Origin: a virus
Taxonomy: Duplodnaviria; Caudoviricetes
IMG/VR virus record: IMGVR_UViG_3300010167_000013
Reading direction: 5' to 3' (one strand)
Length of the DNA: 64,000 bases
This document shows, piece by piece, positions 1 to 64,000 of this stretch. Position 1 is the stretch's first letter. Each line of letters begins with the position of its first letter. The position numbers were made by a program, and so were the translations under genes. The notes beneath the pieces are model-generated. The model was given only the letters and a program-made list of their open reading frames with translations, had not been told where the DNA came from and searched no databases.

Positions 1-192
1 TCCAATCTTTCCAACACCGTAACTCCTCCCTCTAGAGATGTGTTTCCTCATCAGCTGTTAATTTAGGTAGATCAGTATGGCATCATCTAACCAGATATGA
101 TCTCCGCCTTGAAACCTGTATTAGTTACGAAGGTTCCGTGTACTTTCAATTGGATCGTGACTATACCTCCTATGGTATTTTTTTTGTTTTTA

Positions 193-522
193 TTACCAAA
201 TCCTATGACGTCTGCCGCCTTCGACTAACTCTCCTGCTTCCAAATACTCGCGTTCATGACGCTTGAGTTTCTCGATATCGAGTTCATAAGCATCATTGTA
301 GTAATGCTTTAAAATCCTCGGGGCTTCATAAAACACAACCACCTTATTGCCCCAGTCGTTATATTCCTCATGATTTGGAGTTAAAGCTTGTTCCGCCCAC
401 TTGACCGCGTCAGCCGATGGTACAATTCCGCCATCCGTATACTCTAACTTGATGTCCCCTTTTCTCAGGCGTGCTAATAATACTTTTCGCACTCTGTAGA
501 AGTCGCTTGCATTTTTTCTCAT
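193..522 (-). CDS. hypothetical phage protein
   Basis: 109 aa ORF with GGGAGG RBS and a promoter-motif variant (567-580) upstream; no recognisable family. Confidence 0.6.
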   Translation of the reverse strand: MRKNASDFYRVRKVLLARLRKGDIKLEYTDGGIVPSADAVKWAEQALTPNHEEYNDWGNKVVVFYEAPRILKHYYNDAYELDIEKLKRHEREYLEAGELVEGGRRHRIW

Positions 523-604
523 CTGATTATACCTCCCAGTATAATATTTTATTTTTGTTACATACTAAGAATATATACATATCACAGAAGGATATACGAT
601 TTAT

Positions 605-617
605 AATTATATATTAT
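605..617 (+). promoter_or_regulatory. phage promoter motif AATTATATATTAT
   Basis: matches the motif repeated upstream of many non-structural genes; lies 50 nt before the gene at 667. Confidence 0.6.
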
Positions 618-666
618 AAACAGTACCTAAGTAGTTCATTAGTTATCTCAAAAGGAGGAAGTATGC

Positions 667-1272
667 ATGATTGAAGTAACAAACCCTGGAGAAATGGATA
701 TGGCGGTCAAATATGCCACCTGCAAGATCCTGGATGTCATGGGTGATCTAGTTCCACGATTTGGTGTTGAGAAGGCAGTTTCAATGCTGGAAGAGGCAGT
801 GGCCGATATAATCGAGTATTATACCGTTGATTATGAAAAGGGTGATCATTGCTGCTGCAACGAAGAAGAGGAATGCTGTGATGTAGATGGGTGTGAGAAT
901 GCAAGTACCCCAGATGCTCCAACTATTCCCGTCGGCCCAACCAAGAAAAAGAAGAAGTCCAAGAAAGGAAAGTCGGTGAAGGGTGAGTTGAAAACATCTC
1001 TACTCAGTGCTTCGCCAACTACCGAACTTCGTTACTTCGAGAAGTACATGAAGAATCATCTTGATGCTCAGTTTGAAAAATCAATGAAGAAGATGCAGGA
1101 GAAGATCCTGAAGAAGGTGACAACAAGAACCATGGAATACATCAAGGGCAGGCAACTGGTGACTAATTTTAGGTTTGAGGAATACATGGAAGAGTTACTG
1201 GAACGCTTGGAGAGGAATAATCCTGGATGGGTAATACCCAAACACGAAGATATTCTTGATGTCATAGAGTGA
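667..1272 (+). CDS. hypothetical protein with an acidic Cys cluster and a Lys-rich tract
   Basis: AGGAGG RBS; HCCCNEEEECCDVDGC and KKKKKSKK segments; followed by a terminator. Confidence 0.7.
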   Translation: MIEVTNPGEMDMAVKYATCKILDVMGDLVPRFGVEKAVSMLEEAVADIIEYYTVDYEKGDHCCCNEEEECCDVDGCENASTPDAPTIPVGPTKKKKKSKKGKSVKGELKTSLLSASPTTELRYFEKYMKNHLDAQFEKSMKKMQEKILKKVTTRTMEYIKGRQLVTNFRFEEYMEELLERLERNNPGWVIPKHEDILDVIE

Positions 1273-1274
1273 TG

Positions 1275-1308
1275 AAAGTAGGAGGGATTCACTCCCTCCT
1301 ACTTTTTT
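1275..1308. terminator. bidirectional intrinsic terminator
   Basis: AAAGTAGGAGGGA-ttcac-TCCCTCCTACTTT plus T tract, between convergent genes. Confidence 0.8.
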
Positions 1309-1312
1309 GTTT

Positions 1313-4300
1313 TTAGTTCAAATCAAACACTGGATTGTTGCGAACAATCCTTCCTGTTCTTTTCTTCGAATTGATATTCACCGAATTGAAGTCATATATC
1401 TTGTACGCAGCTTCGTTACGAGTATGAACTAATTCTCCTAGCTCGTCATACAACCTGGCTGTTGTTCCGTACCATTCATCATCACTAATAACAACGTGTT
1501 CATGAATAGGAGAGTTTGGGTTATTGATCTCCTCGACCCACTCATCGTTCAAGAGATCTGCTATCTCATCATCCGTAATCGGTTTGAATCCGAACTGTTC
1601 GAATCTCATATTCGACCCACTGAGAGAAACTCCTTCCAGTGTAGGTATGTCAATCAGCATGAACTGATATGAAGAGCTATCAAGTCCAATTATTGGCATA
1701 TCTCCAGGAACATGTATTCTCTGGATGATGTCATCTTCTTCATCTACATTTGGAGGATAATCCTTGAATGACGGATGTGTTTGTTCTACCTGATTCCATA
1801 CGGGTGACAGTAGATATTCTTGTTCTTCCAGACTGTAGTTATCATCCGGAAGTGTTCCTTCAATTGCTTTGTCTAGATATGTTTCGTAATTCCAGTAGGC
1901 AAATGGTCTACCGTATGAACTGGATCTCATTTCCAAGAACATGTCACTGAAGAATTCATTTGGGTCTCTGTTGACTTCGATTATCTCAAAATTCCTCAGG
2001 GATTTTAGTCCATGTAAAATTATCTTTGATGGAGAAATAATTGTTACCTCATCATACAGTAGCCTTCCGTTCATCCAGAACTCGAAGTACTTCTTGTTCA
2101 GTGGCTTATTTATTTTTCCTTCCAGGTTGATATATCCATGGCTAGGAACCCTCCTCTGAACATACACCGACCGCATTGGGTATGGGACTGAATGTATCTC
2201 CAGATGTTCATACCTACGATATAGATTCATGAAGGTGACATCTGTTCCAGTAGATGTTTCCCTAGTATGAAATGATGGCATCCCAGTAGATGGGTTGATC
2301 AAAGGGAACCTTCCTCTGTCGGTGATGATGTACAGTCTTTCGTGATGAATGTTGTAATTCGGGATATGAAACTTCGGAGATAGTATCCAGTTTGGTTCGA
2401 TGAATGACCATGTCTGTGGGGTCTTACTTATTATGATATCATAGTCATATGGCCCATCTAGATCATACTGGACTATTACCTTGAACTCTTCCGGAACTGG
2501 AGCTAGCTCATTGGTTACATTGTGAATATAACCATCTCCGTATAATTCCTGCTCCTCTGTCTTGAACTCGATCAGTACAACACCCATTTGGAGTCGTGTC
2601 TGACTACTCTTCTGATATACTTGGAACTCTAGTGCTATGTTTTCTGTCGGAGGATTTGGACAGTGAACTGGAGTGAACGTGAGCATTGGTGCATATTCTC
2701 CAAGTTGTGCTGTCACAGTACCAAAAATATGAATACCAAATTCTTGGTTCCATCCCCAGACAGGTCCATCGGAGAAATCTTCTCCAGCTTTGGAAATAAT
2801 AGACTGGATCATTCTGGTGTTGGTTTCATATCCTCTGTTGAATGCTCTGTTATCCTTGAAACGAACCTCAAACATCTGCCTGTCAAGAATGTCTTCGAAC
2901 CTGTTGGCTGATCTGTTGAATATCTTGATGTCCTTCAGATGAATTTGATTTTTGTAGTGTTTGTAGTTGGCTAATTTGAAGTCCATTTCATATCCAAGTG
3001 GATCTCCTTCAGAAAATCCAATGGTGAAACTTTCCCTCTGTTCATACGGAAACAGCTTCCTAATCCTGATGCTCTTCCCTGTGTCAACAGGCATGTTTAT
3101 TGCACTAGTTTTTACTTCATCGATAATAGATGTGTAGATGTCCATGACAGCATTTCTCTTGAGGTCAACGGCTCTCATCTGGTTGGAGGGGAGTTTATTC
3201 CAATAGAACTTCATGTTGTATGCGTACAGTCCCTCTTCCAGGAAAGTCAATCTGAATCCCCAGTCTTCGTTATCAGGATCATCTCTTACTTCAAGCTTCC
3301 ATCTTTCCTCGTTGTGTAGGTCTTCCCATTTCATCAGTGTCCAATTGAACACAGATAGATCATCTACAGTCATCTCATGGATATACATGGTCTTATTTAC
3401 TTTCTCTGGAATATGTTCCCTGGGATATTTCCCATCGACTATTCCATCCTGAATCTCTGTGAACGATTTCGTTCTCCATGGGGCTGATGGATATTGTTGT
3501 TTGATGTTTGGGAAGTCTGGATACCAGTCTACGTTCATCCAATCAACATCGATATGATTCCACTTCAGATCAGCAACAATGGGAAGATTGTATACAAAGA
3601 ACCCAGCAACAACGAATGTGCGTATTCTGTAGATCATTCTGTGTCCATTGTTCGTCTCATCTGATTCTACAGCTACTCTCTTCCCAACAGAACCTTCTGG
3701 CCATTCGTTTCTATGCTTCGGTAGATCAGCAAATGTGGGTACTGTAAGATCGACCTTCAGAGTACCAAGCAGCTCTTCAATAGAATCAATCTGTTGTACC
3801 AATACTAGTTTGATATCAACGTCTTCTCCACTAGATATGATATCCTTGGATACTGTGAATTCTTTTACTTCCCAGCTTTCCTTGAGTTCAAATCCGGCAT
3901 TGTGAAAACGAAGATGTTCGAACAATTGATACTCTCCCCTAGATGCACCTGGAGGAAGTCTTAGTTCATCTTTGATGAATGGATGAGTTGGTGGAATTAG
4001 ATTCATCACCCTATTCCATCTGTCCTCACTCAGAGGATCTATTCCTCCCTGATACCAACCACCATCAGGATCTCCGATTGGAGGATCGATTATGTCAGGC
4101 ATTTTCACAGATGGGTACATGAATGTACTATTCCTGTCATCGCCATCTGACTCGTCAAATCGTTTTGAAATGAATTCTATTCCTGGGTACGAGAGTGTTG
4201 CATCCTTTTTTATTCCTTCTTCAGGGATCCTGTCGTAGTAGGAAATTGTGAACTCATCGTCTATGTTGTTCATGCTGTCTGTTATCACTTCACCGTTTAG

Positions 4301-7300
4301 TGTCTGAGGATCCTTCCGCTCAAATACTAATTTACCATCGGCCATATCTATGTACGATATTCCCTTGTATGGTTCGTACAGTAGAGCAGCTACCTTCAAT
4401 CTCAGGGCGAATTGAGTTGCATCAACAAATATATCCTGTCCAACAGAATACCCTGCTCCAGGATCTTTTATCACAATATCATCTATCCTGTACACAAAGT
4501 ATTGATCTGCTGGAATAAATATGGAAGAATTCTTGAGACCCAGTACATCGTTTGCATTGACGTAGACAACATCAATCTTTCCTGGATGTAGTATATTGTC
4601 ACTGTCCTCACGACGTTGATAACACTTGGTGACCTGTCTTCCTCCTATGAATACCTCATACGTCATGTTCAGGTCATGTATATTTTCAAACTTGAACATG
4701 AATAGATCATTATCATCTACTTGCTGGGTTGAATTGAGAGATGGATTTTCGGTGTTCAATATGCTACTATCCTTCAGTAACAGCTCAACACAGAATATGT
4801 CTACAGTCAGTCCACTTCCTATTCCGGTCCTTGTGATTGTTTTTCTTATTCCCCATATCGGATATGGAAGAGCATAATCCATCAATGGTTGTAGACCTAA
4901 TACATTTCCATCCTCTGTGGTTGTAACTTGGAATAATACTACATCATTGCGTATCACATCATCTAGTGCTGGGAACAACGACTCTTCATCTTCATTCACC
5001 GGTATTTCTGGTATTATCTCGATGATGTCTCCAGCCCTGTATCCTTTCCCTCTCAGTGCTGGGAGAACATTTCTGATTCGATACCAATGATCCTGAGGAA
5101 GATTACCAAGGTCAACAGATTCTATCTTGGTAATTGTTCCTGAGACAATTCCTTCAATCGGTATTACATGTGATGGTATACTCACGGTGATTGTATTTTT
5201 TATTTGCCCCAACCAAGCATCAAGACGAATAATCTCGTCACTCAGTTCATCTATCTTTTCACTTGGATCCCATCTTGGAAATACTTCCTTTTTGTAGATC
5301 CATATTGCTTCTCTAGAATCCTGAATCTTATCCAGAACTCTTGGTACATCCCTCCATGCGATTCCAATTCCCATGAACACCAGAAGCTCATCATAGATAG
5401 ATCTTACCTCATTATCATGGAGGAGAAAATCTTCATCAACTAGATCATTAGCATCTGCATATCGATATACATTGTGAATTAGTTTTTCAAAATCTCCTGC
5501 AAATTCCTGGAGATTAACCTTGTATCTGATATCGATGAATGTCTTACTCGGAGGAATTATTGTCTTGAGTAAGTTCAATACATCCGTCATGTAATTCTGA
5601 GTTCCAGATGTGACGTACTCAGAAAATACATCTACAATATCATTCCAATCCTTATCCACCTCATCTATGCTACTCAACAACAGATTGTATTCCGTGTTGT
5701 TGGATGGGTTGACTGTCAATACGAACTGGGTTATTCTGGATAAAATATTTCTTACTCTGACTATCAGTGGTAATATGATCGTATCATTGGATATTGCTTC
5801 TCTTGTTGAAGATATTGCTTTCACCATGAACCCAGAGCCAATACCACTGGATATACTATCGTACGGTCGAATCTGAGTGCATGGATCCCTGAAGTTGGTC
5901 TTCCGATAGTTGGTATCCTCTACCTCTTTGACCTTGAATGTTTCTCCCTCAGTGTCAACAACTTTGTATGATCCCAACTTCGGAATGAACACCACATCTC
6001 CAACTTCATGACGGAATCCACCATTGTAGATTTCTATCTCATCTATCTCAAAAACTTCCGAGTAACTAGGCCATCCACTATCTGGTACATATGGCTCATT
6101 GATAATATCCATGTATTCCAGTAGAGATAAAATTATTGCCAATCTATCTTCAAGTATAGTCAAGAAGGGACTTGGTACTTCTGTAGTATCCAGTAGTACT
6201 TCAAATACGTCTCCCTCATGTTCCACGAATGCATACCAGTCCCAGTAGATAGTATCTACGTTGTCCAGTGCCTCTTCTGCTTCCCACCTACGATTTTCAC
6301 CAGCGATATATGAGACAGCCTCAAGCATCTTCTCCAGATTCAAAACAAAATCAGATCCGAACACCTTCTCGGTATCACTGATATCAAACCCATCAAATGA
6401 ATTCAGTAATTCGATTATCTCGAATATGGTATCCTTGAGGTCGTTTCTCGCATCATAGTACGATTCGATGTGAATGTTGAAGCTATTGATCATGTCTTGA
6501 GCATTGTCAAATCTATCCACAATATCTTGAGTAGGAGTGATACTCCTATCCAACCAAAATAACTCAACGGCTGCTCTGAACTTACCAAGATCCACTTTGA
6601 CATTCTCAACTAGTTCTACGAAGAATTGCACCTCTTCATTCGAGTAGGTTTTCCTTGGATCAAAACTACTGTTCAATAGTGCTGATGAAACAAAGAATGC
6701 ATTTCTCTTCTCTTTGACATCTGTAGACCACGGATCAAGAAATTCATTGATCTCTCCAACAACACTGATGTCATCTGGATTAGTCTTCGAATGATCAAGG
6801 TATGAACGAAGATCGTTGACACAGAGCATGAATGCAGCCATGTCGAATCCTTCAACCCGTATCATCACCTCATTGATCTTGTCAGCCAATGTGCCCACTA
6901 TATCATTGATATCGGAGAGTAGATCTTTTTTCTCGTTGTACACATTCTTTTCTTCGATGTGTACTCTCACTTCTGAAATTATAATTTTTACCTCATCAAG
7001 AATACCCTTGTGTCTGAGAAGTCCAGCAGCAATCCAGTTGATATCCTCGATGGAGTAGACATACATATTTAGGTTGTTGATAAAGTCCATTATCTCTTCC
7101 ATGTTACTAAGGAGCTTCTGGATAATGTCCCTCAGACCTTCGATTTGATCAATGTCCAGATTGTAATGTTCGATCGACAGTTGATCGAGTACCCAGGCAA
7201 TATTTGTGAAAATATCCATGGTTACATCAATTATCTCTGTCTGTATCTCTAGGATGATTGGACTGATCCTTCTCATGTCAAATGTACTTGGAGGCCTCTT

Positions 7301-9538
7301 GAGTAATCTTGATTCATATTCCCAGTCATCCATGATTCTGATGATGTAATCGAAGTAGGATGGTATCCAGTGTTTATTCAGGTAGACCTCAAAATTTGTG
7401 ATTCTTTTGAAGTCATTCCAATTGAGCTCAATGGATTCCTTCATTTTAGATACTGCATCATCGAATGGGAATTCAAAATTAGAACTCTTCAGATATGCAG
7501 CCAATCCTAACTTGAAGTATGGATCCATCGTCTGTAGAAACAAATCATTGAATCGCTGATACGATGGGTTGTTGATGATGTACTCGATTACTTCCCATCT
7601 TTGTTGGGTCATTAGTAGTCCTTTGTAGATAGAACGTATTCCCATCCAGTAGAACTTCTCCATGAATATATCCCTGTAGACTGCGGATGGTTCATGGTGA
7701 AACTCAAGAACATCTTCATTCCAGGTAGAGGTCGGTCTACTGATATCTCTCGATTCATCTAGTACATTCATTGTGTCGGAATAAAAAAAGAATGCCTTGA
7801 ACACACGATTGTGTACTGGGGATATTCCGTCTAGCAGATATACATCAGGAAACTGATGATGCACTTGAACCGGAGAGGGTCTCCATACCTTGTCATTGAC
7901 ATTGTACTCAAATATCCAGAAATCATTCTCCTCAACAGGTCTCTGAAATCTGACTTTGCCAATTAACTCCTTGGGGTCCTTCCAGATGTGTCTGTTGTAG
8001 ATTCCCCTCAGTATCTCAACAATGTAATATTTGTCAACTAGTTCAGTTGGTATTGTGATCAGAGTTGAAGACATCTGCCAGAAGTTCATATCCCATGCAC
8101 TTGTTGGATGGAACCAGACACTCAAGTCTCCATTGATTCTGATATCCTCAACAGCTGGCATGAATTGATTATCAAAGATAGCGTTGTAGATGAAATCATG
8201 ATCTGCTCTTCTTTTCTCGTAGAATTTATTCTGGGTATCTCTGATTGAAGTTATTTTCTTCACTAGATCATTGAGCTGTTCGTTCAGACCATCATCATCC
8301 ACATCTTGGTATTTCAGATACATTCCAAACTCATCTATCTGTTTGGCTCCCTCGACAATCACATCTCGTAGGTTTCTAACTTCTTCCACTAGAGAATCAA
8401 ATGGTTCAACTAGCGGATTCTCATACGCATCCGACAGAACTATCGGTCGAATCATCTGTTGCCAACCGTCGAATGAAGATAGTATATTTCCCTTGATATC
8501 TACGTAGACTTGTTTGTCTTCATCTGTATTGGTCATAACCTTCTTCACCGCAACAGATTTCGATACCAGGACCGGTCGTATTCCTGGTTCATATGAGCGA
8601 TGTATCACATCAACTGGAAGCATTATCGGGTACTCATGGAAAAACTTCGGTACAACTATCGACATCCACAACCATTCTGATAGCTCAGACATGATGTATG
8701 TTTTGTTGATGTTGCTGATATTATTGAGATCAATATACCCATCTACCACATCAACAAACTCTAGATTGTCTCCCAATACTTCAATTCTAGTCTGTCCATC
8801 TTTTCTGTATTCGGGATCACTGATCTTGTTGAATGTCAACATTACCTTGGAGCTATTCATGATTCTCTTGTCACTGATGTATCCCACTGGTACTTTCCAA
8901 TTCCATTGGTTCTCACATAGTTCTCTACTGATGAGAGCACGATATTGAAAGTTGGTATCAAACTTGTAGATGTACACTGGGTAGTTTTTCAGCACCCAGT
9001 AATCATTGTACTGAAACTTCAGTGTAATCTCTTGCTCATCAATGAATATTTTGTACTCGGAGTATATCTTCTGATTGATGAACAACATCAGATGCCATCC
9101 GAAGATATCCCAGTTATTCAGGATATCTTCAACCCTAATCCATGTGCGATAGAACTGAGATAGTTTGAATCGATCTCTCTCGTTGGGATGTATCCAGGTA
9201 TTCCATGGGATTCTGTATTCACAGAGATTGGTGCTTGGAATGTATGTCATGTCAGACATACTACACTCATGCTTGAAGAAGTTGGTGTTGTCATGGTTGC
9301 TTGCTACTAGTTTATGTGATGAATTCAGATAGATATCAGTCAATGATTCTCTTAGTACTTGTTCATCGAATGAATTATTCAGCACAGCATTGTTTCTGAA
9401 GACAGATGATCTGGACCCATCTGAGTCAGGAATGTGGTACCCTTGTTCTATGACATCATTATGATTGGATATCATATCTGCTGTACTGAGGTACTCGTCG
9501 AAAGCATCCCGATACCATTGAGGATTGTAGCTGCCCAT
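1313..9538 (-). CDS. very large jumbo-phage virion structural protein (baseplate/tail associated)
   Basis: 2741 aa; central helical region; recurring G-x-G-Y/F-x-x-G-D beta motifs (GGFRHEVGD, GKGYRAGD, GAGYSVGQD) typical of tail/baseplate proteins; function inferred. Confidence 0.55.
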   Translation of the reverse strand: MGSYNPQWYRDAFDEYLSTADMISNHNDVIEQGYHIPDSDGSRSSVFRNNAVLNNSFDEQVLRESLTDIYLNSSHKLVASNHDNTNFFKHECSMSDMTYIPSTNLCEYRIPWNTWIHPNERDRFKLSQFYRTWIRVEDILNNWDIFGWHLMLFINQKIYSEYKIFIDEQEITLKFQYNDYWVLKNYPVYIYKFDTNFQYRALISRELCENQWNWKVPVGYISDKRIMNSSKVMLTFNKISDPEYRKDGQTRIEVLGDNLEFVDVVDGYIDLNNISNINKTYIMSELSEWLWMSIVVPKFFHEYPIMLPVDVIHRSYEPGIRPVLVSKSVAVKKVMTNTDEDKQVYVDIKGNILSSFDGWQQMIRPIVLSDAYENPLVEPFDSLVEEVRNLRDVIVEGAKQIDEFGMYLKYQDVDDDGLNEQLNDLVKKITSIRDTQNKFYEKRRADHDFIYNAIFDNQFMPAVEDIRINGDLSVWFHPTSAWDMNFWQMSSTLITIPTELVDKYYIVEILRGIYNRHIWKDPKELIGKVRFQRPVEENDFWIFEYNVNDKVWRPSPVQVHHQFPDVYLLDGISPVHNRVFKAFFFYSDTMNVLDESRDISRPTSTWNEDVLEFHHEPSAVYRDIFMEKFYWMGIRSIYKGLLMTQQRWEVIEYIINNPSYQRFNDLFLQTMDPYFKLGLAAYLKSSNFEFPFDDAVSKMKESIELNWNDFKRITNFEVYLNKHWIPSYFDYIIRIMDDWEYESRLLKRPPSTFDMRRISPIILEIQTEIIDVTMDIFTNIAWVLDQLSIEHYNLDIDQIEGLRDIIQKLLSNMEEIMDFINNLNMYVYSIEDINWIAAGLLRHKGILDEVKIIISEVRVHIEEKNVYNEKKDLLSDINDIVGTLADKINEVMIRVEGFDMAAFMLCVNDLRSYLDHSKTNPDDISVVGEINEFLDPWSTDVKEKRNAFFVSSALLNSSFDPRKTYSNEEVQFFVELVENVKVDLGKFRAAVELFWLDRSITPTQDIVDRFDNAQDMINSFNIHIESYYDARNDLKDTIFEIIELLNSFDGFDISDTEKVFGSDFVLNLEKMLEAVSYIAGENRRWEAEEALDNVDTIYWDWYAFVEHEGDVFEVLLDTTEVPSPFLTILEDRLAIILSLLEYMDIINEPYVPDSGWPSYSEVFEIDEIEIYNGGFRHEVGDVVFIPKLGSYKVVDTEGETFKVKEVEDTNYRKTNFRDPCTQIRPYDSISSGIGSGFMVKAISSTREAISNDTIILPLIVRVRNILSRITQFVLTVNPSNNTEYNLLLSSIDEVDKDWNDIVDVFSEYVTSGTQNYMTDVLNLLKTIIPPSKTFIDIRYKVNLQEFAGDFEKLIHNVYRYADANDLVDEDFLLHDNEVRSIYDELLVFMGIGIAWRDVPRVLDKIQDSREAIWIYKKEVFPRWDPSEKIDELSDEIIRLDAWLGQIKNTITVSIPSHVIPIEGIVSGTITKIESVDLGNLPQDHWYRIRNVLPALRGKGYRAGDIIEIIPEIPVNEDEESLFPALDDVIRNDVVLFQVTTTEDGNVLGLQPLMDYALPYPIWGIRKTITRTGIGSGLTVDIFCVELLLKDSSILNTENPSLNSTQQVDDNDLFMFKFENIHDLNMTYEVFIGGRQVTKCYQRREDSDNILHPGKIDVVYVNANDVLGLKNSSIFIPADQYFVYRIDDIVIKDPGAGYSVGQDIFVDATQFALRLKVAALLYEPYKGISYIDMADGKLVFERKDPQTLNGEVITDSMNNIDDEFTISYYDRIPEEGIKKDATLSYPGIEFISKRFDESDGDDRNSTFMYPSVKMPDIIDPPIGDPDGGWYQGGIDPLSEDRWNRVMNLIPPTHPFIKDELRLPPGASRGEYQLFEHLRFHNAGFELKESWEVKEFTVSKDIISSGEDVDIKLVLVQQIDSIEELLGTLKVDLTVPTFADLPKHRNEWPEGSVGKRVAVESDETNNGHRMIYRIRTFVVAGFFVYNLPIVADLKWNHIDVDWMNVDWYPDFPNIKQQYPSAPWRTKSFTEIQDGIVDGKYPREHIPEKVNKTMYIHEMTVDDLSVFNWTLMKWEDLHNEERWKLEVRDDPDNEDWGFRLTFLEEGLYAYNMKFYWNKLPSNQMRAVDLKRNAVMDIYTSIIDEVKTSAINMPVDTGKSIRIRKLFPYEQRESFTIGFSEGDPLGYEMDFKLANYKHYKNQIHLKDIKIFNRSANRFEDILDRQMFEVRFKDNRAFNRGYETNTRMIQSIISKAGEDFSDGPVWGWNQEFGIHIFGTVTAQLGEYAPMLTFTPVHCPNPPTENIALEFQVYQKSSQTRLQMGVVLIEFKTEEQELYGDGYIHNVTNELAPVPEEFKVIVQYDLDGPYDYDIIISKTPQTWSFIEPNWILSPKFHIPNYNIHHERLYIITDRGRFPLINPSTGMPSFHTRETSTGTDVTFMNLYRRYEHLEIHSVPYPMRSVYVQRRVPSHGYINLEGKINKPLNKKYFEFWMNGRLLYDEVTIISPSKIILHGLKSLRNFEIIEVNRDPNEFFSDMFLEMRSSSYGRPFAYWNYETYLDKAIEGTLPDDNYSLEEQEYLLSPVWNQVEQTHPSFKDYPPNVDEEDDIIQRIHVPGDMPIIGLDSSSYQFMLIDIPTLEGVSLSGSNMRFEQFGFKPITDDEIADLLNDEWVEEINNPNSPIHEHVVISDDEWYGTTARLYDELGELVHTRNEAAYKIYDFNSVNINSKKRTGRIVRNNPVFDLN

Positions 9539-9650
9539 TAGTATCTCCCCTTGTCATATAATGGTTTAATAGTGGGTCAAGAGTATGATATATGATACTG
9601 ACCAAATTTTAACAATATTACAGACTTTGTCCACAAGGAGGATATGAATA

Positions 9651-10805
9651 ATGAGCCCCCAAGATGCTATCGAAATGAAAAATACAATTACATTTCTCAT
9701 GGAGTCTATTGATATCATGACCAAGGATATCAATTCATTGAAGTTAGATCAACAGAGAACCCTGAGAGCTAACACTGTGATACCACCTGGTGTAACCTGC
9801 AAGGTTGCATATGATTCGAGTGGATTGGTCATCAAGTCACTTGAGCTAGAAGACGAAGACATTCCCCAGTTGTCGATTGACAAGATATCTGGATTGAGAA
9901 ATATATTGAATTCACAACAGGTTGAAACCAAACCCAAGAAAGATGAAGTAGTACCCAAGAGAACAATAAAAGCTGGTACCGGAACCAAAGTGAACTATGA
10001 TGAAAATGGATTGGTCACATCATCCACGGATCTAACTCAGGATGATATTCCAAGTCTTGCAATTGAGAAGATCACCGGACTGAAAGACCTACTGTCTACA
10101 CTGGAGCTGCAAGAACAGGTAGCTCCTCCGACTAAAACCAAGATCAATCCTGGAACATTCCCCAAGATAACATTTGACTCAGATGGTAGAGTAGTGGTTG
10201 GTTCCAAGTTATCCATCGATGATATCCCAGGAGATATCATCAACAGAATCAATCTACTCGAGAGTAGATTGACATCATTTGCATCCAGGGAATCCGTCAA
10301 TAATCTACTCAAAATAACCGACAACAAATTGAATTGCAATCCATCCATCAATGCAGGTACATTTACCAAGGTAATAGTAGATCAGAATGGACTAGTGATT
10401 TCTGGAACAGATCTAACCATCCATGACCTTCCTGAGATAAACATTCATGATATCCCGGAATTAGCTTCTATTCTGAAGAAGAAAGCTGACCAATCAGATG
10501 TGATCGAACTGAACAACCAGCTGTCACTGATGAGCAATTCGAATCAACTGGTTGAAATGAACAAGATTAAGACCAAGTTAGATACCAAGGCTGACGAGGT
10601 TGAGGTGAAAAATTTATCCAATCAGGTCAGAGAGTTCAAGAAGGATGTTGATAATTTATCTCAGAAATTACCGAGTGAACATCTACCAATAGAGATAAAA
10701 CAGCTGTGGAGTATAATTACAACACTCACTGGTAGAATATCTGTACTGGAAGAAAAAATGAATATCCAATCTAACTTCAGTAGAACAGTAGAAGAGAAGG
10801 ATTAA
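9651..10805 (+). CDS. tail-fibre-repeat protein
   Basis: four copies of G-T-x-x-K-V-x-x-D-x-x-G-L/R-V-x5-L-x3-D-I/L-P, the phage tail-fibre repeat, followed by a coiled coil. Confidence 0.6.
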   Translation: MSPQDAIEMKNTITFLMESIDIMTKDINSLKLDQQRTLRANTVIPPGVTCKVAYDSSGLVIKSLELEDEDIPQLSIDKISGLRNILNSQQVETKPKKDEVVPKRTIKAGTGTKVNYDENGLVTSSTDLTQDDIPSLAIEKITGLKDLLSTLELQEQVAPPTKTKINPGTFPKITFDSDGRVVVGSKLSIDDIPGDIINRINLLESRLTSFASRESVNNLLKITDNKLNCNPSINAGTFTKVIVDQNGLVISGTDLTIHDLPEINIHDIPELASILKKKADQSDVIELNNQLSLMSNSNQLVEMNKIKTKLDTKADEVEVKNLSNQVREFKKDVDNLSQKLPSEHLPIEIKQLWSIITTLTGRISVLEEKMNIQSNFSRTVEEKD

Positions 10806-10817
10806 TCCTTCTCTTCT
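10790..10817. terminator. perfect 28 bp palindrome / terminator
   Basis: AGAAGAGAAGGATTAATCCTTCTCTTCT overlapping the stop of 9651-10805. Confidence 0.7.
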
Positions 10818-10925
10818 CTTCTGTCGAAATTTGGAAAGATCCCGAGAATCATATTACGTAGTAGTACAAAGTACAGCTACGTAAGGTAGTTGCTACCGCA
10901 ACGGAGTATTACGTACTACGTACGT
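10818..10925 (-). ncRNA. candidate small structured RNA or origin-like element
   Basis: no ORF or RBS; promoter motif at 10926-10936 points into it and a terminator follows; three hairpins and five TACGTA copies. Confidence 0.4.
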
Positions 10926-10992
10926 AATATATAATTTCAAAAAGGACCACTTGTATTAGTGAGGATTTACCGAGAGCTAGCATGTAAAAATC

Positions 10993-11018
10993 AAAAAAGA
11001 GGAATGGTCCTCTTTTTT
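10993..11018 (-). terminator. intrinsic terminator of the tubulin-AAA operon
   Basis: AAAAAAGAGGA-atgg-TCCTCTTTTTT at the stop of the AAA gene. Confidence 0.7.
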
Positions 11019-12309
11019 ATTTGCAGTGTTTTTTTACAAATTCATCCACAGTCAATTTCAGGAAAATGACATCGAATTGCAAGTCAGCTACCGTTAGTTT
11101 GTCACTCTTCAGCTTCATGCTGTCTGGAAGAATCTTTCCATCGTAGTAATCGTACGTGAACTTTTTGAATACCTCCATGCCTACCAGTGGTATCTCTAGG
11201 ACCAGATCAATTCTACCTGGTCTCAAGAATACCGGAGAAAACTTCTCGATGTAGTTTGTTGTCATGATGGTAATTCTGTCTTCTCCACTAGTGATTCCAT
11301 CTAGAGCATTCAGCATATGACCAAATGTCTGTCTATATCCAATCTTATCCTCTTTCCCTATCTCCTCTTTCTCTAATTCGATATCTGTGTCACTAATGAG
11401 GAAAGGATACTTGTCGATGTCCGATATGATAAACAGAGGATAGGTCACATCATTGCTGTTGGACTCCAGTGCATGTGGAATAAATCTCCCACCTTTACCT
11501 CCCCGTATCACATAGATATTACGACCCCATTCAGACGCAAGTGTCTTGGCTATGGACTCTTTACCTGATGCAGGAGGTCCATGTAAGACGATCTTCAAGT
11601 TATGTGTTCTACCTATTTTCTTGTAGTACTCTTTCGATGCAAAGAAGTTGTTCACGGTATCGATTAGTTTCGTCTTGATCTCCTTCGGTAAATATATTGT
11701 AGACATACTACGTTTGTTGATCGGAAGTCCCTTCATCCAGTAAGTGTATCCATCAGATCCTTCATGAAGATCATGATACACATTTACTGTTGGAGAGTCA
11801 GGTCTCAACTTCAGTAGACTGTTCCTGTGTAGAATCATATCCCGTTCAAAATTTACAACGAATGCTGGATCAAGATTGTAGGTAATGATTGTGTACGTTC
11901 TTTCGACATTTATCCTACCACTTGGGTAACTGATTGATTTTGTCTGAATTATCAGAATAATATTGTAGTCCATGTATTTCAAGGTATGAGTACCATCAGC
12001 AAGACGATAGTAGATGTCGGTGGTATCCTGATCTGAGTTAGCTAACTCCAACCTACTACTCTTCTTGACATCATTGTACTTGTACAATATTCCGTACAAT
12101 GATTCCTCCAACCACTGATCGGAATATGTTACTCCAATCTTGAAGGTTATTTCTCTCTGGAATCTTCCTCTGATTGATTTGATTACGAATGAACCAACAG
12201 TGGTAACTACATCGGTGAGATTCTCATCGATTAGTTCATTCAATGGTCCAAGTAGAACCCTACCTAGTCTATCCTTGACTACTCCCTTTGCTCTTGTTAC
12301 TACATCCAT
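11017..12309 (-). CDS. BCS1-like AAA+ ATPase
   Basis: Walker A HGPPASGKE, Walker B IISDIDK, LNALDGI, SRH MTTNY...FLRPGRID; start set to the ATG at 12309 behind a GGGGG RBS. Confidence 0.75.
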   Translation of the reverse strand: MDVVTRAKGVVKDRLGRVLLGPLNELIDENLTDVVTTVGSFVIKSIRGRFQREITFKIGVTYSDQWLEESLYGILYKYNDVKKSSRLELANSDQDTTDIYYRLADGTHTLKYMDYNIILIIQTKSISYPSGRINVERTYTIITYNLDPAFVVNFERDMILHRNSLLKLRPDSPTVNVYHDLHEGSDGYTYWMKGLPINKRSMSTIYLPKEIKTKLIDTVNNFFASKEYYKKIGRTHNLKIVLHGPPASGKESIAKTLASEWGRNIYVIRGGKGGRFIPHALESNSNDVTYPLFIISDIDKYPFLISDTDIELEKEEIGKEDKIGYRQTFGHMLNALDGITSGEDRITIMTTNYIEKFSPVFLRPGRIDLVLEIPLVGMEVFKKFTYDYYDGKILPDSMKLKSDKLTVADLQFDVIFLKLTVDEFVKKHCK

Positions 12310-12370
12310 GTCTACAACCCCCAGTAGAAATATCCAGACCCGTCCAATGACGGGTCTGGATTCACACATT

Positions 12371-13636
12371 TTATTTTATGAATTTATCGAACAGCGTCTT
12401 TGGTTTTATCTGCTCTTCTCTCTTCAGCTTTTGTATTTCCTTCTTCCGTGCTAGTATTTCATTGTACTCATGGTCTTCATTTGAAACATACTTCGATGAC
12501 TCATCTGTAGCTTTGGCTCTCCTCAACTCCTGAATCCTCTCTGCTATCTTCTTGGACCTATCATTGATTGGAGATAATCCAGATGCCACCAGGTACAGGA
12601 AGTTGTGAGCTTCTCCTTTGTCATTGACAGCGTTGTGATTGAATCTCTCAATCGGAGTACCAACGAAGTCACAGAGTTTCTCCAGCTTGGATTGGTAGAG
12701 CTTATTTACTTCCTGGGTGAAATACGATATGATTCCCCACTTTGCTACCCTCTTGTTCCGATCTGTCTCAGTGTGACATGACTGTTTGATGGCCTTGATA
12801 ATGATGTCGTCGATCGATGCATCTTCCAGTACTTTCTCTGTCAATCCTTTCTTTATTCTAGTAACTAAAAGTCTACCAGGTTCCTTGATGATACTCTCCA
12901 TGTCTGCCTTGTCTATCGAGTCATATGGAGTTGGGTAGTTGTCAATACATGTGAGTATTCTGAGATCTTCAACTATTCCATCATTCACAAGTTCAAGACA
13001 TTCGGTATCGGAGAATTGAGATCTGGTTTCATTGTCATAGATCATGTAGACGGTATCATCATCCAGATCATTGTACAATTCACTCAAGAACTCCTCTGTG
13101 TTCTGTTGATTACCCTCATTTGCTTGGATTTGAGGTAATACTGCAACTAGAATGAAATGAGTATCGGGGAAGCAATTTTTGAGAACATACATCAGTCCAG
13201 GTCCAGCCCCACTGCCAGTACCTCCAGCTGTAGATACCACAATGAAGACATATCTCTTTTCCTTGATGAGAGATTTGAAATCCTCTCTGGTAAGAATTAC
13301 ATCCAATTCCTCCCTGATGTAGTTCTTCATTTTGAATCGATTGGCACCAGTTCCCTCTATTTCATCCCTGTCACCAATTTTGAATTTGATGGTTCCTTCT
13401 CCAACCATTGACAGGTCTGTATCAGAGGTATTGATGTAGATAGTGTCGAATAAGTTGGAGTACCTCTGCTCCATGAGCCATGTTATTTGCGACCCACAAT
13501 TCCCTATTCCGATCATTGCAAATTCCTTCTTCATTTCTTTCCGTCCCTTCATTTTTGATGTTTTTATTCCCGATATTATTTTCAACATCGGAGATACGTT
13601 CTGGAGTTTGTACCAAGCATTACCATGTGAGTTCAC
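12371..13636 (-). CDS. tubulin/FtsZ-family GTPase (PhuZ/TubZ-like)
   Basis: IGIGNCGSQI, INTS, GTGANR, tubulin signature AGGTGSG, T7-like SIDKAD, helical C-terminal tail; start may instead be the ATG at 13534. Confidence 0.9.
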   Translation of the reverse strand: MNSHGNAWYKLQNVSPMLKIISGIKTSKMKGRKEMKKEFAMIGIGNCGSQITWLMEQRYSNLFDTIYINTSDTDLSMVGEGTIKFKIGDRDEIEGTGANRFKMKNYIREELDVILTREDFKSLIKEKRYVFIVVSTAGGTGSGAGPGLMYVLKNCFPDTHFILVAVLPQIQANEGNQQNTEEFLSELYNDLDDDTVYMIYDNETRSQFSDTECLELVNDGIVEDLRILTCIDNYPTPYDSIDKADMESIIKEPGRLLVTRIKKGLTEKVLEDASIDDIIIKAIKQSCHTETDRNKRVAKWGIISYFTQEVNKLYQSKLEKLCDFVGTPIERFNHNAVNDKGEAHNFLYLVASGLSPINDRSKKIAERIQELRRAKATDESSKYVSNEDHEYNEILARKKEIQKLKREEQIKPKTLFDKFIK

Positions 13637-13702
13637 AATGAAGTTTCCTCCTCAAATCAAATAACATTGTTCACAAATGATAAATTATCCCACTCATACT
13701 CT

Positions 13703-13734
13703 ATAATATATAATCGAATAGAATTATATATTCT
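13703..13734. promoter_or_regulatory. back-to-back divergent phage promoters
   Basis: motif on - at 13703-13714 (tubulin operon) and on + at 13722-13734 (primase operon). Confidence 0.65.
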
Positions 13735-13774
13735 ATGACATACGGAAGATCATTGCTTTAGAGGAGAAAAGATT

Positions 13775-14749
13775 ATGAATATGATGGAAATAAAATTGAA
13801 GACAATGGATGAGATAGAGAAGACCCAACCAATATTCAGGAAAGCAGGAACCTCTGAGTTCAAGATTCGATGTCCAATCTGTGGGGATAGTCAGAAGGAT
13901 CCAAATGATGCCCACATGTATTTGAAATGTAGTTTGGATCCAAGTGAACCGATCCTGTACAACTGCTTCAAATGTAATGCCAAGGGGAAGGTTACGAAAA
14001 ACTTCCTGGAGAAATTAGGCATTGACACTAGGGAACTATCAGAACTAGATGATCAGATCTTCAACAAGATACATTCTGTGAAGAAGACCAATGTAGATAT
14101 ACTTACTGGGACACCTGTGCTGGAATCAAATCAGACTAACTACATCACTCAAAGATTGGGAAAGGGATTCAGTGCATATGACTACGACAAGTTCAAGATA
14201 ATATGGGATATGAATACACTGATTCCATATATCACTGACACTAGGATCAAGAACACTCTCCCTAGTAACAGAGATAGTGTTTCGTTTCTCTCAGATGATA
14301 AGTCTTCGATACTGACTAGGTTCTTCTGGGACGACTATCCAAGATGGAAGAAGAGTAAGGTATTCTCCTCTGAGAATAAATCATTTTATACCATCAAGAC
14401 AACAATAGATTTACTCACAAAAGATCTGATAGTTGTCAACATCGCTGAAGGAATATTCGACATACTGTCAGTGTACAAGAACTTCAGTACAGTAGAGAAC
14501 TCAGTTCATATTGCTACACTTGGATCTGATTACGAGAGTGGAGTACATCATGCCATTGGGAATGGATTCATTGGAGATAACATTGTACTCAGAATATATA
14601 TTGACAGTGACATCGATGAGAAGATGTTGAAGTACCGAATTAAACGATACAAATGGCTATTCAATAAAATATATATATGTAAAAATGGGTTAGGTAACGA
14701 TTTCGGAGTACACATCAAGGATATACAATTGGTAGAGTATCTAATATGA
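13775..14749 (+). CDS. DNA primase (T4 gp61/DnaG-like)
   Basis: Zn finger CPICGDS...CFKC; TOPRIM motifs IAEGIFD and YIDSD. Confidence 0.85.
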   Translation: MNMMEIKLKTMDEIEKTQPIFRKAGTSEFKIRCPICGDSQKDPNDAHMYLKCSLDPSEPILYNCFKCNAKGKVTKNFLEKLGIDTRELSELDDQIFNKIHSVKKTNVDILTGTPVLESNQTNYITQRLGKGFSAYDYDKFKIIWDMNTLIPYITDTRIKNTLPSNRDSVSFLSDDKSSILTRFFWDDYPRWKKSKVFSSENKSFYTIKTTIDLLTKDLIVVNIAEGIFDILSVYKNFSTVENSVHIATLGSDYESGVHHAIGNGFIGDNIVLRIYIDSDIDEKMLKYRIKRYKWLFNKIYICKNGLGNDFGVHIKDIQLVEYLI

Positions 14750-14761
14750 GGAGGAAGAATA

Positions 14762-15157
14762 ATGATTACCATGGAATACTTGAAACAGCTAGAGAAAGAG
14801 TACGATGAGTGCATGGGAGTTCAGGGGTGTGGCAACGCAACGACATGCTTCGATTTGATCAACAAAGGTCGTGCCATGCTGAAAGAAGCATTGGCATTAG
14901 TTGAAGAAAGAGATACTGCACTAATAGCATTGAAAGAGATACAGAAGGTCATAGATGTATATCGCAAAGAAGAGGTTCAGCCTCAGAAACCTCCGAAACG
15001 TACAGTGGTTATACCATGGGATGACACCAGATGCCCGAGATGCGAAGAGGATTGCTATGTAGATAATCCAAGTAGTATTACCTGTGAGCATTGTGGATAT
15101 AAATTTGCTATCCTATATGGTGGAATCGGTGCTGGTGGTAAATCTACTACTAATTAG
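14762..15157 (+). CDS. hypothetical Zn-ribbon protein
   Basis: GGAGG RBS; CPRC...CEHC. Confidence 0.65.
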   Translation: MITMEYLKQLEKEYDECMGVQGCGNATTCFDLINKGRAMLKEALALVEERDTALIALKEIQKVIDVYRKEEVQPQKPPKRTVVIPWDDTRCPRCEEDCYVDNPSSITCEHCGYKFAILYGGIGAGGKSTTN

Positions 15158-15171
15158 ACTGGAGATACCAT

Positions 15172-16254
15172 ATGGAGGTATACAAACCGGGGATTTCATT
15201 GTCTTCCAATCTATTGATGTTGAAATGGGATCTCCTGAACTCACATGTACACCATCACCCAATCAAAATAACTCCAGGGGATCACATCAATGTATTCATC
15301 AACTTTGAGGGAATACTACGCAATCTCAGCATGCAGAAAAATCTGTCAAACCTGGTGAGCTTTCACAAACAGAAGGTTGTACTAGAACTGGAATCATCTA
15401 TTCTCAACCTAATCGGTGCATACAGAACATACTTCAAGAAGGAAAGATGTATCCCGAAGATGTATTTCTACTTCACCGACTTGAATGATAGGAAGCAACA
15501 GATGACTGTGTACAATAAATTCTACAGAACGTACTACAGGAACAAGTATGTACAGAACCCACAGTTTAGAGATATGGGTATATTGTTGAATAAAACAATA
15601 ATACCAGAGGTGAAACTGATCCTCTCATATATCCCTGATTGTTACTTCATCGAGAGCAAGACATTTGATGGGAGCATAATTCCCCTGATAGTATCATCGT
15701 TCTCTGATTCCAAGAACGTAATAATCACAACAGATATATTTGACACTCTCTATCTGTACAATCCCAACTTCTTGGTGATCTACATCAAGAGAAGATATTC
15801 GAACTTTAGTGTGATGAGTACGATACAGGATACTGTTGAGTCCATCATCAAGAACGAGAATCCGTTTGATCTGACACTATTCAATTCAGAGTTGTACTAC
15901 AAGTTGCTGTTGTCTATCAAGGGAAGCAAGATCAGAAATATCAGTTCAGCAAAAGGATTTGGGTATGGAAAGTGTCTGAAGTTATTGAAGGAAGGATTGG
16001 AGAAGGATATAGTACTGAGAGACTTTGAGTCAATAGGCTCAGTACTTCAATTGTTTCCAGAGAAGTACCAAATGGATATCAAGGATGCATTCCAGTGTAC
16101 AGATTTAGATATCCAGTATGGGTTATTGAGTGATACCGATATTGAGGAAATAAAATCCCAGATGGTGGACAAGATGGATGTTGCCTCAATGGAAGCATTG
16201 AACAACAAACGGTTTCTGGAATTCCCGATACAACTGCAAAATTTATTAGATTAG
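15172..16254 (+). CDS. divergent 5'-3' exonuclease/FEN-fold protein, probably degenerate
   Basis: FINFE, IITTDIFD and helix-hairpin-like KGFGYGKCLKLL resemble the PolI/T4 RNase H family; acidic motifs look incomplete. Confidence 0.45.
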   Translation: MEVYKPGISLSSNLLMLKWDLLNSHVHHHPIKITPGDHINVFINFEGILRNLSMQKNLSNLVSFHKQKVVLELESSILNLIGAYRTYFKKERCIPKMYFYFTDLNDRKQQMTVYNKFYRTYYRNKYVQNPQFRDMGILLNKTIIPEVKLILSYIPDCYFIESKTFDGSIIPLIVSSFSDSKNVIITTDIFDTLYLYNPNFLVIYIKRRYSNFSVMSTIQDTVESIIKNENPFDLTLFNSELYYKLLLSIKGSKIRNISSAKGFGYGKCLKLLKEGLEKDIVLRDFESIGSVLQLFPEKYQMDIKDAFQCTDLDIQYGLLSDTDIEEIKSQMVDKMDVASMEALNNKRFLEFPIQLQNLLD

Positions 16255-16288
16255 TAAGTATCATTAGTACTAAATCTCAAAAATAAGC

Positions 16289-16326
16289 AAAAAATAAACG
16301 AGGGTATTATCCCTCGTTTATTTTTT
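16289..16326. terminator. bidirectional terminator
   Basis: AAAAAATAAACGAGGG-tattat-CCCTCGTTTATTTTTT. Confidence 0.8.
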
Positions 16327-16329
16327 TAT

Positions 16330-16755
16330 TTACTTCTTTAGATCGGCAAACAATGTAGCAGTACTAATTTCGCCATTCCAATGTTTTAACATTATTCCAT
16401 GATTAGCTGAAATATAATCAAACACTTCATCTTTCGGTTTTCCTTTTAACTCTTTTTCTGCCTTTGTTAATTGTGTTCCTTTTAATAGAATTTCAGGTTG
16501 TTCTGCAATACTTACTGGAATCAGATTATCACTCTTCACCCTTACTTTTACTCTAGGGGTATCGTGTTTATTCTGTCTAGACTTTCCTGCATCATCAAAC
16601 CATAGTCCATATGGAAGTCCTGAATCCTCAGGTTGAAAATTTGCCATCTCAAATATTCCATCTTTGTACATGGCAATATTTTCCAACACTTGTAACTGAA
16701 ATGCTTTCATTTCAACAGTTGCTACTTCCTTACCAACTTTTTTTATATCGTTCAT
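16330..16755 (-). CDS. DUF4160-like protein
   Basis: SGLPYGLW...KHDTPRVKV...NHGIMLKHW pattern; probable start at ATG 16755. Confidence 0.45.
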   Translation of the reverse strand: MNDIKKVGKEVATVEMKAFQLQVLENIAMYKDGIFEMANFQPEDSGLPYGLWFDDAGKSRQNKHDTPRVKVRVKSDNLIPVSIAEQPEILLKGTQLTKAEKELKGKPKDEVFDYISANHGIMLKHWNGEISTATLFADLKK

Positions 16756-16772
16756 TGACACTTCCCTTCCTA

Positions 16773-16802
16773 TTCTATTTTGCAAACTTCTATTTTGCAA
16801 AC
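16773..16802 (+). repeat. 15 bp tandem duplication
   Basis: TTCTATTTTGCAAAC x2 spanning the stop codon of the MazG-like gene. Confidence 0.85.
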
Positions 16803-17140
16803 TTCTCTAATTTTGTTGTTGTCTTGTATCGTATTGCATTTGATAATTCTTCCGCTGATATGTCACTGAACAGACAGGCATTGACAACTTGAATAAATAC
16901 ATCTGCTAGTTCTTCTGCTTTTGCTTCTTTATTTATATACTCTGGGAATTTGTATCCTGGTATATTGAGCTCCAGACCCTTTGGTCTATTGTCCTCCTTC
17001 TTCGCTTCCTCTGCTTCTTCATGGATACCTGCGATTGCTTTCCAGAAGTACTCTGGGTTATCTCCGACTTTTATTCCCAGTACTTCCTGTATTTGTTTCT
17101 GTATTACAAATGCCTCATGGATACATTGATTATCCATCAT
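16790..17140 (-). CDS. all-alpha NTP pyrophosphohydrolase (dimeric dUTPase/MazG-like)
   Basis: EEAEE...EELADVF metal-binding motifs. Confidence 0.7.
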   Translation of the reverse strand: MMDNQCIHEAFVIQKQIQEVLGIKVGDNPEYFWKAIAGIHEEAEEAKKEDNRPKGLELNIPGYKFPEYINKEAKAEELADVFIQVVNACLFSDISAEELSNAIRYKTTTKLEKFAK

Positions 17141-17155
17141 ATAACCTCCACACTA

Positions 17156-17168
17156 AGAATATATAATT
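17156..17168 (-). promoter_or_regulatory. phage promoter motif AATTATATATTCT
   Basis: exact consensus directly upstream of the GGAGG RBS of 17140. Confidence 0.7.
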
Positions 17169-17188
17169 AAGAATTAATAATATCCGAT

Positions 17189-17226
17189 GACATGAAGGGA
17201 TCCTCATATGAGGATCCCTTCATGTC
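17189..17226. terminator. perfect 38 bp palindrome / terminator
   Basis: GACATGAAGGGATCCTCAT|ATGAGGATCCCTTCATGTC downstream of 17243. Confidence 0.7.
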
Positions 17227-17242
17227 CCTCCACTGAAAATAT

Positions 17243-18310
17243 TTAAACACTTACTCTTGGAAGGAAGTTTCCTGTCAGATAAACACGGTGTGGTCTATCT
17301 AAAACTAATTTTTTGACATGACCAATTGCATGCCATTCGATGGACTTGATCTGTAGCTTGAACTTAGGTTCTCTGTTGACTATTCTTTTTTTGTTCAACA
17401 TCATTTTTTCCATGAAGTCGATGTAGTAAAAAAACCCAGGATAGTTATCATGATGGGTTTGTACGTCAAGTCTGTATTTTCTCCCTCTAGCTACTGGAAG
17501 GTGTGGATCGTAGGAGATGATCGATAACACCCCAAGACTCCACAGAACCTCTTGAACAGCCTTCAGTTTTTCCTCATCATGATGAGCTATTGCGCAATTA
17601 TCAGGAAAGAAGTACTCGTCGAACCCGGTGTCAAACACCCCTCGAATGAATTGCCATCTGTCATTCAGAGAAGCTCTTCTATATTCCATTGGTATTATTG
17701 GATAATTTTTATTTCTAGCACGAAAGGTATACAATGGAAAGAAGTCCCACCATCTCAGTATCTGATTTCTGGGAGCTCCATTGTAGGTGAAGTATACCGT
17801 ATTATCACTCAACTTATCTGCAAAGTTCAGTTGATACTTGTGGGCAAGGAAAGCATTCGTTGCTGGTCTATCTAATGGTAGATTGATGTACTCATCATCA
17901 TAGTTTCCATATATCAGCAGTGCTCCAGCAATATATGGATCCGGAACCAGAATATCACGAATACTACTCTTGTTGTATGTAATTGCACTTATTTTGATAT
18001 TTCCCCTGGTTGAATTTACACTGGTAGGATGATCAAGCATGAAATTTTCTCGTTCTCTCAGCAATGTGTCTACGTTTGTGATAGAATACCCAATAAACAT
18101 CAATTCCGACAACGTGTAATAATCTACTCTTCCGTCTGTGTATTCAACTTTGTAGATTTTCTCAGTTCTAGAGTTTACTATACTTCGAACTTCATACTCT
18201 TCACTGGTTTTGTAATCGTACACAATGTCTCCAACATATACGTGTTCGATTGGTACATCTCCATCTTGTGTCTGAATGATTATGGGTATACTATCTCCAA
18301 AGGTATTCAT
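17243..18310 (-). CDS. free-standing intein-derived protein (HINT-like plus degenerate LAGLIDADG)
   Basis: block-A-like IQTQDGDVPIEHVYVGDIVY; LAGLIDADG-like PYIAGALLIYG and FIRGVFDTG; block-G-like VYLTGNFL; no Cys1 and no terminal HN; own GGGAGG RBS. Confidence 0.65.
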   Translation of the reverse strand: MNTFGDSIPIIIQTQDGDVPIEHVYVGDIVYDYKTSEEYEVRSIVNSRTEKIYKVEYTDGRVDYYTLSELMFIGYSITNVDTLLRERENFMLDHPTSVNSTRGNIKISAITYNKSSIRDILVPDPYIAGALLIYGNYDDEYINLPLDRPATNAFLAHKYQLNFADKLSDNTVYFTYNGAPRNQILRWWDFFPLYTFRARNKNYPIIPMEYRRASLNDRWQFIRGVFDTGFDEYFFPDNCAIAHHDEEKLKAVQEVLWSLGVLSIISYDPHLPVARGRKYRLDVQTHHDNYPGFFYYIDFMEKMMLNKKRIVNREPKFKLQIKSIEWHAIGHVKKLVLDRPHRVYLTGNFLPRVSV

Positions 18311-18403
18311 GTTATCCTCCCTCCTGTTGATATGGGCAATAATATTAATCAACGGTTCAGAAACAAGCATATTAACCATCGAAGGTAAAGGAGTTCAGAC
18401 GAT

Positions 18404-19411
18404 ATGACAGAGAGTAGTGCTACAATTTCTTCAATTTATTCTGAGTTGGTCAACAAACGTAGGGCTGATAAAGAAGCGAAAGATGAGCAGAAAAGGCTGG
18501 AGAAAGAAGCCAAGAGGCTAGAAAAAGAAGGCTCAGAAGAAGAAACACCGAAAACTAAAAAGGAAAAAAGGCAAGCTGAGCTAGATGCATGGAATGAGAT
18601 TATCATTGGACTGACAGGTGATGATTTAGACTACATTCCCAAGAAGAAAAACAAGAGGAAATATAAAAAGTGGGTTGGTGATGAGCTCACAGAGAATGTA
18701 GTACTGAAAGGGAAAGCTCAGAAAAAGAAAAAGAGGAACTACAACAAGGAGTTTGAACCAGAACTAAATATGTTGAAAGCTGTTGTTGCAGACCAAAACA
18801 AATTCATTGCTGATCTCCAGAAGAGATATCAAACTGCAGCTGGTCCTAATACCAAAGATGCTATGCCACTGAATAAGAACCTAATAGAGTTAGCCGCTGT
18901 CGTCAACAATGCTAGAGGTAACTCTCTTGGACTGTTGAGAGAAATTGGAAATATCAAGAGAACGATAGCCAATCTCTACATGGATCAGAAAAACTTTGAT
19001 GCTAAATATGGAGGTCTTGGGAGTTTAGAATCACAGGATCTTGGGCTAATGGGATCAAATATAGCAAGCTCCATGTTCAATCCTACTGGTAATCCAATTT
19101 ATTCTGCTCCTACTGTAGATTCCAATGTTCCGACTATGCCTAGTCAGGAAATGGTGTTTTCAAGATTCGATCCATCTACATGGGATGGTGGGGGACTAGT
19201 GGATGATAGTACCAGGTTTGAAACAATGGATAAAACAATAGTAGTTGAATGGCACAAAGAATCTGACATAGCTAGATTCAAGGCAGTTGATCCAAGTGGG
19301 AATGAGATAGTAGGATGTCCAGTGCCAACCTGTTCCATCAAGACAATCGATCAGAACAATAAGATGGCCAAAGATGAGTTTGACCAGGTATATCAGGTGG
19401 AAGTTATCTAG
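18404..19411 (+). CDS. hypothetical protein with Lys-rich coiled-coil N-terminus
   Basis: 335 aa, AAGGAG RBS. Confidence 0.7.
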   Translation: MTESSATISSIYSELVNKRRADKEAKDEQKRLEKEAKRLEKEGSEEETPKTKKEKRQAELDAWNEIIIGLTGDDLDYIPKKKNKRKYKKWVGDELTENVVLKGKAQKKKKRNYNKEFEPELNMLKAVVADQNKFIADLQKRYQTAAGPNTKDAMPLNKNLIELAAVVNNARGNSLGLLREIGNIKRTIANLYMDQKNFDAKYGGLGSLESQDLGLMGSNIASSMFNPTGNPIYSAPTVDSNVPTMPSQEMVFSRFDPSTWDGGGLVDDSTRFETMDKTIVVEWHKESDIARFKAVDPSGNEIVGCPVPTCSIKTIDQNNKMAKDEFDQVYQVEVI

Positions 19412-19428
19412 TAGGAAGGAGGGATATA

Positions 19429-22305
19429 GTGGAATCGAAATCCAAACAGGTGAATCCTATCCAGGATTTATTCAATGATATTGAGAAGATCATTGACTTC
19501 ATGGAGGTAAAGGATCTCAATGAAGCAACGAAGTATGAGACTCCTGAGATCAGAAATGATTCTGAATTATGGATGGGAGCTATGATGGAGTCAGATACAT
19601 ATTTGACCTATCGCTCGTACTGGAATAACTCCATGTTTCAAGAAGTACTTCCCAATGTCAAGTTCAATAATATTCGTTTGTGGATGGAGAAACCCCATAA
19701 TATTCCGGTAGATTTCAGAGACAACTTGTTGAAGCGAGGACGAAATACCTTCTTAGACTCATACGTTGAACGTAACACCTACTACAGGATGCTCAATGGA
19801 TTACCTTCAATAGAAACTCCAAGCAGTGAATACATATACCTATCAGAGCCACTACGAAACCATCTATCAGCTGATGATATTCCGGTACATGAGTTGTCGT
19901 TGTTAGTTCAGAATAGGTATGTATCCACAGAGGAATATCGAGAAGTTCTGAAGGATAATCCGGATAAACCATATCTGAAGTATTTGGGGATATACAAGAT
20001 AGATCTATTCACTGCCCGTAAGGCAAAAGATTTCGAACTAATAAGATTCCTGCCAATGAGTCGTTCGGATATCAACCCTCATCTTCTGAAAGAGTTCGGG
20101 TCTCTATACAACGAGTACAGGGAATATGTAATGGCTGTACTGTACAATAGACACCTTGAGAATATATATGAGAATTACAGAACATTCATGGGAGTATTGA
20201 TAACATCCTTCGTACTAATGCAGATCTCCAACAAAGCTGCTGAGAGTGCAACTGATCGTAAATTCCTTGATGATGCTGTGCTCCATATCATACTATCGAT
20301 GCATGGGATACCCCGTAGTCTGTTGATGACAAATGAGGTACGTAGAAATCTAGTGATAAATCTTCTCAAGCTTACACGAGAGAAGGCAACCGATGACGTC
20401 TACTACAGCCTTATTCAGATACTCGGGTATCACGATGTGGTCATCAGTAAACTGATGCTGATGAGAGGCCAACAGTTTGACAAAGATTCAGGTCAAGCTA
20501 CATTCGCAGATAGTACCGAATTGAATGATTTCTCAGATGTTGATAAAATAACCTCTATTGATCCTGATACAAATGAACTAGTTCAGAAACTCAACGTCGA
20601 CCCATACTTCGTTGCAGTAGATCTGAAGGACCCAAATCCATACGACACAATAACTAGTGGGAAGGCTCCAATCTATAGCTATGAGTCAGTAACCGACCCA
20701 GATCCAACATGGTGGGATCTTGCAGATACTCAGGACCTATTGAAGAACACTCACTACACAATAGCAGACTCCAAATATATCATGGCGGAAGTTATCATTC
20801 ATCAGATAAACTACCTATTCGAATCCATATATTTCACACGATTGATACTGGACAACAAAGAGTACACGGATACGTTTACAATTACTATTCCAGAAATATT
20901 TGGAACTGATCAAGTATCTATCTATGATTTGATGGTATTCATATTAGCTGCTACCTGTATGAATAATGGGTTGAGTGGAAATATCATCACATCCGATGAA
21001 GGATTATTTGCAACCGCTGGTTTCAACTTCGACATCGACTTGACAATATTCCAAACCTTCTTGAATAATACCAAGTATGTTGATCGGGATAGGATCATGT
21101 TATTCATGGAAAATTTATCCATGAGAACTCCATCAGATATCAACAGATTGTTCAACGAGGTAATGTATCCGATGAGAGAATGGTTACAAACCAAGATATC
21201 CCAATCGGTTGATAGGTATGAGTTCCTGGAATATGAAGCTATCTACAGAGCACTGTTCACGTATGACATAGCAAAGAATAGTTTCTTGGAGGACTTCAAA
21301 CCTCCAATGAAAATAATAGAAGAGAAGCATGGTATCTCTAGTGAAGACATGCAAGTTTACCAGCATTTCTACCCAAGACATTTCTCTGGGGAAGCGATAA
21401 AAACAGATGAGATGTCATCCAATCCATCTTACTTCCCATTCACCAATGTTCCAGTAACTTGGCACATCGATGTTCCGTACAAAGGTACTCTCTACTTTCA
21501 TGACATTCTAAACTCACCAGACATCAGGGATTTGAAATCAGATGACAATTACATATTCATGGATTCAGATGGAGATGAATTAATAGTAGACAGAGATGCC
21601 CTGAGGGATGTTTTGGAAGCTATCAACAGACTGTCGGATGATGAAGTGAGAGAAGCTTGCTTCAGAGTAAATACTCCGATACTGAATTCTAGTGGAGGAA
21701 TGATACCAAAGGAAACTAGGCTTCCTGCAAACATTCGTAGTACTGGAATATTCAAACAGATCCTAATCGATAAGATACTGATGGATATCGATGGATTGGC
21801 TATCCCTCCAGTAACATACTTGGAGTATCTATATCGAAAGAACCCAAAGCTACATGAGCTTCTAACAGTAAATGATAGATTTGAACGAGATAAAGAACTA
21901 TGGATGCAGGATGTAATGACGATAGTGCTGGCGTTGGAAACAGAATTAAATATGCACATGAAATACTTCGAACAATCCATAGTTGGATCAGAAATGTTGT
22001 TCAAGCCACTAATCACATTGATCAAGCACTTCAAGTCTACCTACGTAAACTTTGCCAAAACAGGCCTAAGATATGTATTTGGAGACAAGATCGATGCTGG
22101 TGGGACATCGAATATGCTGAAATTATTTGACTCTATGTCAATGGTTATTCACTTCGTGTTATTCTCCAGAAAAGGTGAACATACAGAGTTCGGGTTGTAC
22201 GACACCGAACACAAAACAAAACACAAGATCGTCATGAAAGACAGGTCGGGACTGTCAATAAATGATGAAGTAAGATTTTTGAAAAATAAAAAAGAGATAA
22301 TTTGA
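19429..22305 (+). CDS. large jumbo-phage protein, probably virion/baseplate
   Basis: 958 aa; no enzyme motif; structural role inferred from size and context. Confidence 0.45.
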   Translation: MESKSKQVNPIQDLFNDIEKIIDFMEVKDLNEATKYETPEIRNDSELWMGAMMESDTYLTYRSYWNNSMFQEVLPNVKFNNIRLWMEKPHNIPVDFRDNLLKRGRNTFLDSYVERNTYYRMLNGLPSIETPSSEYIYLSEPLRNHLSADDIPVHELSLLVQNRYVSTEEYREVLKDNPDKPYLKYLGIYKIDLFTARKAKDFELIRFLPMSRSDINPHLLKEFGSLYNEYREYVMAVLYNRHLENIYENYRTFMGVLITSFVLMQISNKAAESATDRKFLDDAVLHIILSMHGIPRSLLMTNEVRRNLVINLLKLTREKATDDVYYSLIQILGYHDVVISKLMLMRGQQFDKDSGQATFADSTELNDFSDVDKITSIDPDTNELVQKLNVDPYFVAVDLKDPNPYDTITSGKAPIYSYESVTDPDPTWWDLADTQDLLKNTHYTIADSKYIMAEVIIHQINYLFESIYFTRLILDNKEYTDTFTITIPEIFGTDQVSIYDLMVFILAATCMNNGLSGNIITSDEGLFATAGFNFDIDLTIFQTFLNNTKYVDRDRIMLFMENLSMRTPSDINRLFNEVMYPMREWLQTKISQSVDRYEFLEYEAIYRALFTYDIAKNSFLEDFKPPMKIIEEKHGISSEDMQVYQHFYPRHFSGEAIKTDEMSSNPSYFPFTNVPVTWHIDVPYKGTLYFHDILNSPDIRDLKSDDNYIFMDSDGDELIVDRDALRDVLEAINRLSDDEVREACFRVNTPILNSSGGMIPKETRLPANIRSTGIFKQILIDKILMDIDGLAIPPVTYLEYLYRKNPKLHELLTVNDRFERDKELWMQDVMTIVLALETELNMHMKYFEQSIVGSEMLFKPLITLIKHFKSTYVNFAKTGLRYVFGDKIDAGGTSNMLKLFDSMSMVIHFVLFSRKGEHTEFGLYDTEHKTKHKIVMKDRSGLSINDEVRFLKNKKEII

Positions 22306-22306
22306 A

Positions 22307-22346
22307 AAATAAATATCAGGGGAAGTACTTCCCCTGATATTTATTT
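22307..22346. terminator. perfect 40 bp palindrome / bidirectional terminator
   Basis: AAATAAATATCAGGGGAAGT|ACTTCCCCTGATATTTATTT between convergent genes. Confidence 0.8.
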
Positions 22347-22348
22347 CA

Positions 22349-22678
22349 TCATGCACTAGTATCAATAGTAATCGTGAAGGAAACATTGCCACCTGTGAAT
22401 GGGAGTATATCCTCAACTGATTCAAAATCAACTATCTCATATGCCACACCATCTTTGCAGAGCACTATTACATATGTGAGTAACCCAGTGCCTACGTCAT
22501 CACTGTACAACTCAAATGTGTACTTCAGATTATCTTCCCCATCATTCTCTGGAAGTGATATTGTACACCTGTATTTATTTTGATCCTCTTCTACTACAGG
22601 ATAGAATTCATCCAAATCATGTGAGAACACTTGAAGGTTATCCAATGAATTGATAACTATGTTGGCCAAGGGAATCAA
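22349..22678 (-). CDS. hypothetical protein
   Basis: 109 aa acidic ORF coupled to the upstream gene. Confidence 0.6.
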   Translation of the reverse strand: MIPLANIVINSLDNLQVFSHDLDEFYPVVEEDQNKYRCTISLPENDGEDNLKYTFELYSDDVGTGLLTYVIVLCKDGVAYEIVDFESVEDILPFTGGNVSFTITIDTSA

Positions 22679-23199
22679 CCCTCCTTGATACTCAGTGACC
22701 TATTGACAACCTGTTTTGTCATTTCCAGAATCATTTCCCTACCTAGTTCTTTTATCCTCTCACTGTCATCTTTTCTGATTATATCCATGAGTTGGTAGAT
22801 ACGATAGTCACAGAATATTTTCTCCGGATCAACCTTGATGCCATTGTCATTTGCTGCAAGTTCAAGATTGGTTTGTCGTATCTTGTTTCTGAACTTGCTA
22901 CAGGTCCGTTTGAGAGCTAGAGGGGTAGTATGATATTTTATCGCTAGATCATTTACGTTAGCTCCATCATCCAATTCAGTTAGGATCAGTGCCCAGTCTC
23001 TTTTTACTGGGGGATCTTCAGATTTCTTTTCTCTGCGTGATGGCACAACTGGCTCTATCTCTGTGCCTTCGTATCCCTTCACTATTTCTCTTATTTCACT
23101 TTCCTTGCAGCAGTTTAGTTCTGCAAGCACCTTGATTTGTTTTTCTTTGTTTGTTGCCAGGCTGTACTTGTACCTTATTTCCTTTTCCGTATATTGCAA
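22675..23199 (-). CDS. hypothetical protein, possible HTH DNA-binding
   Basis: QIKVLAELN and GANVNDLAIKYHTT helix-turn-helix-like segments. Confidence 0.5.
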   Translation of the reverse strand: MQYTEKEIRYKYSLATNKEKQIKVLAELNCCKESEIREIVKGYEGTEIEPVVPSRREKKSEDPPVKRDWALILTELDDGANVNDLAIKYHTTPLALKRTCSKFRNKIRQTNLELAANDNGIKVDPEKIFCDYRIYQLMDIIRKDDSERIKELGREMILEMTKQVVNRSLSIKEG

Positions 23200-23257
23200 T
23201 AGAATCCCACCTTGCCGTATATGTTTTAATTTATATTCAGGTCGGTAGTGTTCTACA

Positions 23258-23485
23258 TCAAGTACCCCATACTCTCTTGAAATTTACTCTCAGTTCCTCA
23301 TATTCGGTATGAGGAAGAGGTAGAGACGGATCTACTCCTTCTTTTCCACAGATTGCGCATATCCATGGGAATTTCTTGTCTCGATGGTAATTAGAGTATA
23401 CCTTGTGATGATCAATGCACTTCGTTGAATCATTCATCCTAATTGGAACATTGTCGTACATAGACAACTGTGTATACTCTTCCAT
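23258..23485 (-). CDS. small Zn-finger protein
   Basis: CIDHH...CAICG; AGGAG RBS. Confidence 0.55.
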   Translation of the reverse strand: MEEYTQLSMYDNVPIRMNDSTKCIDHHKVYSNYHRDKKFPWICAICGKEGVDPSLPLPHTEYEELRVNFKRVWGT

Positions 23486-23495
23486 ATCAATGCTC

Positions 23496-23660
23496 CTATT
23501 CTGTGAAGTACTCTAGTTTTTCTGTCAGTGGAATTGGATTTCCTTTTTCATCAAGTACTAGATTTCCATTTGAATCTCTCTTATACACGATGGTGGTACT
23601 ACTCAGTCCCTCTCTGAACTTCAGATCATTACCATCATTTGCTCTTACTGTTTTTTCCAT
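23496..23660 (-). CDS. small hypothetical protein (54 aa, not in ORF track)
   Basis: AAGGAG RBS then MEKTVRANDG...KLEYFTE*; fills the operon gap. Confidence 0.55.
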   Translation of the reverse strand: MEKTVRANDGNDLKFREGLSSTTIVYKRDSNGNLVLDEKGNPIPLTEKLEYFTE

Positions 23661-23823
23661 CTGCGAACAGCTCCTTTCTATCGATTACTTTGTTCCCATC
23701 AACTTTAACAAGATGTGAGTATTTTCCAACCTTGATGGTTCCATTTTTTATCGAGAGGATTATCCCATCCAGATCATCACCTCTGTATTTCTCAAACCTA
23801 CTGATGCATTTCATTTCGATCAA
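23635..23823 (-). CDS. small hypothetical protein
   Basis: GGAGG RBS directly after the promoter motif. Confidence 0.55.
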   Translation of the reverse strand: MIEMKCISRFEKYRGDDLDGIILSIKNGTIKVGKYSHLVKVDGNKVIDRKELFADGKNSKSK

Positions 23824-23834
23824 CCTCCTGCTGT

Positions 23835-23847
23835 AGAATATATAATT
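23835..23847 (-). promoter_or_regulatory. phage promoter motif AATTATATATTCT
   Basis: exact consensus upstream of the small-gene operon. Confidence 0.7.
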
Positions 23848-23897
23848 CAGTGAACCCGATAGATAATATCATATACAATGAAGGGTGGTAACCATAG

Positions 23898-25022
23898 ATG
23901 GAACTAACATTGGACTTGGGTGCTATTGATGATGTTGTACTGGAGTCAACACTCGAGGGTGTCGAATACCTTGAATTCTGTGATACCCTGAACTACCTCT
24001 CCAGTTTTTTAGACCAAAGATTATACTTGGAAGCCAGGGTAGATGATGCGAAAACGTTTGGGGATAAAATGGGGGATGCTTTCAGGAATACAGCCAATAC
24101 AACAAAGGATGTAGGGGTTGCGTACGACAAGGTCACAGATGGTGGTGGAGTGTTAGCAAAATCTGTCTGGGATCTGATGATGACAGCAATAAAGTTTTCA
24201 GTCAAGGTTCTTTCATTTGTGCTCAAGAATATTGCCAAGATCCCGAGATTCGCGAATAATACATTCAAGAAGATCGGACGGATACCGAAGAACATACGTG
24301 ACCTGATCAAGGGTAACATCAAATTATACATAGCTGCTCAAGACCTTCAATACTTCTACAATACAATATTCCCAAATGTGAGAAACTTCCTCAGCTTAGC
24401 CAAGGGGATGTCAGAAGGAGAAGTATGGGGAACTTTCTGGAAAGGCGATGCATCCGACACCAAGAACCCAAAACAGGGAGCATTCAAAAGTGGAAGAGAT
24501 GATATGGCTATCTACAAATCCATGAAAGAAATTTCAGATAAATTGAGGAAAGTTAGATTTGAGTTGTCTACTATTGAAATGGGCGACCAAGGAGCTCTTG
24601 ACACATACTTTGGTGACAGCAAGTCGATATCGTTCAAAGATATCTCAGGACGAACTCATCAGTCATCGTACCGAGAAGCATTAGCGGCACTATCAACCGA
24701 ACTCACTGGAAATGGTTCTGATTCTCTTCAGACTCAATTGGAAGATATTCAGAAAATGCTGAGTGAGAAACTCAACGTTACCCAAGGAAACCAAGAATTT
24801 GCTAACTTGAAGTCACGTGAGCAACAGAATGTCAAGAACAGCATACTGATGGTATCAGAAGTAGTTCGTATCGTAGGAGATTTTGTCAGATACATATTCG
24901 CCGACATTAGTGCATTGGACAAGGCTGCAACCACAGTTCTCATGAAACGTGGGGTTAATCCCCCAGTTCAAATAAACCCGCCCTCTTCGAAGAAACCAAA
25001 GAAAAAGGAAGAGAAGGCCTAG
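23898..25022 (+). CDS. probable internal head protein
   Basis: helical 374 aa protein with an acidic N-terminus carrying x-L-E motifs (VLES, TLEG, YLEA), reminiscent of jumbo-phage prohead-protease propeptides; inference. Confidence 0.35.
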   Translation: MELTLDLGAIDDVVLESTLEGVEYLEFCDTLNYLSSFLDQRLYLEARVDDAKTFGDKMGDAFRNTANTTKDVGVAYDKVTDGGGVLAKSVWDLMMTAIKFSVKVLSFVLKNIAKIPRFANNTFKKIGRIPKNIRDLIKGNIKLYIAAQDLQYFYNTIFPNVRNFLSLAKGMSEGEVWGTFWKGDASDTKNPKQGAFKSGRDDMAIYKSMKEISDKLRKVRFELSTIEMGDQGALDTYFGDSKSISFKDISGRTHQSSYREALAALSTELTGNGSDSLQTQLEDIQKMLSEKLNVTQGNQEFANLKSREQQNVKNSILMVSEVVRIVGDFVRYIFADISALDKAATTVLMKRGVNPPVQINPPSSKKPKKKEEKA

Positions 25023-25032
25023 GCCTTCTCTT
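25009..25032. terminator. perfect 24 bp palindrome at overlapping convergent stops
   Basis: AAGAGAAGGCCT|AGGCCTTCTCTT. Confidence 0.65.
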
Positions 25033-25705
25033 TTTTTACATTTGGAATTTGCCAGCATATTCCTGTGTAACCCTTCTCCTGTAGGAAGTCATTGGCTCGT
25101 GAGAAATGCTTGCATCCAAAGAATCTATCTCCGGCTAATGGACTAGGATGTGCTGCAGTCAATATCAAATGACTGTGAGTATTGACAGTATACATCTTCT
25201 GTTGTGCATCCCTTCCCCAGAGCATGAACACAGCAGGGTTTCCTATTCTGTCAATTATCTCTATGATCTTATCTGTGAATACTTCCCAGCCTTTACCACG
25301 ATGAGATTTGCTTATTCCCTCTCTCACAGTCAGTATTGTATTTAGTAGCAAGACTCCCTGTCTAGCCCATGGTATTAAACATCCATTGTCCGGGATGAAG
25401 CAACCTATGTCTTCACGTAACTCTTTGAATATATTCAAGAGTGATGGAGGTATTCTGATTCCTGGTTGGACTGAGAATGCTAGTCCATGAGCTTCACCAT
25501 GATTGATATATGGGTCTTGCCCAATTATTACCACCTTGATATCTCTACATGCAGTGTACCTCAGTGAATTGAATATATCGATCATAGGTGGATAGCATGA
25601 TACAGATGAGTACTCATGCTTCAGAAAAGCTACAAGCTGTTGGTAGTAATCTTTCTGAAATTCATCCTTCAGTAATTCATCCCAGTCGTTCCCTATGGTT
25701 ATCAT
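25019..25705 (-). CDS. ung: uracil-DNA glycosylase, family 1
   Basis: GQDPY, GLAFSV, GVLLLN, HPSPL motifs. Confidence 0.97.
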   Translation of the reverse strand: MITIGNDWDELLKDEFQKDYYQQLVAFLKHEYSSVSCYPPMIDIFNSLRYTACRDIKVVIIGQDPYINHGEAHGLAFSVQPGIRIPPSLLNIFKELREDIGCFIPDNGCLIPWARQGVLLLNTILTVREGISKSHRGKGWEVFTDKIIEIIDRIGNPAVFMLWGRDAQQKMYTVNTHSHLILTAAHPSPLAGDRFFGCKHFSRANDFLQEKGYTGICWQIPNVKKEKA

Positions 25706-25842
25706 ATTTTTTTAGTAACAAGTTTCCCACACTCACTACATTGAGACACAACAACCTTTGTCATACCACCATCCATCTTGTACGAATGGGCCAAACCAAA
25801 CCGATGCCTACAGAATAACTGTTTGAAGAACCTAGAGATCAT
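25702..25842 (-). CDS. small C-x-H...CxxC protein (DUF1660-like, 46 aa, not in ORF track)
   Basis: MISRFFKQLFCRHRF...QCSECGK; ATGA overlap with ung; AGGAGG upstream. Confidence 0.65.
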   Translation of the reverse strand: MISRFFKQLFCRHRFGLAHSYKMDGGMTKVVVSQCSECGKLVTKKI

Positions 25843-25996
25843 ACCATCTTCCCCTCCTGACTTTTCCACATTTAGAACATTTTCTAGAAGACTTTGAACC
25901 GGATATGAATATCATACTAGAAGATGCACCATATTGTTGAAGCTGTATCGCGTAATCATGCTGACACAGTAAACGTTTCACAAATAGTTTCATCAT
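25832..25996 (-). CDS. small C-x-H...CxxC protein (DUF1660-like, 54 aa, not in ORF track)
   Basis: MMKLFVKRLLCQHDY...KCSKCGK; AAGGAG RBS. Confidence 0.65.
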   Translation of the reverse strand: MMKLFVKRLLCQHDYAIQLQQYGASSSMIFISGSKSSRKCSKCGKVRRGRWYDL

Positions 25997-26038
25997 ATCC
26001 AATTCACTCCTTTATAAATTTTTATACCACACACTGAG

Positions 26039-27229
26039 GTGATTATATTGAATCTCACAACAGATCAGTACTACTCATTGTCCAAGTTAGATCGTTGGTA
26101 CAACAAGTACACTCAGCAGTTCATAGATATCTCTGGAGTTATTGGTACAGGTACCTGGGAATTAGTTCAACTGTTCATTGAAAATACTAATTTAGACGCC
26201 AGAGAAGTAATGTATCTTTCACCGAATCAGAAGCAAGTTCTTGAGCTGGCATTTCGAAAATATCACTCGTATTACATATACCCTATAATATATAATTACA
26301 TTCGGATAGTAGATTTTGAATCTCTTCCAGTAGTAAATGGGTACAGCAAGGAAGTCAAATATGAATGGAAAAAGGAAGTCAGAAAAAGAATCGATGTGAA
26401 ATACAAGTTGATCGTAGTACTGGACTCATCTCTGTTGAACTTCCAGACTATCCAGGATCTATCCACATTTGGTATTCCTATCATACTTCTGAAAGATCCG
26501 ATGCTGCTTCCAGCATCGGATACGTACACATTCTTGAGAGATGCTAATATCAAACTCTATGAACTCAACCCAGAGTATCTAAAAGATCCCATCGCATATT
26601 TTGCCCACAAGATATTGAACAGGGAAAGATTAGATTACGGTAACTATGATAATGTATCAATTGTTCCAAGAAAGCAGATCAATCTATTCAACCTCAGATC
26701 ATCTGATATGAATATCGCCATATCGGATACTCTCAGAGATAGTATCAACCGAATATACCGGGAGAGGATACTGAAGAGGAAGGATATGACTACTGTACCA
26801 AATGAGAGAGTAGTGGCAATGAATACAATGTACAGCAGGAAGATTACTAATCAAGACAACAAAAAAGTGAAAGTGTATTTATCCAAGGGAACTGTTGGTA
26901 CATTGCCAAAGGTGAACAAACATGCAGTTGGAACAAAGTACGTCAATGTTGACTTTCAGCCTGAATTCTATCATGAGTCATTCACTGGTCTCATTATCAA
27001 TAGACACTACCTTAACAAGGTAGAGCTCCCATCTCAGCAAATGATACCAGATGAAATTGCCAACTTTGAATATGCATATGCACTTACTGTACAGATGAGC
27101 AGATTATCTCACTGGGATAAAGTAACACTCATAGTAGATAACAATCAGGAGAATGATCCTGATTTACAGCAGATGCTATTATACACAGCAATTACTAGAG
27201 CTGTCAAGTCGTTGACAATTGTGATCTAG
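26039..27229 (+). CDS. Dda/RecD2-like SF1B helicase homologue with degenerate ATPase motifs
   Basis: C-terminal YAYALTV and LLYTAITRA; Walker A reads GVIGTGTW and Walker B reads VLDSS. Confidence 0.7.
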   Translation: MIILNLTTDQYYSLSKLDRWYNKYTQQFIDISGVIGTGTWELVQLFIENTNLDAREVMYLSPNQKQVLELAFRKYHSYYIYPIIYNYIRIVDFESLPVVNGYSKEVKYEWKKEVRKRIDVKYKLIVVLDSSLLNFQTIQDLSTFGIPIILLKDPMLLPASDTYTFLRDANIKLYELNPEYLKDPIAYFAHKILNRERLDYGNYDNVSIVPRKQINLFNLRSSDMNIAISDTLRDSINRIYRERILKRKDMTTVPNERVVAMNTMYSRKITNQDNKKVKVYLSKGTVGTLPKVNKHAVGTKYVNVDFQPEFYHESFTGLIINRHYLNKVELPSQQMIPDEIANFEYAYALTVQMSRLSHWDKVTLIVDNNQENDPDLQQMLLYTAITRAVKSLTIVI

Positions 27230-27247
27230 AGTATATCCTCCAATCTG

Positions 27248-27260
27248 AATTATATATTCT
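27248..27260 (+). promoter_or_regulatory. phage promoter motif AATTATATATTCT
   Basis: exact consensus upstream of 27293. Confidence 0.7.
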
Positions 27261-27292
27261 AATCTAGATAAAGAAAAGGAGTTGTTGTTCAA

Positions 27293-27619
27293 ATGGATGA
27301 TATTGGAAAAGAGTTTGAGTTAAACATTGTCAATGATATCATTACAGAGATGGGTGAGGTGGGTAAGACACCGGATAAAATTACATTGAGGATGAGAATG
27401 GAACCAGTCCATCAGAACTTTCCTCATATTCATGCCTGGAAGGCTGGAAGGAAAGCAGTATTTCTTGCCGATGGCTCGCTTGTAGTTAATAGTTCGAAAT
27501 CTCCATTGACAAGTGACGAAGTAAAAAGTGTCTATCGCTGGATCTCTTCTCATAAAGACGGTCTTGATGAAAACTGGCAGATACTGAAAGCCGGAGGAAA
27601 GGTGAAAATACTTCCATAG
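27293..27619 (+). CDS. DUF4160-family protein (putative toxin)
   Basis: H-x-x-x-P-H-I-H motif and WISSHKDGLDENW C-terminus. Confidence 0.65.
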   Translation: MDDIGKEFELNIVNDIITEMGEVGKTPDKITLRMRMEPVHQNFPHIHAWKAGRKAVFLADGSLVVNSSKSPLTSDEVKSVYRWISSHKDGLDENWQILKAGGKVKILP

Positions 27620-27630
27620 GAGGATATAAT

Positions 27631-27924
27631 ATGCATATCAGTAGAGGAGTGTTGATGACAGATGACAATGATTTGGCGGGTATTGTGGATGTCATCCCAT
27701 TAGAGAATTACAGAATACTAGTAGAGTTTTACACCGGAGAAAAAGTAATATTTGATATGACTCCGTACATCGATGAACCATACTTCAGAGGCCTTAGAAA
27801 TAAGGAAGTATTTGATGCGGTTCGTCATGACTATGAAGCCCCATTGTGGCAAAATGAGGAACTAGGTCTAGACGCAGAAATGGGATTGTGCACTATATTT
27901 GAGAATGGGATTAGTGTTCAATAG
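27631..27924 (+). CDS. DUF2442-family protein (putative antitoxin)
   Basis: VIPLENYRILVEFYTGE...FDMTPY...F...W pattern; directly after the DUF4160 gene. Confidence 0.75.
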   Translation: MHISRGVLMTDDNDLAGIVDVIPLENYRILVEFYTGEKVIFDMTPYIDEPYFRGLRNKEVFDAVRHDYEAPLWQNEELGLDAEMGLCTIFENGISVQ

Positions 27925-27933
27925 GAGGAAGTT

Positions 27934-28722
27934 ATGGACTATCTAAAAGAAACAGTCAGAGTTGATATCGGTGATCCACCTGGAGTAGCTGTTGGTACTG
28001 TCAAAGAGTATGTTGGGTTGAGTGAAAAGGAGACAGCTAAGTTGCTGTACGTCAGACTGAATAAGGATAGAACTAACTTAAACTACCTGAATATCCATGA
28101 GTGCACTGAGTACGCTAAGGAGATAAGGGAAGGACAGCTGAAAGAGTACCTACCAAGGAACAAAATGTTCATTACAGAAGCTGCTCTCACATATTTATCG
28201 GAAGTAACGTTCTCAAGCATAAAAGACAGATTCAATAATATGTCGTCTATCGTGAGAGCAAAGTATCATCTCACCAAAAAACAATTGATAGACATCCAGG
28301 GATTGCAAGAACAACAAGGAGACGAATCGAAAAAGTTGGGTATACCATTGAATAGTATACCGATTAAACTACCAGAGGATATTGAAATTAGCGGACACGC
28401 AATGAACATGATTAACTCCAGAGAAATGAAGCAAAAATTGGCTAGAAGAATGGGTCGTGATAACCCTGATGAAATCAAACCAGTTGAGCTTGCGCAGTAT
28501 ATTATAGACACTTCAATGTTCATGTTCAATCAAAAAAGCAAGCTTAGCAACAAAATTGATGGAAAAACACGTCTATATGTATCATCGGATGGAGCAACTG
28601 CTATATCGGTCTCTGAGAATACAGAAGGTACTATTGTAACAATATTCCATGTAAGTGAGTTCGACAAATATCACCTTGGGGTGATAGTTAGGAGGGTAGA
28701 AACATGGTTGGGGATAAAATAG
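27934..28722 (+). CDS. hypothetical protein
   Basis: 262 aa, AGGAGG RBS. Confidence 0.65.
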   Translation: MDYLKETVRVDIGDPPGVAVGTVKEYVGLSEKETAKLLYVRLNKDRTNLNYLNIHECTEYAKEIREGQLKEYLPRNKMFITEAALTYLSEVTFSSIKDRFNNMSSIVRAKYHLTKKQLIDIQGLQEQQGDESKKLGIPLNSIPIKLPEDIEISGHAMNMINSREMKQKLARRMGRDNPDEIKPVELAQYIIDTSMFMFNQKSKLSNKIDGKTRLYVSSDGATAISVSENTEGTIVTIFHVSEFDKYHLGVIVRRVETWLGIK

Positions 28723-29006
28723 AATACGAAATATCGCAGTTAGACGAAGAAGAAAGGAACATGTATTTTAGCATACGCGCTATTATAAGTGGTTGGGACC
28801 CTCTATATTTGCTCATCAATGGAGCTCCTAATGATGAGTATCATTGCGAGGCCAGCAGAATTCTCGAAATAATAAAAACCGATAACAAGGCTTCTAAACT
28901 TGAAAAATACTTTGATGAGTTCTTTGATAGCAACCTGAAGAAAAATAAACGAGCTTTTATGAAAGAAAGTCGTTTGGTGTCAAGAATACTTCTTGAGGTA
29001 TGCTAA
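28704..29006 (+). CDS. DUF1871-like protein
   Basis: WDPL...PNDEY..EA..I motif; paralogue at 53191-53391. Confidence 0.55.
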   Translation: MVGDKIEYEISQLDEEERNMYFSIRAIISGWDPLYLLINGAPNDEYHCEASRILEIIKTDNKASKLEKYFDEFFDSNLKKNKRAFMKESRLVSRILLEVC

Positions 29007-29108
29007 ATGGAACTTGAGTCTAGAGTAAACAAACAAGATTGGATAGAGTTTGGTAATCCACCAAATGAAATGGCTAGACAATTTATGATGGAGAATTTCG
29101 GATGCTGT

Positions 29109-29138
29109 ATTGGGAGGGTGCAAGCGCACCCTCCCAAT
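29109..29138. terminator. intrinsic terminator
   Basis: ATTGGGAGGGTGC-aagc-GCACCCTCCCAAT between convergent genes. Confidence 0.75.
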
Positions 29139-30455
29139 TTACTCCTTTTCAGGATCATCAGATTTTTTCAAAATGATTCTATGTGAAGAGCTCATGTAGT
29201 GCTCTGTCTCAAGCTTAATGTAGTGATATGCATATGCTAATCGATATTCATTCTTCCCATACTTCTCATGTTTCAGTGGTTCATCGAAGATCACTCTGAA
29301 AGTTTTGTTTGGTGTGAATGCATTGATGTCCAGATTATCACCATTGATGTAAATAATACATTCGTTTTCTTCCATTCTAGTCTTGATCACTTCTCCGGTG
29401 TATTTGTTTTCTTTCTTGATGAATGTAATTCTTTCATTACGTTCATCTATGTATGATTGATCGGCTTCATACACGTTGATTGTGACATCATCGGTAACAA
29501 CCATCTTAGCTTCACTGCCTAGTTCAACATTCTTACTGATACTAAACTTCTGTGGATTGATATCCATTTCGGTAATAGTTGGGTAGAATATATTTTCTCC
29601 CTGTACTCGGATCATTCCATTCCCAGGAACAGATTGATCTAATGTTGATATCATGAAAGATGTCTCTGTCCATTCGTCTTCTCTCTTGGCTGTAACTTTT
29701 CCATTCGAGTTCAGAATATACAGTGTATCGATATCATAGTAGATTAGAGCTCCTTTTTTGTACAACCCGTAGTATTGGTCCAGGTATATCAAATCTTTGT
29801 ACGCTGGATTAGCTGGGAGCAACAACTCTCTATAAACTTCATCGTTCTCCAACTTACTCATCAATACGTTTTTATGTTTGGTCTGAGTAAGTATTTCCCC
29901 AATAACATTTTGAATAGTTGAATTTGTGTAAACTCTGTTAACAGTCTTTCTGGATGCCTTCAATAGCTTTGGGTTGAATAGATAGATATCCAATAGATTT
30001 TGTGTTTCGTAGTAGTTTTCTTCATCGATATAATTCAAGTTGAAGTCAGTAGACTCATTCAGAGCTAATCGTTCTTCTAAGACCTTGATGTCAGTTGCTT
30101 CGTCTTCATCATTAAAGTGAACAGAGAACTCAAGGTTCCAAACTTCTTCTGGAGATGTTATGGGATTTTCGATATCGGTATCCATCCCGAATTTATCAAA
30201 CTCAAACTTCACAACTATCTCTTTTTTATTCTTCAGAATCCACAATCTTCTACGAACATCTACTCTCAGGGTAACCTTGAGAATAGCCATCAAATTGAAC
30301 TCGTAATCGTTCACGTATTCGACCGTCAAGATATTACTATGATCCAACTCAATCTTTTCATCGTCTTTCATGATAACAAAACTCTTTACCTGATACTTAC
30401 ATAAGTATAGCTTCTTCTCAATATTTTCCTCTGGGTTCACAGAAACCAACTCCAT
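29139..30455 (-). CDS. jumbo-phage structural protein (baseplate hub-like)
   Basis: 438 aa beta-rich protein next to tail-fibre genes; inference only. Confidence 0.35.
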   Translation of the reverse strand: MELVSVNPEENIEKKLYLCKYQVKSFVIMKDDEKIELDHSNILTVEYVNDYEFNLMAILKVTLRVDVRRRLWILKNKKEIVVKFEFDKFGMDTDIENPITSPEEVWNLEFSVHFNDEDEATDIKVLEERLALNESTDFNLNYIDEENYYETQNLLDIYLFNPKLLKASRKTVNRVYTNSTIQNVIGEILTQTKHKNVLMSKLENDEVYRELLLPANPAYKDLIYLDQYYGLYKKGALIYYDIDTLYILNSNGKVTAKREDEWTETSFMISTLDQSVPGNGMIRVQGENIFYPTITEMDINPQKFSISKNVELGSEAKMVVTDDVTINVYEADQSYIDERNERITFIKKENKYTGEVIKTRMEENECIIYINGDNLDINAFTPNKTFRVIFDEPLKHEKYGKNEYRLAYAYHYIKLETEHYMSSSHRIILKKSDDPEKE

Positions 30456-30474
30456 AATATAATTTTATTAGGAG

Positions 30475-31395
30475 GTGATGCCGATGAACAATGTTATTGA
30501 TGTAAGTAATCTACAGCATCTGATGAGTGCTATCAAGAGTAAACTTGATAGGAAGTCCAACTTGGATCATCTCCATGGTAACATGGTGAACATATCAAGG
30601 ATAATAACACTCGAAGATGTAGAGACTATGAACATCGAGGAATTAGAAAAAACACTTTTGTTGTTCTCTACAGTGATTGATGAATTTTATGTTGATGGAG
30701 CTAATGGATCTGATTTATCAGGTGATGGATCGGAAGGACGACCTTGGAAAACAATTCAACACTCAATAGATAGTATGAAAAAACTATGTTCTCCCATAGG
30801 GAGAATATCGTTATATATTGCCAATGGGATATATGTGGAAAATGTTGAAATAGAAAGTATGAATATTAATGTAATAGGAAATGATGTTACACCAAATGCC
30901 GTAACAATAAAGAGTCTATCTGGACGTACCTTTCAAGCATTAGGTGGCGACTTATATATCAGCGGCATTCGATTTGAAGGATCAACCCTACGAACATTTC
31001 TTGGAGCATGGAATAATCATAGTAGAATAGCTAACTGCGTTTTCTATTCCAATGTCGTAAATGAATATGACGTGTCATCTGAATCTTCCTTCGTGAGGTT
31101 GTATGATGTTAATTTCGCCGGACCACTAAGAGGAAGTATTCTTGGAGCTTCTTATCATGGGGTAATATGGCCATGGAATAATAATAAAGTCATTGATCCA
31201 ACCACAGTTACCAATTTAGTGCATTCATATCATATGGGGAATGTTATTGTTTCTGGAGCAACATCATTCACTAGTAGTGTGACCATAACAGGAAGAAGAT
31301 ATCAAGTTACCCAGATGGGTAGGTTAGAAACTTTATCTAACCTCCCCGCAGCTACTATTGCAGGTACAACAGCCACAGGCGGTACAGTCATATAG
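30475..31395 (+). CDS. tail fibre / receptor-binding protein with beta-helix domain
   Basis: YVDGANGSD...PWKTIQH...IANGIYVE pectin-lyase-like start; ends GTTATGGTVI like the next gene. Confidence 0.7.
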   Translation: MMPMNNVIDVSNLQHLMSAIKSKLDRKSNLDHLHGNMVNISRIITLEDVETMNIEELEKTLLLFSTVIDEFYVDGANGSDLSGDGSEGRPWKTIQHSIDSMKKLCSPIGRISLYIANGIYVENVEIESMNINVIGNDVTPNAVTIKSLSGRTFQALGGDLYISGIRFEGSTLRTFLGAWNNHSRIANCVFYSNVVNEYDVSSESSFVRLYDVNFAGPLRGSILGASYHGVIWPWNNNKVIDPTTVTNLVHSYHMGNVIVSGATSFTSSVTITGRRYQVTQMGRLETLSNLPAATIAGTTATGGTVI

Positions 31396-31400
31396 ATAGG

Positions 31401-33722
31401 GTGATATCAGTGAACAAGATAATTGACACCTCAAATCTGAAGAGGGTACTAACAAAGATAGATGATATTAAATCAGATAAAGGTCATAGTCATGCACCAT
31501 ATGTACCTCATGGACAAGTAATAGGAGTTAATGGAACATTGGAATCGAGAAGCTTAGCAGCTAATTCATGGACTAAAGTAAAATTAATACCTGATAACGG
31601 GGACGCTGCTACTGTCAATTCTACGGGTGAGTGGATATGCCCAAAGGATGGATTGTATGAAATATCTGTAAATTATGGATATTTTGCTCCAGCAACTCAG
31701 GTTTACCTACACCTACTACTCAACTCACCTAATACTTTTGTAGAGAGTTCAAGCATAGCTCTTTCAGTGAATACGAGTAATATAAATTGGTTTCCTACTC
31801 TCAACGTCACACGAAAACTTACAAAAGATGCTAATGTTTCACTATGGGCTTATCGCGGTAATGTTGGTGTGATAGGAGCTTATGAAGCAACGTTCTCCAT
31901 CACCCTTAACTCATCCATCGACATATCAACATGGGATGCATATGAAACATGGAAATCATTAAATCCTGAAACCAATACAGCTTCATTTGATGATTGGGTA
32001 GCTGGCATGTTGAAACAATCCACAAGAAGAGTACAAGCAAGGATAAATGATACTAATCTTGTTGCGAATGTGTGGAAGAAAATGACTTTCACGTTTATTA
32101 ATGGTGAAGTTGGGATGCTGCAGGGAGATAGATTTGTAGCCCCTGTTACCGGGCTGTATGTTTTCAGTGCGTCATCTCCTGCAGCGTCATCTACCGCCGA
32201 TACCTCATCTCGTGTGACATATAATTTGGATGATGTTAGTATTCCGGCAACTACTTACAGTTATATGAGAAATTCTAGTTCAAGCAATATGCCCAGTAAT
32301 GTGCTATGCCGATGGATGGAGCAAGGGGATTACCTCGCATATCATTTATTGGCAAGTTCTGCACAGTCCAGCGTACATGCAGCTGGCTCATTTCCATCAA
32401 TTGAATTTGCTCTCCTATACTCTGGTAATTTAACAGCTAATGACCTCTTCATAGGAGCTGTTGACAATGGTTTTGTAGGTGACTATGAGGATTGGAGTAA
32501 ATCAGTTATCAGTAATTACGGGATGATTGTCAATATTGAGTATGCAAGTAATGACGACAACACAGCCACTGATGGTGCATCAAGTGCAACTGTAAATCGA
32601 GAAAACGGAAGCTTGGGGATGAGAGCAACTCTTAGCAATTGGGTTATGAAATACTTGGATTGGCCTACACCAGTTAATCCGTTAACTGACATTATTGAGT
32701 TACAATATTCAAATGACAGAGTTGCTTGGAGTATAGTTTCAGATTTATTTTACTTACCCCCTTCTACAGGTTCGCGTTTAATAGGAACAGGAACTACTTC
32801 TTATGGGTTTGGTGTGTATGGCTATCATGCTGTAAATTTCGGTAGGTATCTTTATGCCACAACCAACTGGTCTACAATTACTGCCAACTGGTACTGGCGT
32901 GTAGTGAAGAAAACATTTGCTAAAATCACCACCGAGGAATACGATATTCTAAAAAATCAAATATCATTGGGTAAAATGGCTATTGAGGGAGTACTACAAT
33001 CAGCATATTATGTAAATGGGGATACTGGAGTAGATGATTCGAAACATTATGGAATGACTGCAGATAAACCATGGAAGACAATACAATACGCAGTAGACAG
33101 AATTGCAGAAAAAGCTGCTCCGAATGGAACTAATACCTTGTATCTTGCCGATGGGATATATGAAGGTGGATGCGTGATAGATGGACTCAATCTGAATATT
33201 ACTGGAAATGAAATAAACCCATCTGCGGTTGTGATTACAAGTACTGACGATGGTGCACTACAATATATATCCAGTGCATTTGGGCGTGTTGCTGGAATAA
33301 GATTTGAAACCAATAATCCATCTGCAAGGACCCTACACTTTAGTCGCAATAGTGGAGGGTATATCGATTGGTGCTATTTCTATTCCCAAGATGCTAACAT
33401 GGACATCTGTGTCAATCAGTCAAATGTAGCTGTAAACACTGTTACCTTTGATGGACCAAAACGAAGTAGTTGCATTGGCGTTCTGGTTGGCGGAACATGT
33501 ATGGTAGGAGCAGAGCTATCATGGGCTAGTAATATGACAGTTTCGCAAATATTATATTCATATCGTGGCGGATTTATTACTGCTAACTATGACAACCCTA
33601 CAACTAAAACAATCACTGGTAAGAAATATGCTGTTCAGACTATGGGTAGAATACAAGGAGTAGCCAACTTACCAAATACAACAGCTGCAGGTACAACAGC
33701 TACAGGTGGTACAGTGGTTTAG
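31401..33722 (+). CDS. tail fibre with two C1q-like domains and a C-terminal beta-helix
   Basis: STGEWICPKDGLYEISV and GDRFVAPVTGLYVFSA (C1q-type); YVNGDTGVDD...PWKTIQYA; ends GTTATGGTVV. Confidence 0.7.
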   Translation: MISVNKIIDTSNLKRVLTKIDDIKSDKGHSHAPYVPHGQVIGVNGTLESRSLAANSWTKVKLIPDNGDAATVNSTGEWICPKDGLYEISVNYGYFAPATQVYLHLLLNSPNTFVESSSIALSVNTSNINWFPTLNVTRKLTKDANVSLWAYRGNVGVIGAYEATFSITLNSSIDISTWDAYETWKSLNPETNTASFDDWVAGMLKQSTRRVQARINDTNLVANVWKKMTFTFINGEVGMLQGDRFVAPVTGLYVFSASSPAASSTADTSSRVTYNLDDVSIPATTYSYMRNSSSSNMPSNVLCRWMEQGDYLAYHLLASSAQSSVHAAGSFPSIEFALLYSGNLTANDLFIGAVDNGFVGDYEDWSKSVISNYGMIVNIEYASNDDNTATDGASSATVNRENGSLGMRATLSNWVMKYLDWPTPVNPLTDIIELQYSNDRVAWSIVSDLFYLPPSTGSRLIGTGTTSYGFGVYGYHAVNFGRYLYATTNWSTITANWYWRVVKKTFAKITTEEYDILKNQISLGKMAIEGVLQSAYYVNGDTGVDDSKHYGMTADKPWKTIQYAVDRIAEKAAPNGTNTLYLADGIYEGGCVIDGLNLNITGNEINPSAVVITSTDDGALQYISSAFGRVAGIRFETNNPSARTLHFSRNSGGYIDWCYFYSQDANMDICVNQSNVAVNTVTFDGPKRSSCIGVLVGGTCMVGAELSWASNMTVSQILYSYRGGFITANYDNPTTKTITGKKYAVQTMGRIQGVANLPNTTAAGTTATGGTVV

Positions 33723-33742
33723 CGAATGGAGATGAATGATGA

Positions 33743-34015
33743 ATGATATTGCAGATAGATGGTGTAGTATACGATGATGTGCAATTCAACAAGGCACTTT
33801 TGATCCCAACAGAGAATGGATTCGATATTGAATTACTCAATGATGGGGAATCAGTACTGAAGTATCACGACATACCTGAATACGACATCACAAAATATGA
33901 AGTAATCGGTGGAGAGTTCTCTGCATATGAATCGGAAGAACAACAGATGAAACAAATCAGAGCTGATATAGATTACATTGCAATGATGGGAGGAGTGGAT
34001 CTAGATGTTCGATAA
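33743..34015 (+). CDS. tail-fibre assembly protein (XkdW-like position)
   Basis: C-terminal QIRADIDYIAMMGGVDL; directly upstream of the XkdX-like gene. Confidence 0.6.
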   Translation: MILQIDGVVYDDVQFNKALLIPTENGFDIELLNDGESVLKYHDIPEYDITKYEVIGGEFSAYESEEQQMKQIRADIDYIAMMGGVDLDVR

Positions 34016-34154
34016 GGTCAAAGAATACTACGAGACAGGGTTATGGGGTCTGGGTAGAGTGAAGAACGCTGTAGCAAAAAAAGTACTTAGTCCTGAGGAA
34101 TACAAAAAAATCACAGGGTTGGAGTATTCCGCTGAGGAGGATACGAATGAATAA
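34005..34154 (+). CDS. XkdX-family protein (49 aa, not in ORF track)
   Basis: MFDKVKEYYETGLW...VKNAV...LSPEEYKKITG; GGAGG RBS. Confidence 0.85.
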   Translation: MFDKVKEYYETGLWGLGRVKNAVAKKVLSPEEYKKITGLEYSAEEDTNE

Positions 34155-35094
34155 AAAGATTAGGATCAAAGAGAGAATTAGAGCTAGTGACAATTGTCAT
34201 GGGTTCAGAGGAGAAATAATCTTCGGTAAGAACAAGAAAGTTGTTCCATACATAGATCCATTCGGAAATCAGTCGTACCGAACTGAATTCGAAGAGGTGT
34301 TGTATCGAGGAGAAAACATTGTTCCAATAGGCGCCTACCAATTCGTGTTCAATAAATTATTCAATATCGGACTTGATCAAGAGTCTACTCTCAGGGTTGG
34401 AGATCTGAATGATGAATCTCCAATGATGAAGATCGGAGTTCAGAGACCAGAATATCAATCGATTCACTACAACGCAGAAACTAGTATTAGTAATCCTTCA
34501 TCCATCATCAACCCAGGAATCAACATATCGGCACTAAATTATGTGTTTGGATTCATGATGGGAGATGGTGGTGCTAGAGAAGATAATACAACTGCAATTG
34601 CTCCTGACTACAAGAGGAGAACCCTATTCAGAGCTGTTCCATTCAGAATGAGTAATGATGGAACAACCCTACTTGGTGGACAGTACTTCGGCAAGGTTAC
34701 CACGTTTGCTGGATCTGCTGGAATGGACCCAATCACATCATACTTCGTGAAAAAGTTCGATTCTCCTCCTCCAAGGATAATACACGTTTGGGTTACCGAT
34801 AACCCAGGTGAAATGGCAATAGTGGACGATAGCGCATTCTCTTCAACATCAAGCATACCAATAGAGTCATATGTTGAGATGAACCTCTCAGTGAACCATG
34901 AAGATGGTAGGGGATTCTTCACATCTACTAATTCCACTCCTAGGATAAATGAATTTGGGTTGGTGAGTGGATGGTACAACTCAGCCAAGAACGACTATGA
35001 GTCATTGAGATTATTCACTCATTTCACTAGACCAAGTATATCTCTCTCAGAGGGAGATAGCATAGAGTCAGTATATCGTCTGTATAGTCGCTAA
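34147..35094 (+). CDS. probable baseplate/tail structural protein
   Basis: 315 aa in the tail-fibre operon; INEFGL beta motif. Confidence 0.45.
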   Translation: MNKKIRIKERIRASDNCHGFRGEIIFGKNKKVVPYIDPFGNQSYRTEFEEVLYRGENIVPIGAYQFVFNKLFNIGLDQESTLRVGDLNDESPMMKIGVQRPEYQSIHYNAETSISNPSSIINPGINISALNYVFGFMMGDGGAREDNTTAIAPDYKRRTLFRAVPFRMSNDGTTLLGGQYFGKVTTFAGSAGMDPITSYFVKKFDSPPPRIIHVWVTDNPGEMAIVDDSAFSSTSSIPIESYVEMNLSVNHEDGRGFFTSTNSTPRINEFGLVSGWYNSAKNDYESLRLFTHFTRPSISLSEGDSIESVYRLYSR

Positions 35095-35097
35095 TAC

Positions 35098-35127
35098 ATA
35101 GAGGGTGGGCTATAGCCCACCCTCTAT
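35098..35127. terminator. perfect 30 bp palindrome / terminator
   Basis: ATAGAGGGTGGGCTA|TAGCCCACCCTCTAT. Confidence 0.7.
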
Positions 35128-35183
35128 AAACTTCTTTATAACCATCAACGTTCTAATATAATAGAGAAGGAGGAGAGGTTCTA

Positions 35184-35855
35184 ATGGATTTCAAGCGAGG
35201 AATAATCTCAAATGTGATGGATATACTATTACCACTAGCAGCAATCATCACCCTCATATTTTTGATAACAATCATCAGAATAAATATAGAAGCAGAACAG
35301 AAGATCGTTCAGCAGAGCTTCTATCAAATCACCGAATCTATTATAGAAAAGACGTGTGATAGTGATTGCTTCCAGAGCAGCACCATTCCAATATTGACAT
35401 CAATAAATAAGATAGATGCAATTGATATCTATGTGTATGACGAAGACATGAATATGATATCTCCAGCATCAGATGTTCAACTTGATATGGTACTGGATAT
35501 GAGCATAGGCAGTGAGTTGTATGACTTGGTTCTAAATTCGGTCGATGGAGATTTGATTGAGATCCACTACAAAGATGGGTATGATGTCTGGTTCCACTGG
35601 ATATACGTCCCAGTAATGGACAAAGAGTATCTATTTATTTACGGTCTTGATATGAGTAAGTTGGATTATACGTTCCCTCATGTACTCACGTATCTGGCAA
35701 CTTTCATAATTCTCGCTTATGCACTCAAGACAAACTTTGTTGACAAGATGATTTACATGAAGATTATGCAAGGTAGCCAGAAGAGATTGATCGACAATTT
35801 CTCTTACAGGAAATATGACGACATATACTCTAGTAAGCGAGAAGGAGGGAAATGA
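35184..35855 (+). CDS. two-TM membrane protein with extracytoplasmic domain
   Basis: hydrophobic helices ILLPLAAIITLIFLITII and VLTYLATFIILAYAL flank a ~130 aa domain. Confidence 0.6.
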   Translation: MDFKRGIISNVMDILLPLAAIITLIFLITIIRINIEAEQKIVQQSFYQITESIIEKTCDSDCFQSSTIPILTSINKIDAIDIYVYDEDMNMISPASDVQLDMVLDMSIGSELYDLVLNSVDGDLIEIHYKDGYDVWFHWIYVPVMDKEYLFIYGLDMSKLDYTFPHVLTYLATFIILAYALKTNFVDKMIYMKIMQGSQKRLIDNFSYRKYDDIYSSKREGGK

Positions 35856-36271
35856 CGATGGATCCTACTATTGCAACTGTTCTAATCACAGTTATTACCG
35901 GTGTATTCTCAGTAATAACGGTAAAGATTCAGAAGAACCAATCCCAATTAATCAAAAAGATTGATGAACAAACAATATTCATTGACAAGGAAAAAGCACT
36001 ACGGCAAAAGTTAGTTCAAGCGGAAAAGAAAAGAGACAGCATCATCGAACAGATGACAATACTGTCGATGAGAATAAACATTCACTTGGTAAATGCTCTA
36101 CATGAAGTAGATGAAAGAATAGTACGTGATCTGAAACAAACATCAGTTGAACTGGAAAGCTCCTACAAGGAAGCCTCTGATACCATCAAAGATATTTCCA
36201 AGGAATATGATTTGTTGATCAACATGTCAAATGAGTTTCAAAAAGGATTTGACAAGGCAGATAAAAAATGA
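35852..36271 (+). CDS. holin-like protein (N-terminal TM plus coiled coil)
   Basis: MDPTIATVLITVITGVFSVITV then coiled coil; overlaps the upstream stop. Confidence 0.45.
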   Translation: MTMDPTIATVLITVITGVFSVITVKIQKNQSQLIKKIDEQTIFIDKEKALRQKLVQAEKKRDSIIEQMTILSMRINIHLVNALHEVDERIVRDLKQTSVELESSYKEASDTIKDISKEYDLLINMSNEFQKGFDKADKK

Positions 36272-36310
36272 AAATATGAAGTACCGGGAATTCCCGGTAC
36301 TTCATATTTT
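36271..36310. terminator. perfect 40 bp palindrome / terminator
   Basis: AAAATATGAAGTACCGGGAA|TTCCCGGTACTTCATATTTT. Confidence 0.75.
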
Positions 36311-36314
36311 TTCA

Positions 36315-36420
36315 TTTATATATTATTACTGTACGGGGTTGGGATTATTCCAAACTATGGGTAAATGCCGTATTAAAAAGTTCTACGGTACAGACTCATA
36401 GATTAAAGTTATTCCAACTC
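36315..36420 (+). promoter_or_regulatory. promoter motif plus structured 5' leader
   Basis: TTTATATATTAT then a three-segment hairpin with G-U pairs (36336-36420). Confidence 0.5.
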
Positions 36421-36447
36421 AAATATATTTAGAAGGAGTAGTGTGCT

Positions 36448-37011
36448 ATGAAGTCTGTCAAAGAAGTTTTGACAAAGGCAAAAGGTGCTGGTAATGAAGG
36501 CAAAACTGTTACCGGCAAAGGTTCTTTCTCTAAGGCTGGATTCGCAGAGAGAACCAATGCGTATGTGAACGACACTACGCACAAGGTTAAGGTGATGGGG
36601 AAAGATGGAAAAGAAACTTCCGTCAATCTCAGTGAGTTAATTCGTGCTGATCTGAAGAAGACAGTGGCGAATGCCAAGTATCCTCAAAAGTCAGAATTGG
36701 CTGTTCTGGATACTTGTGAAATATCCACTGCAGGTATGGCAGAAGCTATCCCTTACCTCGTCAGAGAAGAAATGAGAATTGGCAAGAAGTTCGATATTCC
36801 TGCCACTGGAGAAATGGGTGGTTCTATTTACTTGGCTCCTGTCAAGGGAAAGACCAAGACCGTTCAGGTTAGGGATATCAAAAGCAAGGAAGAACTTGGA
36901 ACCACCACTATTACCACCAAGGATTCTGTTCAGATCAGAGCTAAGAGTCCTGTCCCGAAACATCTTCAGACGAAAGTCAGAAAAGATAAGAACGGGAACG
37001 TTGTAAAATAA
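36448..37011 (+). CDS. basic DNA-binding protein, HU/IHF-like
   Basis: very Lys-rich; helix-then-beta-arm pattern (EEMRIGKKFDIP...KTKTVQVRDIKSKEE...IRAKSP). Confidence 0.45.
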   Translation: MKSVKEVLTKAKGAGNEGKTVTGKGSFSKAGFAERTNAYVNDTTHKVKVMGKDGKETSVNLSELIRADLKKTVANAKYPQKSELAVLDTCEISTAGMAEAIPYLVREEMRIGKKFDIPATGEMGGSIYLAPVKGKTKTVQVRDIKSKEELGTTTITTKDSVQIRAKSPVPKHLQTKVRKDKNGNVVK

Positions 37012-37051
37012 TCATTTGACGACATCCTAGTAAAGAAGGATGTGATGTCTA

Positions 37052-37363
37052 ATGGTCACCAATGACGAACTCTATACGTTATTCCCTCTTCCATCAACAA
37101 GTATTTCTACAGCAGGAATGCAGGATGGAATAATCTTGAAGTTCAAAACATTCTACCTGAAGATATATGACAGCGTGGAGGTTACATATAGGATTCAGGG
37201 ATTCAGATATCATGAACAGATCCCGGTATTTGAGAAGAATGTAAAAGTGCATCAGATGAGGGAATTTGCCAATCAATTCACAAAAGAGAACTACCTGCTT
37301 GAGTTCCAAGAACCATGCGATGATCCTTATTGTGTGATGATTGGGAACAGTGCTTTATGTTGA
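37052..37363 (+). CDS. hypothetical protein
   Basis: 103 aa ORF, AAGGA RBS. Confidence 0.6.
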   Translation: MVTNDELYTLFPLPSTSISTAGMQDGIILKFKTFYLKIYDSVEVTYRIQGFRYHEQIPVFEKNVKVHQMREFANQFTKENYLLEFQEPCDDPYCVMIGNSALC

Positions 37364-37366
37364 TAA

Positions 37367-37399
37367 TAGGTGGGAGGGATACGACTTCCCTCCCACCTA
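37367..37399 (+). terminator. intrinsic terminator
   Basis: TAGGTGGGAGGGA-7nt-TCCCTCCCACCTA followed by an AT tract. Confidence 0.7.
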
Positions 37400-37420
37400 A
37401 TATTTTTAGAGGAGGACGTT

Positions 37421-38092
37421 ATGGGTAAAACTAAGAATATTGAGAGGAACGGGAATGGCACTTGTACCCTAGTATTCAAGGATGATGCTACCGGAGTAGA
37501 TGGAGTATTTGATCCTGGAGCGAATCAAATTTCATTGAAGATAGATGGAATGGGTATGGCCTCAATGTTACTTAGTAAACATTTCTTTGAGTTGTTGGAA
37601 GAGAATGATGTAGCAACTCATTACCAAGGATGTGATGTAGAACAAGGAAAAATGTTTGTAAATGAGCTGAAGATGTTCCCGATCGAATTCGTCTGGAGAG
37701 GAAGAGCATGGGGAAGCTTCTGCAAAACGTATGGGGTTAAACAAGGGAGCGATCTTGGACCAGGTGGAATTGTAGAAACCATGCTGAAGAGTGATGATCT
37801 TGGAGATCCTAGAATTCTCAGGGATTCTGCAATAGGTCTGAACCTAATATCAGGACACGATTATGACGATTGTATCAAACTTACATACGAGATAGCTAGA
37901 ATTCTCTCCATCGAGCTGAAGATGTATGGGTATGAGCTAATCGACTTCAAGGTTGAATTCGGTGTTGGAAACAATGGATGGATTGAATTAGGAGATGAAA
38001 TATCTGGTGGAATATGGAGAATCCTTAGTCACGATAACCCAGTAGATCCTATTGAGTCAGCCAAGGTTATATGTTCAGAATTTTATCGATAG
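37421..38092 (+). CDS. purC: SAICAR synthetase
   Basis: GKTK, FKDDATG, PIEFVWR, KSDDLGDP, LIDFKVEFG, LGDEISG motifs; GAGGAGG RBS before ATG 37421. Confidence 0.9.
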   Translation: MGKTKNIERNGNGTCTLVFKDDATGVDGVFDPGANQISLKIDGMGMASMLLSKHFFELLEENDVATHYQGCDVEQGKMFVNELKMFPIEFVWRGRAWGSFCKTYGVKQGSDLGPGGIVETMLKSDDLGDPRILRDSAIGLNLISGHDYDDCIKLTYEIARILSIELKMYGYELIDFKVEFGVGNNGWIELGDEISGGIWRILSHDNPVDPIESAKVICSEFYR

Positions 38093-38102
38093 GAGGATTC
38101 CA

Positions 38103-38558
38103 ATGGTAAATACCAGAGTATTCAGCTGTTTTCCTGGAACTGGAAAATCCTGGGTATATGAACACCGAGCTAAGTTCTATCTAAACATCCTAGACTCTGA
38201 CAGTAGTACATTCTCATGGATATCTCCGGGAGTTAGAAATCCCGAGTTTCCTAATAACTATATGAAGCACATCAAAGGCAACATCGGTTACGCTGATATA
38301 ATCCTGGTCAGTTCTCACGAGGTCGTAAGGAAAGCTCTAAAAGAGAATGATCTGAGATATGATATCGTGTATCCTCATATCTGTTCCAAAGAACTCTACA
38401 TGGAAAGATATTTGGATAGAGGTAACGATGAAGAGTTCATAAAACTACTCTGGCTCAATTGGAATACTTGGATACAATCGATTCAAATAGATGAATATCC
38501 AATCCAGCATGTGTTGCCAGGTGATTTATACCTAAGCGATCTATTACTAAGGCTTTGA
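38103..38558 (+). CDS. P-loop NTPase / nucleotide-kinase-like protein
   Basis: FPGTGKS Walker A, LDSDSS, RYLDRGN lid-like segment. Confidence 0.7.
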   Translation: MVNTRVFSCFPGTGKSWVYEHRAKFYLNILDSDSSTFSWISPGVRNPEFPNNYMKHIKGNIGYADIILVSSHEVVRKALKENDLRYDIVYPHICSKELYMERYLDRGNDEEFIKLLWLNWNTWIQSIQIDEYPIQHVLPGDLYLSDLLLRL

Positions 38559-38562
38559 AGGA

Positions 38563-38994
38563 GTGAAACGTGTGATAAGACGTAAAAGAAGACCTCATGA
38601 CATTCCAGAGACAATCATAGGAAAGAACGTTACGATTGACGCTGCATGTCTCAAGGGACCTAACACATCGGAAGGGTCAATTCGTATCGATGGATCTTTT
38701 CGCGGAAACATCGATATTAAAAATACTCTTGTAATTGGACCAAGTGGAGAAGTGATTGGAGATATTATCGCAGGACTAGTTATAGTTGCAGGATCCGTAG
38801 AAGGTAACATAATATCCGACTCAGCAATTCGCCTTACGTCTACATCAAGAATAGTAGGTAACATTGATACCATAACATTGATGGCAGATGAGAATTGTCA
38901 GATAACAGGTAGATGCAGAGTTGGATCATCATCAATATCAAACCAAAAGAGAGATGAGGAGATGGGAAGTGTAACTAATTATGAGGAATCGTGA
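38563..38994 (+). CDS. bactofilin (polymer-forming cytoskeletal protein, CcmA-like)
   Basis: TIIGKNVTI...IRIDGSFRGNI...LVIGPSGEVIGDI...VIVAGSVEGNI...IVGNI beta-helix windings. Confidence 0.9.
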   Translation: MKRVIRRKRRPHDIPETIIGKNVTIDAACLKGPNTSEGSIRIDGSFRGNIDIKNTLVIGPSGEVIGDIIAGLVIVAGSVEGNIISDSAIRLTSTSRIVGNIDTITLMADENCQITGRCRVGSSSISNQKRDEEMGSVTNYEES

Positions 38995-39118
38995 CACAAG
39001 TTTTACTTGCACACAAGATGAGAATGGGAAACTAACAACATTGGATGAATGTCACTACTGTGAAAGACGTAATAAATGCGACGTGTTCGCCATGATGCTG
39101 AATGATTTACAGGAGTGA
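38981..39118 (+). CDS. small Cys-containing protein (45 aa, not in ORF track)
   Basis: MRNRDTSFTC...CHYC...C; fills the operon gap. Confidence 0.4.
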   Translation: MRNRDTSFTCTQDENGKLTTLDECHYCERRNKCDVFAMMLNDLQE

Positions 39119-39147
39119 TCTCATTGGAGTTTCCAGGAGGGTAATGT

Positions 39148-39546
39148 ATGAAACGAACTGCAATACAAGCTACACTGTACGACCCCAAGATTCAACACTT
39201 CTTTGAGAATTGGGTTATCGAATCAAACCTGAAGATAAAGTTCAACGTTGCCACATACTACATTGAATCAAAAAAGAGGAATAAATTTATCCTACTATTG
39301 AAGATGATTGGATTCAAAAAGATTGTGGACGAAAGAAGAATTCTTCGGGTTCTGACAAATCAGCCCGGGTATCTTCATGGAAAAGATGGAGCGTTGTTCA
39401 ACAGATATCGTACCATATTTACTGACAAGAAACACGTTCGAGATATTGACGATGTTGTTGTGATTGAAGTCAAAGATCAAGAACGTATACTCAAGGGAGT
39501 AAAGCGAAAGATAAACGATATGAACATGGAGTTCCAAATTAAATAA
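39148..39546 (+). CDS. hypothetical protein
   Basis: AGGAGG RBS, 132 aa. Confidence 0.65.
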   Translation: MKRTAIQATLYDPKIQHFFENWVIESNLKIKFNVATYYIESKKRNKFILLLKMIGFKKIVDERRILRVLTNQPGYLHGKDGALFNRYRTIFTDKKHVRDIDDVVVIEVKDQERILKGVKRKINDMNMEFQIK

Positions 39547-39583
39547 AAAAATAAACCGTGGTAATCCCACGGTTTATTTTTTT
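39545..39583. terminator. bidirectional terminator
   Basis: AAAAAAATAAACCGTGG-taatc-CCACGGTTTATTTTTTT. Confidence 0.8.
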
Positions 39584-39584
39584 C

Positions 39585-39980
39585 TCAATAGTCTTCTTCC
39601 TCGTCGTCGTACAACTCATCTTCGAATTCTTTGATGAATTTTTCTTCGAGTCTGGCTTTCTTCTTTTTCTTCATTGAAGAGTTTACCATCAATGCTGTAG
39701 CAACGGTACCCAGCCCAATAAGGAATCTATTACGATTTCTTATTCTGTTCCGATGTACCCTTGTCAGAATAACGTCGATAGTTGCACGTTCCTCTTCTGG
39801 TACAACATCATCCAAGATGATGGCTTCTTGTCCTCTCCTGGAATCATTTAGATCAGGATTCCTCAGCTTCCTAATCACTTGATGGAAGTACCTCTCAGGT
39901 GGTGGAAGAAATCCTTGAGTGACATAATCGACTATGTCATTCGTCTTCTCAAATACAACCTTCTTTGGATTGACTAACAT
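39585..39980 (-). CDS. hypothetical membrane-anchored protein
   Basis: FLIGLGTVATALMV helix followed by basic and acidic tails. Confidence 0.65.
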   Translation of the reverse strand: MLVNPKKVVFEKTNDIVDYVTQGFLPPPERYFHQVIRKLRNPDLNDSRRGQEAIILDDVVPEEERATIDVILTRVHRNRIRNRNRFLIGLGTVATALMVNSSMKKKKKARLEEKFIKEFEDELYDDEEEDY

Positions 39981-40041
39981 CCCACATTCACATCCTTTTC
40001 ATGAAATTTTATAAACTATGTATCACACACAAATAGAATAT

Positions 40042-40102
40042 GGCATCCCTCTCAGGTTCCTGTGGTTAGACAGGCTATATTTCCGATATGCCCTATCGTA
40101 CT
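40042..40102 (-). ncRNA. TnpB omegaRNA (reRNA) scaffold, unusually compact
   Basis: TACGATagggcatATCGGAaatataGCCTGT-ctaacc-ACAGGAA...GGGATGCC follows the IS200/IS605 right-end pattern; loop GGCAT can pair with terminal ATGCC (pseudoknot). Confidence 0.6.
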
Positions 40103-40148
40103 ATTGTGCTTCTAATTTATTACTCCTAGTTCATTATTAAATATATTT

Positions 40149-41279
40149 TTATCCTATTAATCGTAATCCTTCTTTGAGAATATTTTTAGCAGCATTGTAG
40201 TCTCTATGGTGTTGGATACCACAGCTATCACAGGTCCAATGTTTCAGCCTCAACCCAACATCACCACGATTACCACAATTATTACAGGTCGTACTGGATG
40301 GGTAATACCTATCAACTTTCTGTAGTGTTCTCCCATACCACTCGCACTTGTATTCCAGCTGTCTTACTAGTTCACCTAGGGCTGTGTCATATATCGACTT
40401 ATTGATATCCTTGTACTTGGTTTTCATGCTTTGGATATCTAAATCTTCAATACAGATAATGTCATTGGTGTTAACTAGTGAACTAGTAACTTTGTGTAAT
40501 GTGTCATATCTCTGGTTAGTGATCTTCTCATATATTTTAGCTACCTTGATCCTAGCCTTGTTCCAGTTCTTACTACCTTTTACTTTCCTAGACAGTACTC
40601 TCTGAGCATTAGCTAGCTTGAGTTCATACTGCTTCAGATGCCTGTGGTTTTTGTATGTCTTTCCATTTGATGTAGTAATCAGCTTATTGATACCCAAATC
40701 TAACCCAATGGAGTTACCTGTGATAGGTAGAACCTTTGGTTCTACATCAGTACAACAGATAGAACAGTAGTACTTTCCACTAGGTACCTGTGATATAGTA
40801 GCATTCAGAATCCTACCAGAGATGTCACACCTTCCTCTAAACTTTACACTACCAAGTTTTGGTAGCTTGACAAAGTTACTCACTATCTGAATGTTATTAC
40901 CAGCAACATATTTAGTAGTATAGGACATACTCCTGTTCTTCTTACTCTTGAACCTAGGATAGCCCAGAGTGTCACCTAACTTTACTTTCCTGAAGAAGTT
41001 CTGAAAGGCCATATCTAGATTCTGCAGCGATGCCTGCAGTGCATGGGCATCCGGTTCTTGTAACCATTCCAATTCCTTCTTCAGCTTAGTTAACTCCCTA
41101 CTACAGCTATTGTATGTCATATAGCTCTTCTTCTCTTCATAGGTCTTATTCTCTTCATAGGTCTTATTCCTAAGGCATAAGAAATGGTTCCAAATGTACC
41201 TGCAACAACCAAATGTTTTCTGTATCTGTATTTGCTGTGAGTCATTTGGGTATATCCTAAACTTGTACGATCTATTCAT
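40149..41279 (-). CDS. tnpB: RNA-guided endonuclease TnpB
   Basis: YKFRIYP HTH start, GYPRFKSK, RuvC D (GLDLG), E (IEDL), D (HRDYNAAKNI), CxxC..CxxC Zn ribbon; AGGAGGTG RBS before ATG 41279. Confidence 0.95.
   Translation of the reverse strand: MNRSYKFRIYPNDSQQIQIQKTFGCCRYIWNHFLCLRNKTYEENKTYEEKKSYMTYNSCSRELTKLKKELEWLQEPDAHALQASLQNLDMAFQNFFRKVKLGDTLGYPRFKSKKNRSMSYTTKYVAGNNIQIVSNFVKLPKLGSVKFRGRCDISGRILNATISQVPSGKYYCSICCTDVEPKVLPITGNSIGLDLGINKLITTSNGKTYKNHRHLKQYELKLANAQRVLSRKVKGSKNWNKARIKVAKIYEKITNQRYDTLHKVTSSLVNTNDIICIEDLDIQSMKTKYKDINKSIYDTALGELVRQLEYKCEWYGRTLQKVDRYYPSSTTCNNCGNRGDVGLRLKHWTCDSCGIQHHRDYNAAKNILKEGLRLIG
41133..41168 (+). repeat. 18 bp in-frame tandem duplication in tnpB
   Basis: CTCTTCATAGGTCTTATT x2, giving NKTYEE NKTYEE. 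Confidence 0.85.
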
Positions 41280-41301
41280 TATATTCTCACCTCCTACGTA
41301 T

Positions 41302-41345
41302 ATAATATATAATCGAGAAATATGCATATCTAAGAATATATAATT
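41302..41345 (-). promoter_or_regulatory. two tandem phage promoter motifs upstream of tnpB
   Basis: ATTATATATTAT at 41302-41313 and AATTATATATTCT at 41333-41345. Confidence 0.7.
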
Positions 41346-41422
41346 ACGTTTTACACTTCATTAGAAGTCTCCAGAACGAAGACATAAGTAATGACATCCC
41401 AATACCCAAGGAGGTTTCTATC

Positions 41423-42895
41423 ATGCCAAACAATAGATTGAGTGATAATCTACTCAGAGACTTATTTGTCTTTGATGATGAAAATAATCCGAAGAGTAGT
41501 CAGATAAGTAGAATATATCCACCAACAATACTGGATCAGGTATTCGACCATCTACATCCAACTCAAAAAAATCTGAGAGAAATACTTGCTGATCTTCGGT
41601 ATGAGATAATAACAGGTGGACTAGGCAATATCGAATTTCCAGTAACTACAGTGAATGGCAAGAGTGGGGATGTTACAGTAACGTCAAACGATGTTGGTCT
41701 TGGTAGAGTAGACAACACCTCTGATATAGATAAACCATTGTCAGTTCCACAGAGAAGCGCTGTGATGGATATATTGTCAGTCTACAACTTCAATATCAAC
41801 TTGGATCCATTGTATGAACACTTGAAGGATACCACTAACCCGCACAGTGTTTCTGTAGACGATTTGAATCTAAATGACAAATTAGTCAAATTTGCAGATG
41901 CTAGGGTTGGACTTCACAATCTTTCTACCAGTAGTAACACACATCCGGATATCAGGAGATTGCTATCCACATTGTGGGATAGGGTAGATGAGATTGATTT
42001 TGGCAGTTCTTCTGGTGGAAGTAGTGGAGGTAGTGGATCTGTAGCGAGTGATTTAGATGGTCATATCAAGGACAAGATGGCCCATTTCGATTTATTTGAG
42101 GGAAGAGAAAATACCAACAACAAGGCTATGATCTTTACTGCCACAATCGACAACAACCACACGATGTATCCAACTACTAGAGCAGTATCGGATTTTATTA
42201 CAGATAGACTTGTTGCGTTCAAGGATACATTACCAAAGATCAATGAATGGATATCAAATATTCAGGTTATCGATAATCAATCAGAACTTCCTGTTGCGAG
42301 CAGTGACAATTACAGACATGCATATATCATAACCAGAGGTCCAGACCCATTCGAGATCGAGAGTGCAATCGCAGTGTGTAGAAGAGATCCATCCGACATT
42401 TACTTCTGGGATATCAAAGGTACAGAAAATGTATCAATATTTGATCCGAAGTATTTCAAGAAAACGGTGAATGGATTATCGTTGGACATTCCAGCCATCC
42501 TAGATACTGACCCTGATGACGGAGAAGAAACAGTTTCCTTCTACGATGTGTTTCTGCGGTCAGTTCAAATACTTCCAGGAACAATGGACGGTCATATCAG
42601 ATATTCGGTCAACAATGATCCTAGTACAATGTCGGATGATGTAAAGATCCCAGGTCTCAATAGTCTTGCATACAGAGAGTGGATTACAGAGAATGAAATA
42701 AAAGAACTTGCTGTGCATGAAAAACATATTCTGAATAAAGCAGTTACTACTCGTACGATTGACGATAGAGCTGTTATAGCTCCAAAGATTTCATGTGCTA
42801 AGGGGAAGATAATAGGAAACCTTGTGAATAGTACAAGTACAGCTCATGAGATAACACTTGAAGAACTAGCGGACGCACTACGTTCACTAATATAA
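41423..42895 (+). CDS. tail-fibre-like structural protein
   Basis: VTTVNGKSGDV, VGLGRVDNTSDIDKPLS and NPHSV fibre motifs, shared with 56256-59261. Confidence 0.7.
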   Translation: MPNNRLSDNLLRDLFVFDDENNPKSSQISRIYPPTILDQVFDHLHPTQKNLREILADLRYEIITGGLGNIEFPVTTVNGKSGDVTVTSNDVGLGRVDNTSDIDKPLSVPQRSAVMDILSVYNFNINLDPLYEHLKDTTNPHSVSVDDLNLNDKLVKFADARVGLHNLSTSSNTHPDIRRLLSTLWDRVDEIDFGSSSGGSSGGSGSVASDLDGHIKDKMAHFDLFEGRENTNNKAMIFTATIDNNHTMYPTTRAVSDFITDRLVAFKDTLPKINEWISNIQVIDNQSELPVASSDNYRHAYIITRGPDPFEIESAIAVCRRDPSDIYFWDIKGTENVSIFDPKYFKKTVNGLSLDIPAILDTDPDDGEETVSFYDVFLRSVQILPGTMDGHIRYSVNNDPSTMSDDVKIPGLNSLAYREWITENEIKELAVHEKHILNKAVTTRTIDDRAVIAPKISCAKGKIIGNLVNSTSTAHEITLEELADALRSLI

Positions 42896-42919
42896 GTTTT
42901 TGAGGAGAGGCCGTGACAA

Positions 42920-45900
42920 ATGATGATGTACAAGTTGGAGAAAGACATATCCCTCTACAAAAATCAATTCGAAGATCTCGTTCTAAATATCTTCCAACGA
43001 CATCTCATGGAAAGACTGTCTATGGATCTTGATGGGTTGTTATTCAGAATAAAATACATGGTGAAGAACGATAAAGATCTAACGAAGCTTCCAGAAATGA
43101 AAAATCAATTCATTTCAAAGGCGCTAGAACTGAGAAGCATCTTCGGAGAAATCATGTACAATTTTCTGGTTGAACTAGTGGGATTCGGAGATAACTTCTC
43201 GAAAGACGATATCGAAGATCTCATGGCTCAAGATGTGAAAATGGATAATGTTCATGTGAGATTCAAAATGCTACTGTTGTCAGAGAATAAGAATTACCTG
43301 GATTATGTTGATGCCAGTATCGAAGATGGAAAAGTGTTCAATATGTTTCCAGATAAGTTCTTCAGGTACTATGTTGACTCATACAATGATGGGATAGCAA
43401 AAGCATATCCAGAATTATTTGAATCTAGACAACAAGACAGCATTGGTACAGGACATGATTCTGAAGTGTTCGTTCATTCTATGACCCTACAAACAACTGA
43501 GGATTGTAATCTCAACTGCTTTCCAGCTGGGACTAAGATCCTTATGGAAGATTTTTCTCACAAGAATATAGAAGATATAGAATTGGGAGACACAGTATTG
43601 GGGTTTGAAGAATTTAATGAATTCCAGCACCAAAGAAGTTTAATATCTACCATAGTTACCCAGTTATTTCACCATGATGAAAGCTGCTACAAGATTAGTC
43701 ATCCATCTTTTAAAGAGGATTTATATGTTACCCCGGAACATCCAATGCTTACAGCCCGCGGAGATTGGATACATGTCCGAGATCTTCGACCATCTGATGG
43801 GTTGCTAATGACAACATTTGACCCTGATGATTATTATCATACTAATGTTGATCATATCAACTATGTGAAAGGATACTTTATAGCTGGATGGCTCGGAGAT
43901 GGTTGTGTTATGAAACGTACCCAAAAAGATGGATATCGGCGATATTTCATGCGTTTTGTGGTCAAAGATATAGACATGACTGAACGAATGAAACGCTTCT
44001 CTGAAACTCTTGGGTTTAATTTCACAACGAATACTTTCAAGATGTCGCACAAAGATGGCTGTTATCGAGATACTTTATATTCAGGCAAGAGAGATGAGTA
44101 CGAAAGATGGGTCAAGCTATGTGAAGAGACATTTTCGGACAAACAAGCACTGAAGGATCCTGATTTTCTAATGGGATTCATGGCTGGATTTTATGATGCT
44201 GAAGGTGGTATCTGGGGTGCATGTATTAGGATTCACAACTCAGATAATAAACTCCTCCGCATTGTGGAGGCTGGTCTTAATTTTCTGAAAATAAAATGGG
44301 ACTATGATAAACCTCACCAGCCAGCTAATAAAATTGTATACACTCTTCGAATATTAGGCGGGTCACCAGATGTCCTAAAGTTTCTGAAATCCACCAGACC
44401 TGCGATTAAGAGGAAAGGTTCAGTCAATTTAGTTGGTAAGAGTTTATTCCAACGTATTGATGGATACACCATCGAGTATGCAAAATATGCAAAAACAGTG
44501 TATAATTTTGAGACGACGGAGCATACTTATATTGCTAACAGACTCCTGGTACACAACTGTAGCTACTGTTATATGTTCAACAAGAGTGATATGAGAATGA
44601 CCTTCGATATAGCCAAGAAATTCATTGATGAGTTATTGGCAGATAGATATGGTTACATCAATCGGTACAACTCTCCAGCGCTGATATTGGAGTTCATAGG
44701 TGGAGAGCCTCTGCTAGAAATTACATTGACAAGAAAAATCTACGAATACTTTCTGGACAGAACGTATGAATTGGAGCATCCATGGTTTAATCTTCACAGA
44801 CTCTCAATATGCTCCAATGGGCTACAATACTTTGATGAAGAAGTTCAATCGTTCTTCAGGGATTATGCCGGTAGTATATCATTCAATATATCCATAGACG
44901 GAAACAAGGAGTTGCATGACTCCTGTAGAATCCAGCCAAGTGGAGAAGGGAGTTATGATATCGACATGATTGCACTTAATCACTTCAACAGACACCATAC
45001 TCCAGAAAGAAATTCTAAAATGACTTTGGCTCCAGACAACATGAGATACTTATTTGATTCAGTAAAAAGCTTCATCGAAAATGGAATGATGACCATCAAC
45101 CTGAATTGTATTTTCGAGGAGGGATGGAACCAAGAAACAGCTCTTCTGGAATACAATGAATTGAAAAAGGTTGCCGATTACATTCTGGAAAATGATCTGG
45201 AGAATTTGTACATTGCTATCTTCAACGAGAGACAAGAAGATACATCAGAAAAGTCATATGACGGGAATTTCTGTTTCAAGGATGGTACTCAGGTGTTAGC
45301 TATCGATGGCCATCGTAACATAGAAGACCTGAATATCAATACTCTCTTGTACACTGCATCTGGTAGCATTCATAAAATTGTCAACATCAGTCAAAGGAAG
45401 TCTAGGAGTAATATGAAGATACATACTTCTGGAACATTTCCTATTGAATGCACTCGTGATCACAAGATATTTGCAAGAAAGATGATCCAAGAAAAAGGAG
45501 AAACATACTACGAAAAACCAGAATTTTATGAAGCTTCAGAACTTGTCGAAGGAGACTCAATCGCTCTTCCAATTCTAGATCTGTCACAGAATAAAAAGAA
45601 TTGGATAAACAACAACATCGCATATGCTCTTGGGGTATACTTACTATGTGGAACGATTAGTATGAATCGCATTGTGGTACCAGTCGATCCAGATAACAAG
45701 GTAGATGTTCGTGAGCATTTTCAGAGAGCCGGACTAAACATAACGACCGACAGACCTGACAGAGTAGAAATATATCGCCAAAAGTCAGAGCTGAACGATA
45801 ACTTCTTCAAACTATGTCTGAGGGCTGGAATTAGACCGAATGTCAAATCAGTTCCACAGATATTATTTGAATCCAAGAAGGATATAATTCAGGCCATGAT

Positions 45901-47866
45901 CAATGGATACTTCCAGGCAGGCGGATTTCAAGTAGCAGAAGGGAAAAACCATGAAGGGTTATTGAAAATAAGCATCATATCGAGACATCTGGCAAATGAT
46001 TTACTAATCCTCCTGAGATCTGTCAATCAATATCCAATATGCACCATGAGTCAAAAACCAATCACAATTGATGTAGATGGATCTAAGATGTCGTTCGATG
46101 AATCATATGGGATATCATATAACCCAATCAACTCATACCTGAAAGATCATTATGAGATAGATCAAGATCACTATGTCGCATGGGTTGGTATCAGATCAAT
46201 TGCATTTGTAAATGACGAATGGGAAGTTTTCTGTCCTACCGTAATGCCGATAAATGAAGGTGAAAAAGAAGAGCACACTATCATTGCAAACAATGCTGCA
46301 GTGAACCAATGTTTTCGTGGTGACATGCAAGTGTTGACGATCAATGGGAGCAAGAATATCAGAGACCTTCATGTTGGAGAACTATTGTATACTGCATCAG
46401 GTAGTATTCACAAAGTAACAAGAATGACAAAACGGTTCAATGAAAGTAATAGGAAGGTAACAGCAGCTGGAATTTTTCCAATTCATTGCACTGATGATCA
46501 CAAGGTATTTGCTAAAAAATTTCTATATATGGGATGGAAAGGTGTTCTTCACTATTCAGACCCAGGGTTCTACCCTATTTCGGAATTGAAGAAAGGTGAT
46601 AGAATGGCACTACCTATACTTCAATTACCAGAAAAACAAGTAGAAAAATGGTTGACTGAAGAACTAGCATATGCATTTGGAGTATATCTTGCAGATGGTC
46701 ATGGTTACACAGATAGTATAGTTATTACTCCAGGATATGATGACGACAAGAGTTACATGAATATGCTCAGAGGGTCTGGACTAACAATAAGTGTGAGTGA
46801 AATGCGTACCAGCATGAGGTATGATATTCACAAAAATTCATCTGAAGCAAATAGAAAGTTTATCGAACTATGTCTGATGTCTGGTGTTACATCCTGGACC
46901 AAACATATCCCAGAAACTATTTTCAACTCACCAAAGAATATTGTCCAGAAAGTTCTTGATGGATACCTGGAAACTGATGGATGGCAAGTTCCAGAAGATA
47001 AACATATTGCAGGAATGATCAAAGTCAATACGGTCTCTCAACATCTTGCTAGTGATATTCTAGTTCTTCTACGAGCTGTCGGAGAGTACCCTACTTGTTA
47101 CCTAAATAACAGGGCTGGTACTATGATCATTGAGGGTAGAACTGTAAATGTGCGAGATCGATATGAAATATATTATAACCCGACTAGGCCCAATGGGAAT
47201 AATATGTTTAAGAATGATGATCAATATAGTCTGATGTGGACAGGGATCAGAGATATTCAAAATGATGAAAACTATGATGTATATTGTCCTACAGTATCCC
47301 CTCTCACAAACGACCTAAAAGAAGAGCATTCCATAATTGTTAATGGTCTCGGTGCCCAGAACTGCGGCGGGACTGGAGCAATGTTATCATTAAGACCAAA
47401 TGGACAGTTCTATCCATGTATCAGATACATGCCATCTTCTGTTGGAGATAATGTAGATGATCTTTGCATTGGGACTGTGCAAGATGGAATGGTAGGAAGG
47501 GAAGAAAACTCTGAGGTTCTAAAATTATTAGACAGTGTAACACGTAGATCTCAATCTAATGATATATGTTATAAGTGTCCTATTGGAAATGACTGTGCTC
47601 ATTGCTCAGCGATGTCGCAGACAGTTTATGGAACTCCTAACAAAAAAGGATCTTTCATTTGTATTCAGATGATAGCAGAAGCACTAGCAAATGTTTATTA
47701 TTGGAATAGATTGTTGATTCATAAACCTCATTACGATCTTCCAGTTCGCAAGAATAATGTTCCTGACGAATGGTCGTTACTAGTGGTAGATGAAGTAGAA
47801 TTAGAAAACTTAAAGCTTCTTGAATGTATGGCGATGATCAAAAAAATAGAATACAGTGGGACTTAA
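42920..47866 (+). CDS. radical SAM/SPASM maturase (CXXX-repeat-target type) with three inteins; 604 aa after splicing
   Basis: spliced CNLNCSYC motif; FIGGEPLLE; SIDG..HD..R; spliced NFCGGTG...YPCIRY; C-terminal CYKC..CAHC..C cluster. Confidence 0.9.
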   Translation: MMMYKLEKDISLYKNQFEDLVLNIFQRHLMERLSMDLDGLLFRIKYMVKNDKDLTKLPEMKNQFISKALELRSIFGEIMYNFLVELVGFGDNFSKDDIEDLMAQDVKMDNVHVRFKMLLLSENKNYLDYVDASIEDGKVFNMFPDKFFRYYVDSYNDGIAKAYPELFESRQQDSIGTGHDSEVFVHSMTLQTTEDCNLNCFPAGTKILMEDFSHKNIEDIELGDTVLGFEEFNEFQHQRSLISTIVTQLFHHDESCYKISHPSFKEDLYVTPEHPMLTARGDWIHVRDLRPSDGLLMTTFDPDDYYHTNVDHINYVKGYFIAGWLGDGCVMKRTQKDGYRRYFMRFVVKDIDMTERMKRFSETLGFNFTTNTFKMSHKDGCYRDTLYSGKRDEYERWVKLCEETFSDKQALKDPDFLMGFMAGFYDAEGGIWGACIRIHNSDNKLLRIVEAGLNFLKIKWDYDKPHQPANKIVYTLRILGGSPDVLKFLKSTRPAIKRKGSVNLVGKSLFQRIDGYTIEYAKYAKTVYNFETTEHTYIANRLLVHNCSYCYMFNKSDMRMTFDIAKKFIDELLADRYGYINRYNSPALILEFIGGEPLLEITLTRKIYEYFLDRTYELEHPWFNLHRLSICSNGLQYFDEEVQSFFRDYAGSISFNISIDGNKELHDSCRIQPSGEGSYDIDMIALNHFNRHHTPERNSKMTLAPDNMRYLFDSVKSFIENGMMTINLNCIFEEGWNQETALLEYNELKKVADYILENDLENLYIAIFNERQEDTSEKSYDGNFCFKDGTQVLAIDGHRNIEDLNINTLLYTASGSIHKIVNISQRKSRSNMKIHTSGTFPIECTRDHKIFARKMIQEKGETYYEKPEFYEASELVEGDSIALPILDLSQNKKNWINNNIAYALGVYLLCGTISMNRIVVPVDPDNKVDVREHFQRAGLNITTDRPDRVEIYRQKSELNDNFFKLCLRAGIRPNVKSVPQILFESKKDIIQAMINGYFQAGGFQVAEGKNHEGLLKISIISRHLANDLLILLRSVNQYPICTMSQKPITIDVDGSKMSFDESYGISYNPINSYLKDHYEIDQDHYVAWVGIRSIAFVNDEWEVFCPTVMPINEGEKEEHTIIANNAAVNQCFRGDMQVLTINGSKNIRDLHVGELLYTASGSIHKVTRMTKRFNESNRKVTAAGIFPIHCTDDHKVFAKKFLYMGWKGVLHYSDPGFYPISELKKGDRMALPILQLPEKQVEKWLTEELAYAFGVYLADGHGYTDSIVITPGYDDDKSYMNMLRGSGLTISVSEMRTSMRYDIHKNSSEANRKFIELCLMSGVTSWTKHIPETIFNSPKNIVQKVLDGYLETDGWQVPEDKHIAGMIKVNTVSQHLASDILVLLRAVGEYPTCYLNNRAGTMIIEGRTVNVRDRYEIYYNPTRPNGNNMFKNDDQYSLMWTGIRDIQNDENYDVYCPTVSPLTNDLKEEHSIIVNGLGAQNCGGTGAMLSLRPNGQFYPCIRYMPSSVGDNVDDLCIGTVQDGMVGREENSEVLKLLDSVTRRSQSNDICYKCPIGNDCAHCSAMSQTVYGTPNKKGSFICIQMIAEALANVYYWNRLLIHKPHYDLPVRKNNVPDEWSLLVVDEVELENLKLLECMAMIKKIEYSGT
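43517..44557 (+). mobile_element. intein 1 with LAGLIDADG endonuclease (347 aa)
   Basis: CFPAGT...TPEH...AGWLGDG...GFYDAEG...VYNFET...LVHN|C. Confidence 0.95.
45272..46309 (+). mobile_element. intein 2, Gln-terminal, degenerate endonuclease (346 aa)
   Basis: CFKDGT...TRDH...GVYLLCG...GYFQAGG...VFCPTV...AVNQ|C. Confidence 0.85.
46310..47362 (+). mobile_element. intein 3 with LAGLIDADG endonuclease (351 aa), fused directly to intein 2
   Basis: CFRGDM...TDDH...GVYLADG...GYLETDG...VYCPTV...GAQN|C. Confidence 0.9.
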
Positions 47867-47879
47867 TAGTCCCACTGTA
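47852..47879. terminator. terminator hairpin between convergent genes
   Basis: TACAGTGGGACT-taat-AGTCCCACTGTA. Confidence 0.7.
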
Positions 47880-47883
47880 GATT

Positions 47884-48399
47884 TTATATATTTTCTATCA
47901 ACTCATTTGGGTCATCATCCATAAGCTGTTTCAGACTCCATGGTGAGTCTATAGGAATCTTCCTGATATAGTCCACATTGATTCTATACTCTTTAGGATT
48001 CTTCTCTAAGATTCTTTTGAATTCGTTCCTAGCACGTATGTAAGCTAAGGGAGCATCAGTATGTTTTACAATGTTAAGATCTCGATCTTCTGCGTCCCAT
48101 TTCGTTATAATAGTAATCTGTTTACGGGCTTCTTCAATCTCATCAAGTAAGTTACTGTGACCATAGATATTATCACCATATTTCAATTTGAATAAATGCA
48201 CAATGATAACAGTCACATATGATGTAGCTCTATTTCCGTCACTTCTAACGGAAGCTTCAGAATATAATTCTTCATCATATGCTTCATTGAATGGAATACC
48301 TTGTTGAACTGCCTCAAGTGCTCTCTTGATACGACCCAACTCATCAGTAGTTCTATTGAGTCTATCCAATGCTTCTAGTAGCATTTCCTTTTCATTCAT
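47884..48399 (-). CDS. DUF29-like protein
   Basis: IIVHLFKLKY and C-terminal PWSLKQLMDDD resemble DUF29. Confidence 0.5.
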   Translation of the reverse strand: MNEKEMLLEALDRLNRTTDELGRIKRALEAVQQGIPFNEAYDEELYSEASVRSDGNRATSYVTVIIVHLFKLKYGDNIYGHSNLLDEIEEARKQITIITKWDAEDRDLNIVKHTDAPLAYIRARNEFKRILEKNPKEYRINVDYIRKIPIDSPWSLKQLMDDDPNELIENI

Positions 48400-48423
48400 T
48401 TAACAACCCTCCTACTATATTTA

Positions 48424-48858
48424 TCATTTGATCGATGGCAATTGTTTTACCCAGGTGGATAACAAACTCAGCATAGTGAAATATTCAGTATCGCCCATAT
48501 GTCTAATGTATCTACCTTTAGAGCCATCCTTCACATAAAACATAGGAGGAATGTTCCTGGTAAGTTCTTCATACGGTTCCCTAAAGAGAATATACATTTC
48601 GCCCACAGTAGTCCATGAATGAGATGAACAGCATCCAATAGTTTTATACCCCTTGCGGTTGAGAGTAAATACGATGTCAATCATATTCTCGTCTATCCTA
48701 ATGATACTTCCACTACAAGACATGGTAGGACAGAATTCCTCATGTTCTTCTATAAAGTCCCCAATTTCTTTGTTGTATGGAACTAATAACGTTTTTGCTC
48801 TAGGAAATTGTGTATGAACATTGTAGATCGTATTACATACTAAACATACCGGTATCAT
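48424..48858 (-). CDS. hypothetical phage protein (Zn finger plus LNxKGYxTxxCCxxH motif)
   Basis: CLVC...CPTMSC; IDENM...LNRKGYKTIGCCSSH. Confidence 0.6.
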   Translation of the reverse strand: MIPVCLVCNTIYNVHTQFPRAKTLLVPYNKEIGDFIEEHEEFCPTMSCSGSIIRIDENMIDIVFTLNRKGYKTIGCCSSHSWTTVGEMYILFREPYEELTRNIPPMFYVKDGSKGRYIRHMGDTEYFTMLSLLSTWVKQLPSIK

Positions 48859-48883
48859 TTATTCTACCTCCTTCTCTATGTAT

Positions 48884-48896
48884 ATAATATATAATT
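48884..48896 (-). promoter_or_regulatory. phage promoter motif AATTATATATTAT
   Basis: upstream of the AAGGAGGT RBS of 48858. Confidence 0.7.
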
Positions 48897-48905
48897 GAAT
48901 GAAGG

Positions 48906-51900
48906 ATGATACGAAACCGAGATTATAAAGGAACATGTCATAATGGAGGTGATTGCGTGAATAGGGATTTATACTCGAATACAGAGTTTACCAAATTGAA
49001 GGAAGACTTGAATAAAGAAATAAAAAGACGGGCCACATTCAAGTGGTGGGACCCACTAGCTACTCCAAAGGTAGGACAGGATAGATCATCCCCATTATCG
49101 TTACCTGATATCGGAAAAAGAATGTTGGTAACAGATGAAACTTACACCATCAACAATTCTTCTGAGGGATCTATTGAATGTACTAGAAACATACACTATC
49201 CTGCTCATGGGGAGAATCCTTCTGGAGAGATACCAAATACCCCCTTGAATAACAAAGAAGGACAACTCAAGACTTCCGCTGCCAGATTAGATGCCGATGA
49301 GATAAAAAACTATCTGGTTGGATTGTCGAAGATAATGGACATAAATCTTTTCTATGGAAGAGATGAAGTTCCTGGCACTGCATTTCGTGATCCTATTGGA
49401 ATAGAGAATGCATTGAAAGCTGCTCAGAATAGCAAGCTGAATGCTCCACTTCATCAATCTGATATTGAACCAGCAAGAATAGATCCTAGCAAGGAAGATC
49501 TAACTGTTGTAACATATCATATTGATGGTGGGATATATGTAATGCCATCTGGAGAATACGATGGGGAGGAACTATTGAAGAAGATGGGTCCTGATGAAAC
49601 CAACTTCTTTGATGATCACGGAGCTAAGGTATATGATACCGGGAAGAAAACTCCTGATGGACAACCTATTTTGGTAAGTGATTCTAACTACAAGCCAATG
49701 AATCCGTTTGTATCTCCTCTTGTTAATAGAAACTGGAATGATCAACAGAATAGTCGTGAAGATCTTCCAACCAAAAGAGAAGAGGGTGGAGTTCCATCTA
49801 CTAGGTTTGGCCCTAATCCTAGAAATCCTCAGCAGGGAAATCAGTACAGACCTAGACCTGTATTCGGCGGAGTTCTTGGAGCATGTAATTCATCGTGCAC
49901 AGGATTATGTTTTAAGACATGTGATAATGAATGCAGTGAGAATTGCACTACAACGTGCTGGTCTAGATGTGGCAACGCTTGCACGTCAAGCTGCGGGAAT
50001 GTCTGTACCGGGTGCAACTCGATGTGCTATACCTCCTGTAAAACTAAATGCGAAAATAGCACGGGATATTCATGCCTGAATGTTGGAGCCAAGACAGTAA
50101 ACATAGTTCCTGTTGGTAGTGCTCACGGATCATCTGGTGCACCGGGATCAGCTACCTGGCCAAAAAACACAATATCATATACTACCTACAAATGTAATGG
50201 TTGCGCATATACATGTCAATTCTACCCGAATAAACGTACCACATGTTGGGATGCAGGTTGTCAGGAGTTATGTTTCACGTCATGCAGAACAGCATGTTCC
50301 ACAACATGCTTTGGAGGATGTATAGATAACGCTGCTCAGGATACTGGGAAGTACGGAACTGGAAAAGGCCGTGGATGTTCTAGTGGATGTACTGTCAACT
50401 GTGTAGGAGCTTGTCAAGGAGTATGCATAGGCGAATGCGTTCACACATGCTTCCATGCATGCAAGGCGTTATGCTACGATAACTGTTCGTGGAAATGTCA
50501 TACCAGCTGTGGATCCGGTTGTGCCAATGGATGTAAAAACGGATGTACTGGATGTCACTCAACATGCGCTGGTAGTTGTATTGGAGAAAACAATGCATCC
50601 ATATGTATTGGATGTGGAAAATCTGGTGGATGTACATCTACATGCCAACATGATTGCAATAAGAATTGTATCGGCTGGGGATGTAGATCAATATGTGGAA
50701 CAGAATCGGCTGGATCTTGTGAATCTAATTGTCGTCTGAGTTGTATGTCATCTTCATGCACTTCAATGTGTGGAAATGCTTGTGCGTCTCAATGTACAAC
50801 ATGTGTGAATAACTGTGGAGCTCAATGCGGGTGTTGTTCATCGATGTGTAGCACTGGATGTGAAGCTGCATGTAATATTACATGCACTGAAGAATGTCAG
50901 AATGCATGTACTACATATTGTTACATGTCATGCACTGAATCCTGTGGAAGTTGTTTCAAAGCAGGTACATTAATAGAAACTGAACTTGGACTTGTCCCCA
51001 TCGAGGAGGTTAAAGTAGGGGATATGGTTTTAACACAAAGCGGAAAATATCATAGAGTTTATAAAAATTTTGTAAGAGAAGCTAATGATATTATCTCTAT
51101 TAGAGCAGTAGGAACTCCAATAATTCATACCACAGAAGAACATCCGTTCTGGGTTAAGAAATATATTGGCTTAGGAAAAAAAGAAGGGAAACTTCAACAG
51201 TTGTATTCAGATCCAGAATGGGTGGAAGCTAGAGATCTTAAATCTCGTGATAAATTATCATTGTATACACCTCCAATTGGAAATATTGAAGTTGATCCTG
51301 GTATAGCTTATATGGTCGGAAGGTGGCTTGGAGACGGATGGAGAAGCGATGAAAAAAGCCATAATGGACAATATTATCCAAGGTTTAGTATTTGCTGTGG
51401 AAAACATGAAATAGATGATTTCGAACTTAAATTATATCAATCTAATATTGAATATACTAAATCTACTAAAGAGACATCAGATAATTATAGGATACCATCT
51501 ATGATTACCAGGGATAGGTATTGGTGTAATAATGATGAACTTATTTCAATCCTAAAAGAATGCGGAAAATATTCTTATGGTAAAAAAATAAGTAAAGAAA
51601 TTTACAATTGGAATATAAATTCATTGATGCATTTACTTCAAGGGTATTCTGATGCAGATGGACATTTCGATGAAGATCATTCATCAATTGTAATCTCAAC
51701 TGTAAGTAAAGAGCTTGCTCTTGGAGTATCAACTATTATGAGAATGATTGGAAGAAATCCATCATGCCATGTGAAAGAATATCCTACCGGCAAAATGTAT
51801 ATTGAAGGCCGTGAAGTTAACGTAAGAACTGTATACACTTTAAAAATGTTTACGGGAGAATATACCAGAAATTATTCTGAATATGATTATGATAATAATA

Positions 51901-52784
51901 CGACATGGTCTAGTGTTAGATTAGTAAATATTCCGGATGATTCATATACTGTATATAATTTATCAGTAGAAGACAATCCAACATTCTATGCTGATGGAGT
52001 TTTGGTTCATAATTGCTCGGATATGTGCTATTCATGTGTTGGAATGTGCATCGGTATTTGTTCGGTGAAATGTGAGAACGGATGTTCATCGTGTGATACC
52101 AACTGTGGATGGTGGTGCGACTCTACATGCAACAGACAATGTTTCAATAATTGTAGCGACAGATGCATCAGCACATGCAGTGGATCATGTAGTACTTACC
52201 TTGAAGCTAATACAACCACACCACTCTCTGGTCCAGAGAAACCACCAACATCAGAAGGATATCAAACACCAAATCCATCAGATAGAGAAGAAGAAAGAGA
52301 ATCATTCAAATTAATCTCCTCTGATGTAAAACCAAAACCACCAGTAACACCACCTGGTGAAAAAGATTACTTGGTCCATGTATTCGCTGATAAAGATAAC
52401 AACTTCCAAGTTGTATCTCCGTATGATGTGATAAAATGGATGATTCACTCAACAGTTTGCATCGGTGGAGTGTGGAGCATATACGAGGATACTGGAGAAG
52501 TATTTGCTGTAAGTGCTGCACTATCTGCAACACTGGTCCAAATGTATCCGAACATCGATGGTGGTAGAGGAATTATATTGATAACTCTGTTTGATAATCC
52601 TGAGTTCCCAATTAACCCATTCAAGGATATCTATGTTGAACTTCCAAGAAATCTTGAATACAAGATAATTCCAAACGTAGAAGGAGACATCATAATTCTA
52701 ATCCAGAGAGAATCCTTTGGACCATTCGAAACTGTCATTGACGAATACGGAAAGATGAGATTTATTCAAGGAATCAGGGAGTGA
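48906..52784 (+). CDS. giant Cys-Xaa-Xaa-Xaa repeat protein (putative rSAM target) with one intein
   Basis: ~89 Cys by hand count in ~415 extein residues, mostly CxxxC; non-Cys N- and C-terminal domains; likely start is GTG 48957 after GGAGGTG. Confidence 0.85.
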   Translation: MIRNRDYKGTCHNGGDCVNRDLYSNTEFTKLKEDLNKEIKRRATFKWWDPLATPKVGQDRSSPLSLPDIGKRMLVTDETYTINNSSEGSIECTRNIHYPAHGENPSGEIPNTPLNNKEGQLKTSAARLDADEIKNYLVGLSKIMDINLFYGRDEVPGTAFRDPIGIENALKAAQNSKLNAPLHQSDIEPARIDPSKEDLTVVTYHIDGGIYVMPSGEYDGEELLKKMGPDETNFFDDHGAKVYDTGKKTPDGQPILVSDSNYKPMNPFVSPLVNRNWNDQQNSREDLPTKREEGGVPSTRFGPNPRNPQQGNQYRPRPVFGGVLGACNSSCTGLCFKTCDNECSENCTTTCWSRCGNACTSSCGNVCTGCNSMCYTSCKTKCENSTGYSCLNVGAKTVNIVPVGSAHGSSGAPGSATWPKNTISYTTYKCNGCAYTCQFYPNKRTTCWDAGCQELCFTSCRTACSTTCFGGCIDNAAQDTGKYGTGKGRGCSSGCTVNCVGACQGVCIGECVHTCFHACKALCYDNCSWKCHTSCGSGCANGCKNGCTGCHSTCAGSCIGENNASICIGCGKSGGCTSTCQHDCNKNCIGWGCRSICGTESAGSCESNCRLSCMSSSCTSMCGNACASQCTTCVNNCGAQCGCCSSMCSTGCEAACNITCTEECQNACTTYCYMSCTESCGSCFKAGTLIETELGLVPIEEVKVGDMVLTQSGKYHRVYKNFVREANDIISIRAVGTPIIHTTEEHPFWVKKYIGLGKKEGKLQQLYSDPEWVEARDLKSRDKLSLYTPPIGNIEVDPGIAYMVGRWLGDGWRSDEKSHNGQYYPRFSICCGKHEIDDFELKLYQSNIEYTKSTKETSDNYRIPSMITRDRYWCNNDELISILKECGKYSYGKKISKEIYNWNINSLMHLLQGYSDADGHFDEDHSSIVISTVSKELALGVSTIMRMIGRNPSCHVKEYPTGKMYIEGREVNVRTVYTLKMFTGEYTRNYSEYDYDNNTTWSSVRLVNIPDDSYTVYNLSVEDNPTFYADGVLVHNCSDMCYSCVGMCIGICSVKCENGCSSCDTNCGWWCDSTCNRQCFNNCSDRCISTCSGSCSTYLEANTTTPLSGPEKPPTSEGYQTPNPSDREEERESFKLISSDVKPKPPVTPPGEKDYLVHVFADKDNNFQVVSPYDVIKWMIHSTVCIGGVWSIYEDTGEVFAVSAALSATLVQMYPNIDGGRGIILITLFDNPEFPINPFKDIYVELPRNLEYKIIPNVEGDIIILIQRESFGPFETVIDEYGKMRFIQGIRE
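50952..52013 (+). mobile_element. intein 4 with LAGLIDADG endonuclease (354 aa)
   Basis: CFKAGT...TEEH...GRWLGDG...GYSDADG...VYNLSV...LVHN|C. Confidence 0.95.
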
Positions 52785-52788
52785 AACC

Positions 52789-53070
52789 ATGGGGAAAATA
52801 ACAAGTGTCTACTATCAGGAAATTGATCCAAAAATAGTAGACATTCAAACAGCTGGAGAATTTTATTACAATCACAATCTTCTAGATGTTCATGAGATGT
52901 TCCATGATGATTATGAGAGATCTGAAATAGAACAACTAAATCTACGCAACATACTTCTAGGAGAAGCCATCAAATGCGAGGATATACAAGGAAATGTCAA
53001 AGTTGACAGCAGTATACTTGCAATATCTTCACTGAAAAATAAAGTTGTATTAGTTGCTGAATTACGATAA
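52789..53070 (+). CDS. small protein co-transcribed with the Cys-rich gene
   Basis: starts 4 nt after the stop of 48906-52784; GGGAG RBS. Confidence 0.65.
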   Translation: MGKITSVYYQEIDPKIVDIQTAGEFYYNHNLLDVHEMFHDDYERSEIEQLNLRNILLGEAIKCEDIQGNVKVDSSILAISSLKNKVVLVAELR

Positions 53071-53074
53071 AAAA

Positions 53075-53102
53075 GAAGAGGTGGGACATGTCCCACCTCT
53101 TC
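53075..53102. terminator. perfect 28 bp palindrome / terminator
   Basis: GAAGAGGTGGGACA|TGTCCCACCTCTTC. Confidence 0.75.
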
Positions 53103-53190
53103 ATCTATTATCATATTGCTCGCATCATATTAAATTGAGACTGCCTCACCGTGTCTAGTGTACTGTTCATAAGTGCGAATATTTTACTGG

Positions 53191-53391
53191 CTATCGATCC
53201 TCATCGATACCATCCTTGAGAGCCTGCAGGATGTCCCAAGCTTCATGATCATACTCGTCTGCCAATCCTCCCCAGCACAATATCTCTAGAGGATCCCAAA
53301 TATCAATAATTTCTTTTACTTTTCTAAACATCGCTCTATCTCGTTCACTTGAGTTAGTCAACATTTCTTTCAATTTAGACATATTTTTCAC
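53191..53391 (-). CDS. DUF1871-like protein, possibly truncated by a frameshift
   Basis: WDPL...DEYDHEA..I; shorter than its paralogue at 28704. Confidence 0.45.
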   Translation of the reverse strand: MKNMSKLKEMLTNSSERDRAMFRKVKEIIDIWDPLEILCWGGLADEYDHEAWDILQALKDGIDEDR

Positions 53392-53415
53392 CTCACTGGA
53401 GCTTCAATCTAGTAT

Positions 53416-53428
53416 ATAATATATAATT
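53416..53428 (-). promoter_or_regulatory. phage promoter motif AATTATATATTAT
   Basis: upstream of 53391. Confidence 0.7.
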
Positions 53429-53446
53429 ACATTTATGAACTATACG

Positions 53447-53480
53447 TTACACAGTGGGAGCACGTGCTCCCACTGTGTAA
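53447..53480. terminator. perfect 34 bp palindrome / terminator
   Basis: TTACACAGTGGGAGCAC|GTGCTCCCACTGTGTAA. Confidence 0.75.
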
Positions 53481-53485
53481 TATTT

Positions 53486-53803
53486 CTATACCTCTTCTAT
53501 TATTTCAACTTTGTTCTTGTCTACTTCCCAGGAGTTGTAGTTCCAGACATACCTTCTGGAATTATATTTGGCTGGTACAAATTCTTTGGTGATCTTGAGC
53601 TTGATGGCTTCTATTTTTGATGTTATCGGAATGAGGCTACTTTCAGCCTGTTCATATTTCTCTGGATCATTTATTAGCTGTAATAATAGCCTTTCTCGAA
53701 TAACTTGCTTGGTTAGCAGCTCTGAAAGTTCTTGAGCTAACTCTTCAGGTATTTCAAAATAGTCGATTACCGTAGCAACTTTTTCTTTCATAAAATAATT
53801 CAC
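53486..53803 (-). CDS. putative CXXX-repeat modification system accessory protein
   Basis: ~100 aa; helical hairpin then a W-x-Y beta tail, recalling TIGR04116; 700 bp from the Cys-rich gene. Confidence 0.45.
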   Translation of the reverse strand: MNYFMKEKVATVIDYFEIPEELAQELSELLTKQVIRERLLLQLINDPEKYEQAESSLIPITSKIEAIKLKITKEFVPAKYNSRRYVWNYNSWEVDKNKVEIIEEV

Positions 53804-53811
53804 TCCTCAAT

Positions 53812-54768
53812 TTAGATTAACTTTATGAGTTCCTCATTTAGGAGTTTAATATTTTTTGTCTCGGTTGCTATGTCTGCTGCATTAATAGAGACCAGGTTAG
53901 TTCCCCTGAGTAAAGTGAATACCATGAATATCAAATATTCAACATTATCGATTGCTAGTATTGATATCGGAAAGTAGTAATTAATCCAACTGGACAAGAA
54001 AGTAGCCAGTGTCAACGAGTTCATTCTAGCTGAACCTGTCTTTACCAATTCCAACAGTCCTGTTACACTACTTGGATCTTTTTCATTGTACAATCTTTTT
54101 ACATCGTCTAATTTCATTTCATCTAATGATTTGACGTTGTCAGACGATAACTTGTCAATGTTATCTGGACTATCCTTGGATCCAAATATATTGAGTAGGA
54201 AGAATTTATTCACCCAGAATTGAATGGTGTCGAATGAAGTCTTGTCAGCAGCAAACTGGTACTCTTTATTCAGCACTCGAATAACAAACTTGGTATAGAC
54301 AGTCATCAATATCTTCTGAAGATATTGACTAGAAAGCAACGCCTCATAGTTTGTTTTCAGTTTGTTGGCTACAAGAGCTCCTACCAGTAGATCATGGAGA
54401 ACTGTGTATTGGATATTCAATACACCATCCTTGGTTAATCTCACATGATTATCGACAAATACATATGTTACCGTTTTACCCTGAGTTTGAAATGTAATGA
54501 ATGGAAGAGCAACAGATACACTGTTGGATTTAATCTGATTGTAGACCAGCGCTACCTGTCCTTCTTCGAAAGCTTTTACAGCAGCCCTGGATAGAGAATT
54601 TGGATACTGTCTGATCTGAATATATGCTCCTTCGATATCATCTACCGATAGGTGTTTTGCTGTTTTGATCAGGTTGATAGCTTTCTCTATTTGGTTACTT
54701 CCAGACATCTCATTCAAACCATTGAATACTTCACTCGTGGCAAGTGTTGATTCTGTTACAATTGCCAT
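53812..54768 (-). CDS. jumbo-phage-type hypothetical protein, possibly virion
   Basis: 318 aa, helical; no motif recognised. Confidence 0.6.
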   Translation of the reverse strand: MAIVTESTLATSEVFNGLNEMSGSNQIEKAINLIKTAKHLSVDDIEGAYIQIRQYPNSLSRAAVKAFEEGQVALVYNQIKSNSVSVALPFITFQTQGKTVTYVFVDNHVRLTKDGVLNIQYTVLHDLLVGALVANKLKTNYEALLSSQYLQKILMTVYTKFVIRVLNKEYQFAADKTSFDTIQFWVNKFFLLNIFGSKDSPDNIDKLSSDNVKSLDEMKLDDVKRLYNEKDPSSVTGLLELVKTGSARMNSLTLATFLSSWINYYFPISILAIDNVEYLIFMVFTLLRGTNLVSINAADIATETKNIKLLNEELIKLI

Positions 54769-54772
54769 GGGA

Positions 54773-55006
54773 TCACCCCTCTATTTCTTCCTCTTCTTCC
54801 TCCTCTATTTCTTCCTCTTCTTTGGAGGCATAAACGAGGGTAGCTCCTCTGTGATGCTGATTCCTTTTTTCTTTGTTGGGCACTATGGTGTATCTGCCGC
54901 CAACAACTGTTTTCTCTTCACCATTCTCGTCGACCCAATCACTTATTCCCTCAGCTAATGTAGCAAAACGTCCAAACTTCTTTTCTCCAACAACAGCTTT
55001 TCCCAT
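54773..55006 (-). CDS. small protein with acidic tail
   Basis: AAGGAG RBS; EEEEIEEEEEEIEG. Confidence 0.6.
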   Translation of the reverse strand: MGKAVVGEKKFGRFATLAEGISDWVDENGEEKTVVGGRYTIVPNKEKRNQHHRGATLVYASKEEEEIEEEEEEEIEG

Positions 55007-55064
55007 TGATTGTCACTCCTTAAAAGTATTTTTTGATTATTCTTTGGTCAATACTGGTAGGAGC

Positions 55065-55247
55065 CTATTTTCTATTTTGAGAATAGATAACCATTACAGT
55101 ATCAACATCTTTCTCTTTGATATGATACCATTTGATGTCAACTATCTGGAATGAATAATCGTGATGAATTCCAAGACTTTGCAGCCATTGGTTCACATCT
55201 CGTTCAATCAGTGTAGCTTCATTCCTCAGGATCTTTATTTGTACCAT
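55065..55247 (-). CDS. small hypothetical protein
   Basis: AGGAGG RBS; 60 aa. Confidence 0.6.
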   Translation of the reverse strand: MVQIKILRNEATLIERDVNQWLQSLGIHHDYSFQIVDIKWYHIKEKDVDTVMVIYSQNRK

Positions 55248-55258
55248 TGGGGTTCCTC

Positions 55259-56155
55259 CTATGCAACCAATGGTGGTTTATCGAGAAGCAGTGAGTATTT
55301 CATCACATTGTACAAAGAGTGAAGTTCTAGTTCTTCAAGTAGGTCATATAACTCCTTCACGTACCTACCGGTGTTCTCAATCATTGATGAGCTGAACTCA
55401 ATCTTGGTATAGTCAGTAACGATAGTAACCAACTCTCTTGTGAGATTTAGATTATCATATCCAGTTTTGAGACATTCTCTCAACGATGGTTTGATTGAAT
55501 TGAGATGACTGTAGATGTTTTCGATTGAGTTGTACTCATGAAGAAGCTTCAATGCTGTAGCTTCTCCGACTCCGTTTACACCAGGGATGTTATCCGATCT
55601 ATCCCCCTGTAGAACTTTTAATTCTATCCACTGAGATGGCGTAAGATTATACCTGTCATGTAACCATCCACGATCGATAAGTTCTTTTCCTCTTGGGGAG
55701 AATATGTAAACATTGTCGTCGATTAGTTGATATAAATCTTTGTCGGACGATGCTATTATCATATCCATATCATTCTCTTGAGTATACCTTGATATCATTC
55801 CAAGTATATCATCCGCCTCGTATAGTTCATTATTAATAAACGGATAGCCGAGCAACGCGGCTATCTGAGAGGCGTATCTAAGCTGGGTTATCACATCTGG
55901 ATCAGCAGGTTTTCGTTGTGCCTTGTAGGGTTTGTATAGTTTCCTACGAAATGTTTTATCTCTACCTATATCATTCGCCATGATAATATAATCAGGTTCC
56001 AGTGAATCTTTTAGTGATTTTAGCTTGAAGAAGAACTGACGTATTGCATTTACATTTATTCCATTTGAGTTCACTAATTTATCTCCGTAATATGAGTTGA
56101 ATAGGATATTATTAAAATCAATACCAAGAACTAGTTTCCTCAACAATATATCCAC
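55259..56155 (-). CDS. 5'-3' exonuclease (PolI N-terminal / T4 RNase H family)
   Basis: IDFNN, FRRKLYKPYKAQR, YEADD, SSDKDLYQL, GDRSDNIPGVNGVGEATA. Confidence 0.95.
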   Translation of the reverse strand: MDILLRKLVLGIDFNNILFNSYYGDKLVNSNGINVNAIRQFFFKLKSLKDSLEPDYIIMANDIGRDKTFRRKLYKPYKAQRKPADPDVITQLRYASQIAALLGYPFINNELYEADDILGMISRYTQENDMDMIIASSDKDLYQLIDDNVYIFSPRGKELIDRGWLHDRYNLTPSQWIELKVLQGDRSDNIPGVNGVGEATALKLLHEYNSIENIYSHLNSIKPSLRECLKTGYDNLNLTRELVTIVTDYTKIEFSSSMIENTGRYVKELYDLLEELELHSLYNVMKYSLLLDKPPLVA

Positions 56156-56207
56156 TTCCTCTAGAATGTTATTTTTAAATATACATAACTTATTGTAGCA
56201 CGATTTA

Positions 56208-56244
56208 GGATATATAATTGGGTGAGGATATTATCCTCACCCAA
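56208..56244 (-). promoter_or_regulatory. terminator hairpin abutting a promoter-motif variant
   Basis: TTGGGTGAGGATA-t-TATCCTCACCCAA (56218-56244) and AATTATATATCC (56208-56219). Confidence 0.55.
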
Positions 56245-56255
56245 CATAAATTCGC

Positions 56256-59200
56256 TTAGCTGAGAGAGTCTTTCCACATTACCACTTTATTTGGATCTGG
56301 TGCAATTCCTTTATCGAACGATACCATAGTAGATACATCGATATCTCCAGGAGTACCAGGAGTCCATCCTCCACCTTCTCCAGGAGTCATATACTCTGCT
56401 ATCATTTGCATGATAGTTTCTCTGACCCATTTGGTATCTGGAATCTGCCTATTGTCTGCCATTGGACTAGGTCTTACACTGACAGTTGGAGTTCCATGCA
56501 AGTTAAGATTATGAACCAACTTCTCAGAAGTTATCGTGTCATTGGCAATGAAGTCTCCAGTGACCATCAGATACTCTGGGGGAGCATTTGGTTTAGTGGC
56601 ACCTAGTACTCGATATGAATAGTTACTCCTGAACAGTTTATCCTTGGTGACTGCAAGATCTTCTATCATATCAGTTGTAACCTGCAGCCAATCTGGATCA
56701 ACATCCAACACTGATGTTACAGCCAATACTCTGTTTGGCACCGTAGATGTGAATAACTCTGTGCCGCCAACAGCTCTTGGGGCAATATTATTTGACCTAA
56801 TAGTCCAGTCCATTATGTGGTTATGATGAACCGTCTTATCCTGCAAATGTTCGGCCCATACAGATCCTTCTTTGAGCTGAAGTCTATCTATAGTTCTGGT
56901 CTGTATCATTTCTCCAGTTACTTGCAACCATGCTGGATCTGTTCCAAACAATGGATTTACAGCAAGCACCCTATATGGGAATGAAGAAGTAAACATGTTA
57001 GTCCCATTTACCGCTCTACTGGCTATCATACTACTAGTGACCTGAGTCCAAGTAGGATCAGTATTGGATCCAACAACAGCCATTACCCTATTTGCTGTAG
57101 ATGAACTTTGTAATTTATTTGCTGGGATGGAACGATTTTCAATATGATTTCCAGCAATGATATTATCTAGAAGCATTTGTTTATTGATCCTGGTGTAGAT
57201 CGGATTACCATCATCTTCTACGGCAGCAAGAACTCTATTTCCATCCTTTGACTTCCACATCTTAGCAGAAGTAACTGCATCATTTACTATGTTATTTGTT
57301 TGAACGATGTTATTCGTGAGGTGTCTAGATAGAATAGCTCCATCTGATATCTTGTCTGCAGTAACACTCAAATCCGTCAGATGGGGTGTGTTTACAGAAT
57401 TAAGACCCATCATCGAAGTGTTTACTGTACCCCAAGCAGGATCACCATTTGCAGTGTAGACGCCAAGTATTCTGTTTGGAGTAGGTGATGTGAATAGAGC
57501 TTTCCCATCTACAGACCTTGGAGCAATATTCTCTGCGCTTATCTCAATAGCATCAAGCTGATCTTTCACCCACTTAGTATCGGGTATTTGGTTATTGCTA
57601 GAGACGGATGCAGGCCTGATACCTATCTTGGGGGTTCCTGGCAGAAGTATATCATCTTCAATTTTCACACTTGTTACACTCTTCGTTGCCAGCTTATCTG
57701 CGCTAATAGCTAACGGGGCTATCTTAATCCCAGTAACAGACAGATCGTTCATCTTATCGGTTGTCACAGATAGATCTTCTAGTTTCCCAGTTGTCACATT
57801 GAGATCCATGATATTATTAGTTCTCACAGCACCATGTGAAATCATGTCACTATTGACTTGCATCCAGATGGGATCTGATCCTACTGCATTTACTCCAAGC
57901 ACTCTATTCGCAACAGAAGATGAGAATAACTTTTTCCCAGTAACTGCTCTGTCGGCTAGCTTAGTGGTAGTTACAGATAGCCCTTCTAGCTTCTCAGTAG
58001 TAATACTATCGTCTGCCAATTTAATTGTAGTGATAGATAGATCTTTGATCTTGGTTGTGGTAACAGAATTAGTAGCAAGTATTCGTTCAATAACTGCACC
58101 GCTAGAAATAAGATCTTCCGTGATACTTCCAGAATTAATTGTGGCACTGATGATCTGCTCTCCAGTGATTTGATCCCCGTCTACCACAAGAGTGATATTT
58201 GTTTCCACACTACCCAAGTATCTGATGAATAAATCCTTCAGATCAACTCTCTGGTCACTACCGCTGAGTTTAGTCAATACAAACTCTTTGGTCATACTAT
58301 CATAGTGAGCGTCATATATTAATCCATTGATTGGAATGAATAACGTGATAATACTTCCATCCTTCAAGTCAAGTGTTAGATTACCAGACGTTTGATTGTA
58401 GGATGCACCAACAACAAAATTAGTGTCACCTAGATCAGTACTAATGTTGTTGATAATCGAATTGACTATATCTAACGCTGCTTGAGTTTTATCTGATATT
58501 GGCTTGTCTAAATCGGATGTGTTGTCAACATTACCTAATCCAACCTGAACCTTCGACACTTGATGAGGGTTATCATAATTATCTGTGTGAAATTCAAATG
58601 CATCACTACTGACACCATTCAGCTGTGATAGAGTTACTGCATGTGGATTATCAAAATTACTGAGATGATTGCCAAGTTTTGTTGATGTGATAATCAGGTC
58701 ACCTTGGACATCACTTTCTAAATTATCTATTCTATCCGTGATGATATCGATAGCCTCTGTAGTAGCTTTCTGTGTCATGAAACCATCATCATTCAGTCCA
58801 AGATCCTGATAAGTCTCTGGACGTCCGACAATATCTACCCATCTTATCTTCATTCCAGAATCCGGATCGATGCTTCCATCCTCGTCTATTATCCCAAGCT
58901 TGACTAGTAATTCTCCAATAGCTTTTTCAGTTGGAATTTTGGAATGACTTTGAGATGAAGGATCGGATGGAATACTTTTACTGATCTGGATAGCCCCAAC
59001 AGCACCTGGGCTTCCGGCAAATGTCATCAGATAGTTAGCAGGTTTTGCTGCAAATATCGGTTGTTTTATTTCTAACTCTTTGTGGATATGATCAAGGATT
59101 TCTTCCAGAGTTATAGAGTCTTCCTTGTTCATTTCAGCTCTAACCGCTTTGAACACAGTAATAGGAAATGTTTCCTTGAAGTTTAGATTTGGAGGAGGTG

Positions 59201-59261
59201 GAGCTTTTGGATCGTCCCAAGTCCTACTCTGAATAATTTCTCTGCCTATCAGTGCACCCAT
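56256..59261 (-). CDS. long tail-fibre-like repeat protein
   Basis: NPHxV and VGLGNVDNTSDLDKPIS; 10-aa SVTTxKIxDx repeats; about seven NRVLxV...DPxWxQV knots. Confidence 0.75.
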   Translation of the reverse strand: MGALIGREIIQSRTWDDPKAPPPPNLNFKETFPITVFKAVRAEMNKEDSITLEEILDHIHKELEIKQPIFAAKPANYLMTFAGSPGAVGAIQISKSIPSDPSSQSHSKIPTEKAIGELLVKLGIIDEDGSIDPDSGMKIRWVDIVGRPETYQDLGLNDDGFMTQKATTEAIDIITDRIDNLESDVQGDLIITSTKLGNHLSNFDNPHAVTLSQLNGVSSDAFEFHTDNYDNPHQVSKVQVGLGNVDNTSDLDKPISDKTQAALDIVNSIINNISTDLGDTNFVVGASYNQTSGNLTLDLKDGSIITLFIPINGLIYDAHYDSMTKEFVLTKLSGSDQRVDLKDLFIRYLGSVETNITLVVDGDQITGEQIISATINSGSITEDLISSGAVIERILATNSVTTTKIKDLSITTIKLADDSITTEKLEGLSVTTTKLADRAVTGKKLFSSSVANRVLGVNAVGSDPIWMQVNSDMISHGAVRTNNIMDLNVTTGKLEDLSVTTDKMNDLSVTGIKIAPLAISADKLATKSVTSVKIEDDILLPGTPKIGIRPASVSSNNQIPDTKWVKDQLDAIEISAENIAPRSVDGKALFTSPTPNRILGVYTANGDPAWGTVNTSMMGLNSVNTPHLTDLSVTADKISDGAILSRHLTNNIVQTNNIVNDAVTSAKMWKSKDGNRVLAAVEDDGNPIYTRINKQMLLDNIIAGNHIENRSIPANKLQSSSTANRVMAVVGSNTDPTWTQVTSSMIASRAVNGTNMFTSSFPYRVLAVNPLFGTDPAWLQVTGEMIQTRTIDRLQLKEGSVWAEHLQDKTVHHNHIMDWTIRSNNIAPRAVGGTELFTSTVPNRVLAVTSVLDVDPDWLQVTTDMIEDLAVTKDKLFRSNYSYRVLGATKPNAPPEYLMVTGDFIANDTITSEKLVHNLNLHGTPTVSVRPSPMADNRQIPDTKWVRETIMQMIAEYMTPGEGGGWTPGTPGDIDVSTMVSFDKGIAPDPNKVVMWKDSLS

Positions 59262-59307
59262 TTATATTTCACCCCTTGGTAATCAATATTGATTTAAGAA
59301 GAGGTTC

Positions 59308-59335
59308 GGTAGTAGGGGAAAGCTCCCCTACTACC
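59308..59335 (-). terminator. terminator hairpin after the rSAM operon
   Basis: GGTAGTAGGGGA-aagc-TCCCCTACTACC. Confidence 0.7.
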
Positions 59336-59342
59336 AGTATGA

Positions 59343-59498
59343 TTACTCAGATTCCCCTTCACGTATTTCAACTTTGGTGTCTTTGAGTTTGGCTGCTACA
59401 TCCGACTTGAGATCTTCTGGCACATCCTCGATCGTCTTGACCTTTCGTTTGATCAACTTGGCAAATAGATTGCTGAGCGCGTTATCTGTACTCTTCAT
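59343..59498 (-). CDS. CD1375-like small protein (51 aa, not in ORF track)
   Basis: LFAKLIKRKVKTIEDVPEDLKSDV, a pattern of tail-fibre-associated small proteins. Confidence 0.7.
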   Translation of the reverse strand: MKSTDNALSNLFAKLIKRKVKTIEDVPEDLKSDVAAKLKDTKVEIREGESE

Positions 59499-59546
59499 TC
59501 TTATTCATCTCCATTCTTATTGTGCATTATACCTTAGTGTTTCAAA

Positions 59547-60113
59547 TCAAGGAAGAATTGGATTGACGAATAATTTATTATAAAAACCTATGTGTTTTGA
59601 GGATACAACAAGTTTTTGGTTATCACATTTATAAATATAAGGTCTGATGTTGAATACCCAACATCTCTTCATGAATGCTAGTAGTAAATCATCAGTGGTA
59701 TCCTCAGATATGTTGATGTGGATTGTACTCATTGCTCTGTGGAGCATTCTCACATATGCCAATGAGTTCAATTCGATATATGGTATCCAATGATTATGAT
59801 GCTCCATGTATCTATCATTTGTATCTGGATTGTACAAGATATTTACATTTGTGTCAGCGACCAGTTCTCGAATCTTACTTCCAGGATAATGTCTCAAGAT
59901 ATGCATATCGATGTAGAGATCGACACATACATCTGGACAATGTATACTACTCATCGATATCAGTTCAATTGCATCAAGTGCAGCACGTTGATTCAACTCG
60001 ATTAGTGATATCTCTAGTGTGTATTTCCCCTTAGTGTGTTTTGTTCTATATCTATACCCAAATAGGTTCTGAAGTTGATTCTTGTAGGAATCCTGATGTA
60101 AAGTTAGCATCAT
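59547..60113 (-). CDS. hypothetical protein in the rSAM operon
   Basis: 188 aa; ATGA-coupled. Confidence 0.65.
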   Translation of the reverse strand: MMLTLHQDSYKNQLQNLFGYRYRTKHTKGKYTLEISLIELNQRAALDAIELISMSSIHCPDVCVDLYIDMHILRHYPGSKIRELVADTNVNILYNPDTNDRYMEHHNHWIPYIELNSLAYVRMLHRAMSTIHINISEDTTDDLLLAFMKRCWVFNIRPYIYKCDNQKLVVSSKHIGFYNKLFVNPILP

Positions 60114-60457
60114 CTATCCTCCCCATACATAAATATACTAATCACTAAGTTGTCGTCCAGTATGTGTGGTTCTGGAGGAAGGTTATTGTGTGTCTTAGAT
60201 CTACCGAACTTGTTGTGGTGGTACAACCTCACACAATTTCTGATGATATCATTTCCATACTTTGTGTCATTGATATATGCTAATTCATTGATGGTGAGTA
60301 AGGTTTCTCCGTCATAACTATTGAGGTCCTTCATCGTGACAATGTAATCAATAACAGTGGCTAGGACTTCTTCAGTGGTTCCGAATTCTCTGAATTGATT
60401 TACCAGATCTAGTGAGAGTTTCTTATCCAGTGTAGATTGATTTACTGACATTCGCAA
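60110..60457 (-). CDS. hypothetical protein in the rSAM operon
   Basis: 115 aa; overlaps the rSAM stop. Confidence 0.65.
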   Translation of the reverse strand: MRMSVNQSTLDKKLSLDLVNQFREFGTTEEVLATVIDYIVTMKDLNSYDGETLLTINELAYINDTKYGNDIIRNCVRLYHHNKFGRSKTHNNLPPEPHILDDNLVISIFMYGEDR

Positions 60458-61773
60458 CCAACCTCCCCTAGATCCAAATATGCATTTATCAAATAATCAC
60501 GGTAGGTATCTCCCTTATTTTTGATTAGTGCATCAAGTATTCCTAGTTCATCATAGTACTCATACAAGAATTTGAACTTGGATTGATATAATTTGCATAC
60601 TGATTCCACTGGCATGAATACTTCCTTGTTGGTCTCATAGTTGGAACCTAGGCAACCTTTTGTACAGAACGATTTGATTGGACATGAATAGCACTTCAGC
60701 TGAAATGCTGCTGGAAGAGATTTGATCGATAGATACTGTGTCACAAATTCCCCTTCGATATCAATAATCTTTTCTTGGTTTTCATCCAAGATAAACCTAC
60801 CAGCTATGAATTCTGGATACATCAATCGGTGACATGGAACTACAGTTAGGTCTGCCATTCTGACAGCTATTGATTTCTGAATGCTGCATGATATTGCATC
60901 GTCGTATCTTTTATTGGCATTTCTAAGAATCAATGCAGTAATGTCTTCTGGTCCATTCACTAAGTTATCAACATATCTCTTAGCATCGTAGTCAAAATAT
61001 TCCATCTTTTTGTCTATCATATGTTTCAGAAAGTTGATATAGTGAGCGATGGATTCCTCTGTCCATCCATCGTTCCTTACTTCCAACATATTTAGTTTGA
61101 ATTTCTCCCCATGATCACCGAGCATTTCGATGAACCAATCCCAGTTGTCAGGCCATTCCTCAATATTGTTATGATGCACCATCGCATGAAAGCTATAATT
61201 ATACTTCCTTGCAAATGCCATGAGTTTCTCGTAGTACTCATCGCCTCTGGACTGATTCTTACTCTTGTATGGTCTATTACATTCCATGAACTTCCCGTCA
61301 TCAGAGATAGATAGATATACTCGTTTACTGGTATCAATGAACTTCTCAACGATATCTTCGACTCTTCTTGTCTTCTCATCATCCAGGATAAAAGAATAGT
61401 TTGTTGGAATATCAACATACTGGAACAGAGTTGGGCACTCTATCATTTTCTGGTGAACTAGATCTAGTACCTGGAATCCTATTTCTTGAGAAAATATTTC
61501 TCCAGAGAAAAGGGACAACCTACCTTGGTACTCATTCTCTATCAAGAAGTCTAAAAATATTTCAGTATTCCTCAGAATGCTTTCACCGTTCTCAAATACA
61601 GATGATGGATACAGTTGATGCCCATATCTATGCATGTAACAGTAGGTGCATGCCTGATCACATTCTGGTGATAGTATGAGTTCAATGGATGGGATTGAAT
61701 TATTAGCCCCACTGAGACCTCTCATCAGATAACTCTTCAAGAGCAAATCATTTTCCTTCTGATATGATATCAT
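60442..61773 (-). CDS. radical SAM/SPASM protein
   Basis: CDQACTYC; FSGE; SPASM-like C...PCHR...CYSC..C...C...C. Confidence 0.9.
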   Translation of the reverse strand: MISYQKENDLLLKSYLMRGLSGANNSIPSIELILSPECDQACTYCYMHRYGHQLYPSSVFENGESILRNTEIFLDFLIENEYQGRLSLFSGEIFSQEIGFQVLDLVHQKMIECPTLFQYVDIPTNYSFILDDEKTRRVEDIVEKFIDTSKRVYLSISDDGKFMECNRPYKSKNQSRGDEYYEKLMAFARKYNYSFHAMVHHNNIEEWPDNWDWFIEMLGDHGEKFKLNMLEVRNDGWTEESIAHYINFLKHMIDKKMEYFDYDAKRYVDNLVNGPEDITALILRNANKRYDDAISCSIQKSIAVRMADLTVVPCHRLMYPEFIAGRFILDENQEKIIDIEGEFVTQYLSIKSLPAAFQLKCYSCPIKSFCTKGCLGSNYETNKEVFMPVESVCKLYQSKFKFLYEYYDELGILDALIKNKGDTYRDYLINAYLDLGEVGCECQ

Positions 61774-63293
61774 GCGAACATCTCCTTCTTACTATCTCTG
61801 AGGTGTCTTTCGTACAGTAATTCAAATGTTCCATTCAACAATAACTTAGCCATTGACGTATCGGGAACAAGGAAATGATTTGTTATCTGCAAATTATGAA
61901 TTATGCATTCATTGATCCTCTTGAGGAATATAACAGCTCTATTCCTCATCTTCTTGCTATTCTTGAACATTGGACTTATTTGACCAGCCTGTGCTAATTC
62001 ATAGACTAGTGCCGAGATAGCTGAGAATGTTATTAATGCTCCTGCTCTGGTGGCATATGCCTCCATATTTTTTACCTTGGCAACATTCTCTGGAGAGGTA
62101 TCATTGATATTTAGCGATAGTAGATTTGAATTTCTTTCAAACATATATTTTGAATTGCGTTGCTTCGGAACTACCTTTCGATCAAAGATTGTACCTTCTA
62201 TCTTGCTATTCACAAGTGAATCTTCGTAGAACTTTGTGCTCAACATCCCAGTAGTCTTTGAACATACCCCATATGTTTTCCCATCGGGATGGAGTCCAAT
62301 GGTACTATACCCTCCGGAGCAACAACTATATCCAACATTATCAATGGTGGTATTCGGGTTTTCCATTTGATCGTATATTGTAGGGAATTCTTGGTCTAAC
62401 CATAGCATGGTATCATACAATGGTAAGAACAGCTGATCCCTATTTCTATCACTAATATCAAGTACCATCTTGACGAACTCAGCTAACTTCTTACCATCTT
62501 CTTGAGTGTATTCCCCAGGAGCAACAAAGTTTGGGATAGACATCATTTGAATATCTAAATTATTGGATGTTGGTATGTTATTCAATCCAACATGTAGATC
62601 CTCAAAGAACTTGTAGTATTTTATCACGGATTCTTCATCTACTAAAACATTTGTTATTGTGTCCATACATAGTGTAGATTTCGCGATTATTGATACACCA
62701 ACATTTCCTGGAACACTTGAGTCCAATAGATATACAAGAGGTTTGAGATTATTGACCACGGTCTCAGTTACCCCTGATTTCTGATTTGATATGAACAGTC
62801 TATGACGATCTGTTACCTCGGATGGTCCGTCAAGTGACACCTGAATATGGACATGAAACTCTCTGTTCATATCCTTGTATCTGTAGTTCTTCATTATGTC
62901 AACAAATCTACCTAATTCAGTAATATTGGTGGTGAGGTTAGTGAGAAGGGTAAAGTGATACAGATTCGGAAACTCATCCAAGTAGGTATCTAATTTGTCA
63001 TTGAGTAGGGACAGATTAAGGAGTAATTCTCCTCCAGTAATATATAGCTGGGTGAGGTGATGTCTGTTCTCTCCATAAATCTTCTTCAATGATTCAAGGA
63101 GGATATTCTCCTTCAGAGCTTTCCTGACTACTTTGTCGTAGTCAAAGATTGCTTTGTTTTTGTGAATGTAGCAATAATCGCACTTCAAGTTACATTTAGT
63201 GCTCAACGCAATGTGAACTACATTTGGTTCAATCATTAGAATGCCTCTTTTCTTTTCTACCATCCGATTACTAGTAATTAATGACATACTCAC
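61770..63293 (-). CDS. radical SAM protein with reduced auxiliary-cluster region
   Basis: CNLKCDYC; TGGE; SLDGP...D..R; CCSGG...GVC; start may be the ATG at 63236. Confidence 0.88.
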   Translation of the reverse strand: MSMSLITSNRMVEKKRGILMIEPNVVHIALSTKCNLKCDYCYIHKNKAIFDYDKVVRKALKENILLESLKKIYGENRHHLTQLYITGGELLLNLSLLNDKLDTYLDEFPNLYHFTLLTNLTTNITELGRFVDIMKNYRYKDMNREFHVHIQVSLDGPSEVTDRHRLFISNQKSGVTETVVNNLKPLVYLLDSSVPGNVGVSIIAKSTLCMDTITNVLVDEESVIKYYKFFEDLHVGLNNIPTSNNLDIQMMSIPNFVAPGEYTQEDGKKLAEFVKMVLDISDRNRDQLFLPLYDTMLWLDQEFPTIYDQMENPNTTIDNVGYSCCSGGYSTIGLHPDGKTYGVCSKTTGMLSTKFYEDSLVNSKIEGTIFDRKVVPKQRNSKYMFERNSNLLSLNINDTSPENVAKVKNMEAYATRAGALITFSAISALVYELAQAGQISPMFKNSKKMRNRAVIFLKRINECIIHNLQITNHFLVPDTSMAKLLLNGTFELLYERHLRDSKKEMFA

Positions 63294-63391
63294 AGTATTT
63301 TCCTGATGGTTGAAATTTTATATCATTGGTCTACCATCACGAGGAATTTATACTGATACATAATATTCAACCTAATGAGGGAGTGATAATA

Positions 63392-63913
63392 ATGGATCTC
63401 ACCACCAGTTACTACAGCGCTAGCTACCATGTGTTCAGAGCCGGATTCGTATCATTGATAAATGATCGAGAAGCTTTCATGCAACATTACCATGAGAACT
63501 CAGCTCACATGCATAGAACCATGAGAGAAGATTTGGCAAAGATGCTTTGCTACAGTAAGATCTTTGTTAACAAGAGTGATGAGGAATTACCGTTGCTGAA
63601 GGAGTACCTGGATGTAATTCTAGACCATCCAGGTAGATCAAAGTATTACTATGACAAGTTTATTTTCGACAGGAAGTTTGGTAGCAGGTCTATATCTGAG
63701 AACATAGCTGAGATCGAGAAGCTGATCGAAGAAACCAGTAAACTTGATGAACCTCTGTACGATATATTTCTTCATGAAATATTGATGGGTTTATTGTTGG
63801 AAAGTGGAGACACCGAGAAGATCAGGAAAAACAAAGACAAGAAAAAAGAGTTTAGATCCAATGTTCAGAAAAGATCATTCGACAGAAGATACGTACCGAC
63901 ATCAAAAAAATAG
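63392..63913 (+). CDS. hypothetical helical protein
   Basis: GGGAG RBS before ATG 63392. Confidence 0.65.
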   Translation: MDLTTSYYSASYHVFRAGFVSLINDREAFMQHYHENSAHMHRTMREDLAKMLCYSKIFVNKSDEELPLLKEYLDVILDHPGRSKYYYDKFIFDRKFGSRSISENIAEIEKLIEETSKLDEPLYDIFLHEILMGLLLESGDTEKIRKNKDKKKEFRSNVQKRSFDRRYVPTSKK

Positions 63914-63927
63914 GAGGTTGATTACTA

Positions 63928-64000
63928 ATGTTATCTGATGTAGAAAGCAAACAAATGATCAATAGCCTGATATTATTGTTTGACAATGAGACAGAGTTCA
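63928..64000 (+). CDS. 5' end of a gene running off the window
   Basis: AGGAGG RBS, MLSDVESKQMINSLILLFDNETEF... Confidence 0.55.
   Translation, partial: MLSDVESKQMINSLILLFDNETEF

Follow-up and report, generated by a model that had tools for sequence, protein, structure and literature searches.

A tnpB-only cassette inserted into a putative early promoter of an uncultured gut phage is a candidate RNA-guided homing element

SegF, SegB and Mob are free-standing homing endonuclease genes of T-even phages. The cassette described here shares with them that a selfish nuclease gene with its own promoter lies between conserved phage genes, and its action would likewise fall on co-infecting relatives. 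The T-even nucleases read their target through protein and tell alleles apart by substitutions, whereas here the target would be read through RNA and the alleles would differ by the presence or absence of the insert. In IS200/IS605 transposons, the left-end (LE) and right-end (RE) hairpins are the sites bound by the transposase TnpA. Homing by IS605 TnpB is established and extends to TnpA-independent spread among plasmid copies, while the case of co-infecting phages is theoretical (2026 review, PMC13565253). Such spread of IS605 elements in plasmid populations is termed 'non-restorative homing' (PMC11870625). As outlined there and in the review (PMC13565253), the nuclease cuts a co-resident empty copy and repair copies the element. 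The same mechanism is proposed here, with the difference that it was reported for plasmids and is predicted for the present phage. The TnpB2 nuclease of ISGst2 from Geobacillus stearothermophilus is guided by RNA to sites that are empty or that its element has vacated, and by cutting them it keeps or spreads the element (PMC10055086); we propose likewise for the phage cassette. ISGst2, however, still has all parts of a transposon, including TnpA, the hairpin ends and the end motif TTCAC, none of which the cassette has. ISDra2 TnpB with its omegaRNA (PMC8612924, PMC10097598) has in common with the phage system the domain order, the RuvC D-E-D triad and the zinc finger, as well as a guide RNA (predicted for the phage) encoded where the gene ends and a pseudoknot ending 2 nt ahead of the guide. 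The distance from the pseudoknot partner to the guide differs (about 105 nt in ISDra2 and about 55 nt here), and the phage cassette, unlike ISDra2, is without tnpA and end hairpins and resides in a phage promoter. A literature search found no paper showing TnpB homing between co-infecting phages.

The cassette lies in a 64,000-nucleotide stretch (hereafter the window) of the IMG/VR record IMGVR_UViG_3300010167_000013, which is part of a 178,815-bp contig. The host genome of the cassette appears to be that of an AR9/phiKZ-like uncultured gut phage of about 179 kb. A PhuZ-like tubulin gene (12371-13636), divergent from a DNA primase gene, fits such a phage, and back-to-back early motifs lie between these two genes at 13703 (minus) and 13724 (plus). 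Searching GenBank phages with window positions 39000-43000 by megablast returned no match, and a pattern scan of IMG/VR with the neighbour proteins returned no relatives. The locus is laid out as follows:

41423-42895, plus strand: divergent fibre-like gene, the conserved left flank (PHROG tail fibre matches, synteny)
41333-41345, minus strand: complete putative early-promoter motif AATTATATATTCT (P1) at the left junction, now preceding tnpB
41333-41339, minus strand: left repeat copy ATATTCT, with the junction AATTAT/ATATTCT-tagat; both flanks overlap the ancestral intergenic region
about 40040-41337/41339, minus strand: the cassette, in the bounds of the best explanation
40149-41279, minus strand: intact tnpB, 376 aa, with RuvC D-E-D triad and CxxC...CxxC zinc finger
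40035-40041, minus strand: right repeat copy ATATTCT, with the junction gggatgcc/ATATTCT-atttgtg; remnant 3' part of the small gene's ancestral promoter
39585-39980, minus strand: small conserved gene, 131 aa, with orthologues in four related phages (22-47% identity)
39545-39583, unstranded: bidirectional terminator hairpin that closes the minus-strand unit

For the fibre-like protein, about 100 homologues were found at 40-52% identity, and many lie on gut-metagenome contigs of 100-300 kb. At 490 aa it is shorter than most of these (~645 aa), and its alignment to a 656-aa relative covers residues 1-495 and stops there, so this phage is without a C-terminal domain of about 160 aa. Intein and LAGLIDADG signatures split two large proteins (42920-47866 and 48906-52784), one of which is a radical SAM protein with two Hint regions, and the radical SAM gene of related phages is unsplit at 602 aa. 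The neighbourhood of the cassette is rich in selfish elements. A second related phage (P0124 contig, sample ERZ27257304) has in the place of the small gene a 311-aa gene with a weak RNase H match, divergent from the fibre-like gene of that phage.

Comparison with related phages identifies the tnpB cassette as an insertion into a promoter motif. The insert covers 1298 bp (40042-41339) and is bounded by the 7-nt direct repeat ATATTCT; on the minus strand, both junctions read as they had been described in the original prediction. The accompanying claim that excision of 40042-41339 restores the promoter motif was borne out as well. Excision leaves an intergenic region of 144 nt, which aligns without gaps over the motif to four related phages (L045, L050, L051 and L053). 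These phages have the same divergent pair, a fibre-like homologue and a small minus-strand gene, separated by empty-site intergenic regions of 125-156 nt without tnpB, and an uninterrupted TTATATATT(A/C)T lies exactly at the insertion point of the window. After in-silico excision, the TTTCGTTC box, the TTATATATT(A/C)T motif and the ribosome-binding site are in register with all four relatives, and the position of P1 relative to the conserved TTTCGTTC box matches that in the same phages. The empty-site arrangement is known from distant relatives only, with neighbour proteins at 45-52% identity. The reverse history, in which an ancestral gene was lost in the relatives, was rejected, as the four relatives keep an unbroken promoter and the insert is a transposon-family gene.

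The 7 nt common to both junctions fit more than one insertion register by sequence, and the empty site is identical in every register. Such a repeat is unexpected for IS200/IS605 elements, which insert 3' of a short target motif and duplicate no target, and homing does not explain it either. It could be a chance identity between the first 5 nt of the left end and the flank, or it could stem from microhomology capture between promoter copies. The left end could also have been remodelled after insertion, rebuilding an early promoter; the left junction has 16 nt in common with the promoter at 17153-17168.

The motif that received the insertion is abundant in the window. Allowing up to one mismatch, TTATATATTCT occurs 22 times against 4.3 expected, and no shuffle reached 22. 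Among the 15 exact copies of TATATATT[AC]T, at least 10 sit 15-65 nt ahead of a start codon in the right orientation. The motif precedes small genes and replication genes in a strand-oriented manner, and the related phages have it as well. In the form AATTATATATT(A/C)T, it is identical at 12 of 13 positions to the early consensus of Bacillus phage AR9, AAATATATATTAT-(6N)-G. The AR9 promoter was mapped experimentally, is read by the injected virion RNA polymerase and tolerates little deviation (PMC5312081). The window motif is very likely an early promoter. No RNA polymerase gene was found in the 64-kb window, so we infer this assignment from the motif. Two further elements lie between P1 and the start of tnpB:

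41302-41312, minus strand: second motif copy TTATATATTAT (P2), 22 nt ahead of the tnpB start and next to the ribosome-binding site
41295-41288, minus strand: ribosome-binding site AGGAGGTG of tnpB

Both the second motif copy and the separate ribosome-binding site had been claimed for tnpB and are present at these positions. Relatives have a looser AT-rich stretch, gagaatatata, in the place of P2. Early expression of tnpB, which had also been proposed, is plausible because of the near-identity with the AR9 early consensus. The insertion left only gccATATTCT in front of the small gene, and no site resembling a terminator was found on the minus strand in the stretch from tnpB to the small gene. 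For both reasons the small gene is probably transcribed by read-through from the tnpB promoters. On the side of the fibre-like gene, the TTTCGTTC box at 41374-41381 (minus cTTCGTTC; plus GAACGAAG) is kept in the window and in L045, L050, L051 and L053. It lies ~40-50 nt ahead of the fibre-like gene, which is on the other strand. In the plus-strand reading of the window, the box is AACG-(6N)-TA. The similarity to AACA-(6N)-TA/G, the late promoter of AR9, makes it a candidate late promoter.

The encoded protein is a complete TnpB. The Pfam domains PF12323, PF01385 and PF07282 (HTH_OrfB_IS605, OrfB_IS605 and Cas12f1-like_TNB) score above cut-offs, and the match to the ISDra2 TnpB structures 8bf8/8h1j (E 2.5e-86) spans the entire protein. 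The acidic RuvC residues named in the original prediction are D, E and D in LDLG, IEDL and RDYN, and all three align with D191, E278 and D361 of ISDra2. Both CxxC pairs of the zinc finger are in place. Judged by these residues, the TnpB nuclease looks active. Its closest relatives are 50-55% identical. One of these families is exemplified by L054 (P0022 family), a 54-kb contig bearing an integrase, on which two distinct tnpB genes (3001-4113 and 5746-6918) lie 1.6 kb apart, each with its own scaffold type. The window gene also has an internal duplication:

41133-41168, minus strand: 18-nt tandem duplication in tnpB, encoding NKTYEE twice, a 6-aa insertion relative to ISDra2

The duplication is perfect, and contigs L048 and L049, from the same phage in two other samples, end in or beside it. 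These contig ends may reflect copy-number variation or an assembly break.

Downstream of the open reading frame, the cassette ends in a putative guide-RNA scaffold with the following elements:

40040-40098, minus strand: compact 3' core of the candidate omegaRNA scaffold, parallel to relatives element by element, with covariation of loop and 3' strand
40098-40084, minus strand: hairpin 1 of the core, with the loop GGGCA
40074-40059, minus strand: stem 2 of the core (CCTGT/ACAGG)
40056-40048, minus strand: mini-hairpin CCT-gag-AGG of the core
40045-40042, minus strand: 3' strand of the pseudoknot, TGCC, followed by A and T
40024-40039, minus strand: predicted 16-nt guide ATTCTATTTGTGTGTG, identical to the sequence flanking the cassette on the right (from the spacing of the pseudoknot and the rules for IS605/TnpB)

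The order is that of the relatives, namely hairpin 1, the linker gaaatata, stem 2, the mini-hairpin, two bases, TGCC, A and T. Loop and 3' strand covary, with GGAAC:GTTC, GGAAT:ATTC and GGACA:TGTC in relatives and GGGCA:TGCC in the window. The folding energy of the scaffold is no better than that of shuffles (z -0.5), and the support for the scaffold is homology. We regard this compact scaffold with its conserved pseudoknot as a putative functional guide-RNA core. In the ISDra2 structure, the pseudoknot occupies -6 to -2 and a single base at -1 stands ahead of the guide (PMC10097598). The pseudoknot-to-guide spacing was compared by script across scaffolds. The hairpin-1 loop pairs with bases -6 to -3 in 15 of 19 distinct scaffolds of two related families, and a shift by +2 was seen in none. 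The spacing of GGGCA:TGCC fits only a scaffold end at 40040 (...TGCC-A-T), and the guide would therefore begin at 40039. The boundary originally predicted lies 2 nt earlier, leaves no spacer and would put the 16-nt guide at 40026-40041; a boundary past the whole repeat leaves seven bases. The use of the right flank as guide was thus retained, but the seed given as ATATTCT is shortened at its start by 2 nt to ATTCT. The seed had also been called part of the promoter consensus, which takes in only 5-7 nt of the guide, the rest being specific to the locus.

The sequence ahead of the left junction offers two candidates for the TAM, a short motif that TnpB requires next to its target:

41343-41340, minus strand: TAM candidate TTAT at the left junction
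41342-41338, minus strand: TAM candidate TATAT at the left junction, the bases preceding the boundary in the pseudoknot register

In ISDra2, the TAM TTGAT is read by Y52, S56, K76, F77, Q80, T123 and N124 (PMC10097598). We compared the five of these that align cleanly (Y52/S56/K76/F77/Q80) across TnpB proteins:

ISDra2: Y S K F Q; TAM TTGAT, measured
TTGAA-type relatives: K N K F T; TAM TTGAA, from flanks
L054, a member of the P0022 family: Y S A S Q; TAM TTA[T/C], from flanks
window TnpB: Y S A H Q; TAM predicted

The Lys-Phe pair tracks a G at TAM position -3 across the compared proteins. In the window TnpB, Y56, S60 and Q82 are conserved (readers of T at -1 and A at -2), and the Lys that reads G at -3 is replaced by Ala, as in the P0022 family. 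With Ala/His in the place of K76/F77 of ISDra2, the TAM of the window is not expected to be TTGAT. Twelve independent LE flanks of the P0022 family read TTA[T/C] directly ahead of the element, and ISGst2 TnpB2 uses TTTAT (PMC10055086), which is close to either candidate. Because the readers of T at -1 and A at -2 are kept, the Lys is lost, and the P0022 flanks and ISGst2 agree, a TAM ending in T-A-T (TTAT or TATAT) is well supported as a prediction. The TAM of about TTAT proposed in the original prediction fits the TAM-reading residues and the P0022-family flanks. A register shifted by +7, with a right end of ...ATATTCT and a TAM of ATTCT, was rejected, as it places C at TAM -2 although the A-reading Gln is conserved, and it leaves 5 nt too many between pseudoknot and guide.

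The cassette has lost the parts that would make it a transposon. In agreement with the claim that tnpA is missing, tblastn with three TnpA queries found no Y1 tnpA in the 64-kb window of the 179-kb genome, and the window contains a single copy of the cassette and no second tnpB. An LE hairpin was not found in the window, where the start codon lies just 60 nt from the junction, and the place of the RE hairpin is held by the 3-bp mini-hairpin CCT-gag-AGG. In the TnpB relatives from IMG/VR (46-50% identity), the left end follows TTGAA and has a hairpin of the type CCCATTAGC-ttta-GCTGATGGG, and a matching right-end hairpin is found with the terminus GTTCAC. In the P0022 family, which is 53-55% identical and mostly from Oscillospiraceae, the hairpins have equivalents, tnpA is often present and the right end is GTGTCAA. 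The cassette is, by this comparison, a tnpB-only, IS200/IS605-derived element without transposase-binding end hairpins, in which the putative guide-RNA core was kept. A search of Rfam at E up to 1 yielded no omegaRNA or intron family, with weak chance matches on the terminator only, so an IStron is not indicated. The cassette might still be mobile in trans if the host or another part of the phage genome supplied a Y1 transposase, given that the tnpA search took in 64 kb of the genome and that relatives in both TnpB families often carry the gene. We consider continued mobility of this kind highly improbable, since the hairpins bound by TnpA are absent, the mini-hairpin replaces the RE hairpin, the window holds a single copy, and the position is identical in all assemblies.

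Retention of the nuclease and of the guide-RNA core instead points to RNA-guided cutting, and we favour on balance that a tnpB-only cassette entered the early promoter of the small gene, from where its RNP, the complex of TnpB and guide RNA, would cut the empty site of siblings, leading to homing without TnpA or to the exclusion of the rival allele. In the proposed mechanism, P1 and P2 would act as early promoters that transcribe tnpB, the scaffold, the flank and, probably by read-through, the small gene. TnpB would trim its own transcript into a guide RNA with a guide of about 16 nt that equals the right flank. The RNP would recognise ATTCTATTTGTG... directly behind a TAM with the end TAT (TTAT or TATAT) and, during co-infection, would cut a cassette-free sibling in the leader of the small gene. 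Recombinational repair from the carrier genome might then copy the cassette in, as TnpA-independent, non-restorative homing, or else the rival allele would be excluded. The TAM joined to the right flank occurs only in a genome without the cassette, so the RNP should cut the empty allele and spare the carrier, which is predicted to be immune, as its own target is preceded by the scaffold end ...GCCAT in the place of the TAM. No near match to the target was found elsewhere in the window, the closest 20-mers having three mismatches. The closest of the other matches to the empty site (58721-58740, plus strand) lies inside a tail-fibre gene, has one of its three mismatches at the first guide base and is probably due to chance.

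The overlap between target and promoter motif raises the question of whether the RNP would act on promoters more generally. Seed matches of 8-9 nt at other promoters had been claimed in the original prediction and are real at 13724, 23835 and 27250, but they consist mostly of the motif itself plus one or two chance bases. The RNP might dwell on early promoters of its own phage or of an incoming relative and modulate them without cutting. Such a role as an RNA-guided regulator would be akin to that of TldR, which is likewise phage-borne, RNA-guided and targeted to a promoter (a predicted target for the window TnpB). The TAM and the first 5-9 guide bases make up the 3' half of the early promoter, phage-encoded TldR regulators exist, and nuclease-dead TnpB gave many off-target ChIP peaks with a common TAM (PMC10055086). 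TldR, however, lost the RuvC active site, and the window TnpB keeps all three residues and is hence not of the nuclease-dead TldR type. There is no longer match in the window than those of the motif, and no sign of selection for such binding, which makes a regulator very unlikely. A related idea starts from the same overlap, in which the 3' half of a promoter for the virion polymerase supplies both the TAM and the beginning of the guide. The RNP could inspect every early promoter, own or incoming, as an early promoter-directed weapon or brake that competes with the injected polymerase or cuts at longer matches. We regard this as a long shot; if true, the cassette would be more than a single-site homing element.

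The distribution of the cassette bears on whether homing is still in progress. The suggested search for an empty allele succeeded in the four distant relatives and failed among close siblings. This phage is represented by five assemblies from at least four samples (among them ERZ27257304, ERZ27257295, SRR10512951 and JGI 3300010882), and the cassette is present in each, at the same position. The exact 16-mer and 20-mer of the empty site had 25 and 7 matches in IMG/VR and JGI metagenomes, all in unrelated contexts. With no empty sibling found and the cassette in every assembly, the sampled population may no longer offer the nuclease a target. The GC content of tnpB (38.5%) equals that of the window (38.7%), and TnpB relatives have about 30% or about 51%, which argues for an old resident and also fits a relic. 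The cassette is old and apparently fixed. It could be a passenger that once homed or transposed in, swept to fixation and has nothing left to cut; it would be kept as the source of the only working early promoter of the small gene, or simply because there was too little time for decay. The lost end hairpins agree with this, as do the matching GC content, the lack of a terminator between the genes and the remnant gccATATTCT, which departs from a promoter type that tolerates little change in AR9. The scaffold, whose activity is predicted, is much shorter than those of relatives and has a mini-hairpin of 3 bp, which also counts against homing. Yet the 376-codon open reading frame is intact with all catalytic and zinc-finger residues, the pseudoknot pairing was kept through compensatory change relative to other families, and tnpB has two promoter copies and a strong ribosome-binding site. 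We see a fixed relic as unlikely, though as a serious alternative to homing. The cassette may have homed so successfully that few targets are left, or it may be a relic that persists because the small gene depends on its promoters.

The insertion is real and well supported, and the mechanism in the original prediction is plausible. The cassette does not represent a novel type of system but adds a well-documented case to a class of homing elements that is already known. It provides a natural test case for transposase-free TnpB homing between co-infecting phages, and the empty site can be reconstructed exactly, which makes a homing test simple. With ~40 nt less than in relatives and no transposon-end hairpin, the guide-RNA core may interest engineers of small TnpB editors. 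Should the phage form a nucleus-like compartment, at which the PhuZ-like tubulin hints, the cassette also poses the question of how an early nuclease would reach the DNA of a co-infecting phage inside.

Follow-up and report, generated by a model that had tools for sequence, protein, structure and literature searches.

The window analysed here is a 64,000-nucleotide stretch of viral DNA (IMG/VR record IMGVR_UViG_3300010167_000013; Duplodnaviria, Caudoviricetes), in which positions 41,423 to 63,293 encode three radical SAM proteins (rSAM1 to rSAM3), a giant cysteine-rich protein and several proteins resembling phage tail fibres or virion components. The DNA belongs to a giant phage, and its source is termite gut metagenomes (three runs from two studies), which makes an anoxic setting plausible, as the preliminary description of this DNA had supposed for the host. 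The features of the region are as follows.

41423..42895, plus strand: 490-aa tail-fibre-like protein (PHROG tail fibre/minor tail; best phrog_35419, E 1.3e-9)
42920..47866, plus strand: rSAM1 precursor, putative radical SAM/SPASM enzyme of the CXXX-repeat family, 1648 aa with three inteins (TIGR04115)
43517..44557, plus strand: intein 1, 347 aa, LAGLIDADG (Pfam Intein_splicing, Hom_end_hint, LAGLIDADG_3)
45272..46309, plus strand: intein 2, 346 aa, ending in VNQ (Pfam Hint_2 from aa 785; orthologue alignment)
46310..47362, plus strand: intein 3, 351 aa, ending in AQN before CGGTG (orthologue alignment)
48957..52784, plus strand: giant CxxxC-repeat protein gene; the ORF opens at ATG 48906, likely start GTG 48957
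49884..50951, plus strand: Cys tract before the intein (Cys spacing)
50952..52013, plus strand: intein 4 in the Cys tract, 354 aa, LAGLIDADG (TIGR01443 intein C-terminus, Pfam Hint_2, LAGLIDADG_3)
52014..52193, plus strand: Cys tract after the intein (Cys spacing; weak TIGR04118 and TIGR04114 matches here)
52789..53070, plus strand: 93-aa gene directly after the Cys-rich gene (conserved position)
53486..53803, minus strand: 105-aa conserved neighbour (no family match)
53812..54768, minus strand: 318-aa virion-structural-protein-like gene (phrog_21032 'virion structural protein', E 2.5e-16)
56256..59261, minus strand: 1001-aa tail-fibre protein (phrog_892 tail fibre, E 8e-32)
59547..63293, minus strand: separate cassette of overlapping genes (rSAM3, rSAM2, 115-aa ORF, 188-aa ORF)
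59547..60113, minus strand: 188-aa ORF, earlier called 'CD1375-like', overlapping its cassette neighbour
60110..60457, minus strand: 115-aa ORF, overlapping its cassette neighbours
60442..61773, minus strand: rSAM2, radical SAM/SPASM, CX3CX2C
61770..63293, minus strand: rSAM3, radical SAM, CX3CX2C

All three radical SAM genes noticed in the preliminary description were found to encode a CX3CX2C motif, and rSAM1 does begin 24 nt after the end of the 490-aa fibre-like gene, an arrangement kept in relatives. In rSAM1 this motif is interrupted by intein 1 (CNLN, intein, CSYC); alignment to an intein-free orthologue shows that splicing restores it by joining CNLN to CSYC, and the SPASM cysteines are intact. 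Intein 3 precedes the first SPASM cysteine and is abutted by intein 2, to which it is 39.8% identical; with both removed, the sequence reads GNF-CGGTG, which the orthologue also has. The last residue of intein 2 is Gln; this intein has no penultimate His, and its +1 residue is Cys1 of intein 3. Should intein 2 be unable to splice, rSAM1 would be dead in the phage of the window. The spliced enzyme has 604 residues, including an extra N-terminal domain of ~185 aa.

The cysteine-rich ORF (48906-52784, plus strand; 1292 aa) is interrupted by intein 4 alone, which occupies residues 683-1036 (junctions ...CGS|C...HN|CSDM) and is 28% identical to intein 3. Read from the ATG, the spliced product has 938 aa and 93 Cys. 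GTG 48957 is the likely true start, since GGAGG lies 7 nt upstream of it and it agrees with the N-termini of orthologues; from there the precursor has 1275 aa and the spliced protein 921 aa and 91 Cys. Either value bears out the expected protein of ~920-940 aa in CxxxC register: successive cysteines of the 938-aa form are four residues apart in 68 of 92 cases, against a mean of 9.2 (sd 2.8, maximum 22) when the 416-aa tract was shuffled 20,000 times. The register itself is unmistakable. From its N-terminus the protein comprises a leader-like helix, an N-domain of ~300 aa, the 416-aa tract, a Pro-rich linker and a variable C-domain. The tract contains 89 Cys (21%) and abundant S, G, T and N; positions +1 to +3 after its cysteines hold a mixture of S, T, N and G, and no fixed acceptor position comparable with the CX3D of PapB substrates was seen in it. 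AlphaFold2 gave no usable geometry for the tract (pLDDT 22-30).

Family assignment of rSAM1 and the cysteine-rich protein

rSAM1 matches TIGR04115 with 295.5 bits (E 7e-88) in two stretches, the inteins interrupting; the curated cut-off of this 359-position profile is 350 bits. The intein-free orthologue from locus L011, to which the spliced enzyme aligns without gaps at 69% identity, reaches 363.1 bits over profile positions 3-359, and that from L007 falls just below the cut-off at 329 bits. Orthologues are annotated by NCBI and JGI as 'radical SAM peptide maturase, CXXX-repeat target family', and eight cysteines show no or almost no variation (C437, C455, C471, C505, C508, C514, C517 and C536 in P0153 numbering). 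Taken together, these matches support placing rSAM1 within, or at the edge of, the TIGR04115 family of predicted CXXX-repeat maturases. PapB is the second-best NCBIfam family for rSAM1 or its orthologue, and CteB is the closest solved structure to the rSAM1 family (HMM E 1.7e-20; Foldseek E 2e-15), the model of an orthologue superposing on it with Z 27.3 and rmsd 3.2 over 333 residues.

For the cysteine-rich protein, the profile search proposed in the preliminary description was less decisive. The TIGR04114 cut-off is 20 bits; the best score in the window is 11.3 bits and no orthologue exceeds 17 bits, and every orthologue match except one falls within the Cys-rich ORF. TIGR04117 and TIGR04118 are likewise sub-threshold, and a search of three complete related genomes for TIGR04116, a companion protein of ~90 aa, returned nothing at E <= 1. 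Probably, the composition filters of HMMER suppress scores across the Cys tract. All 139 homologues carry a precomputed match to PF27846 (tSAM_targ_Cxxx_rpt), at the 'faint' level. Among 56 orthologues (48-65% identity to the reference sequence) ~80 cysteines are invariant; conservation is 0.68 for the non-Cys residues of the tract vs 0.68 for the N-domain, and lowest in the C-domain (0.47). The N-terminal helix is also conserved (consensus SNxEFtxLKxxLNxEIxRR). A profile of the first 60 residues, run against 911 ORFs of other loci, found the N-termini of two small phage CXXX proteins (E 1e-4 and 0.08), outranked only by the L037 orthologue.

Gene neighbourhood and co-occurrence

The rSAM1 and Cys-rich genes lie ~1 kb apart in the window. 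Among 15 viral loci found through the target, 12 carry an rSAM1-type enzyme 1-3 kb upstream, and two of the remaining three have it at another site of the record. The L001 genes for enzyme and target overlap. The target was present in five of five related records searched, and each related jumbo-phage record that was checked contains both enzyme and target. Remoter rSAM1 relatives (37-40% identity) adjoin smaller CXXX proteins of 197, 267 and 277 aa, and a small version in the human-gut phage contig L040 lies between tape-measure and tail-fibre genes. Conserved synteny and co-occurrence link rSAM1 to the giant CxxxC protein, which is probably its substrate.

Alternatively, the tract could be a metal-binding, Fe-S or disulfide scaffold, folded around a cofactor or oxidised after release, with rSAM1 a mere neighbour or an enzyme for something else. 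A tract with 21% Cys and no fixed acceptor residue would suit such a scaffold, the failure of AlphaFold2 is expected of cofactor-dependent folds, and many Cys-rich proteins were predicted to bind metal cofactors in a survey (PMC13692751). We nevertheless regard this reading as improbable: the pairing of target and TIGR04115-type maturase spans jumbo phages and unrelated smaller ones, overlapping genes included, enzyme and target are still on one record where they are separated, and disulfides would probably be unstable in an anoxic gut.

The preliminary description had treated all three radical SAM proteins as maturases of this target. That reading is supported for rSAM1, by its TIGR04115 match, synteny and co-occurrence, but not for rSAM2 and rSAM3, no homologue of which turned up in five related records (three complete) retaining rSAM1 and the target, in a search that had no positive control. 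A scan of viral contigs likewise revealed no homologue of either. The operon-like arrangement was confirmed in that rSAM3, rSAM2 and the 115-aa and 188-aa ORFs overlap upstream of the 1001-aa fibre gene; the CD1375-like label of the last ORF was not, as it matched no NCBIfam family even at E <= 10. The supposed accessory role of the 105-aa gene at 53486 found no support: it is conserved beside the 318-aa structural gene, lies on the strand opposite to the Cys-rich gene, and matched nothing in NCBIfam (E <= 10), Pfam or PHROG. It is therefore very improbable that the three enzymes and this gene form one system acting on the giant protein, even though all of them fall in a 21-kb span that also holds fibre genes and rSAM2 and rSAM3 weakly match RiPP maturase families (e.g., PapB, 50 bits). 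Elsewhere, rSAM3-like and rSAM2-like genes recur as a pair in phage contigs whose inspected stretches contain no CXXX ORF, and a 118-aa S/N/Y-rich protein encoded just outside the window may be what these two enzymes act on. Judged by gene content, rSAM2 and rSAM3 are a different module, predicted to act on a substrate other than the Cys-rich protein.

A candidate partner of the Cys-rich system is the 93-aa gene at 52789-53070, which matched no family in NCBIfam (E <= 10) or PHROG. It lies directly downstream of the target, with 34-50% identity, in L001, L004-L008, L011, L012 and L020.

Proposed modification and destination of the product

Overall, the explanation that we lean towards, by a modest degree, is that rSAM1 is a dedicated maturase, the Cys-rich protein its cross-linked substrate and the product tail-associated. 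Once freed of its three inteins, rSAM1 would act as a radical SAM/SPASM enzyme on the dedicated substrate encoded at 48957-52784, recognising it possibly through the conserved N-terminal helix. It would then proceed along the 416-residue tract, whose 89 cysteines are mostly four apart, making Cys-to-carbon thioethers by 5'-deoxyadenosyl-radical chemistry with the help of auxiliary Fe-S clusters, as in CteB and PapB. Such a reaction would leave a domain laddered by covalent links and independent of disulfides in the anoxic gut.

Thioether formation in the tract is argued by analogy only, since literature searches found no published reaction for any TIGR04115 member, and we hold it to be an even matter. 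That same gap leaves room for rSAM1 modifying the tract by other chemistry, such as epimerisation, C-C cross-links or Cys oxidation like that of anaerobic sulfatase maturases; its fold relatives among SPASM enzymes include anSME (Z 23), ChlB, SuiB and the epimerase EpeE. Such chemistry seems unlikely, given that the thioether formers CteB and PapB are the best relatives in both sequence and structure and that the invariant feature of the substrate is the Cys register itself.

The destination of the product is read from gene context, its one line of support. The rSAM1 and Cys-rich pair is flanked by fibre genes and a virion-structural-like gene, and the 1001-aa fibre protein matches 18 further PHROG families, mostly tail or fibre. 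On this basis the Cys-rich product may or may not be a particle component, with the balance about equal; if it is one, it would probably be tail-associated, its N-domain conserved and its C-domain variable. The modified protein might instead work apart from the particle, within the infected cell or beyond it, for example as a RiPP-like toxin of unusual size, as a sink for metals, or in host takeover or exclusion. In keeping with this, none of its domains matches a structural family or fold: PHROG returned nothing for the N- or C-domain, fold searches peaked at Z 4.5 without a match, and an N-domain profile run against 1.84 billion representatives recovered only the protein's own family. Bacterial CXXX targets, moreover, are short peptides (TIGR04117, 98 positions; TIGR04118, 46). 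Against a non-particle role, which we consider a minority prospect, fibre and structural genes surround the Cys-rich gene here and in relatives, the small version sits in the tail module of the unrelated L040, and the size and the conserved-N, variable-C layout resemble those of adsorption proteins.

Whether the adsorption apparatus is partly built from a 416-residue domain bearing dozens of enzyme-made Cys-to-carbon thioethers is, all steps combined, rather doubtful. If true, a structural protein would carry RiPP chemistry at about ten times its usual scale, its covalent fold would be redox-proof and without a solved counterpart, and it would be the first virion protein with a post-translational modification made by a radical SAM enzyme. 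In agreement with the preliminary description, literature searches revealed no characterised phage example.

Comparison with known systems

A cellular parallel is offered by CrpC (TIGR04463) of the archaeon Methanococcus voltae, whose Cys-rich substrate protein CrpA was reported in 2026 to receive ranthionine thioethers from it (PMC13692751). As in the phage pair, a SPASM radical SAM enzyme is involved and its substrate, which is Cys-rich and of protein rather than peptide size, combines a leader-like N-terminal region with a repeated C-terminal Cys motif (PMC13692751). The families differ, however, with TIGR04463 scoring only 49 bits on the phage orthologue, and CrpA is cellular, not viral, has a 17-residue repeat with C-X-X-Q/D and contains far fewer cysteines (PMC13692751).

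CteB, the SCIFF maturase (PDB 5WGG/5WHY), and PapB, a ranthipeptide maturase, share with rSAM1 a radical SAM core and a SPASM domain with two auxiliary clusters, and residues 90-448 of CteB match residues 176-552 of the phage orthologue model. Identity is only 20-22%, the extra N-terminal domain of the phage enzyme (~185 aa) fails to align with the N-terminal region of CteB, and the substrates of both maturases are peptides with few cysteines and defined acceptors, unlike the phage tract.

Among cultured enterobacterial jumbo phages, Erwinia phage vB_EamM_Caitlin, for example, encodes a small CXXX peptide and two radical SAM proteins (gp174, gp172 and gp171). Phages of this type resemble the window in that a radical SAM protein 27% identical to the rSAM1 core is encoded beside an ORF that has CGGSCSWTCSGGC at its end, with virion and tail-assembly genes nearby. 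Their target differs in having 68 aa and 4 Cys, and their two radical SAM genes are adjacent. Annotations of these genes go no further than hypothetical or 'putative radical SAM', and literature searches found no paper on them.

Also close is the CXXX-repeat radical SAM peptide modification system of NCBIfam/TIGRFAMs, which comprises the TIGR04115 maturase, the targets TIGR04114 (= PF27846), TIGR04117 and TIGR04118, and the associated TIGR04116. The phage locus shares with it a full-profile TIGR04115 enzyme (the orthologue scoring above the cut-off) beside a target with a cysteine at every fourth residue. It departs from it in that the target scores below the cut-off, no TIGR04116 protein was found, and the catalogued targets of 46-98 positions are replaced by a protein of ~920 aa, in which 89 Cys in a 416-aa tract are joined to folded N- and C-domains. 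The phage version of the CXXX system is further distinguished by being phage-borne, set among fibre genes and invaded by inteins.

The phage locus and its intein-split enzyme

The window is part of a large phage genome. Its genes include several for tail-fibre and virion-structural-like proteins and one for a PhuZ-like tubulin, which is characteristic of some jumbo phages. Its parent contig measures 178,815 bp and its IMG/VR relatives 270-292 kb, three of them rated complete. Nearly verbatim copies of the DNA occur in termite-gut metagenomes, in three runs that belong to two studies; one of these may be its source. Megablast and tblastn searches of GenBank phages gave zero matches for the locus, for the Cys-rich protein and for a structural protein of 958 aa; that collection has no cultured, sequenced relative of the phage. 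The main features are as follows.

1313-9538, 2741-aa ORF
12371-13636, minus strand, PhuZ-like tubulin (phrog_4733, E 7e-8)
41423-42895, plus strand, 490-aa fibre-like gene
42920-47866, plus strand, radical SAM gene rSAM1
43517-44557, plus strand, rSAM1 intein 1, inside the CX3CX2C motif, between CNLN and CSYC
45272-46309 and 46310-47362, plus strand, rSAM1 inteins 2 and 3, just before the first SPASM Cys, between GNF and CGGTG
48906-52784, plus strand, Cys-rich CxxxC-repeat protein (the target)
50952-52013, plus strand, target intein, within the Cys tract
60442-61773, minus strand, radical SAM gene rSAM2
61770-63293, minus strand, radical SAM gene rSAM3

Directly 5' of the fibre-like gene lies a 392-aa ORF (40149-41327, minus strand), judged by eye to be a putative IS200/IS605-type TnpB; in a 290-kb relative (L020), a QueC-like gene (4430-5269) is found 5' of the fibre/rSAM1 block.

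The 1648-aa rSAM1 ORF is a radical SAM/SPASM protein split by three inteins, the removal of which leaves 604 aa that align without gaps to an intein-free orthologue at 69% identity. This orthologue scores 363 bits over the full TIGR04115 profile (cut-off 350), a second orthologue 329 bits and the intein-interrupted window protein 295.5 bits. On these profile scores, rSAM1 would belong to, or border, TIGR04115, a family catalogued about 2011 under the name 'radical SAM peptide maturase, CXXX-repeat target family'; annotation pipelines already give this name to rSAM1 orthologues. The AlphaFold2 model of an rSAM1 orthologue (pLDDT 81, pTM 0.83) was closest in structure comparison to CteB (Z 27.3), a thioether-forming SCIFF maturase, followed by anSME and ChlB, and a profile search of the PDB agreed on CteB (E 1.7e-20). 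The first ~170-185 residues of the model form a confidently predicted extra domain, unaligned with the N-terminal region of CteB.

Inteins 2 and 3 are paralogous LAGLIDADG elements (39.8% identical) arranged head to tail with zero extein residues between them. Intein 2 ends in ...VNQ, with Gln as the last residue and the penultimate His missing, and has Cys1 of intein 3 as its +1 nucleophile; should it fail to splice, rSAM1 of this phage would be inactive. Hint domains also occur in many orthologues of both rSAM1 and the target, which are thus frequent intein targets.

Probable pairing of rSAM1 with the Cys-rich protein

A LAGLIDADG intein of 354 aa interrupts the target ORF (1292 aa), with ...CGS before it and CSDM... 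after it. The preliminary description had claimed a giant spliced Cys-repeat protein, and this is borne out: spliced from its first start, the protein has 938 aa and 93 Cys, with 68 of the 92 successive Cys gaps exactly 4, against 9.2 +/- 2.8 (maximum 22) expected from 20,000 tract shuffles. The actual product is probably 921 aa long with 91 Cys, starting at GTG 48957, because this codon is preceded by GGAGG 7 nt upstream, orthologues start MNRDLYSN... and the protein cluster has an ENA-derived member whose 1275 aa agree with this start. From its N-terminus, the protein has a leader-like helix with an invariant RR, then an N-domain of ~300 aa, a tract of 416 aa holding 89 Cys and abundant S, G, T and N, a linker rich in Pro and, last, a beta-rich C-domain of ~140 aa.

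In all, 139 target homologues and 2,435 rSAM hits were retrieved. Orthologues contain 86-92 Cys each, and about 80 are invariant in 56 orthologues, each 48-65% identical to the reference sequence. Residues between the Cys are conserved to the same degree as the N-domain, and no position in the tract is a fixed acceptor. In a target orthologue, AlphaFold2 did not fold the tract (pLDDT 22-30; mean of the protein 46.7). All sequence scores against the target-repeat models (TIGR04114, TIGR04117 and TIGR04118) fell under cut-off; precomputed Pfam matches to PF27846 (tSAM_targ_Cxxx_rpt) were faint in 120/120 homologues among the matches listed.

Gene order was compared across 13 loci fetched via either rSAM1 or the target. 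The succession of fibre-like gene, rSAM1, target, a 93-aa gene, three opposite-strand genes (105-aa, 318-aa structural-like and exonuclease) and a fibre gene is kept in 10 of them, and in one locus (L001) the rSAM stop overlaps the start of the target gene. Among 15 loci fetched via the target, the enzyme lies 1-3 kb upstream in 12, and in two of the other three it is on the same record, 45-60 kb off; the target itself was present in 5/5 related records searched. The spot between rSAM1 and the target is one of variable insertion, since the genes overlap in L001 and another locus (L007) carries a different 319-aa gene there; in the window, it holds two small genes (47884-48858, minus strand), one of 171 aa and a Cys/His-rich one of 144 aa.

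Distant relatives of rSAM1, 37-40% identical to it, adjoin much smaller CXXX proteins.

L040 13074-15886 (MT835573.1, human faecal phage contig), 197-aa CXXX protein with 22 Cys, between tape-measure and tail-fibre genes
Another viral contig, 267-aa CXXX protein
Rumen MAG contig, 277-aa CXXX protein

The first interval also holds an unassigned 209-aa ORF and the 446-aa rSAM (37% identical to rSAM1), which lacks the first ~150 residues of the rSAM1 N-domain. A split form of rSAM1 in the small systems, with the N-domain as a separate gene, gained no support, the N-domain profile giving no match among their neighbouring ORFs. The rSAM alignment scan of genome contigs returned two loci only, one with the 277-aa ORF.

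When a profile of the first 60 target residues was run against 911 ORFs of other loci, the target orthologue in L037 ranked first and the N-termini of two small phage CXXX proteins next (E 1e-4 and 0.08), a ranking which suggests a recognition helix common to the giant and the small proteins. A DNA pattern of seven in-register Cys codons matched at least 80 loci in viral contigs, mostly by chance or in simple repeats, and none among the matches listed had an rSAM1 homologue. Complex prediction for an rSAM1 orthologue with target residues 1-300 scored 0.00, an outcome that gives no answer and counts neither way. Taken together, synteny, co-occurrence, Cys conservation, the small CXXX neighbours and the shared N-terminal profile make it quite likely that rSAM1 and the target are enzyme and substrate.

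The rSAM2/rSAM3 cassette and accessory candidates

The preliminary description had all three radical SAM genes acting in one system, with the small gene at 53486 as accessory. rSAM3, rSAM2 and two small ORFs (115 and 188 aa) overlap mutually in a tight operon. Five related records, three of them complete, retain both rSAM1 and the target but gave no homologue of either enzyme in a search run without a positive control, and the viral-contig scan gave none; in 5.8 billion clusters, rSAM2 had only 19 homologues. In both contexts read, an rSAM2-like gene again follows an rSAM3-like gene.

L172 6580-9395, rSAM3-like and rSAM2-like pair on a 135-kb phage contig, near NrdD and dUTPase
L174 1519-4503 and 6524-9162, duplicated pair, near a NeuB-like gene

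The stretches read around these pairs contained no CXXX ORF. Being absent from relatives that keep rSAM1 and the target, and recurring as a pair of their own without a CXXX ORF, rSAM2 and rSAM3 leave the three-enzyme system unsupported. In L020, a HemN-like rSAM (21621-22670) unrelated to either occupies the slot past the big fibre gene. About 900-1250 nt past the right window edge, on the rSAM3/rSAM2 strand, lies a gene for a 118-aa protein with three Cys and an S/N/Y-rich C-terminal half (L023 2751-3107), with genes for a small fibre-like protein and for a fibre of 1345 aa behind it; the 118-aa protein is a possible substrate of rSAM3/rSAM2.

As to accessories, the gene at 53486 is conserved as a neighbour, lies on the opposite strand and matches no family; TIGR04116, the associated protein of catalogued systems, is absent in the three complete relatives searched. 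The 93-aa gene, always 3' of the target and likewise without family assignment, is the better candidate partner. The label 'CD1375-like' for the gene ending the rSAM3/rSAM2 operon found no support.

Proposed chemistry, possible particle location and known systems

Our literature search found no published reaction for TIGR04115 enzymes. By analogy, rSAM1 would form thioethers, given its similarity to CteB and PapB and the 2026 demonstration of ranthionine links introduced into CrpA, a Cys-rich protein, by the SPASM enzyme CrpC (PMC13692751). From gene context and a conserved-N/variable-C layout only, we infer that the target may be in the virus particle. PHROGs gave no tie to any known structural protein, a BFVD Foldseek search with the target model found nothing at E <= 0.001, a wider VIA fold search peaked at noise level (Z 4.5), and the N-domain profile retrieved only its own family (24 clusters) from 1.84 billion representative proteins, with no structural-protein link.

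Radical-SAM 'stapling' is known from short antimicrobial peptides. If the pairing is true, it would be used by a widespread gut jumbo-phage clade and many smaller phages on large proteins adjoining fibre genes, the precedent being short peptides and one archaeal protein. Enzymology would gain about 90 modification sites in one natural substrate, structural biology possibly a new covalently laddered fold, and TIGR04115 its first assigned function; particles would have a route to stability without disulfides in anoxic guts. The system is open to direct biochemical test.

A cultured jumbo phage, Erwinia phage vB_EamM_Caitlin, offers a comparison. Its gp174 (L051 3900-4106) is a 68-aa hypothetical protein ending CGGSCSWTCSGGC, in which four Cys keep the CxxxC register. 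Two rSAM genes (gp172 and gp171) come shortly downstream, and virion and tail-assembly functions are encoded nearby. No paper was found on TIGR04115, phage CXXX systems or the rSAM genes of SPN3US-like phages, nor on an oversized target, phage carriage, a missing TIGR04116, the extra N-domain or the inteins. Family membership or border, together with the existing pipeline names, makes this a kind of system already known, and we interpret the locus, a real feature, as an oversized version of the CXXX-repeat radical-SAM system that is carried by a phage and has a single enzyme, not three. Unlike the catalogued systems, it is carried among fibre genes without a TIGR04116 companion, with an extra enzyme N-domain, four inteins in the enzyme-substrate pair and a target that is multidomain and tenfold larger.
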